Shown here piece after piece: positions 1 through 64,000 of a DNA stretch of 64,000 nucleotides. Every line of letters begins with the position of its first letter. Position 1 is the first letter of the stretch. Made by a program: the position numbers and the translations under genes. This stretch comes from an uncultured Gemmatimonadales bacterium (GTDB taxonomy: Bacteria > Gemmatimonadota > Gemmatimonadetes > Gemmatimonadales > Gemmatimonadaceae): positions 864,001-928,000 of the forward strand of contig CAWKNZ010000002.1 of assembly GCA_963851265.1 (NCBI GenBank). Direction: 5' to 3'. Below the pieces are notes generated by a model. That model was not told the DNA's origin. It saw only the letters and a program-made list of their open reading frames with translations, and ran no database searches.

Positions 1-2
1 AG

Positions 3-257
3 TGGATGCAGCCGGGGATGAAGATCCTGGCCGAGTACTACAACGGCCGGCCGATCGGGATCGACCTGCCGGCGTCGCTCACGTTCGAGATCGTCGACAC
101 GGCGCCGGTAATGAAGACGGCGACCAAGACGGCGTCGAACAAGCCGGCGAAGCTCGAGAACGGCGTGACGATCAACGTTCCGGAGTTCGTGAGCACGGGC
201 GAGCGGGTGCGGGTGAACCCGGCCACGGGCGAGTACCTGGACCGCGCGAAGGACTGA
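3..257 (+). CDS. efp: Elongation factor P, C-terminal part (5' end outside the window)
   Basis: IGIDLPASLTFEIVDTAP...KPAKLENGVTINVPEFVSTGERVRVNPATGEYLDR matches the EF-P C-terminal OB domain signature. Confidence 0.92.
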   Translation, partial: WMQPGMKILAEYYNGRPIGIDLPASLTFEIVDTAPVMKTATKTASNKPAKLENGVTINVPEFVSTGERVRVNPATGEYLDRAKD

Positions 258-281
258 CCGCGGGCGCCGCGAGCGTTCCTC

Positions 282-310
282 TTGAAGCGCTTCGCGGGAG
301 CGACTAGCTT
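282..310 (+). promoter_or_regulatory. Sigma70-type promoter for tRNA-His/Trp
   Basis: TTGAAG(282-287)-N17-TAGCTT(305-310), about 50 nt before tRNA-His. Confidence 0.65.
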
Positions 311-359
311 CAGCGGTCCGTTCGGACGCCCTCACGGGGCGCTCGGCGGGCCGTGCCAT

Positions 360-434
360 GGTGACTATAGCTCAATCGGTTAGAGCACCGGACTGTGGCT
401 CCGGGGGTTGCGGGTTCAAGTCCCGTTAGTCACC
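360..434 (+). tRNA. tRNA-His(GTG)
   Basis: Cloverleaf; anticodon arm CCGGA-CTGTGGC-TCCGG; G-1 at 360; no encoded CCA. Confidence 0.96.
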
Positions 435-463
435 CCTCCGTCTCGTGAGATACAGGTGGGTGT

Positions 464-536
464 AGGTCCGTAGCTCAATTGGTAGAGCACCGGTCTCCAA
501 AACCGGCGGTTGGGGGTTCGATTCCCTCCGGGCCTG
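464..536 (+). tRNA. tRNA-Trp(CCA)
   Basis: Anticodon arm CCGGT-CTCCAAA-ACCGG; T-loop GTTCGATTC; acceptor AGGTCCG/CGGGCCT. Confidence 0.96.
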
Positions 537-594
537 TCGTTCGTCTGTCGAGTGCCGCTGCATGACGGCGGTAGCGTGATGCTCGGTGAGCTGT

Positions 595-623
595 TTGCCA
601 ATCGAAGTGCCCGCGCTTATGTT
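595..623 (+). promoter_or_regulatory. Sigma70-type promoter for the downstream tRNA group
   Basis: TTGCCA(595-600)-N17-TATGTT(618-623), upstream of tRNA-Glu. Confidence 0.65.
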
Positions 624-666
624 GGTCTGCTCGCCCGGACCGAGTTCTGGTTCATGGCGAGGACGC

Positions 667-739
<73 letters not shown>

Positions 740-797
740 CTGTGCACCGCTGTCGTACGCGGCGGTACGCTGTTGTACCACGACTGGTCGTCATCGC

Positions 798-869
798 GGC
801 CCTATCGTCTATCGGTTAGGACGCTACCCTTTCAAGGTGGAGAGACGGGTTCGATTCCCGTTGGGGCTA
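798..869 (+). tRNA. tRNA-Glu(TTC)
   Basis: Anticodon arm CTACC-CTTTCAA-GGTGG; T-loop GTTCGATTC. Confidence 0.96.
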
Positions 870-937
870 TCGACGCGGATTGCTGGCGTTGAGGGGTAGT
901 GCGGCAGGTGTAGGACCGTCGCTCCGTGCGACGTTTG

Positions 938-1012
938 GGGGCCGTAGCTCAGTTTGGTTAGAGCACTCGACTGTCACTCGAGAGGTCGCGGGTTCGAGCC
1001 CCGTCGGCCCCG
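938..1012 (+). tRNA. tRNA-Asp(GTC)
   Basis: Anticodon arm CTCGA-CTGTCAC-TCGAG; acceptor GGGGCCG/CGGCCCC. Confidence 0.96.
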
Positions 1013-1056
1013 TTGGTGTTGTGTGGTGCGGACCTCGGAACAGCGAGGCGCTGCAA

Positions 1057-1138
1057 GCCCTGGTGGTGAAACTGGTAGACACGCCATCTTGAGGGGGTGG
1101 TGCCGAAAGGCGTCGCGGTTCGAATCCGCGCCAGGGCA
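1057..1138 (+). tRNA. tRNA-Leu(GAG)
   Basis: Anticodon arm CCATC-TTGAGGG-GGTGG; long variable arm GCC-GAAA-GGC. Confidence 0.96.
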
Positions 1139-1194
1139 TCCCGGAAGTTCTCGTAGTCGCTCGACAGTTCGGCCCTCAGTCGAGCTGCTTCGGC

Positions 1195-1266
1195 GCCACA
1201 GTAGCTCAGTGGTAGAGCACTCGATTCGTAATCGAGCGGTCGTCGGTTCAATCCCGACCTGTGGCT
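1195..1266 (+). tRNA. tRNA-Thr(CGT)
   Basis: Anticodon arm CTCGA-TTCGTAA-TCGAG; acceptor GCCACAG/CTGTGGC. Confidence 0.96.
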
Positions 1267-1340
1267 CTTGCACCGGCGGGCACCCGATTCGCACGCGCCG
1301 GTCGGTGTATGCGGCTGGGCTCGTTGAATTGGTACGTCAT

Positions 1341-1413
1341 GCGGGAGTAGCTCAGTTGGTAGAGCGCCAGCTTCCCAAGCTGGATGTCGCGGGTTCGAAC
1401 CCCGTCTCCCGCT
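1341..1413 (+). tRNA. tRNA-Gly(CCC)
   Basis: Anticodon arm CCAGC-TTCCCAA-GCTGG; acceptor GCGGGAG/CTCCCGC. Confidence 0.96.
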
Positions 1414-1437
1414 CTTCGATCACCACGCGGTACGCGC

Positions 1438-1473
1438 GAACGGCCCCGACCCTGCCCAGGGTCGGGGCCGTTC
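1438..1473 (+). terminator. Hairpin ending the tRNA cluster
   Basis: GAACGGCCCCGACCCTG-CC-CAGGGTCGGGGCCGTTC perfect inverted repeat; weak T tail. Confidence 0.6.
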
Positions 1474-1641
1474 GGCGTTTCCGGGGTACGAACGCTGGGG
1501 GCGGGTCGCGGCGTTACACCGGCGCAGCATGAGTACGCCCGCGCTCCGTGGCTCGGGTCGGCGGAGCGCCGGCGGCATCACATCGCGACGACTCGCACCA
1601 CGTCAGATCGCACTCAGATCGCACCACGTCAGGAGGCACGC

Positions 1642-1860
1642 ATGCAGGGTACGTCCGAAACGCTCACCATGCGCATCGAGGGAATGAGCTGCGCCCACTG
1701 CGTTCGCGCCGTGCGCGACGCTCTGGCCGAGGTACCGGGCGCGACGGTCGAACGCGTCGAGGTCGGCGGCGCGACGGTCGCGTTCGATCCGGCCCGGACC
1801 TCGCCCGCGCAACTCGCGGACGCGGTCCGAGACGCGGGCTACGAACCGGCGGGCGTGTGA
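1642..1860 (+). CDS. copZ: Heavy-metal-associated (HMA) domain protein, CopZ-like copper chaperone
   Basis: IEGMSCAHCV (GMxCxxC) motif; 72 aa; AGGAGG RBS before ATG 1642. Confidence 0.88.
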   Translation: MQGTSETLTMRIEGMSCAHCVRAVRDALAEVPGATVERVEVGGATVAFDPARTSPAQLADAVRDAGYEPAGV

Positions 1861-2831
1861 CGCCGACGACGGCTGTTCCGAGCGATGCGTCGGCGGTGCA
1901 CGTCCCGACGGTCACCGCGCCGAGCGCGGAGGCCGTCCCGGCCGCGCACCGCCCCGAGCGTGCCGAGCACGGACGCGGGGAGCATGGGCCGACGATGGGC
2001 ACGTCTCCCGCCGCGTACCCGCCGCTCACGATCGAGGGGTGGTACGCGCACCACCAGCTCGTCACGCTCGACCGCGAACGGTTGCGGGCCATGCCTGCGA
2101 CGGAGCGAGCGCAGGCGGCGGCCGGTCTGGCGGACGCGCTCACCGCGCTCCGCGCGCCGGACGCGGGCGGCTGGACGGCGCCCGCATTGCTCGTCGGGTC
2201 GAGCGCGGACGCGATGATCGTGCACTTCCGCCCGACGCTCGACGCGCTGGGTGACGCGCAACGCGCGGTGCTGGACGCGCCGCTCGGCGACCTGCTGCGA
2301 CCGACCGTGACCTACCTCAGCGTGACCGAGGCGGGGATGTATCAGGTGGCCGGACAACTCGCCAAGGCGGCGCTCGCGCGCGGCGGTTCGGTCGGCGACG
2401 CGACGTACGAGGCGGAGGCCGCCGCGCGACTCGCGGTGGAGCGGGAGGAGGCGCGGAACCTCAAGCGGCTCTACCCGCCGCTCCCGTCCGACATGCCGTA
2501 CGTGTGCTTTTACCCGATGAGCAAGCGACGCGCGGTGGGGCAGAACTGGTACGAGCAGACGCTGGAAGAGCGGAACCGGCTGATGTGGGCGCATGGCAAG
2601 ACGGGCCGCCGGTACGCTGGGAAGGTGTTCCAGATCATCACCGGCTCGGTCGGGTTCGACGCCTGGGAGTGGGGCGTGACGCTGTTCGCGGCCGACCCGT
2701 TGGAGATCAAGCGGATCGTGACCGAGATGCGGTTCGACGAAGTGAGCGCTCGGTACGCGGAATTCGGCGCGTTCTACGTGGGGCGGACGATGGAGCCGCG
2801 CGAGTGGGTGCGCGCGCTGATCGGCGCGTGA
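1857..2831 (+). CDS. hemQ: Coproheme decarboxylase HemQ/ChdC (chlorite dismutase family); start uncertain (GTG 1857 or ATG near 1983/1995)
   Basis: YVCFYPMSKRR...NWY...ERNRLMWAHG..GRRY..QIITGSVGFDAWEWGVTLF...MRFDEVSARYAEFGAFYVG resembles Firmicute HemQ. Confidence 0.85.
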   Translation: MTPTTAVPSDASAVHVPTVTAPSAEAVPAAHRPERAEHGRGEHGPTMGTSPAAYPPLTIEGWYAHHQLVTLDRERLRAMPATERAQAAAGLADALTALRAPDAGGWTAPALLVGSSADAMIVHFRPTLDALGDAQRAVLDAPLGDLLRPTVTYLSVTEAGMYQVAGQLAKAALARGGSVGDATYEAEAAARLAVEREEARNLKRLYPPLPSDMPYVCFYPMSKRRAVGQNWYEQTLEERNRLMWAHGKTGRRYAGKVFQIITGSVGFDAWEWGVTLFAADPLEIKRIVTEMRFDEVSARYAEFGAFYVGRTMEPREWVRALIGA

Positions 2832-2842
2832 CGCGCGGTTGG

Positions 2843-2871
2843 TTGTCGCGGCCCGGCTGAGGGGTTATACT
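2843..2871 (+). promoter_or_regulatory. Sigma70-type promoter for tRNA-Pro
   Basis: TTGTCG(2843-2848)-N17-TATACT(2866-2871). Confidence 0.7.
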
Positions 2872-2906
2872 GGCAGCTTCGGCGCGCCGGGTCGGTGACG
2901 GCGCGA

Positions 2907-2980
2907 CGGGACGTAGCGCAGCCCGGTAGCGCACCTGAATGGGGTTCAGGGGGTCGCGGGTTCAAATCCCGCCGTCCCGA
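2907..2980 (+). tRNA. tRNA-Pro(GGG)
   Basis: Anticodon arm CCTGA-ATGGGGT-TCAGG; acceptor CGGGACG/CGTCCCG. Confidence 0.96.
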
Positions 2981-2990
2981 TGAGGTAAGT

Positions 2991-3033
2991 AGCGGCCCGC
3001 CAGCGTATTCGCTCGGCGGGCCGCTGCGCGTTT
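2991..3033 (+). terminator. Hairpin after tRNA-Pro
   Basis: AGCGGCCCGCC...GGCGGGCCGCT inverted repeat followed by GCGCGTTT. Confidence 0.5.
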
Positions 3034-3677
3034 CGCGCTGGTCTCTCGCGTGAAGCGCCGGTGACCACGCGCGACGCACTGGCACGCTCTTGCTGAGGTC
3101 GATAGGAACCTGGCACGGCGGGGCCTCGCGCGTTCGTCGCGCGTACTGCGCTCGCATCTGTGTGTCGCCGCGACGCGTTCGCGCGCGCTCCAGCGCCAGC
3201 GCACACGACACGCAGTCGAACCGTGCGGCCGTGCACTCGACCACCGCAGGCGTGGCCGCGGAGCCGCTCTCGCGCGACTCGGCGAGTGCGCGGCGAAGCG
3301 ATGCGCACGCGGATCGACCGGTAGCTCTCGCCGGCCAGCACCGGCCTCGCGTCGCTGACCGGAGATGAGCTCGCCGGCTCCGTCCTCGAGCCGCTTCCGG
3401 ACAGGAAAGGAGTAGAGTCAGGCGGCTTCGACGTCCGTGGTCGCGCGGCGCGGGCAGCCGTATTCCCGCCGCGTCAGGTGCCCGAGCGAACTGTGCGGCC
3501 GTTGCTCGTCGTGGTCAACGCGCCACGCGTCGAGCCCGGCACGCACGGCGGCCCGGCCCACCCGCCGCCGCGAATGGGCCGGCGTGGCCGCCGGCGCGCG
3601 TGGGCCGGGAGACAGTGCGCCGATGACGCACGCGGCTCATCTTCGCCGGATCTACACTCCTCCCTCACCTCACTCCC

Positions 3678-4163
3678 ATGTCGCGGTCTCGATGGCTTGA
3701 CTCGCGACGCTGCCCGCAGCGCGCGCTCGCGAGCCTCGCGGCGCTGGCGTTCGGCGTCGGCGCGTGCTCGACGTTCCCCACCCAAGGAGAGATCGAGAGC
3801 AGCCTGGATGCCCAACTCGCGTCGGTAACCGGGGATTGGACCGGGGCCGCCATTCCGGATCCGGCTCTCACGCTTCGCTTCCACCTCGCCGAGGCAGCCG
3901 ACGGCCAGGTCACAGGGACGGGAAGCATGCAGGAGCGCGGCGCCACGGCGCCCGCGCCCCTCAGCATCACCGGCAGTTATCGCCGGCCCGATCTCGCACT
4001 GGCGTTCGATGGAATGATCGTGGCAGGGCACGTCGTCCACGGTACGTTCCACGGGCGGTACACGACCGTCGGCGGCGTGGGAGACACCCTGGTGTTGACC
4101 GGCGTGAACGGGGACGCGTATACGCAGCGCGTCTCCGTTCTACTCCAAGAAACCGGGTCCTGA
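3678..4163 (+). CDS. Hypothetical lipoprotein
   Basis: Signal peptide with lipobox-like VGAC; beta-rich mature region starting VTGDWTG. Confidence 0.7.
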   Translation: MSRSRWLDSRRCPQRALASLAALAFGVGACSTFPTQGEIESSLDAQLASVTGDWTGAAIPDPALTLRFHLAEAADGQVTGTGSMQERGATAPAPLSITGSYRRPDLALAFDGMIVAGHVVHGTFHGRYTTVGGVGDTLVLTGVNGDAYTQRVSVLLQETGS

Positions 4164-4458
4164 CGTCGGGACGCGCCAGTGACGCGGCGAGCGTCGTCAC
4201 TCCCGGACTAACGGCCCCGGCGGCCTTGTCGGCCCCCGGGCCAGAAATCCGGCTACTTCGGCCGCGCGCGCGGTTAGGCGCGCCGCCGTAGTCCGTCGCG
4301 GCGGGCTGGTCTCGGGACGCGTGAACGTCACGCGCGCGGCGTCGGTCGGGGGCGGCATCCCATGTCGGGCATTGACGGTCCGGTCGGCGACGCGTACCGT
4401 GGGCGCGCTCGTGCCCGATCCTGCGCCGCTTTGCTTGTCATCGCCCGGAACGCCCGTG

Positions 4459-5070
4459 ATGCCTATCGGTGCTGCGCTTCGTCGCTCCTCTTCGTTGCCC
4501 GCTGTCGCGCGGCACCCGACCCGTGGCGCTCCGGGGGCGCGCCTCGTCAGGATGGGAGCGCTCGCAGTCGGCCTCGCCTGTGCACGCGCGTCGGCGGCTC
4601 AGGCAACGACACACGCGCCGCGCGCGCCCGCGGACACCGTTGCCCTTCTCGCGGAAGCGCGCGCGTTCATGGATGCGTACGGCCGCGACCTGCGCGCCGG
4701 AAACCGGGCCGCGCTCGGCGCCCGCTACGACACCTCGGGCGCCTATGTCGTGGGCATGGGGCACCGCGCCTTGCGCCGGTACGCCGACATCGCGGCGGGG
4801 TACGCGACCGTGCCCCCGCAGCGCATCACCTTCCGCGACCTAGCGTACGAGGCGCTCGGGCCGAGCGCGGTACTCGTGACGGGGCTGTTCGACGTCGCCG
4901 CCGACGACGGGGTGCGCGCGCCGCTCACGTTCGCGTACATCGGCGTGCTGCGGGGCGGCCCGGGTGGGCTCCGCATCCGGCTGGAGCACGAGTCGCCGGA
5001 CCCACGGGCCCTCGGGTGGCGGCCGCCGGACGCGTCCAAGCCCGCGCCGCACGACAGTACGCGGCCCTAG
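4459..5070 (+). CDS. Secreted NTF2-like / DUF4440-like protein (start uncertain)
   Basis: Signal-like ASAAQA; ARAFMDAY..GNRAALGARY...FRDLAYEALGPSAVLVTG...LRIRLEHES is an NTF2-fold pattern. Confidence 0.65.
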   Translation: MPIGAALRRSSSLPAVARHPTRGAPGARLVRMGALAVGLACARASAAQATTHAPRAPADTVALLAEARAFMDAYGRDLRAGNRAALGARYDTSGAYVVGMGHRALRRYADIAAGYATVPPQRITFRDLAYEALGPSAVLVTGLFDVAADDGVRAPLTFAYIGVLRGGPGGLRIRLEHESPDPRALGWRPPDASKPAPHDSTRP

Positions 5071-5375
5071 CGGTCCGGTCGCGAGACGTCGTCGGCCGTG
5101 TCGCCTACCCGTGTTGCCTCGCGCATGATCGCCCGAACGAGCGAGGTCGCCCCGGGTCGGTCAGTCGGCGCGCCTTGCGGTCCGTGGTCACGGCGCCGTT
5201 CGCGGAGCCGCCGGCGTCGCGACTCGATTCGCTCTGGCGCGGTATCCTGCTGCTGCCATCGGTGCGCAGCATCCCGCCGGACGGAAAACGGGGCCAGGCC
5301 TCCGGACACGGCTGGCGAGCGCACGGGCGAAGTCGTAGTATCGGGGCGCTGTGCCGACCGAGTCACGCGGAACTG

Positions 5376-7922
<2,547 letters not shown>

Positions 7923-7975
7923 CGCCCCGACGTCCCGCCCCTCGACTGTCCCCCTCGTCCCCCCGCCGAAGTCCC

Positions 7976-9355
7976 ATGCCGCGTCGTCTCCCCTCGTATC
8001 TCCTGCTGCTCCCGGTCGTTCTCACCGCATGCGGCACGGCCGATACCGTTCCGCGTGCGGAGCCGACCGCCCCGCCGAGTGCTGCCCGCCAGAGCGCCGG
8101 CGCGCCCGACACCGACGCCGACCAGCGCATCCGAGCGCTGATCATCCAGATCTGGCCGACGGGTCTCGAGACGTCCGTGACCGCCCGGTGGACGACGATC
8201 ACGCGTGAGGTCGCCCGGTCGAGCGACGCCGCGCAGCAGGCGCTCGCGCGCCAGAACCTCACGGACCTCGTCTCGTGGATGCAACAGCATCAGTCGGCGA
8301 TCATCCCGCCGTCCGGCGACACGCGGGGGAGCGCGCTCACGCGGCTGGTGCTGTACATGTCCGCGTACGTCTACGGGCAGACGATCCCCGACGTGCCGCC
8401 GGGAACGGACGCCGCATTCGCCATCGTCAACCCTGGCCAGGATCCGCCGCCGATCGTCACCCCGACCGGCTACGCCGGCGTGGACCTGCCCGCCAACGCC
8501 GTCAACCAGGCGACCATAGTCGTGGTATCGCAACGGACCGCGACGTACGCCCTCTGCGCAGGACCGCTGCAGACCACGCTCTGCCAGCTGCCACGATATT
8601 ACACGTTCGACGAGTTCCCGCATGTGCGCCTGAACGCGCCGGCGGCGTTCGCGGTGTGCCATCTGCGCCCCGCGGGCCTGCCGTGGGACACCGACCCGGC
8701 GTTCGACGATGGGTTGCGGTTGGCACACACGCGCCCGGTGAACACGGCTGACTACACGCCAGGCGGAACCCAGGTCGACAGCGTCGAGCTCCTTCCGCTG
8801 GTCGAGGGGCTCTCATTCATCAACTGCGCGGCGCCCCCGACGACGACCGGCGCGCGCGGGCCGCTGCGGGCGGTTAGCGCGCTGCTCGCCGACGCGTGGT
8901 CGCTCGTCGCGCCGCGGACGGCGTGGGCCATCGACCTCGGCGGCGGTGGAGGGCTGTCGCTGTCCTTCAGTGATTTCGAAGTCGTCGACCCGCGCCGGAC
9001 GTACACGCTCTCGGAAGTCCGTCTGGACGCCTGCAACGCTGTCACGTTCGGATACTCCGTGAACGGTGTCGCCACGGATGTGGCACGAAAGGCGGCCGGC
9101 TGCGCCGCCCAGACCTTCCCGGGCGCCACCCTTCGGGTTCCGGCGACCGCCGACGTGCAGCTGTACCTCCGTGACGAAACGTGCGGGCGGACGTTCACGC
9201 AGGCCGGATCACACGGCGCCGTGACGGGGGCGAACCCGTACCGGATCGCCATCACGGACGCGGGCGGCGATTGCGAGTTCTCCCCGACGTCCTCGCGGCC
9301 GCCGGGCCAGGTGGGGAACCTGACCGTGACCGAGACGATCGGCGGACCTCCGTGA
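7976..9355 (+). CDS. Hypothetical lipoprotein with a possible ZU5-like central domain
   Basis: Lipobox LTAC; 459-aa ORF with GC3-rich codons; C-terminal beta domain. Confidence 0.7.
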   Translation: MPRRLPSYLLLLPVVLTACGTADTVPRAEPTAPPSAARQSAGAPDTDADQRIRALIIQIWPTGLETSVTARWTTITREVARSSDAAQQALARQNLTDLVSWMQQHQSAIIPPSGDTRGSALTRLVLYMSAYVYGQTIPDVPPGTDAAFAIVNPGQDPPPIVTPTGYAGVDLPANAVNQATIVVVSQRTATYALCAGPLQTTLCQLPRYYTFDEFPHVRLNAPAAFAVCHLRPAGLPWDTDPAFDDGLRLAHTRPVNTADYTPGGTQVDSVELLPLVEGLSFINCAAPPTTTGARGPLRAVSALLADAWSLVAPRTAWAIDLGGGGGLSLSFSDFEVVDPRRTYTLSEVRLDACNAVTFGYSVNGVATDVARKAAGCAAQTFPGATLRVPATADVQLYLRDETCGRTFTQAGSHGAVTGANPYRIAITDAGGDCEFSPTSSRPPGQVGNLTVTETIGGPP

Positions 9356-9558
9356 TTCCGCTGGGCTCGGGCCACGTGTCCGAGCCCGACCGTTCGCCGC
9401 GCCTGGCGGGCGCGGTCACATGACCGCGCTTGACCACCGTGCCACCGGCCGGCCCCGGTCCTACGAGAGGGCGGCGCCGACCCACGCCCGCCGTCGCTGA
9501 CCGCCGCCGACCGGAAACGCTTCTCCGGACGGCGCTCGCTTCCGTCCACGTGAACCCG

Positions 9559-11073
9559 ATGCCCATCACGCTTTCGCCATCGCCGCTCGGTCGCACCTTC
9601 GCCGCGGTAGGCGGGGTCGTCCTTCTGGCCGCCGGTGCTTGCAGTCCGGACCGCGTCGCGTCGCCCTCGCCGGTCGCGGCGGTCCGCGCCGCCGCCAGCC
9701 GAGCCGTAGCGGGCGCGTCGGCGCCGATGGTCGTGAACGTCAGCGACGACACCACGGCGCAGAACGAGACGCCGCTCGCCGTGAATCCCCGGAACCCGGA
9801 CAACCTGCTGACCGGCGCGAACGACTGGAACTACAACGACGGCTGTGCGGTCAGCGCCAGCTTGGACGGCGGGAAGACCTGGACGCGCACGCTCCCGAAC
9901 GGCTTCCTCCCAGGCGTTACCCGGTACACGAACGACCCCGCCGTCGCCGGCACGGGCGCGTACGACTCCGGCGGTGACCCCGCCGTGGCATTCGGGCCCG
10001 ACGGCACGGCGTACTTCGCGTGCTTCGGATACCAGGCCGGCGCCCCGCACAACGTGGCCCTCCTCGTCAGCCGGTCGGTCGACGGCGGCCGCACGTGGCT
10101 CGCAGGTGGCAGCGCGCAGCCGCTGGCCCACGCGGCGGTGTGGCAGGGGCAGGGGATCTCGCGTGGGTCTACGGGGCAGTTCCCCGACCACGACGCGATC
10201 CACGTCGCGGGCGACGGCACGGTCTACGTGACCTGGGCGCAGTTCAACGGCCAGGGCACGCACTCGCCCGTGTACGTCGCGACCTCACGGGACGGCGGCC
10301 GTACCTTCTCGACCGCGCTCCAGGTCACGAGCGGCTCGGTGCGCAGCGACCAGGACCAGCGCATCGTCACCGACCCGCGGAGCGGCGTCGCGTATCTCAC
10401 GTTCGACAACTCGGTGCAGGGCGGAAAGGGCACGGCGATCTTCGTGAGCACGTCGGCCGACCGGGGGCGCAGTTGGAGCGCGCCCGTCCGGCTCGGCGCG
10501 TTTCAGAATCCGGTCTGCCTCTTTCCCCCCGGTTGCTTCAACATCAGTGGCGCGCCGTTTCGCGGCCCGGGCTCGTACCCAGTGCCCGCCGTCGACCCGA
10601 CCCGCAACCGGCTGTACGTGGCGTACACCGACATCGTCGGCGTGCCGGCGCGCGCGCAGATTCTGCTCACGTACGCGGACCTCGGGAACCTCGCGGTCTG
10701 GAGCACTCCGGCGGTCGTGGCGCCCGGGGCGGGGGACCGCATCAACGTCGAGATGAGCATCGAGCCGGGCTCCGGGCGCCTCGACGTCATGGCGAACGAC
10801 CGGAGCTGGAGCCACAACACCCTGTTCGACGTGACCTACCTCGGCAGCCGCGACGGCGGCGCGACCTGGGCGGCGCAGCGGGTCACGAGCGCGAGTTGGG
10901 ATCCGGCGCAGTACGGCGTGCCCGACGGATCGGCCGTGCGCCCGTTCATCGGCGACTACGACGGCATCGTATCGTTGCCGACGAGCGTGGGGATCGCGTG
11001 GACCGGGGCGGGACGGTCGACCGGCGCGCTCCCGACGAACCTCGAGATCTACTTCGGGCGCGTCACCCCTTGA
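9559..11073 (+). CDS. Sialidase-like / BNR-repeat beta-propeller lipoprotein
   Basis: Asp-box repeats SLDGGKTW, SVDGGRTW, SRDGGRTF, SADRGRSW, SRDGGATW; lipobox AGAC; FIGDY near the C-terminus. Confidence 0.85.
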   Translation: MPITLSPSPLGRTFAAVGGVVLLAAGACSPDRVASPSPVAAVRAAASRAVAGASAPMVVNVSDDTTAQNETPLAVNPRNPDNLLTGANDWNYNDGCAVSASLDGGKTWTRTLPNGFLPGVTRYTNDPAVAGTGAYDSGGDPAVAFGPDGTAYFACFGYQAGAPHNVALLVSRSVDGGRTWLAGGSAQPLAHAAVWQGQGISRGSTGQFPDHDAIHVAGDGTVYVTWAQFNGQGTHSPVYVATSRDGGRTFSTALQVTSGSVRSDQDQRIVTDPRSGVAYLTFDNSVQGGKGTAIFVSTSADRGRSWSAPVRLGAFQNPVCLFPPGCFNISGAPFRGPGSYPVPAVDPTRNRLYVAYTDIVGVPARAQILLTYADLGNLAVWSTPAVVAPGAGDRINVEMSIEPGSGRLDVMANDRSWSHNTLFDVTYLGSRDGGATWAAQRVTSASWDPAQYGVPDGSAVRPFIGDYDGIVSLPTSVGIAWTGAGRSTGALPTNLEIYFGRVTP

Positions 11074-11094
11074 TGCCGCTGCGGCGGTAAGACT

Positions 11095-13185
11095 TCACCC
11101 GGCCGTCGCACCGGTGCCCAGCGCCCGAAGACTGGCCGCCAGCGCGTGGTCGAGGAATCGGCCGAAGAGGGCGAGCGCCGCCTCGACGTCCACTTCCGGG
11201 CCCCCGCTCACGCGGCGGCGAACCGCGGCGGCCAGCTCCTCGTGTAGAATCTCGAACTCGCGCCGCACCTCGGCGGCCGACCATCCGAGCCGCGCGCGCT
11301 GCGCCCCGTGCCGCTCGGCGATGAGGCGCTGGATCGCGGTCCCGTCGCGAAGGTCCGCCGATGGCGCGCCGCGTGCCGCCTCGATCGCCGAAAGGCACTG
11401 CGCCATGTCGGCGAGGAACGTCACCGTATGGTCCTCGAGTTGGGCGTCGTTCAACGCGTGCGCACTCGGCACGGCCGGATCACGCCGCAGTCGCTCTGCG
11501 TAGCCGGTGAGCACCCGCTCGACCTCGTCCAGCGCGGCGTCGCCGATCAAGCCGAGGCCGCGGGCGTACCGGCTCGGGCCACGCCGCTCGGTGGCGGGCA
11601 CCGGCGGGAGCGCGTCCGGGTCGGGCGCGGGGAGCCAGACGAAAAACGTCGATCCTTCACCCGGCGCGCTGCGCGCAGTCACATCGCCGCCCATCAGACG
11701 GGCGAGCTGGCGCGTGATCGCGAGCCCGAGTCCCGTGCCACCAACCGGATTGTTGCTCCGGCGCCCCACCTGCACGTACGGCTCGAAAGCCTCGGCGAGG
11801 TGCTCGGAGGCGATACCGATGCCGGTATCTTCGACGCGGAAGTAGGTCCACCCGTGCGGCGCCGCCCCGGGGCGGACCGCGGCGTCCGGGGTCGCGTTCC
11901 GCGCCCCGCCGCAGGTGAGCGTGACGCGCCCGCCGGGCGCCGTGAACTTGACCGCATTCGTGAGCAGGTTCACGAGCATCTGCTCGACCCGATCGGGGTC
12001 GCCCACGTACGCGTCCGCCGCGTCCAGTGGGCAGGCGTTGGTGACCCGGACCCCGCGCGCCTCGGCCTGTGGCTCGACGAGCGTGCCCGCGGCCGCCGCG
12101 GCCGTCGCGGCGCGCGCCGGGCGCGGACGAAGCTCGACCTGCCCGGCCTCGAGCTTGGCGAGGTCCAGAACCTGGTTCACGACGCCGAGGAGGTGCCGCC
12201 CGCTCAGCCGCACGCGCTCGAGGTACAGGCGCTGCTGCGACGTGAGCGGGCCCGGGATCCCGAGATCGAGGAGGTCGACGTAGCCGATGATCGCATTGAT
12301 CGGCGTACGGATGTCGTGGCTCGTCGCGGCGAGCGCCTGGCTCTTCGCTCGGTTGGCCGCCTCGGCGGTTGCCTTGGCCTCCGCGAGCGCCGCTTCTGCA
12401 CGTTTTCGCGACGTGACGTCGCGGAGGATCGTGGCCGCGCTCACAGGGCGCCCCGTTTCGTCGAGCACCGGGGAGACCGTGAGGGAGACTTCGATCCGGC
12501 GGCCGTCCCGGCGGAGCCGCACCGTGTCGTACGACGCGACGCGCTCGCCGCGCCCGACGCGCTCGAGAATGCCGCGCTCCTCCTCGTGGAGTTCGGGCGG
12601 GATGATCAGCGCAACGGGTCGGCCGACGGCCTCGGCCGCCGGGTAGCCGAGCAGGCGCTCGGCCGTGGCATTCCAGCTCAGGATGCGCTCGCCGTCCAGC
12701 GCCTTGGTCAGAATTGCGTCTTCCGACGACTCGACCACGGCCGCGAGGCGCGCCCGCTCGGCCTCGAGCGCTTTCCGCTCCGAGATGTCCTGCACGACGC
12801 CGATGAAGTAGGCCGGTCGGTGCTCCGCGTCACGTACGAGGGACACGGTCAGCGCCGCCCAGACGAGCGATCCGTCGGCCCGGACGTAGCGCTTGTCCAT
12901 GCGGTAGTGCTCGACCTCGCCGGCGAGCAGGCGCGCGACGTGCCGCTCGTCCTCGGCGAGGTCGGGCGGGTAGGTAACCGCCTGAAAGGTGAGCGCCGCG
13001 AGCGCGTCGGGCGGGTAGCCGAGGATCTCGGCCAGGCGGAGGTTGAAGCGAAGCCAGCGGCCGTCGAGCCCCACGTGCGCCATTCCGACCGGCGCGCGCT
13101 CGAACGTCGCCCGGAAGCGCGCCTCGCTGTCCGCGAGGGCGTGTAGCGTGGGCGAGCCGTGCGGCGGGTCCTGGCCCGCTCTCAC
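11095..13185 (-). CDS. Cytoplasmic PAS-PAS sensor histidine kinase with an extra C-terminal helical domain (start uncertain)
   Basis: Two PAS/PAC domains; H-box SHDIRTPINAIIG; N-box NLLTNAVKFT; DTGIGI; GGTGLGLAI; about 170-aa tail. Confidence 0.88.
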   Translation of the reverse strand: MRAGQDPPHGSPTLHALADSEARFRATFERAPVGMAHVGLDGRWLRFNLRLAEILGYPPDALAALTFQAVTYPPDLAEDERHVARLLAGEVEHYRMDKRYVRADGSLVWAALTVSLVRDAEHRPAYFIGVVQDISERKALEAERARLAAVVESSEDAILTKALDGERILSWNATAERLLGYPAAEAVGRPVALIIPPELHEEERGILERVGRGERVASYDTVRLRRDGRRIEVSLTVSPVLDETGRPVSAATILRDVTSRKRAEAALAEAKATAEAANRAKSQALAATSHDIRTPINAIIGYVDLLDLGIPGPLTSQQRLYLERVRLSGRHLLGVVNQVLDLAKLEAGQVELRPRPARAATAAAAAGTLVEPQAEARGVRVTNACPLDAADAYVGDPDRVEQMLVNLLTNAVKFTAPGGRVTLTCGGARNATPDAAVRPGAAPHGWTYFRVEDTGIGIASEHLAEAFEPYVQVGRRSNNPVGGTGLGLAITRQLARLMGGDVTARSAPGEGSTFFVWLPAPDPDALPPVPATERRGPSRYARGLGLIGDAALDEVERVLTGYAERLRRDPAVPSAHALNDAQLEDHTVTFLADMAQCLSAIEAARGAPSADLRDGTAIQRLIAERHGAQRARLGWSAAEVRREFEILHEELAAAVRRRVSGGPEVDVEAALALFGRFLDHALAASLRALGTGATAG

Positions 13186-13657
13186 GCAGACACTCGCGAA
13201 ACGCCGTCGCGCGGCGGGGTGGGGCGCCCGGGTGCTCGCCCGTCCTGCGGCCGACGGAATACAGATACCGCGTCGATGGCTCGTATCACGAACACGCTCC
13301 CGATTCGATGAGCGGGGCCGGAAATGCAGACCGCTTGCCACCGCGCCGCAGTCCGGCGCCGCGCAGTCCGGTCGCGTGTGACGCGGATGCGTGCGGGCGC
13401 GAAGTGCCGTTGCCGTCGCCCCAGCCGTCTCGGTGACGCTCCGCTGCGCCGCCGCGTCTTGTGTCGGGTGCCGCCTCTGGTCGATACGTTCGACGGCGGG
13501 GTGCGCGGGTCCGGCGTGGCTTGGGTGTGGGCGGGTGGCGGGATGGGGCAACGCGGGTCGTTTGGGCCGCGCAGGTTGCCCCGCCGTGATCGGCGCCGTG
13601 CGGTGGGAGCGCACGGCGCCGACGTCATGGTCCCCCGCCATCCCACCACACTGTCGC

Positions 13658-16571
13658 ATGACGAGCCTCCCCGCCGAACCTGTCAGCTCCGTGACCACCA
13701 CGCGACCCGCGCTCGCCGGCCGCGTCGATGCGTGCCCCGATGCCCGCATCGTGGTCGATGCCGATGCCGTGTTGCGCTTCGCGAGCCCCGCAATGCTCCG
13801 AACGTTCGGCTACGAGCCCGAGGCGCTCGTCGGTACACGGGCGGACACGCTGGTCCACGCCGATGACTGGCCGGCGGCACTCGCGGCGATCACGCACGCC
13901 CGGCTGCAGCCGGGGACCACCCAGACCGCCGAGGTCCGCGTGCGCGACGCCGCGGGCGTACTGGCGACTCTGCGAGGCCGTCGGCCGTACGGGCGGCCCG
14001 GGCGTGTCGCTCTCCGGAGTCGTCGTCACGCTCCGCGACGTGACCGCGTGGCGCGAAGCGGAGTCGGCGCTCCGGACGAGCGAGGCACGCTTTCGCGCGC
14101 TCATCGAGCATGCCCAGGACGTGGTGGGAATCGTGGGCCTCGACGGCGTGGTGCAGTATGAGAGCCCCGCCGTCGAGCGGGTACTCGGCGTCACACCGGA
14201 GGCGCTCGTCGGTCGTGAGGTGACGGACCTCGTGCACCCCGACGACCTGCCGGCCGTGACGGCCGCGCTCGCGGCGCTGGCGCGAGCTCCGGGGAGCACG
14301 GTACCGGTCGCCTATCGGACCCGGCACGCGGACGGTTCGTGGCGCATGCTCGAGGGCGCGGCGTGGAACCTGGCGAACGACCCCGCCGTCGGCGGGGTGG
14401 TGGTCAACGTCCGCGACGTCACGGACCGTGCGGTTTCCGAGGCCGCGCTCCGTCGCAGCGAGGAGCGCTTCCGCGCGCTCAGTGCGTCGTCGCCGGTCGG
14501 CATCTTCGAGGCTGACCACGACGGCCACCTGACCTACGTGAACCCCCGGATGGAACAGATCTGGGGCGTGTCGGACGTCGAGCTGTTAGGCGACGGCTGG
14601 ACGGTGCGCGTGCACCCGGACGAGCGACCGACGGTGGTCGAGGGCTGGCGGGCCGCGCTGGCCGCGCATTCGGAGTACGAAGTCGGCTTCCGGGTCCTGC
14701 ACGCGAGCGGGGAGACCCGGTTCGTTCGGGGTCACGCCGCGCCACTCCGGGACGCCACCGGCGCCGTGGTCGGCGCGGTCGGTACGATGAAGGACCTGAC
14801 GCCTCGGTGCCGCGCCACGGAGGCGCTCGCGGAAAGTGAGGCGCGCCTCCGGCTCGCGCTGAGCGCCGGTCGCATGGCCGTCTGGGAGTTCGATCTCCAA
14901 ACCGAGGCGATGCGGCCGGATGTCGCGTGCGAAGACCCGAACCCGGCAACCGGCGAGGTTCCCGACGACTTGGGGATTCCCGCGACGTTCGCCGCGTTCC
15001 TGAACGGCATCCATCCGGACGACCGCGCGCGGATCGAGAGCGCTGGCGCGCACGCCCTGGCGACCGGGGCGGACATCGAGGAAGAGTTCCGGGTCGTGCT
15101 CCCCGACGGCGCCGTGCGGTGGCGTCACATTCGGGGGCGCGCGGTGGCGGGACCGGGCGGCGGGCCCGCGCGCCTGGTCGGCGTCGGCACCGACACGACG
15201 GACCGGAAGTCCCTCGAAGAGTCATTGGTACATCAGGCGCGCCACGACGCGCTGACCGGATTGGCCAACCGCACGCTCTTCCGGGAGCGCGTCCTGCGCG
15301 CGCTTGCGGACACGTCGGCGACCGGCGCACCGGTGCACGGCCGCGGAGGCGACCGGTTCCCGGCGGTGCTGCTCGTCGATCTCGACAACTTCAAAACGGT
15401 CAACGATTCGCTCGGGCACGCGGCCGGCGATCACCTGCTCACCGTGGCCACGGCGCGGCTGCTCGACGCCACCCGCGGCTCCGATACCGTGGCCCGGCTG
15501 GGCGGGGATGAGTTCGCGATCCTGCTCGACGGCGTGCGCGACCATTCCGAGGCGGCGGTGGTATCGGACCGCGTCGTCGCCGCGCTCACGGCCCCATTCG
15601 CGCTCGACGGCCGCGACGTCCGCGTCGGAGCCAGCGTGGGCATCGCGTTCGCGCGCGCGGGCGACGACCCCGAAGCGCTCCTCCGGAACGCCGACCTCGC
15701 GCTGTACCGCGCGAAGGCGGCGGGGAAGGGCCGCTCCGCAACGTTCGTCCCGGCGATGCACGCCGCAGCCGTCGAGCGCCTCGAACTCGAGGCCGAGCTG
15801 CGGTGCGCCGTCGCTAACGGCGACCTGACCGTACACTACCAACCCGTCGTATCGCTCGAGACGGGCGCGGTGACCGGTGCCGAGGCGCTGGTCCGGTGGC
15901 CGCATCCGGAGCGCGGGCTCGTCCCGCCGTCGACCTTCATCCCGATCGCCGAGTCGGCGGGGCTGATCGTGCCACTCGGCGGGTGGGTGCTCGAAGAGGC
16001 GTGCCGCGCGGCCGCGGGGTGGGCGACGGCGGGCATCGCCGGCGCGGATGCGTTGACCGTCGCGGTGAACGTCTCGGCGCTCCAGTTCCAACACCCGACC
16101 TTCGTTCGGGACGTGGAAGCCGCCGTCGTGGCCTCGGGGCTCCCACCATGCCGCCTGGTGCTGGAGGTGACCGAGAGCGTCGTGCTTTCCGACCTCGACG
16201 CGGCGATCTGCCGGCTGGAGGAGCTGCGCGCGCTCGGCGTCGGCCTCGCGCTCGACGATTTTGGGACCGGGTACTCCTCGCTCGCGTACCTCCAGCGGCT
16301 GCCGCTGGATGTGCTCAAGATCGACCGCGCGTTCATCGCCGAGCTGTGCGCGGACGGCAAGAGTGCAGCGCTCGCGCGCGCTGTCGTCACGTTCGCCGAC
16401 GCGCTGGAGCTGCGCACCGTGGCGGAGGGGGTCGAAACAGCGGCCCAGCACCTCGAGCTCGCGCGACTCGGCTGCGGCTTCGGGCAGGGCTACCTCTACT
16501 CCCGGCCGCTCGAGCCGGCGGCACTGGTCGAGTACATCCGGGCACACCATCCCCGCGTCCTCACCAAGTGA
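13658..16571 (+). pseudogene. Multi-PAS GGDEF-EAL protein interrupted by a frameshift near 13958; the downstream part may still be expressed
   Basis: The first PAS begins in the frame of ORF 13391-14161 (ATG 13658) and continues as YWRLCEAVGR in the frame of ORF 13728-16571; RLGGDEF, EALVRW and DDFGTGYSS are intact. Confidence 0.75.
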
Positions 16572-16871
16572 ACGCGCGTTGGGTCGGCGATGCGCCGGCC
16601 CAACGCGCGTTCACGGGAGCGGTCTGGAATAGGCTGTTCCGCCCCGGCTCGATCGAGGTAGCCCGGTGGCTCGGCACCGCTCAGTTCGACCGCGCCGGCC
16701 GCGAGTTCCGCCGCGCGCGCTCGCTCCGGAGAGCGGTCATGCCGCGCCCGGCGCGCAGGCACGCCTCATCACCGTCGCCTGCCTCCTGCGGCGCCCGACC
16801 GTCCGACGGTGCGGAGCGCCGCACGGTCGGACGGGGGTTGCTCGAAACGCGGAGTCGGTCAGCCGAACGTC

Positions 16872-18980
16872 CTAGGTTCGCAGCCGGCTCGGGCTCGGGG
16901 TGAAACGAGCACCGGCATCGGCGAGCACGCCGGTGCGACGGCGCGTCCGGCCCGGGACGGCGGCCGGTGCTGCGACCACCCGGCCCGCGGTCTCGGGCAG
17001 CGCCGTGATCGGCGCGACCGCGATCGCCGCGGCCGCGGTCTGGGCGTCCTCGATGATGAACTGGTCGACGAGGCGGCGGAGCGTCTCCGCCTCGCTCGAG
17101 AGCGCGGCACCGGCCGCGGCCGACTGTTCGGCGTTCGCGGCGGCCTGCTGTGTGACAGCGCTCACCTGCTCGACGGCGGCGCTGATCTGGGCGACACCGT
17201 CGGCCTGCTCACGCGCCCCGGCCGCGATCTCCGCGACCACCTGTGAAACCCGCTCCATCCGCCCATCGATTCCGCGCAGCGCCCCGAGCACGTCCGCGTT
17301 GAGCGCCACGCCGTCGCGCGCCCGGTCCGCCGCCGTGCCGACGAGCGCCGCGGTCCGCTGTGCAGCGTCCGCGCTTCGCCGCGCGAGGGCGCGGACCTCG
17401 TCCGCCACCACGGCGAAGCCGCGCCCCGAGTCGCCCGCGCGCGCCGCTTCGATCGCGGCGTTGAGCGCGAGCAGGTTCGTCTGGAACGCGATCTCGTCGA
17501 TGGTCTTGACGATCGCCGCCGACGCGTCGGTCGCCTCGCGGATACCGTCGACGGCGTGGGCGAGGGCGTCCACCGCGGCCACGCCGCGCACCGAGTCGGC
17601 CCGCGCCTCGTCGGTCAGGCGCTGCGCGGCGTCGGTCCGCAACGCGCTCTCCTTCGCCGTCGCGGCGAGTTCGTGCAGGCCCGACGCGATCTCCTCGACG
17701 CTCGCCGCCTGCTCCGACGCACCCGACGCCAGAAGTCCGCCGCTGCTCGCGACTTGCGCGCCCGCAGTGCTCACCCGCTCCGCGGAGGCCGCCACGCCGG
17801 TGAGTGCATGCTGGAGCGCCGCGCCCGCGGCGTTCACGGCTTCCGCGACGCGCGCGAACGCGCCGACGTACGCGCCGGTCATACGCGCCGTGACGTCCTG
17901 CGCGGCGACGCGCTCGAGAACGGCGGTCGTGTCGCCGAGCGGAGTCGCGACGGCCTGAAGCAGGGCGTTGGTCCCCCCGACGAGCGCGGCGTAGCTCCCC
18001 TCGAAGCGCTCGTCCGTGCCGCGCGCGTCGAGGTGCCCGTCACGGGCCGCGGCGACGAGCGCGTCGGTCTCGCGCAGCACGCCGGCCACCGCGTCCTGCG
18101 CCCTGGCGAACGCCGCGACGGTGGCTTGCGTCTGGGTGATGATGCCGTCCACCGCGTGCGCGAGCGCGGCGACCTCGTCGCGACCCGTGTCGTGGAGCTT
18201 CGGCGTTCGCGCGGCGAAGCGAACCGTCAGGTCGCCGCGTGCCATGGCCTCGCTCGCCTCGCCGAGGTGTGTGATGCAGGCGCGGCGGAGCTGCTCCGTG
18301 CGCTCCACCAACTGGGCGAGCGGCCGAGCGATGCTTCGCGTGCAGACGACGGCCGCGGCGATCGCGAGCAGGAGCGCGAGTGCCGTGAACGCGGCGACCG
18401 CGGCGACGCCGGACGTCGCCGTCGAGTCGGCAGCTGCGGCGGCGGTGGTCACGCGTGCGGTTACGGTCGCCCGAAATGCGTCAATCGCACTCTGGTAGGT
18501 CAGGAGCGTCGGGACGACGCGTTCGGCATAAAACGAAGCCGCGGCAACGTCGTGTCCGGCAGCGTGCAGCTTGAGAACGCTGTCGAACGCCGCCACGTGT
18601 GGTACGCGGGCCGCCGTGATGCGCGCGAGCGCCTGCCGGTCCGCGGGGGTGGTGGCCAGTGTGTCGAGCCGCGCGAGGGCCGCGTCGATCCGGGCGCGCG
18701 CCTCGCCGGCGCGGGTGCGGGCCGCGCCGACCTGGGCGGAATCGCGGATGACGAGGAGCGAGAGCTTGGTCCGCGCCGAGGCGTTCGTCGCGGCGGTCAG
18801 GTCGGCGAGCGCGACCGACGTCTTCCACGTGCGGCCGCTGAGCTCTCCTGTGAGGTTGCGCAAGGCCGCGAGCCGGCCGGCACTGATGCCCGCGACGGCG
18901 AGGAGAAGCGCGGCGACCAGGGCGAAGCCGCAGGCGAGGCGCGGCCCGATCGGGAGCGCCCGGAGCGAAGGGCGGGGCAT
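16872..18980 (-). CDS. Methyl-accepting chemotaxis protein (4HB sensor, HAMP domains)
   Basis: Two TM helices; [40 protein letters not shown] signalling hairpin. Confidence 0.93.
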
Positions 18981-20199
18981 GACGGGGGATTGAGAGGCGG
19001 GAGCGCCCACCCGTCACCGTGCAGGCGCCGGTCGATACGGGGCACCGCCACCGTGCGCACCCCGTCCGACCTCACCTCAGGACGAGCGTGGTCGTCCCGA
19101 GGTCAACGCGCCGGGCACGTCAGTCACGCACTCGGCCGGTCGCGCGCGGTTACGCGACGTCGCGGTCAGCGGGCGCCACGCGGTACGGCGCGCTGCCGTC
19201 CGACGCCGGGCGGCGCCACGGCGCCGGTATCGACGGCTCCGGGGCCTCCGCGATTCGGACGTCGGCGGCCGTGGGCTGCGGCGCGACGTCGCGCAACGCG
19301 GGAGCTACCAGAGCGGAACGGCGGAAGTGCTGTCGTTCGGTCCGTCGGTCCTGCAGACGGCCGGTGAGTGGTCGGCGCACGCTATAATCGAGATGCGAAT
19401 AAACTCGGCGCCACCCTGTGTGGCACCGGACCGAACGCGGCGGCGGGCGCCGCGTGCGAGACATACTCATGTTCACGGCGCGTGCCACCGGAGTGCGCGG
19501 CCGAAGGCTCCGCCCACCGAGCGACGGTCGCGACACGGTGTCGCGCGCGCGCTACGTACGCGATCGCATGCGAGCGCCGCGGAGTCGCGCGAACGCGGGT
19601 GATATCGTTGCATGATGTAGCAAAAGAGCCACGCCCGCGGTCGAGGTACGCGACCGCACGACGCGCGATGAGCCGCGCCCCGATCGCGCCCGGGACGGAC
19701 CCGCCCGCCGCGGATCCCGGCGGTAGGCTGGGCGCGCCGCACGCCGACCGTCCGAGCGCGGCACGCATGCATGAAGTCGCACCGCGCCCCGCGCCCCGCG
19801 CACGCCGTGCGTGGCGAGCGCGGATCCGACGCCGTCGTGCGTGAACTGCCCGTCCGAGATCGGAATGTTAGGCCCAATGATGACCGGCTCGACCGCAGGC
19901 GGTTCCAACAGCTCCGCCCGCGGCCGCTCGCACGCGTCGGACGGGAGCGTGCACGGCAGCCGGTTCGATTCGGCGTGGTGCGCCGAGCGCACGACGTGGT
20001 GCGTGCCGGCGTACCGCGCGTACGGTAGCGTACGCACCGCGGCGTTCGGCTCGACGTCGCACGATCGGTACGCAGTCTGCGATGCCGCCGCCCGTCCACG
20101 GACCTGCACGGCGGGTCCTGGCGCCGCGGCCGTGCGGTCGCCGCGCCAGGACGCGCGATCGTGTATTACCCAGCCTGCATCACCAGAGGAGAGCGGAGT

Positions 20200-20613
20200 A
20201 TGACGGAACTCGGGAAGGACGGCGCCACGCCGAACGCGATGGACAGGATCGGCGGCGACGGCACGGCGACGTTCCTCGGCTGTTTCAGCATCGCGCTCGG
20301 GCTCGCCGAGTTCCTCGCGCCGACCGCGATGGCCCGCGTGATCGGTGTGGCACGACCCGACGACCGCGTCGAGACGACGATGCGGACGATGGGGCTGCGC
20401 GAGATCGGCGCGGGCGTGGCGATCTTCAGCACCAACCGCTCGGCCGCGTCCGTCTGGTCGCGCGTTGCGGGCGACGCCCTCGACCTCGCGCTGCTCGGGC
20501 GCACGCTGGCGAACGCGGACAACGACCGCGGTCGGACGCTCTTCGCCACCGCGAACGTGCTCGCGATCGCGGCGCTCGACGTGCTGACGGCGCGGCGACT
20601 GTCGCGAGCGTAG
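20200..20613 (+). CDS. Small hydrophobic membrane protein
   Basis: GGAG RBS; LGCFSIALGLAEFLAP...GLREIGAG...WSRVAGDALDLALL is a recognisable conserved hypothetical pattern. Confidence 0.75.
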   Translation: MTELGKDGATPNAMDRIGGDGTATFLGCFSIALGLAEFLAPTAMARVIGVARPDDRVETTMRTMGLREIGAGVAIFSTNRSAASVWSRVAGDALDLALLGRTLANADNDRGRTLFATANVLAIAALDVLTARRLSRA

Positions 20614-20642
20614 GCCGCGCACGAACTCGATCGGACGGGCGC

Positions 20643-21662
20643 TTGCGAGCCGTCGTCATCACGCGTCCCGGCGACCCCGACGTCCTCGCCGTCGAGGACC
20701 GCCCCGCGCCCGAGCCGGGCACCGGCGAAGTGCTCGTCCGCGTGCACGCCGCCGCACTCAACCGCGCCGATCTCATGCAGCGACGCGGGGCGTACCCGCC
20801 GCCGCCGGGCGCTCCCGCTGATGTGCCCGGCCTCGAGTACGCCGGCGAGATCACGGCGTCAGGTCCGGGCGTGTACGATCGGGCCGTCGGCGACCGGGTG
20901 TTCGGACTCGTGGGCGGCGGAGCCTATGCCGAATACGTGGTGGCGCACGAACGAACGGCCGTCGTAGTGCCGGACGCGCTCGACTGGATCGGTGCGGCGG
21001 CGACGCCGGAAGCCTTCATGACGGCGCACGACGCACTGGTGCAGGCCGACGCGCGTCCCGGTGACGTCGTGCTCGTGCACGCGGCCGCGAGCGGGGTCGG
21101 GCTCGCCGCCGTGCAACTCGCGCGCGCGTTCGGCATGACCGCGCTCGGTACCGCGCGCACCGTGGCCAAGCTGGATGCGGTGCGCGATCATGGCGCGTCC
21201 GCGACCCTCGCGGTGCCGCCCGACGCCGCGCGCGATGACGCCGCGCTCCGCACGCTACTCGGCGAGTTCGTCCGCGCGCATACCGGCGGGCGCGGCGCGG
21301 ACGTCGCGCTCGACCTCGTCGGCGGTCCGTACGTGAACGCGACCCTGCACGCGCTCGCGCCGCACGGGCGCCACGTGCTCATCGGCCTCGTGGCCGGACG
21401 CGAGGGGGTCGTCGACTTCGGGCGCGTGCTCTCCGCGCGGCTCACGCTCCGCGGCACGGTGATGCGCGCCCGCCCGATCGAGGAGCGCATCGCGACGGCG
21501 CGGCGCTTCGCACACGACGTCGTCCCGCTCCTCGCGCGCGGCGCCGTCCGTCCGAGCGTGGACCGCGTCTTCGATCTGGCTGACGTGGCCGCGGCACACC
21601 ACCACTTGGAGAGCGACGCGACGACGGGCAAGGTGGTGTTGCGCGTGAGCGCCGACGCCTGA
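20643..21662 (+). CDS. NAD(P)H-quinone oxidoreductase, PIG3/MDR family
   Basis: TTG start (MRAVVITRPG); LNRADLMQRRGAYPPPPG, PGLEYAG, HAAASGVGLAAVQ, TTGKVVL. Confidence 0.9.
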   Translation: MRAVVITRPGDPDVLAVEDRPAPEPGTGEVLVRVHAAALNRADLMQRRGAYPPPPGAPADVPGLEYAGEITASGPGVYDRAVGDRVFGLVGGGAYAEYVVAHERTAVVVPDALDWIGAAATPEAFMTAHDALVQADARPGDVVLVHAAASGVGLAAVQLARAFGMTALGTARTVAKLDAVRDHGASATLAVPPDAARDDAALRTLLGEFVRAHTGGRGADVALDLVGGPYVNATLHALAPHGRHVLIGLVAGREGVVDFGRVLSARLTLRGTVMRARPIEERIATARRFAHDVVPLLARGAVRPSVDRVFDLADVAAAHHHLESDATTGKVVLRVSADA

Positions 21663-21669
21663 TGAACGC

Positions 21670-23517
21670 TCAGGACCCGCCCGGTCGCGGCGGCGGTGCC
21701 GCGACCGTCCCCTCGAGCGCGTCGACGGTCGCGGCGAGGTAGGCGAACGGGGCGTTCCAGTTGATCGCGATCTCGTTGGCGGCGTAGGCGCACGTGCTGT
21801 CGACGTACGAGAGCGCGGGGACGCGCGACGGGTAGCCGGGGCAGTGGTCCTGCTGCCCCGGGTTGGGGCCGCCGACGAGCAGCCCGGGGATCGGTTCGGC
21901 GATGCCGTCCGCCGCGGAGGGGCGGTGGTGCGGGAACCGCGGCGGGCGCACGCCGACGCCGGTCACGAACGAGTAGCCGGTCGCGTTCCGCCCGAGGATG
22001 TAGTCGAGATTCGCGACCGCCGCGTCGAGCAGCGCGCGGTCGCGCGTGAGGCGGTAGGCCTGGATCAGCAGCATGCCCTGGTTGGCCGCGACCGCGTTAC
22101 TCCCCCAGATGAAGTCCCGCGGGTCGTCGATCGCGACGCCGTACGCCGACGCGCCGGCGCGCGCGGCCAACGCGCGCGCCGGCGTGAGGACGCGCGCGGC
22201 CAGCGCCGCCGTGTCGAACGCCGCCGGCAGCTCGGCGCGGTGGTCCAACAGCGAGTAGACGCCTAACATCGCGACCGAGCCCCAGCTCGGCACGCCGGGC
22301 GTCGGCGCGGCGAGCGGCGCGGCGGCGACGAGGAAGCTGTCGGCGTGTGTCGCGACGTACAGCTCCGACGCCGCCCAGCGGACCTCGTCGCGCACGTCGC
22401 CGTCGCCATACGTCCCCGTGGTCACCCGCGGCGCGAACTGCGCGTTCATCCGGTCCTGGTCGTAGATCGCGTCCGGGTGGCGACGCGCCCACGTCCACGC
22501 CGCGAGCGCCTCGCGCACGAGCGAGTCGGCGAGGCCGGACGGGGCCGCGTGGTACCGCCGCAGCACGACGGCCGCGTGCGCCGCGGTCGCCGAAAAGTCG
22601 AGCGCCGCGGCGGTGCTCTTCTGCACGACGTAGCGCGGCGTGGTCGCCGCGGCGGGCATCACGAACGGGTCGAATACCGCGTTCGTCAGCTTGTGGTACA
22701 CGCCGCCGTCGGCCGGGTCCTGCATCGTGCGCATCCAGCCCAGGTTCCAGAGCGCCTCGTTCAGCACGTCGGGCAGACCGTTCCCGCTTTCCGGGATGTG
22801 CGTGTCGAGCGCGGCCGCGTACGCCGGGACGTGGTCGGCGAGCGCGAAGAGCGTGTAGGTGCTGATTCCGGAGTTGACGACGTACTTGTTGTAGTCGCCC
22901 GCGTCATACCAGCCGCGCGGCGACGAGACGTGCGCGCCGACGGCCCGCGTCGGCCCCGCGGCCGACGGGTGTACGAGCACGGCCGTGTCGGGGTGGCCAG
23001 CGGCGCGCGCCCAACGCCCCGCATAGCGCGCCGGCAGGTCGGTCGAGGCGCGCTGGTAGTAGAACGCCTTCACCGCGGCACGCGCGACCTCGCGCGCCGC
23101 GCCCGGCTGCACCACGAACGGCGCCGACGACCCCACGCCCGCGACCGTCAGCACGTAGCGCCCCGGCCGCACGAGCGCGCCGAACTCGGCGCGGCGCACG
23201 ACCTCTCCCGACGGGACCCACGCGCGCGGCGGCGTGAGCGTGCCCGCGAACGCGGTATCGCCCCGTGCCGCGTCGACGACCGCGAATCCCCGTGCCGCGT
23301 CACCGGCGACGACCACCGCGGTCTTCGGTTCGCGGACGTCGAATCCGACCTGATTGAGACGGATGCGAGGCGACGGCACGGCGCCGGGCGACGAGCCGCC
23401 GGCCGGAGCCGTGCCGGCAGGCTGCTGAGCATGCGCCCGACCGCCGAGCGCCGCGAGCGTGAGAACGATGCGAAGCGCGCGTGTCGCGCCCGGCGCAGGA
23501 ACGGCGTGGACACTCAT
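21670..23517 (-). CDS. Glycoside hydrolase family 9 (endoglucanase) with N-terminal Ig-like domain
   Basis: IRLNQVGF; GWYDAGDYNKY; LDYILGRN; PHHRPS; YAANEIAINWNA; signal peptide. Confidence 0.93.
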   Translation of the reverse strand: MSVHAVPAPGATRALRIVLTLAALGGRAHAQQPAGTAPAGGSSPGAVPSPRIRLNQVGFDVREPKTAVVVAGDAARGFAVVDAARGDTAFAGTLTPPRAWVPSGEVVRRAEFGALVRPGRYVLTVAGVGSSAPFVVQPGAAREVARAAVKAFYYQRASTDLPARYAGRWARAAGHPDTAVLVHPSAAGPTRAVGAHVSSPRGWYDAGDYNKYVVNSGISTYTLFALADHVPAYAAALDTHIPESGNGLPDVLNEALWNLGWMRTMQDPADGGVYHKLTNAVFDPFVMPAAATTPRYVVQKSTAAALDFSATAAHAAVVLRRYHAAPSGLADSLVREALAAWTWARRHPDAIYDQDRMNAQFAPRVTTGTYGDGDVRDEVRWAASELYVATHADSFLVAAAPLAAPTPGVPSWGSVAMLGVYSLLDHRAELPAAFDTAALAARVLTPARALAARAGASAYGVAIDDPRDFIWGSNAVAANQGMLLIQAYRLTRDRALLDAAVANLDYILGRNATGYSFVTGVGVRPPRFPHHRPSAADGIAEPIPGLLVGGPNPGQQDHCPGYPSRVPALSYVDSTCAYAANEIAINWNAPFAYLAATVDALEGTVAAPPPRPGGS

Positions 23518-23528
23518 GGTGGCCTAAC

Positions 23529-25733
23529 TCAGGGTCGGAGCCGTACGACGGTGACGGAGTAACCGGGAAGCAGGAGGGAGTCGGCGGCCACGCGTCGCGC
23601 AGTCGGGTAGCCGCGCCACACGGGCCGCCCGGCGCGGCCGCGGCCGCGCCACGCGTACTCGGCGGCCGACAGCTGCCACACGTCCCACCGGCCGAGGGCG
23701 GCCCGTGGGATGGCTGCCGCGATCCCGCCCGCCAGATCGGTGGCGTTGGGCACGTGCAGGTGCGGGCGCACGGTCGTGAGCGAGTCCTTGTTCACGAGCA
23801 GCACGGCCCACGTGCCTCCGGGCTGCCGCAGCGGGTACGCGCTCACGACGGCGTCGCCCGCCGAATCGCGCCAGTTGGTGTTGGCGCGGAACAGCGTGTG
23901 CGCGCCGCCGGCCGGGTCGGTCCACGCCTGCGTGAGCAGTCGCGTCGCCCAGTACGCGGCCGTGGTGTCGCGGACCACGGCGGCCCCGTCGCCCAGAAAC
24001 AGCGCGTTGTTGCCCCAGAGCGGGCACTCGGGTTCGCGCTGCAGCTCGGTCGGCTCGTAGCCGTACAGGTACGCCTCGTCCCCACCCGCGGTGAGGAATG
24101 CGCCCACGAAGTCCGCGACGAACAGCGCACCGGCGAGTTGCACTTCGGCGGGTGACGCGAACGCCGAATAGCCGAACTCGGTCGCGATCCAGGGCACGTC
24201 GTGCGCGAGTCCGCCGCGGGCGAACCGCTCGACCGTGCTGGTCAGCATCGCCGGTTGCTGGCGCAGGTACGGGCCCGTCGGCGCGCATACCGAATCGAAC
24301 GGGTACCACTCGAACGAGAAGAACCCGAAGTCGCGCGCCCGCCCGCGGGCGACCAGATACTCGCGCATCGCCGTGATCCACGGTCGCGAGGTGGGCTCGG
24401 CGGGCACGAGATGGAAGTCCACGAGCACGGTCTGCAGCGACGGACCGCCGGTGACGAGTGCCGGATCGGCCGCGTGCAGCGCGTCGGCGACCTGCACCGC
24501 CAGCGCGCCATAGTCTGCAGCGGGGGCGTCCTGCCCGTCCGGCTCCTCGCCGAGTTCGGCCCGGGCGGCGCGCAGGCCGCGGGCGCGCAGGTACCGCACG
24601 AGCGCGGCACCGTTTTCGGGCGTGTCGTAGAGTACCCCCACCGAGAGCATCGGCGGTCCCGCCGCGGCGAGTCCGCTCGTGAACGCCCGTTCCACGCTCG
24701 GCTGCGCGAGTTCGGGGTCGCGGTCGGTGGCGCGGTGCCACGGGTCGGTCGACGACGCCCACGTCGCGCTCTGCGCGTGCGACGGCGCGTGGCGCACGGC
24801 GTCGACGAAGTTTCCGCCAGCGCCGATCGTCCCCACGCCGATCTCGCGGATCGCGTAGCCGAGCGAGTCGCGCGGGTCGACGGCGTTGGCCGGCGCCGTG
24901 TGCGAGCTCTCGGTCATCGTGACGCGGATCCAGCGAGCCGGGCGCGCGCCGGGCTCCACGCGCGTCAGCGCGATGCCGCCGCGCCCGTCCGTCACGGCGC
25001 CGCCCGAGAACGCGCGCCAGTGGCCGACCGGAGACGGCCCCTCGAGCGATTCTGCGTTGTTGCCGTCCCAGTACTCGACCGTGTACCGCGCGGCCCACGG
25101 CGCGCCCCACGCGATGCGAACGGCGTTCACAGGGTGCGCGGCGCCGAGGTCGACCACCACACGCTGCGGGTGGAGCGCGTCTGGCTCGCCCGTGTAGCGC
25201 GCGCTCAGGTACGGGTTGCTCTTCCAGAACGTCGCGGCGTCGCCGTCGGTCAGGCGCGAGTAGCCGTCGTTGTCGCCCTGGTCGATGGTCGTGCCGCGGC
25301 GCGGCAACCGGTACCCGTAGCCGAGTGGCAACGGTGCGCCGTCGGGCGCCGGCCGGTCGTCGCCGAGCCAGTAGCCGCGCGAGTTGGCCGCGTCGCTCCA
25401 CCGCCCGCGATTCGTCCAATGCCAGGCCTCGATGCCGAGCTCGGTGCGCAGCCGGTAGGAAAGGCGCGGCAGCCCGGCCGATCGCATCGCGGCCACGTTG
25501 CGCGGGTCGAACGTGGCCCGGGCGTCCTCGGCCGGGCGCCCGTCGATTCCCGCACCGAACACGTCACGCGGCACGAAGCGGCGCACGGGGTGGACGGTGT
25601 CGATCGTGACCTGTACGTCGCGAACGTGGGCGGCGGGAGGTTGCGCGACTGCCGCACGGCTCGCGACCGCGGCGGCGAGCCCGGCGCGGAGCGCGCGGAC
25701 CGCGCGCGGCCATCGAATGGTCGAATCTGGCAT
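23529..25733 (-). CDS. Secreted discoidin (F5/8 type C)-domain protein, probable clan GH-A glycoside hydrolase
   Basis: LTDGDAATFWKS...VVVDLG...YTVEYW...ARWIRVTM discoidin domain; ELGEEPDG and IATEFG resemble GH-A catalytic motifs. Confidence 0.7.
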   Translation of the reverse strand: MPDSTIRWPRAVRALRAGLAAAVASRAAVAQPPAAHVRDVQVTIDTVHPVRRFVPRDVFGAGIDGRPAEDARATFDPRNVAAMRSAGLPRLSYRLRTELGIEAWHWTNRGRWSDAANSRGYWLGDDRPAPDGAPLPLGYGYRLPRRGTTIDQGDNDGYSRLTDGDAATFWKSNPYLSARYTGEPDALHPQRVVVDLGAAHPVNAVRIAWGAPWAARYTVEYWDGNNAESLEGPSPVGHWRAFSGGAVTDGRGGIALTRVEPGARPARWIRVTMTESSHTAPANAVDPRDSLGYAIREIGVGTIGAGGNFVDAVRHAPSHAQSATWASSTDPWHRATDRDPELAQPSVERAFTSGLAAAGPPMLSVGVLYDTPENGAALVRYLRARGLRAARAELGEEPDGQDAPAADYGALAVQVADALHAADPALVTGGPSLQTVLVDFHLVPAEPTSRPWITAMREYLVARGRARDFGFFSFEWYPFDSVCAPTGPYLRQQPAMLTSTVERFARGGLAHDVPWIATEFGYSAFASPAEVQLAGALFVADFVGAFLTAGGDEAYLYGYEPTELQREPECPLWGNNALFLGDGAAVVRDTTAAYWATRLLTQAWTDPAGGAHTLFRANTNWRDSAGDAVVSAYPLRQPGGTWAVLLVNKDSLTTVRPHLHVPNATDLAGGIAAAIPRAALGRWDVWQLSAAEYAWRGRGRAGRPVWRGYPTARRVAADSLLLPGYSVTVVRLRP

Positions 25734-25938
25734 CTCGTCCGGCCATGTTGCGCGAGCACCCGAGCCGTCGCAAGGGGGCCCGTGGTGGCGCCTGGCGCGC
25801 CCGTCAACGACCGTCGTTCGGCGAGCGTACCCGTGCTGGCCGCGCGATCCTTCCGCGGCCGTTTCGTGTAGAGCTGTGCACACGTGACGCGCCTCCGCTT
25901 CATCGCCGGGGCGCCGGTTCGCACTCCCGCCTCTTCTC

Positions 25939-27999
25939 ATGCCCTCCACCCGTTCCGTTCGTCACGCCGCGTCGGCACTTGCCGCGGTCGCGCTGTCGGT
26001 CGCCGGCGCCGCCCTGGGCGCTCGCGCCGCCCGCGCCCAAGCGCCCGGTCACGCGCTCGGCGTCGACACGACCAACTTCGACCGCTCGGTCCGCCCGCAG
26101 GACGATTTCTTCCGGTTCGTCAACGGCGGCTGGCTCAAGCGCACCGAGATCCCGGCCGACCGTTCCAGCTGGGGCGCGTTCCTCGAGTTGCGGGAGCGGA
26201 GTGCCGTCGCGCTGCACGGCATCCTCGACAACGCGGCCCGCACGCCGGCCGCGCCCGGCACCAACGAGCGCAAGATCGGCGACTTCTACGCGAGTTACAT
26301 GGACTCGGCCCGCGTCGAATCGCTCGGCCTGACGCCGCTCCAGCCGGAGTTCCGCGCGATCGCGGCGGTCACCACGGCGGCGCAGCTGCCCGCCGCGTTC
26401 GCCCACTTCGCCCGACTCGGCGTGGCCGGTCCGGCCGGCGTCTTCGTCGGCCAGGACGCGCGTAAATCGGACGCCTACATCGTCTCGATCTCGCAGTCCG
26501 GCCTCGGCCTTCCCGACCGCGACTACTACCTGCGCGCCGACCCCAAGCTCGTCGCGGCGCGTACCGCGTACGGCGCGTACATCACGCGCCTCCTCACGCT
26601 CGCCAAGCAGCCCGACGCGGAGGGTGCGGCGGCGCGCATCGTCGCGCTCGAGACTGCGATCGCCGGCCGCCAGTGGGACCGCGCGCGCAACCGCGACCGC
26701 AACGCCACGTACAACCGGATGACGGTCGCGCAGCTCGCCGAACTCGTGCCGTCGTACGGCTGGCGTCAGTACTTCGCGGCCGCCGGGCTCGACGCGGCCA
26801 CCGAGGTCGTGGTCCGGCAGCCCGACTACCTCCGCGCGCTCGACCCGATCCTCTCGAGCACCCCCGCGTCGACGTGGCGCGAGTACCTCACCTTCAAGCT
26901 GCTCGACAGCTACGCCGACGAGCTGCCGGCCGCGTTCCAGCAGGCCCGCTTCGAGTTCCGCGGGCGCACGCTCAGCGGCCAGCAGGCGATGGGGCCGCGC
27001 TGGAAGCGCGCGGTGCAGGAGGTCGAGGGCGCGATGGGCGACGCCGTCGGGCAACTCTACGTGCGCCAGTACTTCGCGGCGACCGCGAAGGCGCGCATGG
27101 ACTCGCTCGTGCACAACCTGCGCGAGGCCTACCGGGTCGGCATCGACAGCCTGCCGTGGATGAGCCCCGCGACCAAGGCGGAGGCGCAGCAGAAGCTCGC
27201 GCACTTCACGGTCAAGATCGCCTACCCCGACCGGTGGCGCGAGTACGCCGCGCTCGAGGTCCGGCGCGACGACCTGTTAGGCAACGCGATGCGCGCGAAC
27301 GCGTTCGAGTACGCCGACAACACCGGCCACCTCGGCAAGCCGGTCGAGCGCTGGCGCTGGGGCATGACGCCGCAGACGGTCAACGCGTACTACAACTCGA
27401 CCAACAACGAGATCGTCTTCCCGGCCGCGATCCTCCAGCCGCCCTTCTTCAACGTCGACGCCGACGACGCGGTCAACTACGGCGCCATCGGCGCGGTGAT
27501 CGGCCACGAGATCGGTCACGGCTTCGACGACCAGGGGCGGAAGAGCGACGGCGCGGGCAACCTGCGCGACTGGTGGACCCCCGCCGACGCGCAGGCCTAC
27601 GAGGCCCGCACGGCGAAGCTCGCGGCCCAGTACGAGGCGATCACGCCGATCGACAGCATCCACATCAACGGCCGCCTCACGCTCGGCGAGAACATCGGCG
27701 ACGTCAGCGGCCTCGCGGCGGCGTACCGCGCCTACCACGTGTCGCTGCACGGCCGGCCGGCTCCCGTCATCGGCGGCTACACGGGCGACCAGCGCTTCTT
27801 CCTCGGCTTCGCGCAGATCTGGCGCACCAAGTTCCGCGACGACGCGCTCCGCCAGCAGCTGCTCACCGACCCGCACTCGCCTGGGCAGGTGCGCGCGCTG
27901 GTCCCGCTCGTCAACAACGACGCCTTCGAGACGGCGTTCAACGTGAAGCCCGGCGACAAGATGTACCGCGCGCCCGAGGACCGCGTGAAGATCTGGTAA
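25939..27999 (+). CDS. M13 family metallopeptidase (neprilysin/PepO-like)
   Basis: PQDDFFRFVNGGW; VNAYY; HEIGHGFD; GENIGD; signal peptide. Confidence 0.95.
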   Translation: MPSTRSVRHAASALAAVALSVAGAALGARAARAQAPGHALGVDTTNFDRSVRPQDDFFRFVNGGWLKRTEIPADRSSWGAFLELRERSAVALHGILDNAARTPAAPGTNERKIGDFYASYMDSARVESLGLTPLQPEFRAIAAVTTAAQLPAAFAHFARLGVAGPAGVFVGQDARKSDAYIVSISQSGLGLPDRDYYLRADPKLVAARTAYGAYITRLLTLAKQPDAEGAAARIVALETAIAGRQWDRARNRDRNATYNRMTVAQLAELVPSYGWRQYFAAAGLDAATEVVVRQPDYLRALDPILSSTPASTWREYLTFKLLDSYADELPAAFQQARFEFRGRTLSGQQAMGPRWKRAVQEVEGAMGDAVGQLYVRQYFAATAKARMDSLVHNLREAYRVGIDSLPWMSPATKAEAQQKLAHFTVKIAYPDRWREYAALEVRRDDLLGNAMRANAFEYADNTGHLGKPVERWRWGMTPQTVNAYYNSTNNEIVFPAAILQPPFFNVDADDAVNYGAIGAVIGHEIGHGFDDQGRKSDGAGNLRDWWTPADAQAYEARTAKLAAQYEAITPIDSIHINGRLTLGENIGDVSGLAAAYRAYHVSLHGRPAPVIGGYTGDQRFFLGFAQIWRTKFRDDALRQQLLTDPHSPGQVRALVPLVNNDAFETAFNVKPGDKMYRAPEDRVKIW

Positions 28000-28002
28000 G
28001 GC

Positions 28003-28039
28003 GAGGGCGGCGCGCCGGCTCACCCGGCGCGCCGCCCTC
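28003..28039. terminator. Bidirectional hairpin between the convergent M13 and dnaE2 genes
   Basis: GAGGGCGGCGCGCCGG-CTCAC-CCGGCGCGCCGCCCTC. Confidence 0.6.
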
Positions 28040-31000
28040 AACGAAAGTCGTGCGATCGGAACGTCAGCCCCGCGCCGTCGCCCGACGCCGCGTTGCCGCC
28101 GTTCGCGGCCACCACCGCCTCGAGTGGCTCCACCGCCCGGGCCACCACGTTCACGAGCGCCCCGTCCTTCTCCGCGCGTCCGTACACCACGGCGAACAGC
28201 GCCCGGTGCACCGCCTCGCGGCTCTTCTCGGCGAGCTGCTGGTTGACGATCACGTTCACCGTCCCGTGCTCGTCCTCCAGCAGCAGGAACACCGTGCCCT
28301 TCGCCGTCGACGGCTTCTGCCGCACGATCACGAGCCCCGCCACCACCACCTGCGTTCCCGTGCGGCACCGCGCCACCCCGGCGCTGTGCAGCGCCCCCAC
28401 CCGATCGCACCATGCGCGGTACCGCGCCATCGGGTGTCCGTCCACCGACAGCCCCACCGCGCGGTAGTCCGCCACCACCGCCGCGTGCTGGTCTAACGCG
28501 TCCGGCGCGTGCCCGTCGTCCGCGTCGCCCGCCCCGGCGTCGCGCGCCGGCGCCAGCGGCAGCGTGTCGCCCACCACGCGCAGCGCCGCCCACCCCGCCC
28601 GCCGCCGGTCGGGCTCCCACACCGCGAACGCGTGCGCCCGCGCCAGCGCCGTCGCCTCGGCCCGCACGAGCCCCGCCCGCCGCACCACGTCGGCCACCGA
28701 GCGGAACGGCCCCCCCGCGCGCGCCGCCGTCAGCCGCGCCAGCGCGCCGTCGCCGAGCCCGCGCACGTGCCGCCACCCCACGCGCAGGGCCGGCGCGTCG
28801 GGCGCGTCGTCGCGCTCCTCCACGGTGCACTCCGCCGCCCCGAACGCGAGGCACGGCAGCCGCACCTCCAGCCCGTGCCGCCGCGCGTCGTGCACGAGCG
28901 TGCTCACCGAGTAGAAGCCCATCGGCTGCGCGTTCAGCAGCCCCGCGTAGAACGCCGCCGGGTGGTGCCGCTTGAGCCAGCACGTCGCGTACGCGATGAG
29001 CGCGAAGCTCCACGCGTGGCTCTCCGGAAACCCGTAGTTGCCGAACGAGCGCAGGTCGTCGGTCAGCTGCACCGCGGCCGCCTCGGGGATGCCGTGCGCG
29101 ACCATCCGCGCGCGCAGCGTCTCGAGCGCGGCCACGAGCCGCGCGAGCTTCCGCTGGTTCCCCATCGTGCGCCGCAGCTCGTCGGCGTCGGCCGGCGCGT
29201 AGCCGGCGAGCGCGATCGACAGCGCCATCGCCTGCTCCTGGAAGATGGGCAGCCCCTGCGTCCGCCCCAGGATCGGCTCCAGCCGCTCGCGCAGCCCGTC
29301 CGCGTACGCGACCTGCGCGCGCCCGCGCCGCCGCTCCACGTACGGCCGCACGAACTTCGCGACGATCGGCCCCGGCCGGATGAGCGCCACCTGCACGACG
29401 AGGTCGTAGAGCTTCTCGGGCCGCGTGTGCACGAGCGACGAGATCTGCGCGCGGCTCTCCACCTGGAACGTGCCGAACGTGTCCCCCGCCGCGATCATCC
29501 GGTACGTCGCGGGGTCGTCCGGCGGCAGCCGGTACATCTGCGGGCGCTCGCCGCTCCGCGCCTCGATCACGTCGAACGCGCGCCGCACCATCGAGAGCGC
29601 GCCGAGTCCGAGGAAGTCGAACTTCGGCACGCCGAGCGCGTCGAGGTCGTCCTTGTCGTACTGCAGGATCGTGCGCCCCATCGTCGTCGGCTCGACCGGG
29701 GCGGTCGCACCCAGCGGGTCGGCGGAGAGGACGAATCCGCCCGGGTGCGTGGAGCGCATCCGCGGCACCCCCTCGAACGCGGCCACCGCCCGCAGCAGCG
29801 CGTCGCCGCGCGGCGTCGCCGGGTCGAACCCCGCCGCGCTCAGTCCGTACTCGGCCGCGAGCCCGCCGCGCAACGCCTCGACCCCGGCCTCGGGGTCGGT
29901 ATGGTGCAGCCGCTTGGAGAGCGCGAACGCCACCGCCGGCGCCACCCCGTACGCCCGGCAGACGTCCTGCACCGCCGTGGGCGCGCTGTACGTCTGCACG
30001 ATGCACGCGATCGCCCCGTGGGACCGCCCGTAGCGCGCGTACACGTAGTCGAGCAGCTCCTCGCGCCGGTCGTGCTCCACGTCCACGTCGATGTCCGGCG
30101 CCTCGGTCATCCCGTCCGCCCGCGCCGCCGACAGGAAGCGCTCGAACAGCAGCCCGTGCGCCACCGGGTCGACCGCCGTGATGCCGAGCACGTAAGCGAC
30201 CGCCGAGTTGGCCGCCGACCCGCGCCCCTGGCAGAGGATGCCCCGCGCCCGCGCCTCGCGCACCGCGTCCCACATGACGAGGAAGAACCCCGAGAAGCCT
30301 AACGTGCCGATCACCCGCAGCTCGTGGTCGAGCTGCTGCCGCTGCGCCTCCGAGAGTGTTGCGCCCCACCGCTCGTGCGCGCCGTCGAGCACGCGCGCGC
30401 GCAGGAACGCGTCGGCGTCGTCCGCCCCGCCGGGCAGCGGAAAGCGCGGCATCGGCGGCCGCGCCCACGGCAGCTGGAAGTCGCACGCGGCCGCGACCGC
30501 GGCCGTCGCCTCGACCCCCGCCTCCCGCCCCGCCCACCGCCCCGCCACGGCCTCCGGGCTCGGCAGCCCCCACAGCTCGTTGGGCAGCAGCAGCCCGCGC
30601 GCGGCCGCGTCGTCGAGCGTCGTCCCGTGCCGCAGCGCGACGAGCACGTCGAAGGCGCGCCGCCCGGCCTCGCCCACGTAGCGCGAGTCGTTCGCGACGA
30701 CCCACTGCACCCCCTCGCGCTCCGCGAGCGCGGCGAGCGCGCCGGCGAGCGTCTCCTCTCGTCGCCCCGCGTGGTGCAGCTGCACCTCGACCGCCAGATG
30801 CGCCCCACCTCCCGCGCCCGCGAACGCCTCGCGCCACTCGGCGAGCAGCCGTGCGGCCTCCGCCCGCCGCCCACGCCGCAACAGCGCCCCCAGGTGCCCG
30901 CGCGTGGGCCCGGTGAGCAGCGTGAGCCCCGCCGCCCGCTCCGCCACCTCGCGCCAGCGCACCTGCGGATGCCCGCGCGGCGGCGCCTTCGCGGCGCGCC

Positions 31001-31325
31001 CGGCGTCGTCCCGCGACCATTCCGCCAGCCGCCCCGCGCGCGCCCGGGTGACGAGCGCGGCCAGGTGCCGGTACCCCTCCGCCGTGCGTGCGAGCAGGGC
31101 CAGCGGCCGCCCGTCGACCATCAGCTCCACCCCGACCACCGGCCGGACCTCGTGCCGCCGGCAGGCGAGCGCGAATCGCACCGCGCCCCCGAGGTCGCTC
31201 GCGTCCGTGAGGCCGAGGCTCGTGTATCCCAGCTCGGCCGCGCGCGCGGCGAGCTGCTCGGGCGTCGCCGAACTCGTCCCGAACGAGAACGCGCTGTGCG
31301 CGCGCAACTCCACGAAGCGCTCCAC
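28038..31325 (-). CDS. dnaE2: Error-prone DNA polymerase DnaE2 (ImuC)
   Basis: PHP domain; GRGSAANSAV; PDIDVD; STHPGGFVLS; YGFPESHA; LLNAQPMGFY; C-terminal SHDFR motif. Confidence 0.95.
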   Translation of the reverse strand: MERFVELRAHSAFSFGTSSATPEQLAARAAELGYTSLGLTDASDLGGAVRFALACRRHEVRPVVGVELMVDGRPLALLARTAEGYRHLAALVTRARAGRLAEWSRDDAGRAAKAPPRGHPQVRWREVAERAAGLTLLTGPTRGHLGALLRRGRRAEAARLLAEWREAFAGAGGGAHLAVEVQLHHAGRREETLAGALAALAEREGVQWVVANDSRYVGEAGRRAFDVLVALRHGTTLDDAAARGLLLPNELWGLPSPEAVAGRWAGREAGVEATAAVAAACDFQLPWARPPMPRFPLPGGADDADAFLRARVLDGAHERWGATLSEAQRQQLDHELRVIGTLGFSGFFLVMWDAVREARARGILCQGRGSAANSAVAYVLGITAVDPVAHGLLFERFLSAARADGMTEAPDIDVDVEHDRREELLDYVYARYGRSHGAIACIVQTYSAPTAVQDVCRAYGVAPAVAFALSKRLHHTDPEAGVEALRGGLAAEYGLSAAGFDPATPRGDALLRAVAAFEGVPRMRSTHPGGFVLSADPLGATAPVEPTTMGRTILQYDKDDLDALGVPKFDFLGLGALSMVRRAFDVIEARSGERPQMYRLPPDDPATYRMIAAGDTFGTFQVESRAQISSLVHTRPEKLYDLVVQVALIRPGPIVAKFVRPYVERRRGRAQVAYADGLRERLEPILGRTQGLPIFQEQAMALSIALAGYAPADADELRRTMGNQRKLARLVAALETLRARMVAHGIPEAAAVQLTDDLRSFGNYGFPESHAWSFALIAYATCWLKRHHPAAFYAGLLNAQPMGFYSVSTLVHDARRHGLEVRLPCLAFGAAECTVEERDDAPDAPALRVGWRHVRGLGDGALARLTAARAGGPFRSVADVVRRAGLVRAEATALARAHAFAVWEPDRRRAGWAALRVVGDTLPLAPARDAGAGDADDGHAPDALDQHAAVVADYRAVGLSVDGHPMARYRAWCDRVGALHSAGVARCRTGTQVVVAGLVIVRQKPSTAKGTVFLLLEDEHGTVNVIVNQQLAEKSREAVHRALFAVVYGRAEKDGALVNVVARAVEPLEAVVAANGGNAASGDGAGLTFRSHDFR

Positions 31326-31356
31326 CCGGGCGCTCGTCAGGCCGGGGGCGCCGCGC

Positions 31357-33066
31357 TCAATCCCACCATCCGTGCAGGAACCACGGAGCGTCGTCCGCCG
31401 GCGCCCCGAGGTCGCGGTAGAGCAGCACCAGCTCGCCGCCCCCGGTGAGACACTGCCAGTACTCGCGCGAGAGGGGCGCCCCGGTCTCCGCCCCCGCCGT
31501 CACCCGGTCGGGCCCGACTGCCGTGACCACCTCGACGAGCGGAATTCCGCGCGGTGCTCGCACCCCCTCGGCCAGCCGCTCGCGGTAGCGCACCGGGACC
31601 AGGTGCCCGCGCTCGGCGCGCGTCGTCACCGCGAGCGGACGCGGGCGCGGGAGCACGCGCAGGTTCATCGGCTCCTGCACGCCGGTGGACGCGTCGCCGG
31701 GCGCCTCGCCGGGCGCCTCGCCGGGCGCGTCGGGTGTCGCCGCGCGGACGAGGCCTAACGTCACGCCGCCGCGCCCGCCTGGCGCCGCCCGCCGCGCGTC
31801 GGCCCCGCCCGGATGTAGCGTGAGCCGCGGCGTCTCGGGGGACACGGCGGGGGAGACGGCACGCGGCCGCCCCTCGCACACGACCGGCGCGGCGCGCCCC
31901 GCCCGCAGCGCGGCCTCGACCGTCGTCGGCTCCCAGGCGAGGCGCCGCTCGGGCAGCGCGTGTGCGCCCGCTACCGGCCGCACGGGGCGCCCGGCGCCAT
32001 CCTCGATCAGCCGCGCGACGGCCGCCGCCGCCGCGCCCGCCGTCTGTCCGCCGCGGTCGAAGAGGTCCGCCTGCGGCGCTGCGGCCGCCCGCGCGGCTTC
32101 CACCCGCAGCGCGAGCCCGCACACGCCGTCCGGGAGCTCGACGCGTTCCAGCTCCGCTCGCAGCAGCCGGCGCCACGCGGCGGGGTCGGCGGTGTCGCGC
32201 GCGGCCCGCACGCGCCGCTCCACCGCACCGCCGCCGGCGAGCTGCACCACGAGCGTCATCGCGCCCGCTCCCTCGCCGCGCGCGTCCAACGCCTCGCACA
32301 CGCGCGCAACGAGCCGGCCCGCGACGAACAGCAGTCGCTCGGGCTCGCGCAGGTCGAACTCGGTCCACTCGAGCGACGCCGACGGCAGCGCGTGCCCGGC
32401 GTGCCGGAACACGCGCCGCGCGTCGTCCGCCCGCGCGAGCTTCCAGAGGGCGACGCCTGCTGCCCCGAGCCGCACCTCCACCGCCTCCCGCGCGATGCGG
32501 GCGAGCGCGCCGCACGTGACCACGCCCACGTCGGCGAGCGCCGCCACCGCCCGCGCCACCGCGGCCGGCGATACGGCGGCCGGCGATACGGCGGTCCCCG
32601 TGTCGCCGGCCGCGTCGGCCGTCACCGAGGGCAGCAGCGTGCTCAGCGCGTGCGGGGCGAGGAACGCGCGCTCGGCGTTCGGCGCCACCCCGGTCAGCGG
32701 CGCTTCCTGCCCGCCTCCCCCGCCTCCGTGCGCCCCCCAACGCGCCCCCCAACGCGCCGCCACCTCTGCGGCCACCGCGACGCGCGCGACCCCCACGCGC
32801 GGCCGCGCGACGTGCTCTGCGCGCGCATGGCGCAACACTTCACGCGCCACCCAACGCGCCGGCAGCCCGCGCCCGTCCGCCCAGACGTACGTCCCGCCCT
32901 CGGCCGGCACCACCACCGCGTGCGGCGTCACGCCGAGGAGTCGCGCGAGCAGCGGGGGCAACGCGCCTGCGTTAGGCGTCGTCGGCGCAGCCCCCGGCGG
33001 AGTCGCCTCCGCCGCCGGCTCCGCGGCGGTCGGCCGGTCGGGGGTCCAGAGCGTCACGAACGTCAT
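31357..33066 (-). CDS. imuB: ImuB-like inactive Y-family polymerase
   Basis: Lies between imuA-like and dnaE2; ALADVGVVTCGALAR HhH region; QADLF clamp-binding-like motif; C-terminal REYWQC...LLYRD...WFLHGWWD. Confidence 0.82.
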   Translation of the reverse strand: MTFVTLWTPDRPTAAEPAAEATPPGAAPTTPNAGALPPLLARLLGVTPHAVVVPAEGGTYVWADGRGLPARWVAREVLRHARAEHVARPRVGVARVAVAAEVAARWGARWGAHGGGGGGQEAPLTGVAPNAERAFLAPHALSTLLPSVTADAAGDTGTAVSPAAVSPAAVARAVAALADVGVVTCGALARIAREAVEVRLGAAGVALWKLARADDARRVFRHAGHALPSASLEWTEFDLREPERLLFVAGRLVARVCEALDARGEGAGAMTLVVQLAGGGAVERRVRAARDTADPAAWRRLLRAELERVELPDGVCGLALRVEAARAAAAPQADLFDRGGQTAGAAAAAVARLIEDGAGRPVRPVAGAHALPERRLAWEPTTVEAALRAGRAAPVVCEGRPRAVSPAVSPETPRLTLHPGGADARRAAPGGRGGVTLGLVRAATPDAPGEAPGEAPGDASTGVQEPMNLRVLPRPRPLAVTTRAERGHLVPVRYRERLAEGVRAPRGIPLVEVVTAVGPDRVTAGAETGAPLSREYWQCLTGGGELVLLYRDLGAPADDAPWFLHGWWD

Positions 33067-33757
33067 ACGCGGCCACCGCGAGCGTGACCTCCGCCCGCGC
33101 ATTCCACCCCAGCGCGCGCGCGCGCACCTCGGCACGCACCTCCGCCGGCGCCGCGGCGCCGAACGGCCCGCGCTGCCACCGCACCGCCCCCGGCAGCAGC
33201 CGCGACGTGATCCGCAGCGCGGCCATGCTCCCGCGCTCCGTGAGCACGACGAGCGCCGCCCCGCCGTCGCGCGTCGCCCGCGTGAGGCGCACCGTCTCGG
33301 TCCCCGCCGGCTCGCTCCCCGCCGCCATCTCGAGCACCACGAGCGCGAACGCCCCCGACCGCAGCACGAGCTCCGCACAGCGTAAGGCGTTCATCCGGTC
33401 GTTGGGCTGCACGACGAGTGGCAGCCGGTCCCCGCCGGGCGCGTCCGCCGCCGGCCACCCCCAGCCGTACGTCAGCGTCTCGGTGCCGTCGATCCAGGCG
33501 GCCCGCTCGCCGTCGGCGATCGCCGCGCGACACGCCGACCGCAGCACCGTCGCCGCCCCGGCCGCGGGCGCCCACGCCGTGAGCTTGCCCCGCGGCAGCC
33601 CGCCCCCCGGCAGCGCGCGGTCGAGCGCCGGGATGTTGGTCGACACCGGGCGCGCCAGCCGCTCCGCGTCCCGCTCGACCAACGGCCGCGCGTCCGGAAA
33701 CTGCTCGGCCAGCAGGCGCCGGACGTCCTGAATCGCGCGGAGCGGGGCGGCAGGCAC
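32972..33757 (-). CDS. imuA: ImuA-like RecA-fold protein
   Basis: VSTNIPALDRALPGGGLPRGKLT; AAWID; AELVLRSGAFALVVL; degenerate P-loop; first gene of the cassette. Confidence 0.8.
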   Translation of the reverse strand: MPAAPLRAIQDVRRLLAEQFPDARPLVERDAERLARPVSTNIPALDRALPGGGLPRGKLTAWAPAAGAATVLRSACRAAIADGERAAWIDGTETLTYGWGWPAADAPGGDRLPLVVQPNDRMNALRCAELVLRSGAFALVVLEMAAGSEPAGTETVRLTRATRDGGAALVVLTERGSMAALRITSRLLPGAVRWQRGPFGAAAPAEVRAEVRARALGWNARAEVTLAVAAYDVRDALDPRPADRRGAGGGGDSAGGCADDA

Positions 33758-33859
33758 GGTGCGAGGTCCGGTGGCGGGGCGCGGGTGACGGGGGCATCCG
33801 GGTGGGCAGGGGTTAGGCAGCCGCGTCGGAACCCGCTCGGCGCGAGCGGCGGGCGGCCA

Positions 33860-33888
33860 ATGCTATCCCGAACGAATACCGAAAGCAA
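33860..33888 (-). promoter_or_regulatory. imuA promoter with a candidate LexA operator in the spacer
   Basis: Minus strand TTGCTT-N17-TAGCAT; overlapping TTTC-N7-GTTC direct repeat at 33870-33884. Confidence 0.65.
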
Positions 33889-33932
33889 GGAACGCGCTCG
33901 CGCGTCCGTCGCGCCAGGCCGGCCCAACGCAT

Positions 33933-33968
33933 GCGGGCCCCGCAGACGCCGAGGTCTGCGGGGCCCGC
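33933..33968 (-). terminator. Hairpin downstream of the Ig-repeat lipoprotein gene
   Basis: GCGGGCCCCGCAGAC-GCCGAG-GTCTGCGGGGCCCGC, 15-bp stem. Confidence 0.55.
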
Positions 33969-34016
33969 GCCCGCGTGTCGCCGTTAGCCCGGCCCTACGG
34001 CCGGGTCACCGCCGCC

Positions 34017-35933
34017 TCACGGGTCGAACTGCGCCGCCACCGCCGACACGCCGTTCGCCGGGACGAGGCAGGTACCGTCGGTCTGGACCGCCGGGCACCC
34101 GAGCCAGCGCGTGAAGTGGTACCCGCTGGCCGGAATGGCCGTCAGGACCTCTCCCCTGGCGGGAACGCGGCTCGGGACCCACGGCGCGATGCAGGTGCCG
34201 CCGTCGGGGCTGTTGGCCTGCGACCGGTCGCACGGGGCCGAGATGACCAACGTCGTGATCGTGATCGCGCCGAGGCCGGCGCCGGTCGGCGCGACCGTGA
34301 CGCCGTTCGCCGACGACAGCGACGCGAACGTCGCGACCGGGGTCGCACCGCCCGCCCCGATCGTGAACACGCACGTCGTCCCGCTCGACGCGCACGACAC
34401 CCCGCTCCACCCGGTGAACGAGCTGAGCGCGTCCGGCGTCGCCGTCAGCGTGACCTGGGTGCCCGCCGTGTACTGCGTCGTGCACGTCGCGCCGATCGTG
34501 ATGCCGCCGAGTTGGTGACAGCTGATCGTGCCCGCGGCCCCCGCCGGCGAACTCGTCACGTACCCGCCGCCGTTGGCGGTGCCGACCGTGTTGAGCGTGA
34601 GCGAGACGGCCGCCGCGAAGGCCACGCCGACCGTCTTGTTCGTCGTCACCGAGGCGAGCGTACACGCGCCCGAACCGCTGCAGTCCCCGCTGAACGAGAA
34701 CGCCTGCGCGGACGGGTTGGCGCGGGTCACGTTCACCGTCACCGTCGCCCCGAAGTCGACCGACCGGGGGCACGTGACCGTCGTCTGGCCCGAGGCGAGC
34801 GTGCACACCGTCGCGTCCACCGCGCCGCCCGTAGCCGACAGCGTCGCGGAGCCGCCGGTCCCGGTCGGGTCGGTCAGCGTGAGCGTGAGCGTCGACGCGC
34901 GGTCGTGCGCGGAGAGGAACTGCACCGTGGCGTTCCGCGCGGCGCTCGGCGTGACCGTGCAGGTCGCGCTCGTGCCGGCCGTGCTGCAGTCGCCGCCCCA
35001 GCCCCCGAACGTGCTGCCGGCGTCGGGCGCCGCGGTGAGCGTGACCGCCGAATCGCTCGGGAACGGGCGCGAGGTGCAGCTCGAACCCGACGGCGTGCCG
35101 TTCACGATGCGGCACGCGAGACCCGCCGGGCTCGACGCCACCGATCCGGTGCCCGTCGCCCCGCTCACGCCGGCGATCGTGACCGTGTTGGCCGTGAACA
35201 CCGTGACCGGCAGGGTCGCCGTCTGGCCGGCCACGCTGGCGCTGACCACGGTGTTGCCCACCGTGACCGGGGTGAGGAGCCCCGAGGTCGCGTCGACGGT
35301 CGCCACCGAGGCGGTGTTCGACGACCACGACACGGCCCGGCCCGCGAGCACGTTGTTGCTCGCGTCGAGCACCCGCGCGGTGAGCTGGAGCGGGGCGCCC
35401 ACGACGGCGCGCGCGCTCGGCGAGGTCCCCGTCGGGGTGAGGATCTGCACCGACGCGACCTGAACGAAGCTCACGGCCGGGCTCACCGTCAGCGTGGCGC
35501 CGCCCGCGAGCGTGTACGGGCCGACGCTCTGCGCGTCGACGGCCGTGCCGCCCGCGAGGAGCGTCAGCTGCAAGTGCACCCCGCAGGTCGTCGCCGACGA
35601 GCCGCCCGCGCGCGCGGCGTCGTTGAGGCAGGGCGCGAGGTCGAGCGTGAACGGGACGTTCTGCGACCCGCCCCCCGAGACCGCGACGGTCTGCGTGGCG
35701 AGGGCGCCCGCCGCGCCGCTCGCGCGGTCGTACGTGGCGACGACTTGGACGCCGAGCGAGCCGGCGTTTGGGGCGACGGAGATCTGCGTCGGAACGGTGA
35801 CGGCGACGGTGGTGACGGGCGATTTGACGCCGGTGCCGCTGTCACTGCCACCGCCGCACGCGCCAGCCGCCGTGAGGACGGCTGCGACGGCGAGCGTGCG
35901 GCGCAGGGTGAGAACGCTACGAGGCTGCAGCAT
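34017..35933 (-). CDS. Surface lipoprotein with Big_2 Ig-like domain and InlB B-repeat-like domains
   Basis: Lipobox AGAC; VSWSSNTASVATVDATSGLLT; repeated VTLTAxPD..S.FxGWxGxC units. Confidence 0.82.
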   Translation of the reverse strand: MLQPRSVLTLRRTLAVAAVLTAAGACGGGSDSGTGVKSPVTTVAVTVPTQISVAPNAGSLGVQVVATYDRASGAAGALATQTVAVSGGGSQNVPFTLDLAPCLNDAARAGGSSATTCGVHLQLTLLAGGTAVDAQSVGPYTLAGGATLTVSPAVSFVQVASVQILTPTGTSPSARAVVGAPLQLTARVLDASNNVLAGRAVSWSSNTASVATVDATSGLLTPVTVGNTVVSASVAGQTATLPVTVFTANTVTIAGVSGATGTGSVASSPAGLACRIVNGTPSGSSCTSRPFPSDSAVTLTAAPDAGSTFGGWGGDCSTAGTSATCTVTPSAARNATVQFLSAHDRASTLTLTLTDPTGTGGSATLSATGGAVDATVCTLASGQTTVTCPRSVDFGATVTVNVTRANPSAQAFSFSGDCSGSGACTLASVTTNKTVGVAFAAAVSLTLNTVGTANGGGYVTSSPAGAAGTISCHQLGGITIGATCTTQYTAGTQVTLTATPDALSSFTGWSGVSCASSGTTCVFTIGAGGATPVATFASLSSANGVTVAPTGAGLGAITITTLVISAPCDRSQANSPDGGTCIAPWVPSRVPARGEVLTAIPASGYHFTRWLGCPAVQTDGTCLVPANGVSAVAAQFDP

Positions 35934-36181
35934 GGATAGGCGCGAGGGGCTCGCCGGGCGGGGCGCCACGTGCGCCCCGCCCGGCGGGCTCGATTTGCCA
36001 GTACAGTAGTCGCGCGTACACCCGGCGCGGAATGTCGGGAATGTGCAACAGTGCGATCGTAGCACGCGCGCCACGGGCGTCCGGCCCGGTGGCGGGTGGG
36101 CGCCGTGCTTCCGTTAGGCGCGGCACGGCGCGCCGACCGGCTACGTTTCGACGCCCGTCGACCCCTCCCACTTTCGCGCCC

Positions 36182-36775
36182 GTGTCCACACCCGACGCCC
36201 CCGACCTCGCGTTCCCGCGGCCCCGGCCCGCGTCTGCGGCCGACCCCGCCGCTCGGCCAGCCGCCTTCTCCGACGGCGGGGCGCCCGGCGCGGGCCCCGC
36301 GGCCGCGGCAGTCCCGAGCCGACGCGCGGCCGACGCACCCGCGCACGGTCTCCGCACACGGCCCGTCGACCGGATGCTGCACATGCTGCTGCTCGCCGCG
36401 GAGCGCGACGTGCGGGTGGGCCTGACGGTCAGCGTGGGGGACGTGCTCGTGACCGGCAACCTGATCGGCACCGTCGCGTACTGCCGCGCCGTCGCCGACC
36501 AGTTCGCGACGGCCGCCGGGGGGACCGGAATGGACGAATCCTTTGCCGAGGCGTTCCGGGGACTCGTCGACGACGCGTACGGCGCGGCGCACGGCGACCG
36601 GCGTCAGCCAGCCGACGCCGCCGCATACGAGCGTGCGGTCGAATTCGTCCACCTCGAGGACGCGCGATACATGACCGGAGCCGGGCTCCTCCCCATCACG
36701 CGGCGCGGCGTACTCTGGTGTTGTCGCGCCGACGACGTCACGGCGTGGAGCATCGGTGATCTGACCCACGGCTGA
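36182..36775 (+). CDS. GvpU-like protein (start uncertain)
   Basis: VGLTVSVGDVLVTGNLIG..AY...EFVHLEDARY...VLWCCRADDVTAWSIG follows the GvpU pattern as I recall it. Confidence 0.6.
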   Translation: MSTPDAPDLAFPRPRPASAADPAARPAAFSDGGAPGAGPAAAAVPSRRAADAPAHGLRTRPVDRMLHMLLLAAERDVRVGLTVSVGDVLVTGNLIGTVAYCRAVADQFATAAGGTGMDESFAEAFRGLVDDAYGAAHGDRRQPADAAAYERAVEFVHLEDARYMTGAGLLPITRRGVLWCCRADDVTAWSIGDLTHG

Positions 36776-36913
36776 CCGGGCCCGACCTCCGGGCCCGGCG
36801 ATTGGGGCCGGGATGGAAGGGGGAGAGAGGAGCGCGAACACGATCTCGCGGCCGCCTGTCACGCGTCCTCGCCGAACACGGGCGAGCCTGTTACGATGGG
36901 CGTGTAGCAAAGA

Positions 36914-36929
36914 TGTGACCTGGCTCACC
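36914..36929. promoter_or_regulatory. CRP/FNR-family-like binding site upstream of PEP-CTERM gene 1
   Basis: TGTGA-CCTGGC-TCACC with AT-rich flanks, about 75 nt before the ATG. Confidence 0.45.
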
Positions 36930-37003
36930 AAATTGTGGCCGGCCACGTCCGCGGGCCTCGACCGACTCCCCAGCACTCTCCCCTCCCAATCCCCCCCCGT
37001 TCC

Positions 37004-37795
37004 ATGCATCGTTGGCTCTCGACCGCTGTGATCGCGACCGCTCTTCTCGCGGCTCCCGCCGCCGCGCAGATCACGCCGGGCAGCACCTTCACGTTCAGAG
37101 GCGTTGCGAACGCCTCCGACATCGGACTCGGTGGCGTGATGCTCGATTTCTCTCCGAAGGTGATCGCGGCCGCGTCGGCCAACACCGGCTCGTTCGGCGT
37201 GTTCAACACGGACGCCGATGGCGGGATGTCGGGCGACGTCGCGGGCATTCGCGTGGGGAACGGCGACAACCCGGTCGCTAACTTCCTCACGCTCGGGGGC
37301 TTTCGCTTCAGCATCGCGTCACTCCCGAGCGGGATGTACGCGCAGGACGCCTGCTACGTCGAACCGGAGCTGGGGCAGACCTGCACGCCGTTCCAGTCGG
37401 TCCAGGGTGATCCTGCGGTGAACGCCGGGATGTCGCCGTTCTACGTTGCGAATCTCGACTCGGGTGATCCCGACGCGCCCATGAACTCGACGGCGGCGTT
37501 CGCACTGCTCGGTACCGTGACCGGCCCCGACGGTTACGTCTCGACGTTCACGGGAACGGTCGCGTCGTCATTCGTCGGGCTGCCGTACCAGTACGTGCTC
37601 TACACGCTCGAGCAGGACGGACTGCAGGACGTGACGTTCACCGGCCGGTTCGTTGCCGGCCCCGTGATCGGCCGCACCGACGCCGTGCCGCCGATCGACA
37701 CCGCCGTTACGCCCGAGCCCGCGACGTACGCCCTGCTCGGCTTCGGGCTCGCCGGCGTGGCCGGCGTGAGTCGCCGGCGCAAGGCACGCACGTAA
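37004..37795 (+). CDS. PEP-CTERM sorting-domain protein 1
   Basis: Signal peptide ending AAAQ; C-terminus VTPEPATYALLGFGLAGVAGVSRRRKART. Confidence 0.92.
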   Translation: MHRWLSTAVIATALLAAPAAAQITPGSTFTFRGVANASDIGLGGVMLDFSPKVIAAASANTGSFGVFNTDADGGMSGDVAGIRVGNGDNPVANFLTLGGFRFSIASLPSGMYAQDACYVEPELGQTCTPFQSVQGDPAVNAGMSPFYVANLDSGDPDAPMNSTAAFALLGTVTGPDGYVSTFTGTVASSFVGLPYQYVLYTLEQDGLQDVTFTGRFVAGPVIGRTDAVPPIDTAVTPEPATYALLGFGLAGVAGVSRRRKART

Positions 37796-37824
37796 CGCGG
37801 CGCACGCGCAGCGATGACGACGTA

Positions 37825-37862
37825 AGGCGGAGCGGCCACTGCGGTCGCTCCGCCTCTTCGTT
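37825..37862 (+). terminator. Intrinsic terminator after PEP-CTERM gene 1
   Basis: AGGCGGAGCGGCC-ACTGC-GGTCGCTCCGCCT followed by CTTCGTT. Confidence 0.55.
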
Positions 37863-38361
37863 GAGCGGAATTCGGCGTGCGTCGCGCCGACGCCACACGC
37901 TCGCGACATCTGTTTGCGCGGCGTGTACGCGCGACCTGACGCTGTCCGAACCAGATCGATCACGTTCGAACCATGTGCGAACGTCGACCCGACGATTGTG
38001 GCAATTGCTGTAGCACTCACACTACGCATTCGCGGGCACGTCCACTACGAAACGAGCGCGAGTGCAGTTCGCCCCGCGTACGGTCCGATCGGGTGCGCCG
38101 GCACGCGGTGTGCTTGTAGCTGCGGCGAACGTCGTGGTGCAGTGGGACGGGCGAGACCGCGATGTAGCAGGTGTGTGACTAATTGATATCAAGTGTGATT
38201 TCAGAGTCATTCGACCTGGCATATAGCATCTGACGGCAGTACGTTGGGGCTGTTCGGTGGCGCTCCCGGTTCAACCAGGTGCGACACTGTCACAGGTCCA
38301 CACTCAGCACGGGGGCTGCGTGTGGACGGTTAGTCCAGAGATCCACCTTCAGGGGGGCAGG

Positions 38362-39066
38362 ATGATTCGTTCGTTCACGTTCAAGGCCGTGACGGCAGCC
38401 ACGCTGTCGTTTGCGGTGGCGTCGGTTGCATCGGCGCAAACCCAGAGCCGGCTCAACTTCAGCGGCTCGGTCAACATTCAGGACGCGCCCAACAGCGGCG
38501 GCGCGAACCTGCTGCTCGACTTCCTCGCGGGCCCCAACCAGAACGTCGGCGGCACGCCCACGGGGAACGTGATCGCGGTCCCGACGATCAACGGCATCTT
38601 CACGCCGGCGATCGCGCCGGGCACGCAGGGCATCATCTCCGACCTCACGATCTCGCCCGCGGGCGTGGTCGGGCTGCCGGTGAGCCCGTTCCTCACGATC
38701 GGCGGCTACACCTTCACGCTCCAGGGCACGCAGAACAGCCCGGGCGCCGTCACCTTCGGGCCGATCGCGCTCAACCCGGCCGGCACGCAGGGCTCGACGG
38801 CGACGTTCTCGGTGTTCGGCACCGAGACCGGCCCGGTCGGGGGCATGCAGACGTTCAGCGGCGTGTTCACGGCGCAGTTCGCCGGCCTGACGCCGACGCA
38901 GGTCTTCAACACGATCAACTCGGGCGGCGTGCTGTCGGCCGTGTCGATCTCGGCGGAGTTCCTCGTCCCCGCGACGGTCACCACGCCGGAGCCGGCCACG
39001 TACGCGCTCCTGGCGACCGGGCTCGGCGCCCTGGGCCTCGTCGCCCGCCGCCGCCGCCAGGCGTAA
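38362..39066 (+). CDS. PEP-CTERM sorting-domain protein 2
   Basis: AGGGGGG purine tract before the ATG; signal peptide ending ASAQ; C-terminus TTPEPATYALLATGLGALGLVARRRRQA. Confidence 0.93.
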   Translation: MIRSFTFKAVTAATLSFAVASVASAQTQSRLNFSGSVNIQDAPNSGGANLLLDFLAGPNQNVGGTPTGNVIAVPTINGIFTPAIAPGTQGIISDLTISPAGVVGLPVSPFLTIGGYTFTLQGTQNSPGAVTFGPIALNPAGTQGSTATFSVFGTETGPVGGMQTFSGVFTAQFAGLTPTQVFNTINSGGVLSAVSISAEFLVPATVTTPEPATYALLATGLGALGLVARRRRQA

Positions 39067-39135
39067 CAACACGGCCCCGCCGGTACGCGGAGCTCGCGGG
39101 ACTGAGTCCCGCGTACCCGACGGGCCTTGAGTGCA

Positions 39136-39186
39136 CGACGAAACGAGTGGGGCGGCGCACCGTGCGCCGCCCCACTCGTTTCGTCG
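39136..39186. terminator. 25-bp perfect inverted repeat, likely bidirectional terminator
   Basis: CGACGAAACGAGTGGGGCGGCGCAC-C-GTGCGCCGCCCCACTCGTTTCGTCG between convergent genes. Confidence 0.65.
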
Positions 39187-39200
39187 CGTCCGGCCGTACG

Positions 39201-40790
39201 TTAGGCCGCGCGGGACGCGCCCGGCCGGGCGCCCGGCGATTCGTTAGGCGTCACCGCGGCCGCGCGTTCTGCAGTTGACGCACGCTCGCCCTCGGCCGAC
39301 GGCTGGCCGCGGCGGTGGGCGAGGGCGGCGCGGGCCTCGGCGACGGCGTCGGCGAGGCGGGCGGCGGCGTCGGCGCACTGGGCGGGGGTGTGGTCGGCCT
39401 GGGCCTGGAGGCGGAAGCGCGCGGCGCGCACGCCGACGGCGGGGAACTCGACCAGGTTGGCGAAGAGCCCGCGGCGCAGCACGCCGCCGCTGGCCAGGCG
39501 CGCCAGCGGGGTGTGGCCGATGAGCACGGGCACCACGGCGGCGGGCTCGCCGAGGCACGCGAGCCCGCGCGCGCCGAGCGCCGCGCGCAGCGCCGCGACG
39601 TTGGCCAGCAGGCGCTCGCGGCGCGCGGCGCCCTCGGGCCCGCGCACGATGGCGAGCGCCGCGCGCACCACGGCCACCTGCAGCGGCGAGAGCGCGTTGG
39701 AGAACGTGTAGGGGCCGCCGTAGGCCTCCAGGTAGGCGCGCACCCCGGCGGAGCGCGTGGCCACGAAGCCGCCGTTCGAGGCGAAGGTCTTCGAGAACGC
39801 GCCCATCACCAGGTCCACCTCGCCCAGGAGCCCCGAGCGCCCCACGTGCCCCGTGCCCCCGGGGCCGAGCGCGCCGAAGTCGTGCGCCACGTCGACCAGG
39901 AGCGTCGCCTGGTACTCGCGGCACACCGCGCGCATGGCGCCGAGGTCGGGCGAGTCGGCGTCCATCGAGAACAGGCCCTCGGTGAGCACCAGGATCCCGT
40001 GGCGCGCGTCGGCCGCGCGGATCTGGGCGAGCGCGCGCGCCAGGGCCGGCACGCTCAGGTGCTCCACGCGCGTCACGTTCGCGGTGGCCGCCTGCGCCCC
40101 GGTCTGCAGCGAGGCGTGCGCCAGGCGGTCCATGACCACGTGGTCGTCGGGGCGCACCAGCGCGGTCACCGCCGCGAACGCCGCGCCCCAGCCGCTGGAG
40201 AAGAGCACCACGTGCTCCACGCCCAGCGCCTCGCCCAGCTCGCGCTCCAGCGCGCGCGAGGCCGCCGAGCGCCCCTGCAGCGCGCCCGAGCCCCCGGAGT
40301 GCACGCCGAAGCGCTCGAGCGCGTCGGCCGCGGCCGCCCGCACCGCCGGGTGCGCCGCGAGCGAGAGGTAGTCCTGCGTGGCGAAGTTGAGCCCCTCCAC
40401 GTAGCCCGCCCCCGCCGCCGCGTCCCCGGCCGCCCCGGGCGCGAACCGCGCCCCCTCGGCCCGCGCCACCGGGCCCACGCCCCCCTCCACCGCCCGCGCG
40501 TACGGCCACACCTCGGCCGCGCGCCGCGCCGCGATCCACGGCGCGATCCCCGCCGTGCGCGCCACCAGGTCCGGCCCGCTCGGCCGCGCGAACTCCGCGA
40601 AGCTCCCCCGCAGCGGGTCCACCCCCGCCCACGCCCCCGCGTCGAGCGCCCCCGCCGCGACCCCGGCCGCCGACGCGCCCGCGGCGGCCGCGGGCGGCGT
40701 AGACGGATCAGAGGGAGGAACGAGCGACGGATGAAGCGGCACGAGGAACGCGGTTCGGGACAGCGGAGCGACGAAGCCAGACAGGATCAC
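39201..40790 (-). CDS. PLP-dependent alpha-oxoamine synthase family enzyme (BioF/KBL/SPT/CqsA-like); start uncertain
   Basis: NFATQDYLSLA; FSSGW; DRLAHASL; EGLFSMDAD; DVAHDFG; GAFSKTFASNGG (PLP lysine). Confidence 0.88.
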   Translation of the reverse strand: MILSGFVAPLSRTAFLVPLHPSLVPPSDPSTPPAAAAGASAAGVAAGALDAGAWAGVDPLRGSFAEFARPSGPDLVARTAGIAPWIAARRAAEVWPYARAVEGGVGPVARAEGARFAPGAAGDAAAGAGYVEGLNFATQDYLSLAAHPAVRAAAADALERFGVHSGGSGALQGRSAASRALERELGEALGVEHVVLFSSGWGAAFAAVTALVRPDDHVVMDRLAHASLQTGAQAATANVTRVEHLSVPALARALAQIRAADARHGILVLTEGLFSMDADSPDLGAMRAVCREYQATLLVDVAHDFGALGPGGTGHVGRSGLLGEVDLVMGAFSKTFASNGGFVATRSAGVRAYLEAYGGPYTFSNALSPLQVAVVRAALAIVRGPEGAARRERLLANVAALRAALGARGLACLGEPAAVVPVLIGHTPLARLASGGVLRRGLFANLVEFPAVGVRAARFRLQAQADHTPAQCADAAARLADAVAEARAALAHRRGQPSAEGERASTAERAAAVTPNESPGARPGASRAA

Positions 40791-40948
40791 GCACGAGGAC
40801 CCCTACGAACGACGGCGCGCCAGGTCGACCAACGGGCGGAACGATCTCATCTCCTGAGATCGTGTCGCCCGAGTCGCCCTGAACGCGCCCGGTCCTACGA
40901 TGTCATGTTCCGTCATGTGCGTCGACCGGGAGCGTGACCGGCAGACGA

Positions 40949-40980
40949 AACGCGCGGCCGATCGTGATCGGCCGCGCGTT
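40949..40980 (-). terminator. Hairpin between the small ORF and the alpha-oxoamine synthase gene
   Basis: 15-bp arms AACGCGCGGCCGATC/GATCGGCCGCGCGTT; the minus-strand transcript reads on into TTTCGT. Confidence 0.55.
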
Positions 40981-40998
40981 CACACAACCTGCTGCAGC

Positions 40999-41142
40999 CT
41001 AGCGGCGGGCGACGTGTGAAGCGAAGTGCGGCGCCGACGACGAGAAGAGCGCGACCATCCAGCGAACCGGAACGCGCGGCACCGACGCGCGCTGCATCCG
41101 GGAGCTCAGCATGATCGAACGCAGCACGATGGAACGCAGCAT
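40999..41142 (-). CDS. Putative 47-aa small peptide
   Basis: AGGAG (41155-41151) 8 nt before ATG 41142; MLRSIVLRSIMLSSRMQRASVPRVPVRWMVALFSSSAPHFASHVARR; followed directly by a hairpin. Confidence 0.5.
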   Translation of the reverse strand: MLRSIVLRSIMLSSRMQRASVPRVPVRWMVALFSSSAPHFASHVARR

Positions 41143-41218
41143 TGGTAGGACTCCTAGAGGGAAGGCGGCGGTGTGGAACCGGCGGGGCGGCGGGGAGCCA
41201 CTCGAGGACGCACGACTG

Positions 41219-41236
41219 CGGTGTGACGTCACACCG
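41219..41236. promoter_or_regulatory. Perfect 18-bp palindrome, candidate transcription-factor site
   Basis: CGGTGTGACGTCACACCG; 16/18 copy at 48160-48177. Confidence 0.55.
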
Positions 41237-41393
41237 GCACTGCGCGAATCGCGGCGCGTGCACACAGCGTGAGTTACAGGGCCGCCGAGGGTCCTTCAAC
41301 CCTGGGATGTGCTGCACCTCACATCACGCATGCGATCCCGAACGCGGCGCGTGTTAGGCACCACGACGCCGGCCGCACCGGCTTCCAAACCGC

Positions 41394-42254
41394 CTACTCA
41401 TCTGGCGGGAAGTCGGCCCCCACGGTCACCCCCTCCCATGCGTCGAAATCGCTACGAAGTTCGTCGAGCTTGCGCCGCGCCCCGTTGAGCGCGGCGCGGC
41501 CGAGCAGGAGGTGGAGCGGCGGATTCGGCGCGAGCACCGCGTCGATGATCGCCTGCGCCGCACGCACCGGGTCGCCGGGTTGCTTCCCGCTCGCATCGCG
41601 GATGTTGCGGCGGTTCCGGCCGGCCGTTTCGTCGTAGTCGCGAATATGTACCGTTGCCTCGTCCGCCGAGCGGCCGGCCCAGTCGGTGCGGAAGCCGCTC
41701 GGCTCGACGACGGTCACCTTGATGCCGAGTGGCGCGACCTCCTGCGCGAGCGCTTCGGAGAATCCGACCACCGCGAACTTCGTCGCGTTGTAGTATCCGA
41801 CCGCCGGGAAAGCTCGGAGTCCGCCGATGGACGCGACGTTCACGACGTGACCGCGGCGGCGGCGGCGCATGCCGGGGAGAACCGCGCGCGTCATGGCCGA
41901 GAGCCCCCAGACGTTGATCTCGAACATGCGACGGACGGCCGCCTCGTCGCTCTCCTCGATCGCGCCGAAGTAGCCGATCCCCGCGTTGTTCACGAGCACG
42001 TCGACGCCGCCGAACACCTCCTCGGCGGCCTGCGCGACCGCCTGCACCTCCGGGCCGTCCGTTACGTCGAGTTGCTGCACGTGCACCTGATCGGCCGGCC
42101 GGTCCGCGGCGAGATCGCGGATGGACCCCGGGTCGCGCGCCGTGACCACGGCTCGGTGCCCTCGGTCGAGCACGGCCTTGGCGAGTTCGCGGCCGAAGCC
42201 GGTCGAACAGCCCGTGATGAGCCACACGGGAGTGGGCTGTTGCTGTTCTGTCAT
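41394..42254 (-). CDS. Short-chain dehydrogenase/reductase
   Basis: ITGCSTGFG; NNAG; YNATK; VEPSGFRTDWAG. Confidence 0.93.
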   Translation of the reverse strand: MTEQQQPTPVWLITGCSTGFGRELAKAVLDRGHRAVVTARDPGSIRDLAADRPADQVHVQQLDVTDGPEVQAVAQAAEEVFGGVDVLVNNAGIGYFGAIEESDEAAVRRMFEINVWGLSAMTRAVLPGMRRRRRGHVVNVASIGGLRAFPAVGYYNATKFAVVGFSEALAQEVAPLGIKVTVVEPSGFRTDWAGRSADEATVHIRDYDETAGRNRRNIRDASGKQPGDPVRAAQAIIDAVLAPNPPLHLLLGRAALNGARRKLDELRSDFDAWEGVTVGADFPPDE

Positions 42255-42575
42255 GAAGCGGTGGTGGTTAGAGGGAGTGAACTACGCGCGGGTGCGCATG
42301 GCGGCGTCGTGGCGCCCCCCCGGCCGGGGCGCCTCCGATTGCGATGAGGGCTGGGAAACGCATGTCGCGCGGCGAGTCGTGCACGCCCGTCACGGGTTCC
42401 GGGTAGAACCCGGACCTCGCCGACGTCTCGTGCCCGCCGCCGGGAACGCCCGGCGCGTCGGTGACGACTGCGGGCTCGGGCATGAACGGCACGGGAAGAA
42501 GCCAGCCGGATCTGCCGAGCCGCCCGCGCAAGAACGGTGCAGCGGTGAACTACAGGACGCGGAATGCGGGGCAGC

Positions 42576-42995
42576 TCAGCCGATCGTCTCGAGCACGCGC
42601 GCCAGCGCCGCGCGGTCGTCGCGGGAGAGCGCCGCGTCGAACCGGCGCGTCAGTCGCGCGAGGTTCCGCTGACCGACGGCGTGCCGCTCCGCGCCGAGCG
42701 GGGTGAGCACGGCGCGCACGCTCCGGCGGTCGTCGGCGTCGTCCACACGGCGGACGAGGCCGTCGGCTTCCATCCGGTCGGTGAGCTGCGTGATGTTGGA
42801 GCGCACGCAACGCTGGCCCGCGGCGAGCTCGCCGAGCGGGACCGGCGCGCCGGCGCGCGCGAGCTGCGCGAGCACGCCGAACTTGGCGCGGGACAACCCG
42901 AGTTCGGCCATCGCCGCCTCGACCTGATCCTGGAGCAGCTGCGCCGCGTCCAGGAACCGGAGCGCGAGCGCGCGCCCGGCGGTGGACTTGTTCAT
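42576..42995 (-). CDS. MarR family transcriptional regulator
   Basis: LSRAKFGVL; RSNITQLTDRMEADGLVRR..DADDRRSVRAVLTPLG winged helix. Confidence 0.9.
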   Translation of the reverse strand: MNKSTAGRALALRFLDAAQLLQDQVEAAMAELGLSRAKFGVLAQLARAGAPVPLGELAAGQRCVRSNITQLTDRMEADGLVRRVDDADDRRSVRAVLTPLGAERHAVGQRNLARLTRRFDAALSRDDRAALARVLETIG

Positions 42996-43089
42996 CTATG
43001 CAAGATACAGAAATGTCGTGCGACGCGGCATCGGCTCGACGCGCAACGGGGCGGCTACGCCGCGCGCCCGCTGCGCGTCGGCGGACGCC

Positions 43090-46000
43090 TCACGCCGCCC
43101 GGATGCGGCGCGCGAGCGGCGTGTAGTCGAGCGCGCGCGCGTGCACCAGCGACCGGTGCAGCATCGCCTCCGCCACCGGTCCGACGCCGCGCAGCAGCGG
43201 CGCGCATTCGGCTGCCAACCAGAGCGCGGCGTACGGGTCGTACCGTTCCGCGCGCTCGATGCGCGCGAGCAGCAGCTCCGCCACGTCCGCGCGCGAACGG
43301 CCGGTCGCCGCCGCAACCCGGACGTGGAGCGCGTCGCACAGCTCGCGCCCCTCAAACCACCACTCCGCCCGCTCCGCAAACCGCAGGTCCACCACGGCCT
43401 CCCGCTGCACCGCCCCACGCACCGCGCCGAGGTCGAGCTCGGCCAGACCGCCGCCCGCGAGCGCGCCAAGGTGTACCCCGGATTGGCCGAGCGCCTCGGC
43501 GGGTCCGAGGCATGCAGCGTACAGCTCCAACGCCCCGGCCGCGTCGCCCTGCGCGCGCGCGAGGTGTGCGAGGTTGTACAGCGTCACGAGCCGCTGCGGT
43601 TCCATCGCGAGGGCCGTGAACAGCTGCCGCGCCTCCTGCAGCGACTCCTCGGCCTGGGTGAACCGGCCGGTCTTGAGCATGAGGATGCCGAGGTTCCCGA
43701 GCGCGGTGGCGATCGTATTGCGCGTCCCGAGCTCACGGCCAATGGCTAGGGCCGTGCCGTACGCGACTTCGGCCGCGGCGTGGTTCCCCGACCGGTCGCA
43801 TGCGATGCCGATGTACCCGTGCGCCCGCTCCTGCCCGCGCCGGTCGCCGAGTCTCGTGTACAGGTCGAGTGCGCGCCGGTAGTGCGGGACCGCGTCGGCC
43901 GGACTCGTCTCGTGGCGCCCGGCCGAGACGACGTCGAGGACGGTGACGCCGACACGCATCGCTGCTGCGGCGTGCAGCTCGAGGTTGGGGAGGGGGGCCG
44001 CCGCGGCTACCGCCTCCGCGGCATAGCGTTCCGCGTCGCCTGAGTCGCCGAGCGCGGCGTGCGCTTCGGAGCACATGATGAGCAGCCACACGACTTCCTC
44101 GGTCGCGCCCGCGGCGCGCGCGTCGGCGAGCAGTGCGACGCAGCTCGCCAGCACGTCGCTCGCCGGTGCGCCGCGCTTGAGAAGTAGCCGCTGTTGCATC
44201 CGGCGCGCGGCCCAGAGCACGCCGAGCGTTTCGGAACCGTCGACGAGTTCGGTGAGCAGCGCCGTACATTCGGTGTCCGCCGCGGCGTGGTCGCCACGCA
44301 CCTCGGCGATCCCGGCGAGGCGCCATGCGACCGCGGCCATGTCGGAGCGCGCGCGGGCGTGCCGACGCGCGACCGCGAACAGCTCGGCCGCACTGTCGTA
44401 CGCGTGCGCGGCCGACGCCCGCGCTCCCGCCTCGAACGCCGTTCGGAACGCGTCGGCCGCGCAGCCGGCGCGGTCGAAGTGCCGGGCCACGTCCGCCGTG
44501 GTCACGTCGCCGCGCGACTCGAGCGCGCGGCCGACCCGCTCGTGCACGCGCCGGAGGCGCAACGGATTGACGCCCGCCTGCAGCACCCGCGGCAACAGCG
44601 CGTGCGCGAACGTGAGGGACGTGGCCGCCCGCGGCGACCGCTTGACCACGGCGGTGGCGAGGCCGGCGTCGAGCGCGTCGAGCACCTCGTCCTCGTCACG
44701 GTCGCAGGCGGCCGCGAGCGTTTCGGCGTCGAAGTCGCGGCCCAGGACGGCCGCGACGGCGAGGATGTCGCGCTGTCCGCGGCCGAGTCGCGCAATCCGC
44801 CGGGCGAGCAGGTCGTGGACCGCGCGTGGCAGAGGCGCCTCGTGTGGGCTACGCGCGGCCGCGGCGTCGAACACCCACCGCCCGTTCACCGCGCGCAGCT
44901 GACCGGCGTCGGTGAGGGCGCGGAGGGTGTGGGCGACGAACAACGGGTTGCCCTCGCTCTGCGCGGCCACGTACGCCAGAAGGGCGGGGTCCGCAGGCTG
45001 TCCGCCGAGCGCGGTGCGCAGCCATTGCGCGAGGACGTCGGAGCGGAGGCGGCCTAACGAGATCTCGGTGTACCGCTCCGACCGCGACAGGCGCGCACGC
45101 CGCGCATCCGCCGCCTCGTCGAGGTCGTCCGCGCCGATCGCCAGGCAGACGAGCAGCCGCTGCTCGCTGGTGCGCACGGCGAGAAACTCGAGCGCCTCCC
45201 ACGTCGCGGCGTCGGCCCACTGGGCGTCGTCGATGATCACGGCGAGGGGACGCGTGGCGGTGACGAGCGACAGAAAGTGGTGCAACTCGTCGAGCAGCAC
45301 GTACGGGGACCCGCCCGACGCGGGCAGCGGATCCACGACCGCGCGCGGTCCATCGGACGGATCGGCGAGTTCGGGGACGAGCCGCGAGAGCTCGCGCCAC
45401 GCGCGGCGCGGCGCGAGGCCCGCGCGCCAGGCCGCGAGCACGATGTCGGCCCACGGGCCCAGCGGCGGGCGCACGTCGGCTTCGAGACAGCGCGCCACGA
45501 GCAGCGACCCGGCGCGCACGCCGACGTCGGGGGCGAGCTGCTTGAGCAACGCCGACTTGCCTGCGCCCGCCTCGCCGACGACGGCGACGAGTTGCGGTTC
45601 GCCGCGCGCGGCGGCATCGAACAGGCGGCGCAGGCGCTGCCGCTCGTCCACACGTCCGACGAAGCACTCGAGAACGGCGTCGGCGTGCGCGGCGGTGCCG
45701 GACCCCGCGCGGGTGACCGCGTCGCGCCCGGCGCGCTTGGCGCCGTACAGCGCACCGTCCGCAGCGGCGAAGAGAGCCTCGAGCGTGTCGCCGTGTTCGG
45801 GAGCGGTCGCGACTCCGATCGACAACGTGACGCGAACGGTTTCCCCCGTGCCGTCCCGCCGCGGGCACGCCGACGCCGCGACCGCGGCTCGCAGTCGCTC
45901 CGCCACGACGCACGCCTCATCCAGCTGCGTGCCGGGGAGCAGGACGACGAATTCGTCGCCCGCGTATCGCGCCGGCAGGTCGCTGGGCCGGGTATTCGCG

Positions 46001-48036
46001 CGCACGTGGTCGGCGACGAGGCGCAGCACGCTGTCGCCCTGCAGGTGACCGAAGGTGTCGTTGACGAGCTTGAAGTGGTCGACGTCGATCACGAGCAGCG
46101 ACACCGCACGGCCGGTCGTGCGCCGCGCGTCGAGGATGCGTTCGGCGGTGTCCCGGAACGCGCGTCGGAGCGGCAGCTGCGTGAGGTCGTCGGGTGGCGC
46201 CGACGCGCGCTCGAGTTCACCCCCCGCCATTCCGGCCAACTCGGCGACCACGACGTCCGAAACGGTATCGTCCGGCACGTCGTCGCGAGCGGGCGCACCC
46301 GGCGACTCGTCCGACGGCGCCCAGCGCGCCGGAGCACTCGGTTCGTGATCGTTGCGCGCGGCCCACTCGGTCGCGAGCGCCTCGAACCACCCGAACACCG
46401 CAGGATCGAAGCGCGAGCCGACGTCACGGCGCATGACCTGGAGCGCGTCGTCGTGCGAGAGTGCGCGCTTGTAGCTGCGTACCGTCGTGAGCGCGTCGTA
46501 TACGTCGGCGACGCCGAGGATGCGCGCCGCGAGCGGGATCGCGTCGCCGCGTAGCCCGCGCGGGTACCCGCACCCGTCCCAGCGTTCGTGGTGCGACTCG
46601 ACGACGGCGCGAACCGCTCTCGGGAAGTCGAGCTCCTCGAGCATCTCGGTTCCGGCCGCCGCGTGGCCGCGCATCAACGCCCATTCTGCGTCGCTCAGCG
46701 TCCCGGGTTTGTTCAGGACCTCCGGAGGAACCGAAAGCTTGCCGACGTCATGGAGCAGGGCGCCGATTCTGAACCAGTACAACCCAGTTCGGTCGAAGCC
46801 GTGCGCCGAGCCGGCACGTTCCGCGATCATGCACGCGAGTTCGGCGACTCGCACGCAGTGCCCTTGCGTGTACCGGTCCCTGGCTTCGGCCGACTCGCCC
46901 CAGCGGCGGGCGACGTGAAGGATGTGCTCCTCGACGCTGCGGAGCTGCGGGGCGACGTCCAAGGCGTCGCGGCGCGCGTCCAGTCGCGAGAAGAGCCGGT
47001 GCGCGCGGTTGAGCTGGCGAAGTACTTCGCCGTTCTTGCCGCTGCGCTGGGCCAACTCGGCACGCTCGCGCGCGACCTCCGCCTGCACGAGCACGTCTCC
47101 GCACGCGGCGGCGACTTCGTCCGCGCGGAGCAGGTGGCGTTCGGCGTCCTCAGCGTCCCCGGTCTCGCGGGCGATCACGCCGAGGACCTTGGTCGCCTGG
47201 CCGATCGCGGCGGCGTCGCTGACCCTGGCCGCAGCGTCGAGTGCGCGTCGGGCGGCGTTCTGCGCCTTCCCGAACTCGCGCCGTGCGACCCAGAGTTCGG
47301 CGATACGCACGTCGACCCGAACGCGTGCGCGGAGGTCGCCGGCGACGTCCGTCAGCCGGGCGGCTTCCAGTAAGGCGCGTTCGGCGTCCGTCCACTCCCC
47401 GGCGTCCGTGTGCAGCGCGCCCTGGCGTACGAGCACTGTCGCGGTATCGCGCACGAGTCCGAGCCCGCGAAACTCGCCGAGGGCGGTGGCGAAATGGCGG
47501 TGCGCGACGACGACGTCGCCGCGCGAGGCCGCGAGCACGCCGCTCCGTTCGGCTGCCTGCGCGGCGAGCTTCGGGCGGCGTGCACGCTGCGCGAGCGAGC
47601 GGGCCTCCACGTACAGCTGCTCCGCGTGGTCCGCGGCGCCTCCGCGGTGCACGGTCGCGGCCTGAAGCATGAACGCTTCGGCACGCGCGTCGTCGTCGGC
47701 GACCGATTCGGCGACCGCAACCGACGCCGTCAGGCAATCGAGTGCGGCCGCGTCGTCGCCGCGGTCGTGCGCGTTCGCCTCCGTCTGATACGTGCGCGCG
47801 ATCCAGCGCAGGATGTGCGGCGCCTCGCGCGAGGCTTCTTCGGGGTCGCGGAGCGCGTAGAGCGCCTGTTCGAGCGCGTCGCGCGTTGCGCGGATGCGTC
47901 CCTGTTCCTCGTCGTGACGCGCCCGCTCGAGCAACGCCGCGACCGCCGTCGATCCTGCCGGGCCGCCGTGTGCCGGCGTCGGCGCGTAGGCAGCCGTGAG
48001 AGCGGGGACGGTCGGGGGCGGGACGGGGATGCGCAC
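43090..48036 (-). CDS. Giant TPR - HD-GYP - GGDEF - STAND/AAA ATPase - TPR protein (start uncertain)
   Basis: HDVGK and HHERWDGCGYP; IDVDHFKLVNDTFGH and RYAGDEF; Walker A GEAGAGKS; Walker B IIDDAQWAD; SEGNPLFV; TPR-like arrays at both ends. Confidence 0.9.
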   Translation of the reverse strand: MRIPVPPPTVPALTAAYAPTPAHGGPAGSTAVAALLERARHDEEQGRIRATRDALEQALYALRDPEEASREAPHILRWIARTYQTEANAHDRGDDAAALDCLTASVAVAESVADDDARAEAFMLQAATVHRGGAADHAEQLYVEARSLAQRARRPKLAAQAAERSGVLAASRGDVVVAHRHFATALGEFRGLGLVRDTATVLVRQGALHTDAGEWTDAERALLEAARLTDVAGDLRARVRVDVRIAELWVARREFGKAQNAARRALDAAARVSDAAAIGQATKVLGVIARETGDAEDAERHLLRADEVAAACGDVLVQAEVARERAELAQRSGKNGEVLRQLNRAHRLFSRLDARRDALDVAPQLRSVEEHILHVARRWGESAEARDRYTQGHCVRVAELACMIAERAGSAHGFDRTGLYWFRIGALLHDVGKLSVPPEVLNKPGTLSDAEWALMRGHAAAGTEMLEELDFPRAVRAVVESHHERWDGCGYPRGLRGDAIPLAARILGVADVYDALTTVRSYKRALSHDDALQVMRRDVGSRFDPAVFGWFEALATEWAARNDHEPSAPARWAPSDESPGAPARDDVPDDTVSDVVVAELAGMAGGELERASAPPDDLTQLPLRRAFRDTAERILDARRTTGRAVSLLVIDVDHFKLVNDTFGHLQGDSVLRLVADHVRANTRPSDLPARYAGDEFVVLLPGTQLDEACVVAERLRAAVAASACPRRDGTGETVRVTLSIGVATAPEHGDTLEALFAAADGALYGAKRAGRDAVTRAGSGTAAHADAVLECFVGRVDERQRLRRLFDAAARGEPQLVAVVGEAGAGKSALLKQLAPDVGVRAGSLLVARCLEADVRPPLGPWADIVLAAWRAGLAPRRAWRELSRLVPELADPSDGPRAVVDPLPASGGSPYVLLDELHHFLSLVTATRPLAVIIDDAQWADAATWEALEFLAVRTSEQRLLVCLAIGADDLDEAADARRARLSRSERYTEISLGRLRSDVLAQWLRTALGGQPADPALLAYVAAQSEGNPLFVAHTLRALTDAGQLRAVNGRWVFDAAAARSPHEAPLPRAVHDLLARRIARLGRGQRDILAVAAVLGRDFDAETLAAACDRDEDEVLDALDAGLATAVVKRSPRAATSLTFAHALLPRVLQAGVNPLRLRRVHERVGRALESRGDVTTADVARHFDRAGCAADAFRTAFEAGARASAAHAYDSAAELFAVARRHARARSDMAAVAWRLAGIAEVRGDHAAADTECTALLTELVDGSETLGVLWAARRMQQRLLLKRGAPASDVLASCVALLADARAAGATEEVVWLLIMCSEAHAALGDSGDAERYAAEAVAAAAPLPNLELHAAAAMRVGVTVLDVVSAGRHETSPADAVPHYRRALDLYTRLGDRRGQERAHGYIGIACDRSGNHAAAEVAYGTALAIGRELGTRNTIATALGNLGILMLKTGRFTQAEESLQEARQLFTALAMEPQRLVTLYNLAHLARAQGDAAGALELYAACLGPAEALGQSGVHLGALAGGGLAELDLGAVRGAVQREAVVDLRFAERAEWWFEGRELCDALHVRVAAATGRSRADVAELLLARIERAERYDPYAALWLAAECAPLLRGVGPVAEAMLHRSLVHARALDYTPLARRIRAA

Positions 48037-48159
48037 GTTCGGGGCTTCGCGCCGGGGCGCTGGTCGAACAGACGGGAGCCGGCCGTTGCGCGGAAGACGA
48101 TCGTGCGTGGCGCGCCGGCGCGTGCTGCTCGCGGGTGTTGGGGGCAGGACGGGTGCGAG

Positions 48160-48177
48160 CGATGCGACGTCACACCG
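48160..48177. promoter_or_regulatory. Second copy of the 41219 palindrome, upstream of the giant STAND gene
   Basis: CGATGCGACGTCACACCG (16/18 identical). Confidence 0.45.
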
Positions 48178-48389
48178 CCCGCGATCCGCCCGGACGGAGG
48201 TGTTGGCGAGCGCGCGAACGGCGGCGGTGCCGACCGGGCACCAACCGCCGTTGGGTGAAGTTCTCCTGCGGCGGTTGGGACCGTCGCAGGGCAATGATGC
48301 GGTTCAGGCGGCCGCCGAGCGTGTGGCGACCGGCCGCCCGCGACGCGCGTGCCTCGCGCCGTCAGCGAGGCGCCATCAGCGACGCGCGG

Positions 48390-49721
48390 TCAGCCGCGCG
48401 TCGCTGCGACGTCAGCGAATCCCGCGTCGAGTGCAGCCTCGGTCGCCGCGAACGTCTCGTCGTCGTGCGCGATCGAGAGGAAGTTGGCTTCGTAGGCCGA
48501 CGGGGCGATGTAGACGCCGTGTCCGAGCAGCGCATGGAAGAGCCGCGCGAAGGCGGCCGTGTCGGACGAGCGCGCACCCGCGTAGTCGACCACTGGGGCG
48601 GGGTTGAGAAAGAACCCCCACATTCCGCCGACCGCGGCGGTCTGCGCGGCGACGCCGTGCCGCGCGGCCGCGCTGGCGACGGCGGCCGCGAGGCGGGCGC
48701 CCATCGCGCGCATCGCCTCGTAGGTGCCGACGGTCGCCATCACGCCGAGCGAGGCGAGGCCCGCCGCCATGCCCAACGGGTTGCCCGAGAGCGTGCCGGC
48801 CTGGTAGACCGGGCCGGAGGGTGCGACCGTGCGCATCACGTCGGCGCGGCCGCCGTATGCCGCGACGGGGAGTCCGCCGCCGATCACCTTGCCGAGGCAG
48901 GTGAGGTCCGGCGTGATCCCATAGAGGATCTGCGCGCCGCCCCACGCGACGCGGAAGCCCGTCATGACCTCGTCGAAGATCAGCAGGGCGTCGTGGGCGG
49001 TCGTCAGGCGGCGGAGTCCGGCGAGGAACCCGGGCGCCGGGGGAACCAACCCCATGTTGCCGGCGACGGGTTCGACGATGATGGCGGCGACCTGGCCGCG
49101 GTTGGCCTCGAGCGCCGCTTCGGTCGCCGCGAGATCGTTGAACGGGACGACGATCGTGTCCGCCGTCGCGCCCGGCGTCACGCCGGGGCTGTCGGGAAGT
49201 CCGAGCGTGGCGACGCCGGAGCCGGCCCTGACGAGCAGCGCGTCGGCATGCCCGTGATAGCAGCCGTCGTACTTGATGAACTTGGGACGGCCGGTGAACG
49301 CGCGCGCGACGCGGATCGCGCTCATCGTCGCTTCGGAGCCGCTCGACACGAACCGGACCATCTCCACGCTCGGGAGCGCGTCGACGAGCACGGCCGCGAG
49401 CTCGGCTTCGGCTTCGATCGGCGCGCCGAAGCTGGTGCCGGACGCGACCTGGCGTCGGATGGCCTCGACCACCGCCGGATTCGCGTGACCCGCGGCAAGG
49501 GCGCCCCACGACATCACGTAGTCGACGTACGTCGTGCCGTCGACATCGGTCACGTACGCGCCGCGCCCGGAACGCATCACGCGGGGGGTGCCGCCGACCG
49601 CGCGGTAGGCACGCACGGGGCTGCTGACGCCGCCGGGGATGACGGCGCGCGCGCGTTCGAGCACGGCCGCGGAGCGCTCCACGGGCGTCGTGTCGATGCC
49701 CGCAGTTGGTGCGATCGTCAC
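48390..49721 (-). CDS. hemL: Glutamate-1-semialdehyde 2,1-aminomutase
   Basis: IPGGVSSPVRA; DYVMSWG; GCYHGHAD; FDEVMTGFR; LGKVIGGGLP; YQAGTLSGNP. Confidence 0.96.
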   Translation of the reverse strand: MTIAPTAGIDTTPVERSAAVLERARAVIPGGVSSPVRAYRAVGGTPRVMRSGRGAYVTDVDGTTYVDYVMSWGALAAGHANPAVVEAIRRQVASGTSFGAPIEAEAELAAVLVDALPSVEMVRFVSSGSEATMSAIRVARAFTGRPKFIKYDGCYHGHADALLVRAGSGVATLGLPDSPGVTPGATADTIVVPFNDLAATEAALEANRGQVAAIIVEPVAGNMGLVPPAPGFLAGLRRLTTAHDALLIFDEVMTGFRVAWGGAQILYGITPDLTCLGKVIGGGLPVAAYGGRADVMRTVAPSGPVYQAGTLSGNPLGMAAGLASLGVMATVGTYEAMRAMGARLAAAVASAAARHGVAAQTAAVGGMWGFFLNPAPVVDYAGARSSDTAAFARLFHALLGHGVYIAPSAYEANFLSIAHDDETFAATEAALDAGFADVAATRG

Positions 49722-50782
49722 GCGGCGTCTCCCTCGCGGATCCAAGCCGCGGCGTCCTTCGCGTAATACGAGATCACGAGATCGGCGCCCGCTCGGCGGA
49801 TGGCGATAAGCGATTCGAGCGCGGCCCTCCGACGGTCGAGCCAGCCGCGCTCGGCGGCCGCCTCGAGCATCGCGTACTCGCCGCTCACCTGGTACGCGAC
49901 GAGCGGGAGCGAACTCTTTCGCCGCACGCGGTGAATGACGTCGAGGTAGGCACCGGCGGGCTTCACCATGAGCATGTCGGCGCCCTCGGCTGCGTCGCGC
50001 ATCGACTCGCGCACGGCCTCCCGCGCGTTGCCGGCCGGGAGCTGGTGGCCGGCGCGGTCGCCGAACGACGGCGCGGAGGCGACGGCCTCGCGGAACGGTC
50101 CGTAGAACGCGGACGCGAACTTGGTCGAGTAGGACATGATCGGCACGTCGCGGTGGCCGGCCGCGTCGAGCGCGGCGCGGATCGCGGTGACCTGGCCGTC
50201 CATCATCGCGCTCGGCGCGACGATGTCGACGCCTGCATCGGCGTAGGCCACGGCGGCCGCGGCGAGCAGCGGGAGCGTGGCGTGGAGGTCGACCACGCCG
50301 GAGTCGTCGAGGGCGCCGCAGTGACCGTGCGCCGTGTACTCGCACAGGCAGACGTCCGCGACGACGAGCAGGTGCGGCGCGCGGGCCTTGATCGCCCGAA
50401 TCGCGCGGGGCACCGGGCCGTGGGGTGCGTACGCGCCGGTCCCGCACGCATCCTTCGCGTCGGGGATGCCGAACAGGAGCACCGACGACAGTCCGTGCGC
50501 GACGACCGCGTCGATCTCCTGCTCGAGCCGGTCGACCGTCCATTGCGCGTGCCCCGGGAGGGACGCGATCGGCTGCACGATGTCGACGCCGTCGCGGATG
50601 AAGAGCGGGAGGATCAGGTGCTCGGGGCGGAGCGACGTTTCGGCAAGCATGCGCCGCGCGGCCGACAGCTGGCGCAGGCGCCCGATGCGGCCTGCCGCGG
50701 CGGCCGGCGCGCTTGGGGCGGGCTGGCCGCGGTCGCGTGACGGCGGCGCCGGAGTGGCGCGGCGATCGAGTACGGAAGACAT
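49718..50782 (-). CDS. hemB: Porphobilinogen synthase (Zn-binding type)
   Basis: DVCLCEYTAHGHCG; APSAMMDG; FYGPFREA; MVKP; AYQVSGEY. Confidence 0.96.
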   Translation of the reverse strand: MSSVLDRRATPAPPSRDRGQPAPSAPAAAAGRIGRLRQLSAARRMLAETSLRPEHLILPLFIRDGVDIVQPIASLPGHAQWTVDRLEQEIDAVVAHGLSSVLLFGIPDAKDACGTGAYAPHGPVPRAIRAIKARAPHLLVVADVCLCEYTAHGHCGALDDSGVVDLHATLPLLAAAAVAYADAGVDIVAPSAMMDGQVTAIRAALDAAGHRDVPIMSYSTKFASAFYGPFREAVASAPSFGDRAGHQLPAGNAREAVRESMRDAAEGADMLMVKPAGAYLDVIHRVRRKSSLPLVAYQVSGEYAMLEAAAERGWLDRRRAALESLIAIRRAGADLVISYYAKDAAAWIREGDAA

Positions 50783-50799
50783 ACGAGGGGCAGCGAGGG

Positions 50800-51654
50800 T
50801 CAGCCGGCCGGCTGTGGGTGCCGGCCGCGCATCAGATGATCGAGTGTAGCGGCAACGAGCGCGTCGTCGTGCGGCGCGGCGGCGACCGCCGACACGCGGA
50901 GGCCTCGAACGGCGCACGCGTCGGCGGTGGTCGGGCCGATGCAGACCGTCGCGCACGCGTCCGGCGGGACGCCGGCCGCGACCAACGCGCGAATCAGCGC
51001 GCCTGCGGCCGACGGACTCGCGACGAGCACGGCGTCCAGCATCCCCGCCGCGGCCGCTGCCGCGAACTCGGCCAGCGCGTCGGGCGGCGCGTCGAGTGTG
51101 CGATAGGCGACCACGCGGTCGACCCGCGCGCCTCGTGCGGCGAGCAGCGACGGGAGCGCGTCGCGTGCGCGGTCGGCGCAGGGAAACAGCACTCGCGCAC
51201 CCCACATGCTGGGAAGTGCGCCTGCGAGCCCGTCGGCCGTCTGGAGCGGCGGTATCAGATCTACCCGCCCGAAGGCGAGGCGTGCCGCACGTGCGGTCGC
51301 CTCGCCGACGACAGCGACCCGCGTGCCGCGCGCGACCCTGGCGTCACACCCGACCTCGTGCGGCGCGCGCAGGCCGAACGCGTCGAGGCGGGACACGATG
51401 GCGTCGACCGCGGCGGCACTGGTGAGCGCGAGCCAGTGGTAGACCGGCTCGGGCGTGCGCGCCGCGAGTTGATGGAGTGCCAGATCGAGCGCGTGGTACG
51501 AAGCGGGCGGAGCGACGGCGATGGCCGGCGCCACGATCACGGTCGCGCCGAGCGCTTCGAGCCGGGTGACGAGCGCGTGGGCGCGCTCGCGCGGGCGGGT
51601 GACGGCGATGACGCGACCGGAAAGCGGCGCGTCGCCAGCACCCGCGTGCGTCAC
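50800..51654 (-). CDS. hemD: Uroporphyrinogen-III synthase
   Basis: IAVTRPRE; LTSAAAV; VGEATA; VAYRT; ASPSA; CIGPTTA. Confidence 0.88.
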   Translation of the reverse strand: MTHAGAGDAPLSGRVIAVTRPRERAHALVTRLEALGATVIVAPAIAVAPPASYHALDLALHQLAARTPEPVYHWLALTSAAAVDAIVSRLDAFGLRAPHEVGCDARVARGTRVAVVGEATARAARLAFGRVDLIPPLQTADGLAGALPSMWGARVLFPCADRARDALPSLLAARGARVDRVVAYRTLDAPPDALAEFAAAAAAGMLDAVLVASPSAAGALIRALVAAGVPPDACATVCIGPTTADACAVRGLRVSAVAAAPHDDALVAATLDHLMRGRHPQPAG

Positions 51655-52625
51655 ACCGCGCCCGCGCGACGCACGCCCGCGACCTCGAGCAGCACGTCTC
51701 CGCCGTCGGCGATGAGGCGCTCGGCCAGCGCGTGCCCCAGGGCGGCCGCGTCCGCGGCGGCGCCCTCGATGCGGCTGCGGACGGGCGCCTGGCCGAGCGT
51801 CGGGTCGAGCACCCCGATCATCCCGTCCACGCGCAGCGCGCCGCCTGGCAGGAGAGTGGCGTGCGCGCCGGTGGGGGCGGTACACCCTGCGCCGAGTCGG
51901 GCGAGAAACGCGCGCTCGGCGGTCACCGCGGTCCGGGTGCGCGCATCGTCGAGGGGCGCGACCGCCGCGAGCGCCTCGGCGTCGTCGGCGCGAACCTCGA
52001 TGCCGATGGCGCCCTGGCTCACGGCGGGGAGCATCACGTCGGTGCTCAGGTACTCCGTGATGCGCGCGGCGAGACCCAGGCGGTGCAGCCCGGCGGCGGC
52101 GAGGAGAATCGCGTCGTACTGCCCCTCGTCGAGCTTGCGGAGTCGCGTGTCGACGTTCCCCCGCACGTCGCGCACGTCCAGGTCGGGGCGCAGTGCGCGG
52201 ACCGCACTCGCGCGGCGCGGGCTGCTCGTGCCGAGCACGGCCCCGTGCGCGAGGTCGGCGAAGCGCGGGCCGCGGGTCACCACCACGTCGCGCGGGTCCT
52301 CGCGCGGCGGGAACGCGCCCAACGCGAAGGCCGGCGCGAGCGTGGAGGGAAGGTCCTTCGCGCTGTGGACGGCGACGTCGATGTCGCCACGGCGGAGCGC
52401 CTGCTCCAGCTCGACCGCGAAGACGCCGCGCCCGCCGATCGCGGAGAGCGGGACGTCCGTCCGCACGTCGCCCTGCGTCGTGATGATCTGGATGTCGAAC
52501 GTGTGGTCGGGCCAGCGCGCGCGGAGCGCCCCGGCGACCGCGGTCGCCTGCGCGAGCGCGAGCGCGCTGCCCCGCGTGCCGATGCGGAAGGTGCGACCGG
52601 CCGCGGCCGCGTGCCCGTTCGTCAC
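51651..52625 (-). CDS. hemC: Hydroxymethylbilane synthase
   Basis: IGTRGSALALAQ; VHSAKDLP; GTSSPRR; RGNVDTRLRKL; LGAGC. Confidence 0.96.
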   Translation of the reverse strand: MTNGHAAAAGRTFRIGTRGSALALAQATAVAGALRARWPDHTFDIQIITTQGDVRTDVPLSAIGGRGVFAVELEQALRRGDIDVAVHSAKDLPSTLAPAFALGAFPPREDPRDVVVTRGPRFADLAHGAVLGTSSPRRASAVRALRPDLDVRDVRGNVDTRLRKLDEGQYDAILLAAAGLHRLGLAARITEYLSTDVMLPAVSQGAIGIEVRADDAEALAAVAPLDDARTRTAVTAERAFLARLGAGCTAPTGAHATLLPGGALRVDGMIGVLDPTLGQAPVRSRIEGAAADAAALGHALAERLIADGGDVLLEVAGVRRAGAV

Positions 52626-53716
52626 GCGGCGGCGTGCGCCGCGGCCGACGGCGCGCGGCCCGGCTCGGTCGCCCCGTCTCCGGCGCCTTCGACGCGCTGC
52701 GGAACTGGTCCGCGCTCCGCGTGGATCGGCGACGCGCCTTCGGCCAGTTCGGCGCGACTGCGCGTGGTGGGCGGCGGGACGTCCACGCGCACGGTGTTCT
52801 CGCCCGCGACCGCGCGCGCGGCGATGTCGACGAGCGCGGCGACGAAATCTGGACGCACGTTAGGCAGCGCCGTACGCCGGTAGGTGATGCCGAGTTCCTC
52901 GGCCTTGTGCTTCGCCTCGATGTCGAGATCGTAGAGGATCTCGAGGTGGTCGCAGACGAAACCGATGGGCACCTGGAGGACGTGCTCGACGCCTTCGGAC
53001 CGCAACTGGGGCAGGAAGTCGAGGATGTCGGGACCGATCCAGGGCTCGCCGGTCATGCCGGCGCTCTGCCACGCGCGGCGGTAGCCGGGAAGCCCCGCGC
53101 GCTCGGACACGAGCCGTGCGCTCTCTTCGAGTTGCGCCTCGTACGGGTCGCCCCAGGTGCGGATGCGCTCGGGCAGCGAGTGTGCCGAGAACACGACCGT
53201 GACGTCGCCGCGCTCGGTGGCGGGCCACTTCGCGAGCTCGTCGCCGACCACGGTCGCGATCGTGCCGATGAAGCCGGGGTCGTCGTGCCACTGCTCGACG
53301 AAGTCGACCGTGAATTCGACGCCGTGCTTGTGCATGCCTTCGAACAGGTAGCGCTGGTACCCGCCGACCGAGAAGCGAGAGTAGTGCGGCGCGAGCACGA
53401 GGCAGACGACGCGCTCGACGCCGTCGGCCGCCATCTGCGCGACCGCCTCGGCGATCCACGGCGTCCAGTGCTTCATACCGACGTACACGGGCACGTCGAG
53501 GCCGCGCGCCGCGAGGCCGGCGGCGACCGCGTCCCGCACCTCGTTCGTGAGGCGCGTGAGCGGCGTGCGACCGCCCACCGCCTCGTACCGGTGCCGGAGG
53601 TCGTCCATCCGCTCCTGCGAGGGCGGGCGTCCGCCGCGGATGTGCGTGTAGTACGGCTCGATGTGCTCCGGCGTCTCGGGCGTGCCGTATGCGAGGAGCA
53701 GCAGTGCGGTCTTCAT
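52622..53716 (-). CDS. hemH: Ferrochelatase, Firmicute-type (CpfC-like)
   Basis: LLAYGTP..IEPYYTHIRGGRPP..DLRHRYEAVGG; VFSAHSLP; WQSAG; GFVCDHLEILYDLD. Confidence 0.93.
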   Translation of the reverse strand: MKTALLLLAYGTPETPEHIEPYYTHIRGGRPPSQERMDDLRHRYEAVGGRTPLTRLTNEVRDAVAAGLAARGLDVPVYVGMKHWTPWIAEAVAQMAADGVERVVCLVLAPHYSRFSVGGYQRYLFEGMHKHGVEFTVDFVEQWHDDPGFIGTIATVVGDELAKWPATERGDVTVVFSAHSLPERIRTWGDPYEAQLEESARLVSERAGLPGYRRAWQSAGMTGEPWIGPDILDFLPQLRSEGVEHVLQVPIGFVCDHLEILYDLDIEAKHKAEELGITYRRTALPNVRPDFVAALVDIAARAVAGENTVRVDVPPPTTRSRAELAEGASPIHAERGPVPQRVEGAGDGATEPGRAPSAAAHAAA

Positions 53717-54819
53717 GCGGATGCGGCGGGTCGGACGGAGGTGGAGCGGTGCGTGTGGACCACCTCGACCACACGTTCGATGGCGGCGAGCGGCGTGTGC
53801 GGCAGCAGGCCGTGGCCGAGGTTGAACACGTGGCCCGGTCGCCCGGCGGCGCGGTCGAGGATGTCGCGCGTGTGCGCCTCGACCACGTCGAGCGGCGCGG
53901 AGAGCGCGGCCGGGTCGAGATTGCCTTGCACGCCGAGGTCGTGGCCGACGCGGGCCCATGCCTCGTCCAGGGGAACCCGCCAGTCGAGGCCGATCACGGT
54001 GCCGCCATCGTCCTTCATCATGTCGAGCAGGTGCGCGGTTCCGGTACCGAAGTGCACGAGCGGCACGCGGAGTTCCCGCAGCTCGGCGAAGATGCGCCGC
54101 GTGTACGACCGGACGTGGCGATCGTAGTCGACGGCCGACAGCGCGCCGACCCAGCTATCGAACAGCTGCAGCGCGTCCGCACCGGCCGCGGCGTTGGCGC
54201 GCAGAAAGGCGACGACAATGTCGCAGAGCCGGGTCATCAGCGCGTCCCACACGTCGGGCGCGCCCAACATCATCGCCTTCGTGTGCACGAAATCGCGCGT
54301 CGGGCGCCCCTCGATGAGGTAAGAGGCGAGGGTGAACGGCGCGCCGGCGAAGCCCAGCACGGCGCGGTCGGGTTCGAGCGCGCGGCGGACGATGCGCACC
54401 GCGTCGAGCAGGGCGGGGAGATCGGCCTCGGCGTCGAGCGGGCGCAACGCCTCCACGTCGGCCATCGTGCGCACCGGGCGTGCGATCATCGGCCCGACCT
54501 TCTCGACGATGTCGAGGTCGACGCCGATCCCGACGAGCGGGAGCATGATGTCGCCGAACATCACCGCCGCGTCGAGCGGAAGCCGACGCATCGGTTGCAG
54601 GGTGACCTCGGCGCAGACTTCCGCGATCTCGCAGATCTGGAGCAGCGTGTAACGCTCGCGGACCTTGCGGTACTCGGGAAGGGTGCGCCCGGCCTGGCGC
54701 ATGAACCACACCGGGGTGCGCTCGACGGCGAGTCCGTGTGCAGCGCGAAGGAACGGGCCGGTCGGCGCGGCCGGCGCGTCGAGGGGCACGGTCGGGATCG
54801 GAGACACCCAGGCGGTCAT
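53713..54819 (-). CDS. hemE: Uroporphyrinogen decarboxylase
   Basis: PVWFMRQAGRTLPEYR; GFAGAPFTLASY; QLFDSW; QGNLDP; FNLGHG. Confidence 0.96.
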   Translation of the reverse strand: MTAWVSPIPTVPLDAPAAPTGPFLRAAHGLAVERTPVWFMRQAGRTLPEYRKVRERYTLLQICEIAEVCAEVTLQPMRRLPLDAAVMFGDIMLPLVGIGVDLDIVEKVGPMIARPVRTMADVEALRPLDAEADLPALLDAVRIVRRALEPDRAVLGFAGAPFTLASYLIEGRPTRDFVHTKAMMLGAPDVWDALMTRLCDIVVAFLRANAAAGADALQLFDSWVGALSAVDYDRHVRSYTRRIFAELRELRVPLVHFGTGTAHLLDMMKDDGGTVIGLDWRVPLDEAWARVGHDLGVQGNLDPAALSAPLDVVEAHTRDILDRAAGRPGHVFNLGHGLLPHTPLAAIERVVEVVHTHRSTSVRPAASA

Positions 54820-54858
54820 CGAGCGGGCGGGAGCGGGCGGGGGACGGTCAACGCGCCG

Positions 54859-56370
54859 TCACGACGCCGCCGCGCGGCGCGCGATGCGGGGGTGACGCGG
54901 GCGGGGCGGGGTCGCAGCGGGCTCCTCCAGCATATCGACCGGACCGTCACCCGGCCCTGCCGATTCATAATAGAGCGGCACCGCCTCCTCGCGATCGAGT
55001 CCGAACAGGCGTCGCGCGGCGGCTTCGTGCGCGCGCGGCTCGGCGGCGAGCGCCGCGAGCGGCGCGTGCAGGAGCTTGTTGACGAGGCGTCCGGCGAGCG
55101 CCCGAACGACCTCCTGCTCGCGCGCGTCGAGTCCGTCGAGGCGGGTGAGCGCGCGGGCGAGTTCGCGTTCCCGCACGGCGTCGGCCGTGGCGCGGAGCTG
55201 CGCGATGGTCGGCACGACGTCGCGCGCGCGGAGCCAGCGCGTGAAGCGCCGGGCCCACCGGTCGACCTCGGCGTCGGCCGCCGCCGTGTCACCCGCGGCG
55301 CCGGCATGAACCGGGGCGAGCCCGTCGACGTCCCAGACCGTCACATGCGCCAGGTCGCGCACGTCCAGGTGGACGTTGCGCGGGACGCCGAGGTCGACGA
55401 CGGTGACCGGGCGAGGCACATCACCCGCTCGGCGGCCGCGCGCGCCGTCGGCGAACTGGCGGCCGACGAGGACCGGCGCGGCGGCCGCGGTGCACGCGAA
55501 GACGACGTCGGCGTGCGCGATGGCCGCATCGAGCCCGCTCCACAGGGCCTGCCCCACGCCGTACCGACTCGCGAGCTCGGCCCCGCGGTCGGTCGAGCGG
55601 TTGACGACCGTGACCCTGCGTGCGCCGGCGCGTGCGACGAGGGCGAGGACGTCGCGCGCAGTATCGCCCGCGCCCACCACCACGACGTCGCGTTCGCGGA
55701 GCGCGTCCCCTCCGCCGACCGCACGGACGGCGGCCTCGACCATCGACAGCGGGCCCGGGGCCGCGGGATCGACGGTGCCGACGAGCGGGCGCGCCCGGCG
55801 CCCGGCGGCGAGCGCGGTGCTGCCAAGACGGTGCAGAACCGGCCCGAGCACGCCGTCGGCGCGCGCGTCGGCGAGGGCCCGGCGGAGCTGCCCGGTGATC
55901 TGGGTCTCGCCGAAGATCACCGAGTCGAGGCCGGCGGCCACGCGGCAGAGGTGCCGCGCGGCGTCGGTGCCCACGTGCACGTCGGCGAGCGCGCGGACGT
56001 GTTCGGGGGTGAGCTCGCTGCGTTCGGCTAGCAGCCCGACGAGGGCCGCAACGGTCGCGGCGCGCGCCCCCCGTGGCGCGACCGCGTATAGCTCGATGCG
56101 GTTGCACGTCGAGAGGACGAACGCTTCGTCGACGTGCGCGCGCGCGGCGAGGTGGGCGGCGGCGCCGCGGCCCGGCGCGAACGCCGCGCGTTCGCGAACG
56201 GCGAGCGGCGCGCCGCGCGCGTGTAGCGTGACGGCGACGACCGGAACGAAGTGGGCACGCACGGCCGCGCGATCGGCCGCGGCCGTGCGCCGCCCGTGGC
56301 GCTGGTCACGCCCGGAAGCGGAAGTACCGGAAGACATCAGGACGGGAAACGACACCGCGGGCGGGGTCAC
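54859..56370 (-). CDS. hemA: Glutamyl-tRNA reductase (start uncertain)
   Basis: LSTCNRIELY; GLDSVIFGETQITGQ; VVGAG; DLGVPRNV; KLLHAP. Confidence 0.92.
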   Translation of the reverse strand: MTPPAVSFPVLMSSGTSASGRDQRHGRRTAAADRAAVRAHFVPVVAVTLHARGAPLAVRERAAFAPGRGAAAHLAARAHVDEAFVLSTCNRIELYAVAPRGARAATVAALVGLLAERSELTPEHVRALADVHVGTDAARHLCRVAAGLDSVIFGETQITGQLRRALADARADGVLGPVLHRLGSTALAAGRRARPLVGTVDPAAPGPLSMVEAAVRAVGGGDALRERDVVVVGAGDTARDVLALVARAGARRVTVVNRSTDRGAELASRYGVGQALWSGLDAAIAHADVVFACTAAAAPVLVGRQFADGARGRRAGDVPRPVTVVDLGVPRNVHLDVRDLAHVTVWDVDGLAPVHAGAAGDTAAADAEVDRWARRFTRWLRARDVVPTIAQLRATADAVRERELARALTRLDGLDAREQEVVRALAGRLVNKLLHAPLAALAAEPRAHEAAARRLFGLDREEAVPLYYESAGPGDGPVDMLEEPAATPPRPRHPRIARRAAAS

Positions 56371-57845
56371 GCGGCCGCGGCGGCGTGCGCCGGGCGGAGC
56401 GCGGTGAGGACGCGGTCGGCCGCGGCCTCGCCCGAGCAGATACAGTCGGGAATGCCGACACCCTGATAGGCGTTGCCGGCGAGAGCGAGCCACGGATGGT
56501 CAGCCACGCGATCGGCGACGCGCGCGACGCGCGCGCCGTGGCCGAGCGTGTACTGCGGCATCGCGTCGATCCAGCGTGCGACGCGGGTGAAGCGTGGCGC
56601 GGCGTGCACGCCCAACACCTCGCGGAGTTCGGCGCGGGCGAGGGCGATCAACCGCTCCTCGTCGTGGTGGACCAGTTCGGGGCGGTGCGCGCCGCCCAGG
56701 AACAGGCGGAAGAGGGCCGCGTCGTTCGGGACCCGGCCCGCCCACTTGCTCGAGAGCCACGTGCAGGCCATGACGGCGCGCCCTTCTGCGCCCGGCACGA
56801 CGTACCCCGTGCCGTCGAGGGCGCGGGGTACGTCGGCGAGGGCATACGCGAGCGTGACGGTCGCCGTCGATCCGTGAGTGACCGTGGCGAGGTCGGCCGC
56901 GAGCCGCCCGTCGACACCGCGCAGCAGCGGGACGGCGGCAGACGCGGGCGTCGCGACGATCACGGCGTCGGCGTCGAGGACCACGTCGTCGAGAACGACA
57001 CGCGCGCGGGGACGTCCCCACGCGTCGACCGCGTCGGGCGCCTGGAGTGCACGGACGGGCGCACCCCGAACGATGCGCACGCGCGCCGACGCCAGGAGCC
57101 AGCGTTCGAGCGCCTCGATCAGCTCCGCCAGTCCCGTCGGGAGCGACAGGAACGGCGACGGCGCCGGCCCGCCCGACGCGGTCGCGGCGGCGCGAGCGCG
57201 CAGCCCGCGCAGGAGGCTCCCGTGCGCGCGCTCGATCGCGCGCAGTTGCGGGAACGTCGCCTCGATGCTGAGTTCGGCGCCGTCGCCGGCGTAGATGCCC
57301 GTGAGGAGCGGCTCGACGAGCCGGTCGTACGCCTGGCGGCCCATGCGCCGCACGACGAAGGATCGGATCGACTCGTCGCCGGACTCGTGGCGCGCGCGGA
57401 GCCACGGTTCGAGGGCCACGCGGGCGAGGCCGGTCCCGGACAGGATGCCCGACGTCGCGAGCGGGCGGAGCTGCGTGGGCATGAGCCCCGAGAGCCCGGC
57501 CGGGAGTCGGCGGAGGCGGCCCGCACGATACACGTAGGCGCCGCGCGCGCTCGACCCGTGGAGGCGATCGGCGAGCCCGAGCCGTGCGCAGAGCGCGCGC
57601 GTCGCCGGCTTCGCCGCGATCACCGAATCGGCCCCCACCTCGAACGTGTACGCGCCCGACCGTTCGGTGTGGATCATCCCGCCGAGTCGCGGGGTGGCCT
57701 CGACCACCGTCACCGTCGCCCGGGGGTCCGACCGGATCACGCGCTCGGCTGCCGCGAGCCCACTCACGCCTCCGCCGACCACCACCACATGTGGTGCGAC
57801 GGAGTCGAACGTGACATCGGAGCGGGCGCGCATGTGGTCGAACAT
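56367..57845 (-). CDS. hemY: Copro-/protoporphyrinogen oxidase HemY (CgoX)
   Basis: VVGGGVSGLAAA; GADS; EPLLTGIYAGD; SIEATFPQL; MPQYTLGH; GVGIPDCI. Confidence 0.93.
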   Translation of the reverse strand: MFDHMRARSDVTFDSVAPHVVVVGGGVSGLAAAERVIRSDPRATVTVVEATPRLGGMIHTERSGAYTFEVGADSVIAAKPATRALCARLGLADRLHGSSARGAYVYRAGRLRRLPAGLSGLMPTQLRPLATSGILSGTGLARVALEPWLRARHESGDESIRSFVVRRMGRQAYDRLVEPLLTGIYAGDGAELSIEATFPQLRAIERAHGSLLRGLRARAAATASGGPAPSPFLSLPTGLAELIEALERWLLASARVRIVRGAPVRALQAPDAVDAWGRPRARVVLDDVVLDADAVIVATPASAAVPLLRGVDGRLAADLATVTHGSTATVTLAYALADVPRALDGTGYVVPGAEGRAVMACTWLSSKWAGRVPNDAALFRLFLGGAHRPELVHHDEERLIALARAELREVLGVHAAPRFTRVARWIDAMPQYTLGHGARVARVADRVADHPWLALAGNAYQGVGIPDCICSGEAAADRVLTALRPAHAAAAA

Positions 57846-58226
57846 ACGACGGGTTATGGGCGGAACCATTCGGAGTGGTGCGGAGTCGTGCGGACCGGAC
57901 GACCACGACGCATCCGAACGATTACGTAGACGGCGCGTGACACGGACCAAGCGCGGGCGCGCTTGTGGCGCGGGAACGACGGAGCGCGGCGACGGCGCCG
58001 CGTCATGCGGCGCCCGCGGTCGCGTTGGGCGCGGGCGCCGAGCAGGACGCAACTGTATGCGGCATCGAGAGTTCCGGGTTCTGTATCGGCGACGTCGTGG
58101 GGCGAGCGGCGCGGCACGTCCCACGGTCCGGGGCGTGCAACGTCGCGAGCACGCCGGCCCTGATCTCCGTGCGCACGGCGACGAGCCGTACGTGATTCTC
58201 CGATCCAGCCTACAAGCGAACACCCG

Positions 58227-58703
58227 ATGGGCATTGTTTCCCTATTCGCCGCGGCGTCGGTCTTCGTGGCGGTTGCCGCCGCTCCTCCGACGTCGGCGAA
58301 CGTGGCTGGCGTGTGGGCGACGGTCGTCGACTGCGACGCGGTGCGCGTCGAGCTCGACACGGGTGGCGTCGCGCACGGGCCCGAGGCTCGGCAGCGGGCG
58401 ACGGCCGAAGGCCCGCTTCGGGCGCGTCTGCGCTGGACGCTCCGCGACGCCGACGTGAGCCCGTCGGCGTGGGCACTCGGGGTCCGGACGACGCTCGACG
58501 ATCTCGACGTCGACTGCGCCTCCGGTTCGTCACGAACGGTGGCGTCGCGCGCGTTCACCGCGGGCGGCGAATTCGTCGAAGGGGCGAGCGCGGCCGTCGA
58601 GGCGCCCGCCTGGCGACGACACGCCGCGGGCAGCGTCGGCGCGCTCGTGACCGCGGCCGTGTGTCGCGCGGCGGGACGGGCGGTCGGCGCGGCCGCTGCC
58701 TAA
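58227..58703 (+). CDS. Secreted protein, surface-adhesin E-like
   Basis: Signal peptide; DVDCA...W...GSVG...AVC two-cysteine pattern. Confidence 0.55.
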   Translation: MGIVSLFAAASVFVAVAAAPPTSANVAGVWATVVDCDAVRVELDTGGVAHGPEARQRATAEGPLRARLRWTLRDADVSPSAWALGVRTTLDDLDVDCASGSSRTVASRAFTAGGEFVEGASAAVEAPAWRRHAAGSVGALVTAAVCRAAGRAVGAAAA

Positions 58704-58874
58704 CGGTGCCGAGCGGGGCGGGCGTCGCCGCGCGCAGTCGCCCGGGCGGTCCGGCGCCGGTGTGCGCCGCGCGACCGACCCCCTGCCTGCCCGCGGCACG
58801 GGTCGGCTATCATCTGTGATGGTCATCTCGGGACGCTCCGCGCGAGCGCCCGCCGCGCATCCGCCCCGCCCGCC

Positions 58875-60590
58875 GTGTCAGTCGTCAACCTGCCCGAATC
58901 GCCCGCCGCGCTCACCGACGCGACCTGGGACGACGTCGCCCCGCTGTACGCCGCGCTCGCCGAGGCGCCGTTGACGACCGACACGGTCGAGGCGTGGCTC
59001 GCCGAATGGTCCGCGGTCGAATCGATCGTCGGCGAGGCCGGCACGCTCGCGATGATCGCGTACACCGGCGACACCGCCGATCCCGCGAAGGAGGCGGCGT
59101 ACCTGCGCTTCTCGACCGAGATCTTCCCGAAGGTCGACGAGGCCGGAGTCGGGCTCGCGCGCCGACTCCTCGCGCTCGGCTGGTCGCGCCCGGACCTCGA
59201 CACCACGCTCCGGAGGTTCCGCACGGACGCGGAGATCTTCCGTGAGGAGAACGTGCCGCTCTTCGCCGAGATCGAGGAGCTGTCGGCGCAGTACCAGAAG
59301 CTGACTGGGAATCTGGGCGCCGACTGGGACGGGGTGCGCAAGACGATCCCGCAGCTGCAGCCCTACCTTCGGTCGGCGGATCGGGCGGTGCGCGAGCGCG
59401 CGTTCCGGCTCGGGGCCGACGCGTATGCGAGCGAGCGCGACGCGATGGCGCAACTGTTCGACGCGATGTACGAAAAGCGCGTGCGCGTCGCGCGGAACGC
59501 CGGGTTCGGCGATTATCAGCAATACGCGTTCGCCGCGAAGCACCGGTTCGACTACACGCCCGACGACGTCGCGCGCTTTCACGACGCCGTGGAGGCGACG
59601 GTCGTCCCCGCCGTCGAGCGACTGATGGCCTACCGGCGCGAGGCGCTCGGCGTCGACACGCTGCGGCCGTGGGATCTGGCCGTCGACCTCCACCGCGACC
59701 GGCCGCTCGTACCGTTCACGTCCGTCGACGAGTTCGTCGGAGGCGCCCGGCGCGTGTTCGCGGGCGTCGACGCCGCGCTCGGCGCGCAGTTCGACACGAT
59801 GGCGAGCGAGGGGCTGCTCGACCTCGAGAGCCGCGCGGGGAAAGCGCCGGGCGGGTATTGCACCAAGCTGCCGTGGCGCGGCCGGCCGTTCATCTTCATG
59901 AATGCCGTGGGCGTGCCCGACGACGTGAACACGCTCGTGCACGAGGCCGGGCACTGCTTCCACGACTTCGCCGCACACGCGCTGCCGCTCGTCTGGCAGC
60001 GCTCGACGGGACACGAGGCGGCGGAGCTGGCGTCGATGAGCATGGAGCTGCTCGCCGCGCCGTACCTCGCCAAGCCGGCCGGATACTACGAGCCGGCCGA
60101 CGCCGACGCCGCGATGCTCGAGCACCTCGTGGACGTGCTCACGACGCTGCCGCACGTGGCGAGCGTGGACGCGTTCCAGCGGTGGATCTACACCGACCCG
60201 GACGGCGCCGACGCGTCGGCGCGCGACGCGGCCTGGCTCCGCATCCGCGCGCGCTTCGACCGGGGCGTCGACTGGTCGGGGCTCGCGCGCGAGCGGGTCG
60301 CGCGCTGGTACCGTCAGCTGCACATCTTCGAGCTGCCGTTCTACTACATCGAGTACGGCATCGCGCAGCTCGGCGCGCTGCAGGTGTGGCGCGGCGCCCT
60401 CGACGACCAGGCGGACGCGGTGGCGCGGTACCGCGGCGCGCTGTCGTTGGGCGGCACGCGGCCGCTTCCGGAGATCTACGCTGCGGCAGGGGCGAAACTC
60501 GTCTTCGACGCGCCGACGATGCGCGAGTTGGTGGCGCTCGTCGAGACGCACATCGACCGGCTGCAGTCGCGCCTCGCGACGGCGCGCTAG
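58875..60590 (+). CDS. M3 family oligoendopeptidase (PepF-like)
   Basis: GKAPGGYC; PFIFMN; HEAGH; EAAELASMSMEL; PFYYIEYGIAQLGALQVW. Confidence 0.94.
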   Translation: MSVVNLPESPAALTDATWDDVAPLYAALAEAPLTTDTVEAWLAEWSAVESIVGEAGTLAMIAYTGDTADPAKEAAYLRFSTEIFPKVDEAGVGLARRLLALGWSRPDLDTTLRRFRTDAEIFREENVPLFAEIEELSAQYQKLTGNLGADWDGVRKTIPQLQPYLRSADRAVRERAFRLGADAYASERDAMAQLFDAMYEKRVRVARNAGFGDYQQYAFAAKHRFDYTPDDVARFHDAVEATVVPAVERLMAYRREALGVDTLRPWDLAVDLHRDRPLVPFTSVDEFVGGARRVFAGVDAALGAQFDTMASEGLLDLESRAGKAPGGYCTKLPWRGRPFIFMNAVGVPDDVNTLVHEAGHCFHDFAAHALPLVWQRSTGHEAAELASMSMELLAAPYLAKPAGYYEPADADAAMLEHLVDVLTTLPHVASVDAFQRWIYTDPDGADASARDAAWLRIRARFDRGVDWSGLARERVARWYRQLHIFELPFYYIEYGIAQLGALQVWRGALDDQADAVARYRGALSLGGTRPLPEIYAAAGAKLVFDAPTMRELVALVETHIDRLQSRLATAR

Positions 60591-60614
60591 CCCGCACCTC
60601 CGAGGAATACACGC

Positions 60615-60815
60615 ATGGCGGAGATCCAGTTCGAGCGGCGCGGGCGGCCGCTCTGGCTCGCGGTGTTGGTCGTACTCGTCGTCGGCGGCGGCGGGTACTA
60701 CGAGTGGACGTCGTGCGCGACGCTCCAGCACCAGCGCACCCTCGCACCGTCCAACACGCCGGCAACCGCGCCCGCGGCGGCACCCGGCGCTGCGCCCGCG
60801 GCCCGATCGCCGTAG
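60615..60815 (+). CDS. Small single-TM hypothetical protein
   Basis: GAGG RBS; one hydrophobic helix; fills the gap in an apparent operon. Confidence 0.55.
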   Translation: MAEIQFERRGRPLWLAVLVVLVVGGGGYYEWTSCATLQHQRTLAPSNTPATAPAAAPGAAPAARSP

Positions 60816-60829
60816 TCGCCGCGAGCGTC

Positions 60830-61762
60830 ATGGCGGCGAACGCAGCCACTCGGCGCCCGGCGTCGGCCGGAGCGCCGCCGACGGGTGCGGCGACCGGACT
60901 CGGCGCGGACGGGTGGGCGGCGGGCGACGGCGTTCGTCTGCACTACGTCTCGCGCGGCGACGGCCCGCTCGTGCTGTTGCTGCACGGGTTCCCCGATTTC
61001 TGGTACGGGTGGCGACACCAACTGGCGCCGCTGGCCCGGTCGGGTTTCCGGGCGGTGGCCGTGGACCTCCGCGGGTACAACCTGAGTCAGCGCCCGGCGC
61101 GGGTCGCGGCGTACGTCCTCGACCGCCTCGCCGGCGACGTCGTCGGGCTCGCTGTCGCGTTAGGCGGCGGCCGCGCGCACGTGGTCGGGCACGACTGGGG
61201 CGGGGCGATCGCGTGGCGCGTCGCGACGCGGCACCCCGACGTCGTGGACCGGCTGGCGATTCTCAACGCGCCGCACCCGCGCCGGTTCGCGGAGCTGTTG
61301 CAGACGCCCGCCCAGGCGCTGCGGTCGTGGTATGCCGGCGCGGTGCAGGTGCCCGCCGTGCCGGAGCTGCTGCTGGCGGCACGCGGGCGCGCGCTGCTGC
61401 ACGCGACCTGGACGGCGATGCACCGCCGCCCCGGCGCGTTCACGGCCGAGGACCACGCGCGCTACGACGCCGCGTTCGCCTCGCCGGGCGCGCTGCGCGC
61501 CGCGCTGGCGTACTATCGCGCCGCGGCCCGACACGCGCGCGACACGCTCGGCCGCGACGTTTCAGCGCGCGACGACGTCGTGCGCGCGCCGACGTTGGTG
61601 GTCTGGGGCGACGAGGACCCGGCGCTCGTGCGCGCGAACGCCGAGGGGCTCGAGCGGTGGGTGCCCGATCTGCGGGTCGAGCGGGTGCCGGGCGCGGGAC
61701 ACTTCGTGCAGGCCGACGCGCCCGAGTCGGTTAACGACGCGCTCCGCCGATTCCTGAGCTGA
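60830..61762 (+). CDS. Alpha/beta hydrolase, epoxide-hydrolase-like
   Basis: LLHGFPDFWYGW; DLRGYNLS; GHDWGG; WGDEDPAL; GHFVQ. Confidence 0.92.
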   Translation: MAANAATRRPASAGAPPTGAATGLGADGWAAGDGVRLHYVSRGDGPLVLLLHGFPDFWYGWRHQLAPLARSGFRAVAVDLRGYNLSQRPARVAAYVLDRLAGDVVGLAVALGGGRAHVVGHDWGGAIAWRVATRHPDVVDRLAILNAPHPRRFAELLQTPAQALRSWYAGAVQVPAVPELLLAARGRALLHATWTAMHRRPGAFTAEDHARYDAAFASPGALRAALAYYRAAARHARDTLGRDVSARDDVVRAPTLVVWGDEDPALVRANAEGLERWVPDLRVERVPGAGHFVQADAPESVNDALRRFLS

Positions 61763-61803
61763 CTGCGCGTCGGGCGGACGGCGCGACTGGGATCGCGTAG
61801 TCG

Positions 61804-62388
61804 TTAGGCGCGTGGCGTCGCGCGTCCTACCGCGCGCGCCGGCGCCGCCATCCGCGTCACGCCGCCCGACACGAGGAAGGCCATCACGTCCGCGCTCTCG
61901 GCGGCGACCGGGCGCACGCGCTCCGCGGGGAAGAGCACGACGTGCCCGGCCACGCTGTACGACATCGGCAGGTAGACGGCGACGCGGCCGGGGAGGCCGA
62001 GGTGGTCGAGCGCGGTCTGGGTCACGAAGCCGAGCGCCTCACCGCCCGCGTCGGGGTAGAGTGCGACGATCACGGGGCGGTCGAATCGGCGCTGCTCGCC
62101 GACGAAGGCGTTGAGCAGGTCCTTGGTCGAGCCGTAGAGCAGGCGGACGAGCGGCAGGCGCGTGAGCACACGCTCGATCAGGCCGAGTACCGCGCGTGCG
62201 ATGAACGTCGAGGCGAGGAAGCCGACGACGACGACGACCGCGATCGTGATGACGAAACCCGCGCCCGGGACGCTGAGCCCGAGCCACGAGTCGACCGCGG
62301 AAAAGAGCCGCCAGCAGACGTAGAGGGTGACCGCGAGCGGCGCGATCACGGCCACGCCGCGAAGAAAGTAGTTGAGCAGGGCGCGCAT
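61804..62388 (-). CDS. DUF502 domain membrane protein
   Basis: YFLRGV..APLAVT; RLPLVRLLYGSTKDL; LGFVT; AVYLP; FLVSGG. Confidence 0.88.
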   Translation of the reverse strand: MRALLNYFLRGVAVIAPLAVTLYVCWRLFSAVDSWLGLSVPGAGFVITIAVVVVVGFLASTFIARAVLGLIERVLTRLPLVRLLYGSTKDLLNAFVGEQRRFDRPVIVALYPDAGGEALGFVTQTALDHLGLPGRVAVYLPMSYSVAGHVVLFPAERVRPVAAESADVMAFLVSGGVTRMAAPARAVGRATPRA

Positions 62389-62450
62389 CCCGGAACATAC
62401 GCGTCCCCGCTCGCCCTACGCGCGCGGCCCCGCGGACGTCGGCGTGTCGC

Positions 62451-63542
62451 TCACGCGCTCGCAGCGACGGCGCCGCTCATCTCCGCGACGAGCGGCATGA
62501 CCTGCTCCGAGAAGCGCTCCATCTCCTCGAGCTGCGGGCTGCACTGGATGAGGAGCAGGTCGACGCCGGCCTCCGACAGCGCCTGCACGCGGGCTGCGAC
62601 CTGCTCGGGCGTTCCGACGAGTCCCGTGCGCAGACCGCGGTTGGACACCGAGTAGTCTTCCAGCGAGAGCGCCGACTCGAGCTTCGTGTTGCCCACCCAG
62701 TCCTGATAGTTCTTGTAGCCCGGCGTGCCAGGGGCGACGTTCGTGATGCGCGCGATCTCTCGCTTCACGTCGGCGTCGCTGTCCCGCACGATGGTGTACG
62801 CGGCCACGCCGAACTGCATCGGGGCGAGGCCGTCGGGGCGACCCGTGCGCTCGACCGCCGCCTGCTCGCGGCGGCGCTGCATGTCGGTGACCTTCGGCGC
62901 GATCTGCTCGGGTCCGTCGCCGTGCATGACGAATGCGTCGCAGTCGCGACTGATGAGCGTCTTCGCGGCCTCGCTCTCGCCGCCCGCGTAGATCGTGGGG
63001 CGCGGGCGGCCGGGCAACGCGAGCGGCTTGGGCTCGAGCACCGTCTCGTCGACCTCGTAGTACTTGCCCTTGAACCGCACGCCCGTCTCGCGCCACGCCG
63101 CGTCGAGCACGTGCAGCCACTCGGCGGTGCGCGCGTACCGATCGTCGTGCGCGTCGAAGCGCACGCCGTACCGCCGCGCCTCGTCGGCCCACCACGACGA
63201 CACGACGTTGAGCGACAGCCGTCCGTTGCTGATGCGGTCGATGTTGGCGGCCTGCTTGGCGAGGATCGCCGGGTTGTGGAAGGTGGGGCGTACCGCGACC
63301 ATGAGCTCGAGCCGCTCCGTGACCGCGGCAAGCGCCGCCGCCGTCGTCCACGCGTCGAGCGACGGCGCGTCGATCCCCTTGATGTCGTTCAGGAACAGCT
63401 CGGCGACGAGCGTGAGGTCGAACCCGATCGCCTCGCTGCGCTGGGCGAGGCGCTTGGCGTAGGCCCACGACGTCTCCATCGCTTCGTCGGGAACGTTGCG
63501 CAGCCAGCCGCCGAACACGGGGAGCCAGTAGCCGTAGCGCAT
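62451..63542 (-). CDS. LLM-class flavin-dependent monooxygenase (SsuD/SfnG-like)
   Basis: MRYGYWLPVFGGW; LELMVAVRP; SNGRLSLNVVSSW; HDDRYAR; YAGGES; LVGTPEQVA. Confidence 0.9.
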   Translation of the reverse strand: MRYGYWLPVFGGWLRNVPDEAMETSWAYAKRLAQRSEAIGFDLTLVAELFLNDIKGIDAPSLDAWTTAAALAAVTERLELMVAVRPTFHNPAILAKQAANIDRISNGRLSLNVVSSWWADEARRYGVRFDAHDDRYARTAEWLHVLDAAWRETGVRFKGKYYEVDETVLEPKPLALPGRPRPTIYAGGESEAAKTLISRDCDAFVMHGDGPEQIAPKVTDMQRRREQAAVERTGRPDGLAPMQFGVAAYTIVRDSDADVKREIARITNVAPGTPGYKNYQDWVGNTKLESALSLEDYSVSNRGLRTGLVGTPEQVAARVQALSEAGVDLLLIQCSPQLEEMERFSEQVMPLVAEMSGAVAASA

Positions 63543-64000
63543 CACGCGGCCCCGGCGTGCACGAGTCCGGCGCGCTCCTCGAGATAGTCGGCGAGGCGCG
63601 CGAACGGGTCGAAGCCGACCACCCGCGGCGCGTCGGCGACGAAGTTGGAGAGCGCGTTGACGTCGTAGTAGTAGACCTTGCCGTCGCGGTCGTCGACGAG
63701 GTACTCGACGCCGCCGACGTCGATCCCCGCCGCCTGCACGATCGCCTCGACCGCCGCGATCACGTCGGCGGGCGGCGTGGAGCCCTCGACGCGCATCCCG
63801 TTCTTCGGCGCGTCGAGCGCGCACGCGGCGCGCGACAGTTCCGCGCCGCCGGTGGTCTGGCACGCGTCGGCCGGGCACAGGTTGAAGTCGCCCGCGGGGT
63901 ACACGTTGATCGCGTACAGGAACTTGCCGCCCAACGTCTCGACGCGCGTGATGCGGCCGTCGCGCAGCGGGGCGCGCTCCTGGACCAGAGCGGTGCCGTC
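63542..64000 (-). CDS. ATP-grasp (RimK-like) protein, C-terminal part (5' end outside the window)
   Basis: TALVQE...ITRVE..GGKFLYA; IDVGGVEY; YYDVNALSNF. Confidence 0.75.
   Translation of the reverse strand, partial: DGTALVQERAPLRDGRITRVETLGGKFLYAINVYPAGDFNLCPADACQTTGGAELSRAACALDAPKNGMRVEGSTPPADVIAAVEAIVQAAGIDVGGVEYLVDDRDGKVYYYDVNALSNFVADAPRVVGFDPFARLADYLEERAGLVHAGAA

Follow-up and report, generated by a model that had tools for sequence, protein, structure and literature searches.

Functional iterated DNA words have been described in few lineages, each with its own sequence and its own reader. The Chi word is co-oriented with replication on the chromosome, and the HIP1 word of cyanobacteria is a dense, frame-independent palindrome that is kept at silent sites. 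The uptake sequences of Neisseriaceae (DUS) and Pasteurellaceae (USS), the KOPS words of FtsK and the attC core of integrons are also considered here. In the cos phage LLS, Chi is present 20:3 in favor of the top strand, at one per 1.86 kb, and in phage MD8 it is present 32:0, again on the top strand (PMC12315714). The word dealt with here, YGTTAGGC, is apparently undescribed: no earlier description was found in the open-access literature searched, and among the 30 listed of 2,205 matches to the word itself only primers turned up. It was studied in a window, i.e., the whole stretch of 64 kb that was analyzed (C2:864001-928000 of a 4.60-Mb, 12-contig genome), in the genome as a whole, in related genomes, in metagenome contigs and in phages.

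The word in the window and in the genome

GTTAGGC is present in the window in 19 exact copies, 13 on the plus and 6 on the minus strand, as counted and placed in a preliminary description of this DNA:

4273..4279, +, outside gene calls, G before the word
14585..14591, +, G-TTA-GGC (Leu-Gly) in a PAS/GGDEF/EAL gene
19867..19873, +, outside gene calls
22261..22267, -, TTA-GGC in a cellulase-like gene (21670-23517, -)
23522..23528, -, separating two minus-strand genes
27276..27282, +, TTA-GGC in a PepO-like peptidase gene
30297..30303, -, TTA-GGC in gene 28038-31313 (-), downstream of an imuB-like gene
31753..31759, -, TTA-GGC in the imuB-like gene
32971..32977, +, CCT-AAC in the imuB-like gene and GCC-TAA stop of an imuA-like ORF
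33812..33818, +, outside gene calls, G before the word
36113..36119, +, outside gene calls
39200..39206, +, GCC-TAA stop of a BioF-like gene (39201-40790, -)
39243..39249, +, CCT-AAC in the same BioF-like gene, 43 bp from its stop copy
41353..41359, +, outside gene calls
45052..45058, -, TTA-GGC in a large GGDEF/HD gene
52859..52865, +, CCT-AAC in ferrochelatase (-)
58698..58704, -, GCC-TAA stop of an ORF ending at 58703 (+)
61159..61165, +, TTA-GGC in gene 60830-61762 (+)
61803..61809, +, GCC-TAA stop of gene 61804-62388 (-)

The copies at 39200 and 39243, 43 bp apart, form a rare close pair. The excess over chance claimed earlier was borne out, with 2.26 ± 1.44 copies in dinucleotide shuffles (maximum 7) and 0 of 100 shuffles reaching 19. 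A recount placed seven of the 10 TTA codons of window genes in G-TTA-GGC (previously seven of about 11), and the three in-frame CCT-AAC copies (32971, 39243 and 52859) and the four ORFs ending in GCC-TAA-C (32972, 39201, 58703 and 61804) were found again. The claim that the flanks are not conserved did not hold, as the base before the word is C (79%) or T (14%) and the base after it is G (54%) or A (22%). The consensus is YGTTAGGC, followed by a weakly preferred purine; these preferences hold in every context class, and beyond one base on each side the flanks hold no information; the pyrimidine before the word had been overlooked. Where GC is lower the form is TYGTTAGGC, with T two bases before the word at 0.37–0.44 in genomes G436, G305 and G480 vs. 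a background of 0.17–0.20; this T is not enriched in the present genome, in G283 (0.23) or in G219/G276 (0.22). A larger repeat or REP element was ruled out by the unrelated flanks among copies.

Genome-wide there are 1,762 copies, 885 on one strand and 877 on the other. Among 7-mers, GTTAGGC ranks first under a first-order Markov model (11x) and third under a third-order model (13.9x), after its own overlap TTAGGCA/TGCCTAA. Comparisons with a codon-aware null and with single-mismatch variants had been proposed, and both uphold the word. In our own gene calls (3,705 genes, not from a standard caller), 1,291 coding copies were counted vs. 59 expected under a synonymous-codon null, or 31 when the motif's own codons are taken out of that null, a coding enrichment of 22–42x; GTTAGCC and GTTAGAC occur 36 and 64 times. 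The word is found in each of the four open frames, at stops and in spacers (281 intergenic copies) and is built from the rarest codons: 994 of the 1,277 TTA codons lie inside it, together with 124/431 TAA and 84/742 TAG stops. One frame holds 77% of the coding copies (994/1,291), and Ala-Leu-Gly is only mildly enriched (1.12). The silent opportunities are filled to 14–22% in [A/S/T/P]-Leu-Gly and to 14–25% in Pro-Asn-[V/G/D/A/E], similarly in the two orientations, and density climbs with GC3 from 130 to 533/Mb.

To follow conservation, 350-kb stretches were aligned with two genomes of the same genus (80–81% identity). Word sites were kept in 65/106 and 46/111 cases at about 80% DNA identity, and seven similar control words in 4–31%; two of the nine control words, the amino-acid-constrained GAAGTAG and CTTCTTC, were also kept, in 52–63%. 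Lost sites mostly return to preferred codons, often 2–3 bases off, and the copies are in-frame substitutions, not insertions. The codon nulls, the context classes and the conservation support the earlier claim of a DNA-level word that is maintained in spite of codon usage; the word is real and selected.

Copies avoid each other at short range. There are 79 word pairs at 300 bp or less vs. 204 expected, and the pair correlation is 0.21–0.47 at 50–300 bp and about 1 past 600 bp, with control words near 1. In every genome set tested, inverted pairs less than about 300 bp apart are underrepresented; in genus g1 both same-direction and inverted neighbors are avoided, in other genera inverted pairs only. 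A KOPS-like translocation signal, one of the options offered earlier, is excluded, as the word has no replichore polarity after allowing for gene strand: sense copies number 361 per 1.46 Mb on the leading and 254 per 0.95 Mb on the lagging side, and the replichore split is 61:49 for intergenic and 44:54 for stop copies. The replichores were inferred from the skew of a KOPS-like word, which is polarized in this genome, and the patterns used for parS, KOPS, the DnaA box and attC are those that we take to be their consensus. Exclusion from the origin was also considered and rejected: the largest gap (45 kb, on C1) covers mnmG-parAB, yet six other rich genomes are normal there, and G384 has word sites 1.5–9.5 kb from parS.

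Distribution among bacteria and phages

The closest named relative of this genome, an uncultured member of Gemmatimonadales with 88% identical HemE, carries 887 YGTTAGGC in 1.7 Mb. Across the phylum (301 genomes), the word is rich only in part of Gemmatimonadaceae and, outside this family, in a single genus of another; within Gemmatimonadaceae about 109 of 400 genomes are rich by hand count (at least 100 YGTTAGGC per Mb). These tallies, like those of the host search and of one of the sets from other phyla, include 13 unpublished genomes, all below the richness threshold and none of them decisive for a claim. Within genus g25, six genomes have about 1,000/Mb and eight do not exceed 20/Mb. In a quick one-gene tree of 30 rows, with weak inner support, rich genomes fall in several groups; four sequencing runs, with small shares on all contigs, were uninformative about strain polymorphism. 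The plasmids of the named strain KBS708 are rich too, with 786 YGTTAGGC on plasmid 2.

For other phyla, metagenomes were scanned with a seed of two spaced word copies, which gave 120 loci, 79 of them listed with flanks; the 34 listed loci of at least 4 kb were examined. Seven were attC arrays, several were without enrichment or Gemmatimonadota-looking, and 11 had dispersed copies at 55–64% GC. In three of these 11, all organism-labeled named homologues are from Chthoniobacterales, Spartobacteria or Verrucomicrobiota (about 72–87% identity), a taxonomy that rests on one gene per contig (SufS, MurF and an MFS protein). With the two seed copies of each locus discounted, these three contigs hold 36 copies in 40.5 kb vs. 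2.0 expected (889/Mb), with the T-Y prefix on 30/36 and four frames used, and the other eight hold 62 in 75 kb vs. 4.4 expected. The same word in a second phylum, on contigs that are Chthoniobacterales-like (Verrucomicrobiota) as judged from their proteins, is new here.

Viral scans (120 + 16 + 37 loci) returned mostly attC arrays, tandem repeats or chance pairs, with two clear dispersed-word cases, G632 and G633, and three weaker ones (L289, L324 and L500). Provirus G632 carries 13 + 14 copies in 25 kb. G633 is a complete phage of 57.8 kb with GTTAGGC as its top 7-mer, 32 on one strand vs. 1 on the other where 1.3 per strand are expected (YGTTAGGC, 31 + 1). The word keeps to the top strand in both gene blocks, also inside Pfam-verified minus-strand genes (ERF and a PD-(D/E)XK nuclease); the chance of 32:1, gene direction allowed for, is 4e-7. 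Sites are spaced at one per 1.8 kb, more evenly than random (P 0.01), and a lambda-type gpA terminase and portal are encoded close to the left end, on the strand that carries the word; ERF, an exonuclease, a QueE-like radical SAM protein and FolE are encoded as well. G633 also co-orients 29 seven-mers that are at least 88% one-stranded, plus a 14:1 longer repeat, at about 2–4x expectation on the favored strand (one 8x) vs. 25x for GTTAGGC; since so many words are co-oriented, polarity alone is not specific in this phage, and only the 25-fold gain is. Most of its 44 capsid relatives are not enriched, and five relatives read whole have 8 + 15, 5 + 3, 4 + 6 (in 20 kb), 0 and 1 + 1 copies. The host search for G633 and G632 gave weak matches (major capsid, 23–31% in 8/301 genomes; terminase, 34% in 1/251), which leave the host unproven, and Atlas searches for the phage host gave no useful taxa. 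The T-Y prefix is common to the unrelated G633 and G632 and to the Chthoniobacterales-like contigs, and by this prefix G633 is no further from the Chthoniobacterales type than from the present genome. In its one-strand pattern G633 resembles lambdoid cos phages with their Chi sites, and such a pattern of this word in a complete phage is new here.

Candidate readers and competing explanations

The pattern across bacteria and phages points to a putative reader protein at work within the cell. Our tentative preference, held at rather less than even probability, is that (T)YGTTAGGC is an unmethylated, orientation-sensitive signal for a putative intracellular DNA-tracking protein, comparable to Chi. 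Such a protein would sense the orientation of the word, and DNA with the word facing a free end would be repaired, recombined or spared more often; alleles creating the word at silent sites would spread and then be kept. Chromosomes would need both orientations, for two-ended breaks, and a cos-type phage mainly one, and a patchy reader gene that probably moves sideways would bring the same word into two phyla.

It is the phage and second-phylum data that tilt the balance to an intracellular, orientation-sensitive reader. The Chi-like reading is favored by the strand ratio, even spacing and lambda-type terminase of G633 with their parallel in LLS and MD8, and by the shared T-Y prefix, the inverted-pair depletion, the conservation and the lack of matching methylation. 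It is weakened by the missing replichore polarity, by the unproven hosts of G633 and G632, by the weaker or two-stranded relatives of G633 and its many co-oriented words, and by the two control words that are conserved too; moreover, a purely polar reader does not predict that genus g1 avoids same-direction and inverted neighbors alike. It is also weakened in that none of the known Chi readers follows the word, AddAB/RecB-type nucleases being rarer in rich genomes: PD-(D/E)XK matches of AddA/AddB/RecB type (PF12705) occur in 9/34 rich vs. 25/36 poor genomes, among which kin are not independent, and within genus g25 in 0/6 vs. 7/8; the complete genome G283 has none, and the present genome has them. 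The analogy is limited to hotspot logic, since a preprint argues that Chi does not serve as a self mark and that codons drive its frequency in E. coli (bioRxiv 2021.07.08.451572). Among the candidates compared in rich and poor genomes no reader was found; UvrD-family helicases and HsdM, N6_N4 and C5 methyltransferases do not separate the two groups.

The main rival is an uptake sequence of DUS/USS type, possible though on balance unlikely, in which a competence receptor would prefer the word and molecular drive would fill the genome with it. The word's strand symmetry and its presence in all frames, at the cheapest codon positions and at stops agree with this, as do its density in core genes (276–329/Mb vs. 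121/Mb in 41 lineage-specific genes) and the conserved sites; short soil DNA fragments would give the exclusion of about 300 bp. Non-shared sites often differ by 2–3 bases, as is reported for neisserial DUS (PMC2397512). Local compensation is weak, with 17 lineage-specific sites within 100 bp vs. 9.7 ± 2.7 expected, and beyond 100 bp it is not significant. ComEA, ComEC and pilins (the latter counted only) are present, but equally so in poor genomes (69/70; 5/5). Terminator-type inverted pairs are absent as a class (6 within 40 bp among 1,762 sites), an identical word in two phyla would be a poor kin tag, and the strand bias of G633 is left unexplained; to our knowledge, phage DNA normally does not pass through competence uptake.

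The word has the letters of the attC core, an identity overlooked earlier. The genome has a cassette array of its own (end of C10, start of C6), with attC sites of the form GCCTAAC(G)...CGTTAGGC; their boundaries, GCCTAAC(G) and C-GTTAGGC, show the 8-mer of the word, and GCCTAAC..GTTAGGC also prevails among the cores of arrays in unrelated organisms. The match may be fortuitous, or it may hint at where the reader came from. A rather doubtful extension is that a mobile DNA-reading system imposes a single word, that of the attC core, on all replicons of its carriers. In this view, which takes in two or more phyla of soil bacteria, the word would serve recombination or protection independently of RecBCD/AddAB, phages would copy it in a set orientation, and the system may have originated in the recognition of integron cassettes. 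An explanation anchored in the integron itself is improbable; in it, the reader would derive from the attC core box or have evolved to capture it (for instance, to acquire gene cassettes), and the genome-wide copies would be a by-product. Such an external anchor would account for an identical word in distant lineages, but IntI is found in rich and poor genomes alike (44/72 and 5/5) and is interrupted in this genome. attC cores accept GTTAGAC (about half of those in the KBS708 plasmid), whereas the dispersed word does not, GTTAGAC numbering 0 and GTTAGGC 80 per 100 kb on the plasmids of that strain away from the integron. Copies arose by in-frame substitution and not insertion, and paired R''/R' boxes on a 50–140 nt hairpin occur only in the C10/C6 array, the dispersed copies being without them. 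Densities are below 50/Mb in 165/166 Acidobacteriota (one near 100/Mb) and in 156/156 Planctomycetota, and the genomic targets of IntI need only GWT (bioRxiv 2022.09.11.507474).

A site for a nucleoid-organizing protein, whose footprint or loop would make a second site within about 300 bp useless or harmful, is quite improbable. The short-range pair avoidance, repeated in two relatives, is what it would produce, but the sites show no 10.5-bp helical phasing, density varies more than 100-fold inside one genus, the motif-free zone near parAB is a gene-linked deficit confined to genus g1, and the one-strand phage pattern is not accounted for.

Very improbable is a HIP1-type word under mutational drive by a methyltransferase or by repair, even though some single-base neighbors are depleted (GTTAAGC to 0.14 and GTTAGCC to 0.22 of expected) and an Eco57I-like methyltransferase lies beside a helicase-like gene in 76/77 genomes. 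This protein is found in poor genomes too and has no residue that tracks the word (14/200 label shuffles were as good); no C5 methyltransferase was found in 3/3 rich genomes and no N6_N4 family in 3/4 genomes. The SMRT methylome motifs published for KBS708 are only RGATCY, ATGCAC and CCAGN7TCA (PMC3974934), so that methylation, another of the options offered earlier, is disfavored by the lack of a matching motif in a word-rich strain and of a methyltransferase that tracks the word. With methylation and translocation set aside, uptake, recombination and a nucleoid site are left as candidates from that list. A codon, dipeptide or assembly artefact, to which the single frame shared by 77% of coding copies would lend itself, is refuted, with virtually nothing left in its favor, by the codon-aware null on a word of the rarest codons that occupies each of the four open frames as well as stops and spacers, and by its presence in many independent assemblies and one named isolate.

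An identical word in what appear to be two abundant soil phyla and in viruses, on or off within a genus, is a natural contrast for finding a DNA-reading protein. With Gemmatirosa kalamazoonensis KBS708, a type strain in culture that is rich in the word, the mechanism is testable, and the word could help to assign phages and contigs to hosts.

Comparison with described systems

By the features tested, the word does not belong to Chi, DUS/USS, HIP1, KOPS or attC. Like KOPS it is a short, asymmetric, iterated word, but it is not polarized in this genome, whereas the KOPS-like word is. With HIP1 it shares a dense, frame-independent occurrence and conservation at silent sites; unlike HIP1 it is not palindromic, and no cognate methylation was seen in the published motifs. 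Its letters are those of the attC core (GTTRRRY/RYYYAAC), including the preceding C in the genome's own attC sites, but no partner box or hairpin goes with the dispersed copies, inverted pairs at short distance are avoided, and the word is strict, in contrast to the degenerate attC cores. DUS and USS resemble it in density (hundreds to 1,500/Mb), in the use of both strands and all frames, in core bias and conservation, and in the presence of competence machinery, which word-poor genomes also have. They differ in that this word is shorter, has no terminator pairs, is not lineage-specific, occurs in phages (once in strongly polar form) and has no receptor found among the candidates, pilins being counted only. 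Like Chi it is a non-palindromic 8-mer over-represented beyond codon usage and, as Chi does in LLS and MD8 (PMC12315714), it accumulates on one strand of a phage that encodes a lambda-type terminase, G633, with a site about every 1.8 kb; the five relatives of G633 read whole are weaker or two-stranded. Unlike Chi, it has no chromosomal replichore polarity, is made of the rarest and not of preferred codons, is found without a RecB/AddAB-type nuclease in 25/34 rich genomes, and is apparently identical in two phyla. In its working, the word would compare best with Chi, a likeness that we put forward with reserve, or, with lower probability, with an uptake sequence.

The parAB region and its word-free stretch

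Around parAB, the chromosome of the Gemmatimonadales bacterium (G000) is free of the word GTTAGGC for 45 kb, and the orthologous blocks are nearly empty in two genomes of the same genus, with no such emptiness in the orthologous blocks of other genera.

C1:182877-227963, word-free stretch around parAB
C1:192709 and 195715, two perfect copies of the palindrome TGTGGCACGTGCCACA, either side of mnmG-rsmG

The palindrome, a parS-like variant, occurs in genus g1; in other genera the canonical site stands at that place.

Integron arrays, other carriers of the word and two gene clusters of the window

The same genome has a chromosomal integron whose cassette array includes many small ORFs resembling toxin-antitoxin genes, and its intI (C6) is interrupted by an insert of ~2.1 kb bearing a serine-recombinase-like ORF.

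C10:188000-215025 and C6:1-6044, integron cassette array
Window 361-1414, + strand, cluster of eight tRNA genes
Window 28038-33757, imuA-imuB-like cassette

Long attC cassette arrays also lie on viral-classed IMG/VR contigs (L284, L296, L297, L317, L319, L343, L360). An integrase-bearing element of ~15 kb (L140, contig C4 of the word-rich genome G283) has a word density at least equal to its host's. Besides the word, the complete phage G633 (L461-L463) carries another dispersed repeat, resembling YRTTTGGTGATAAGCTT, with 14 copies on the word's strand versus 1 on the opposite one, and this co-orientation extends to many shorter words. Within the Acidobacteriota sample, YGTTAGGC reaches ~100/Mb in G701 and is strongly skewed between strands, despite low totals, in G681 (10:62) and G711 (76:12), where the skewed copies may be local arrays.

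A conserved Eco57I-like methyltransferase

G000, C7:579717-585511, Eco57I-like methyltransferase (1,141 aa) and adjoining helicase-like gene

This methyltransferase is present in 76 of the 77 genomes searched and near full length throughout the order, a stability that is unusual among restriction-type genes.
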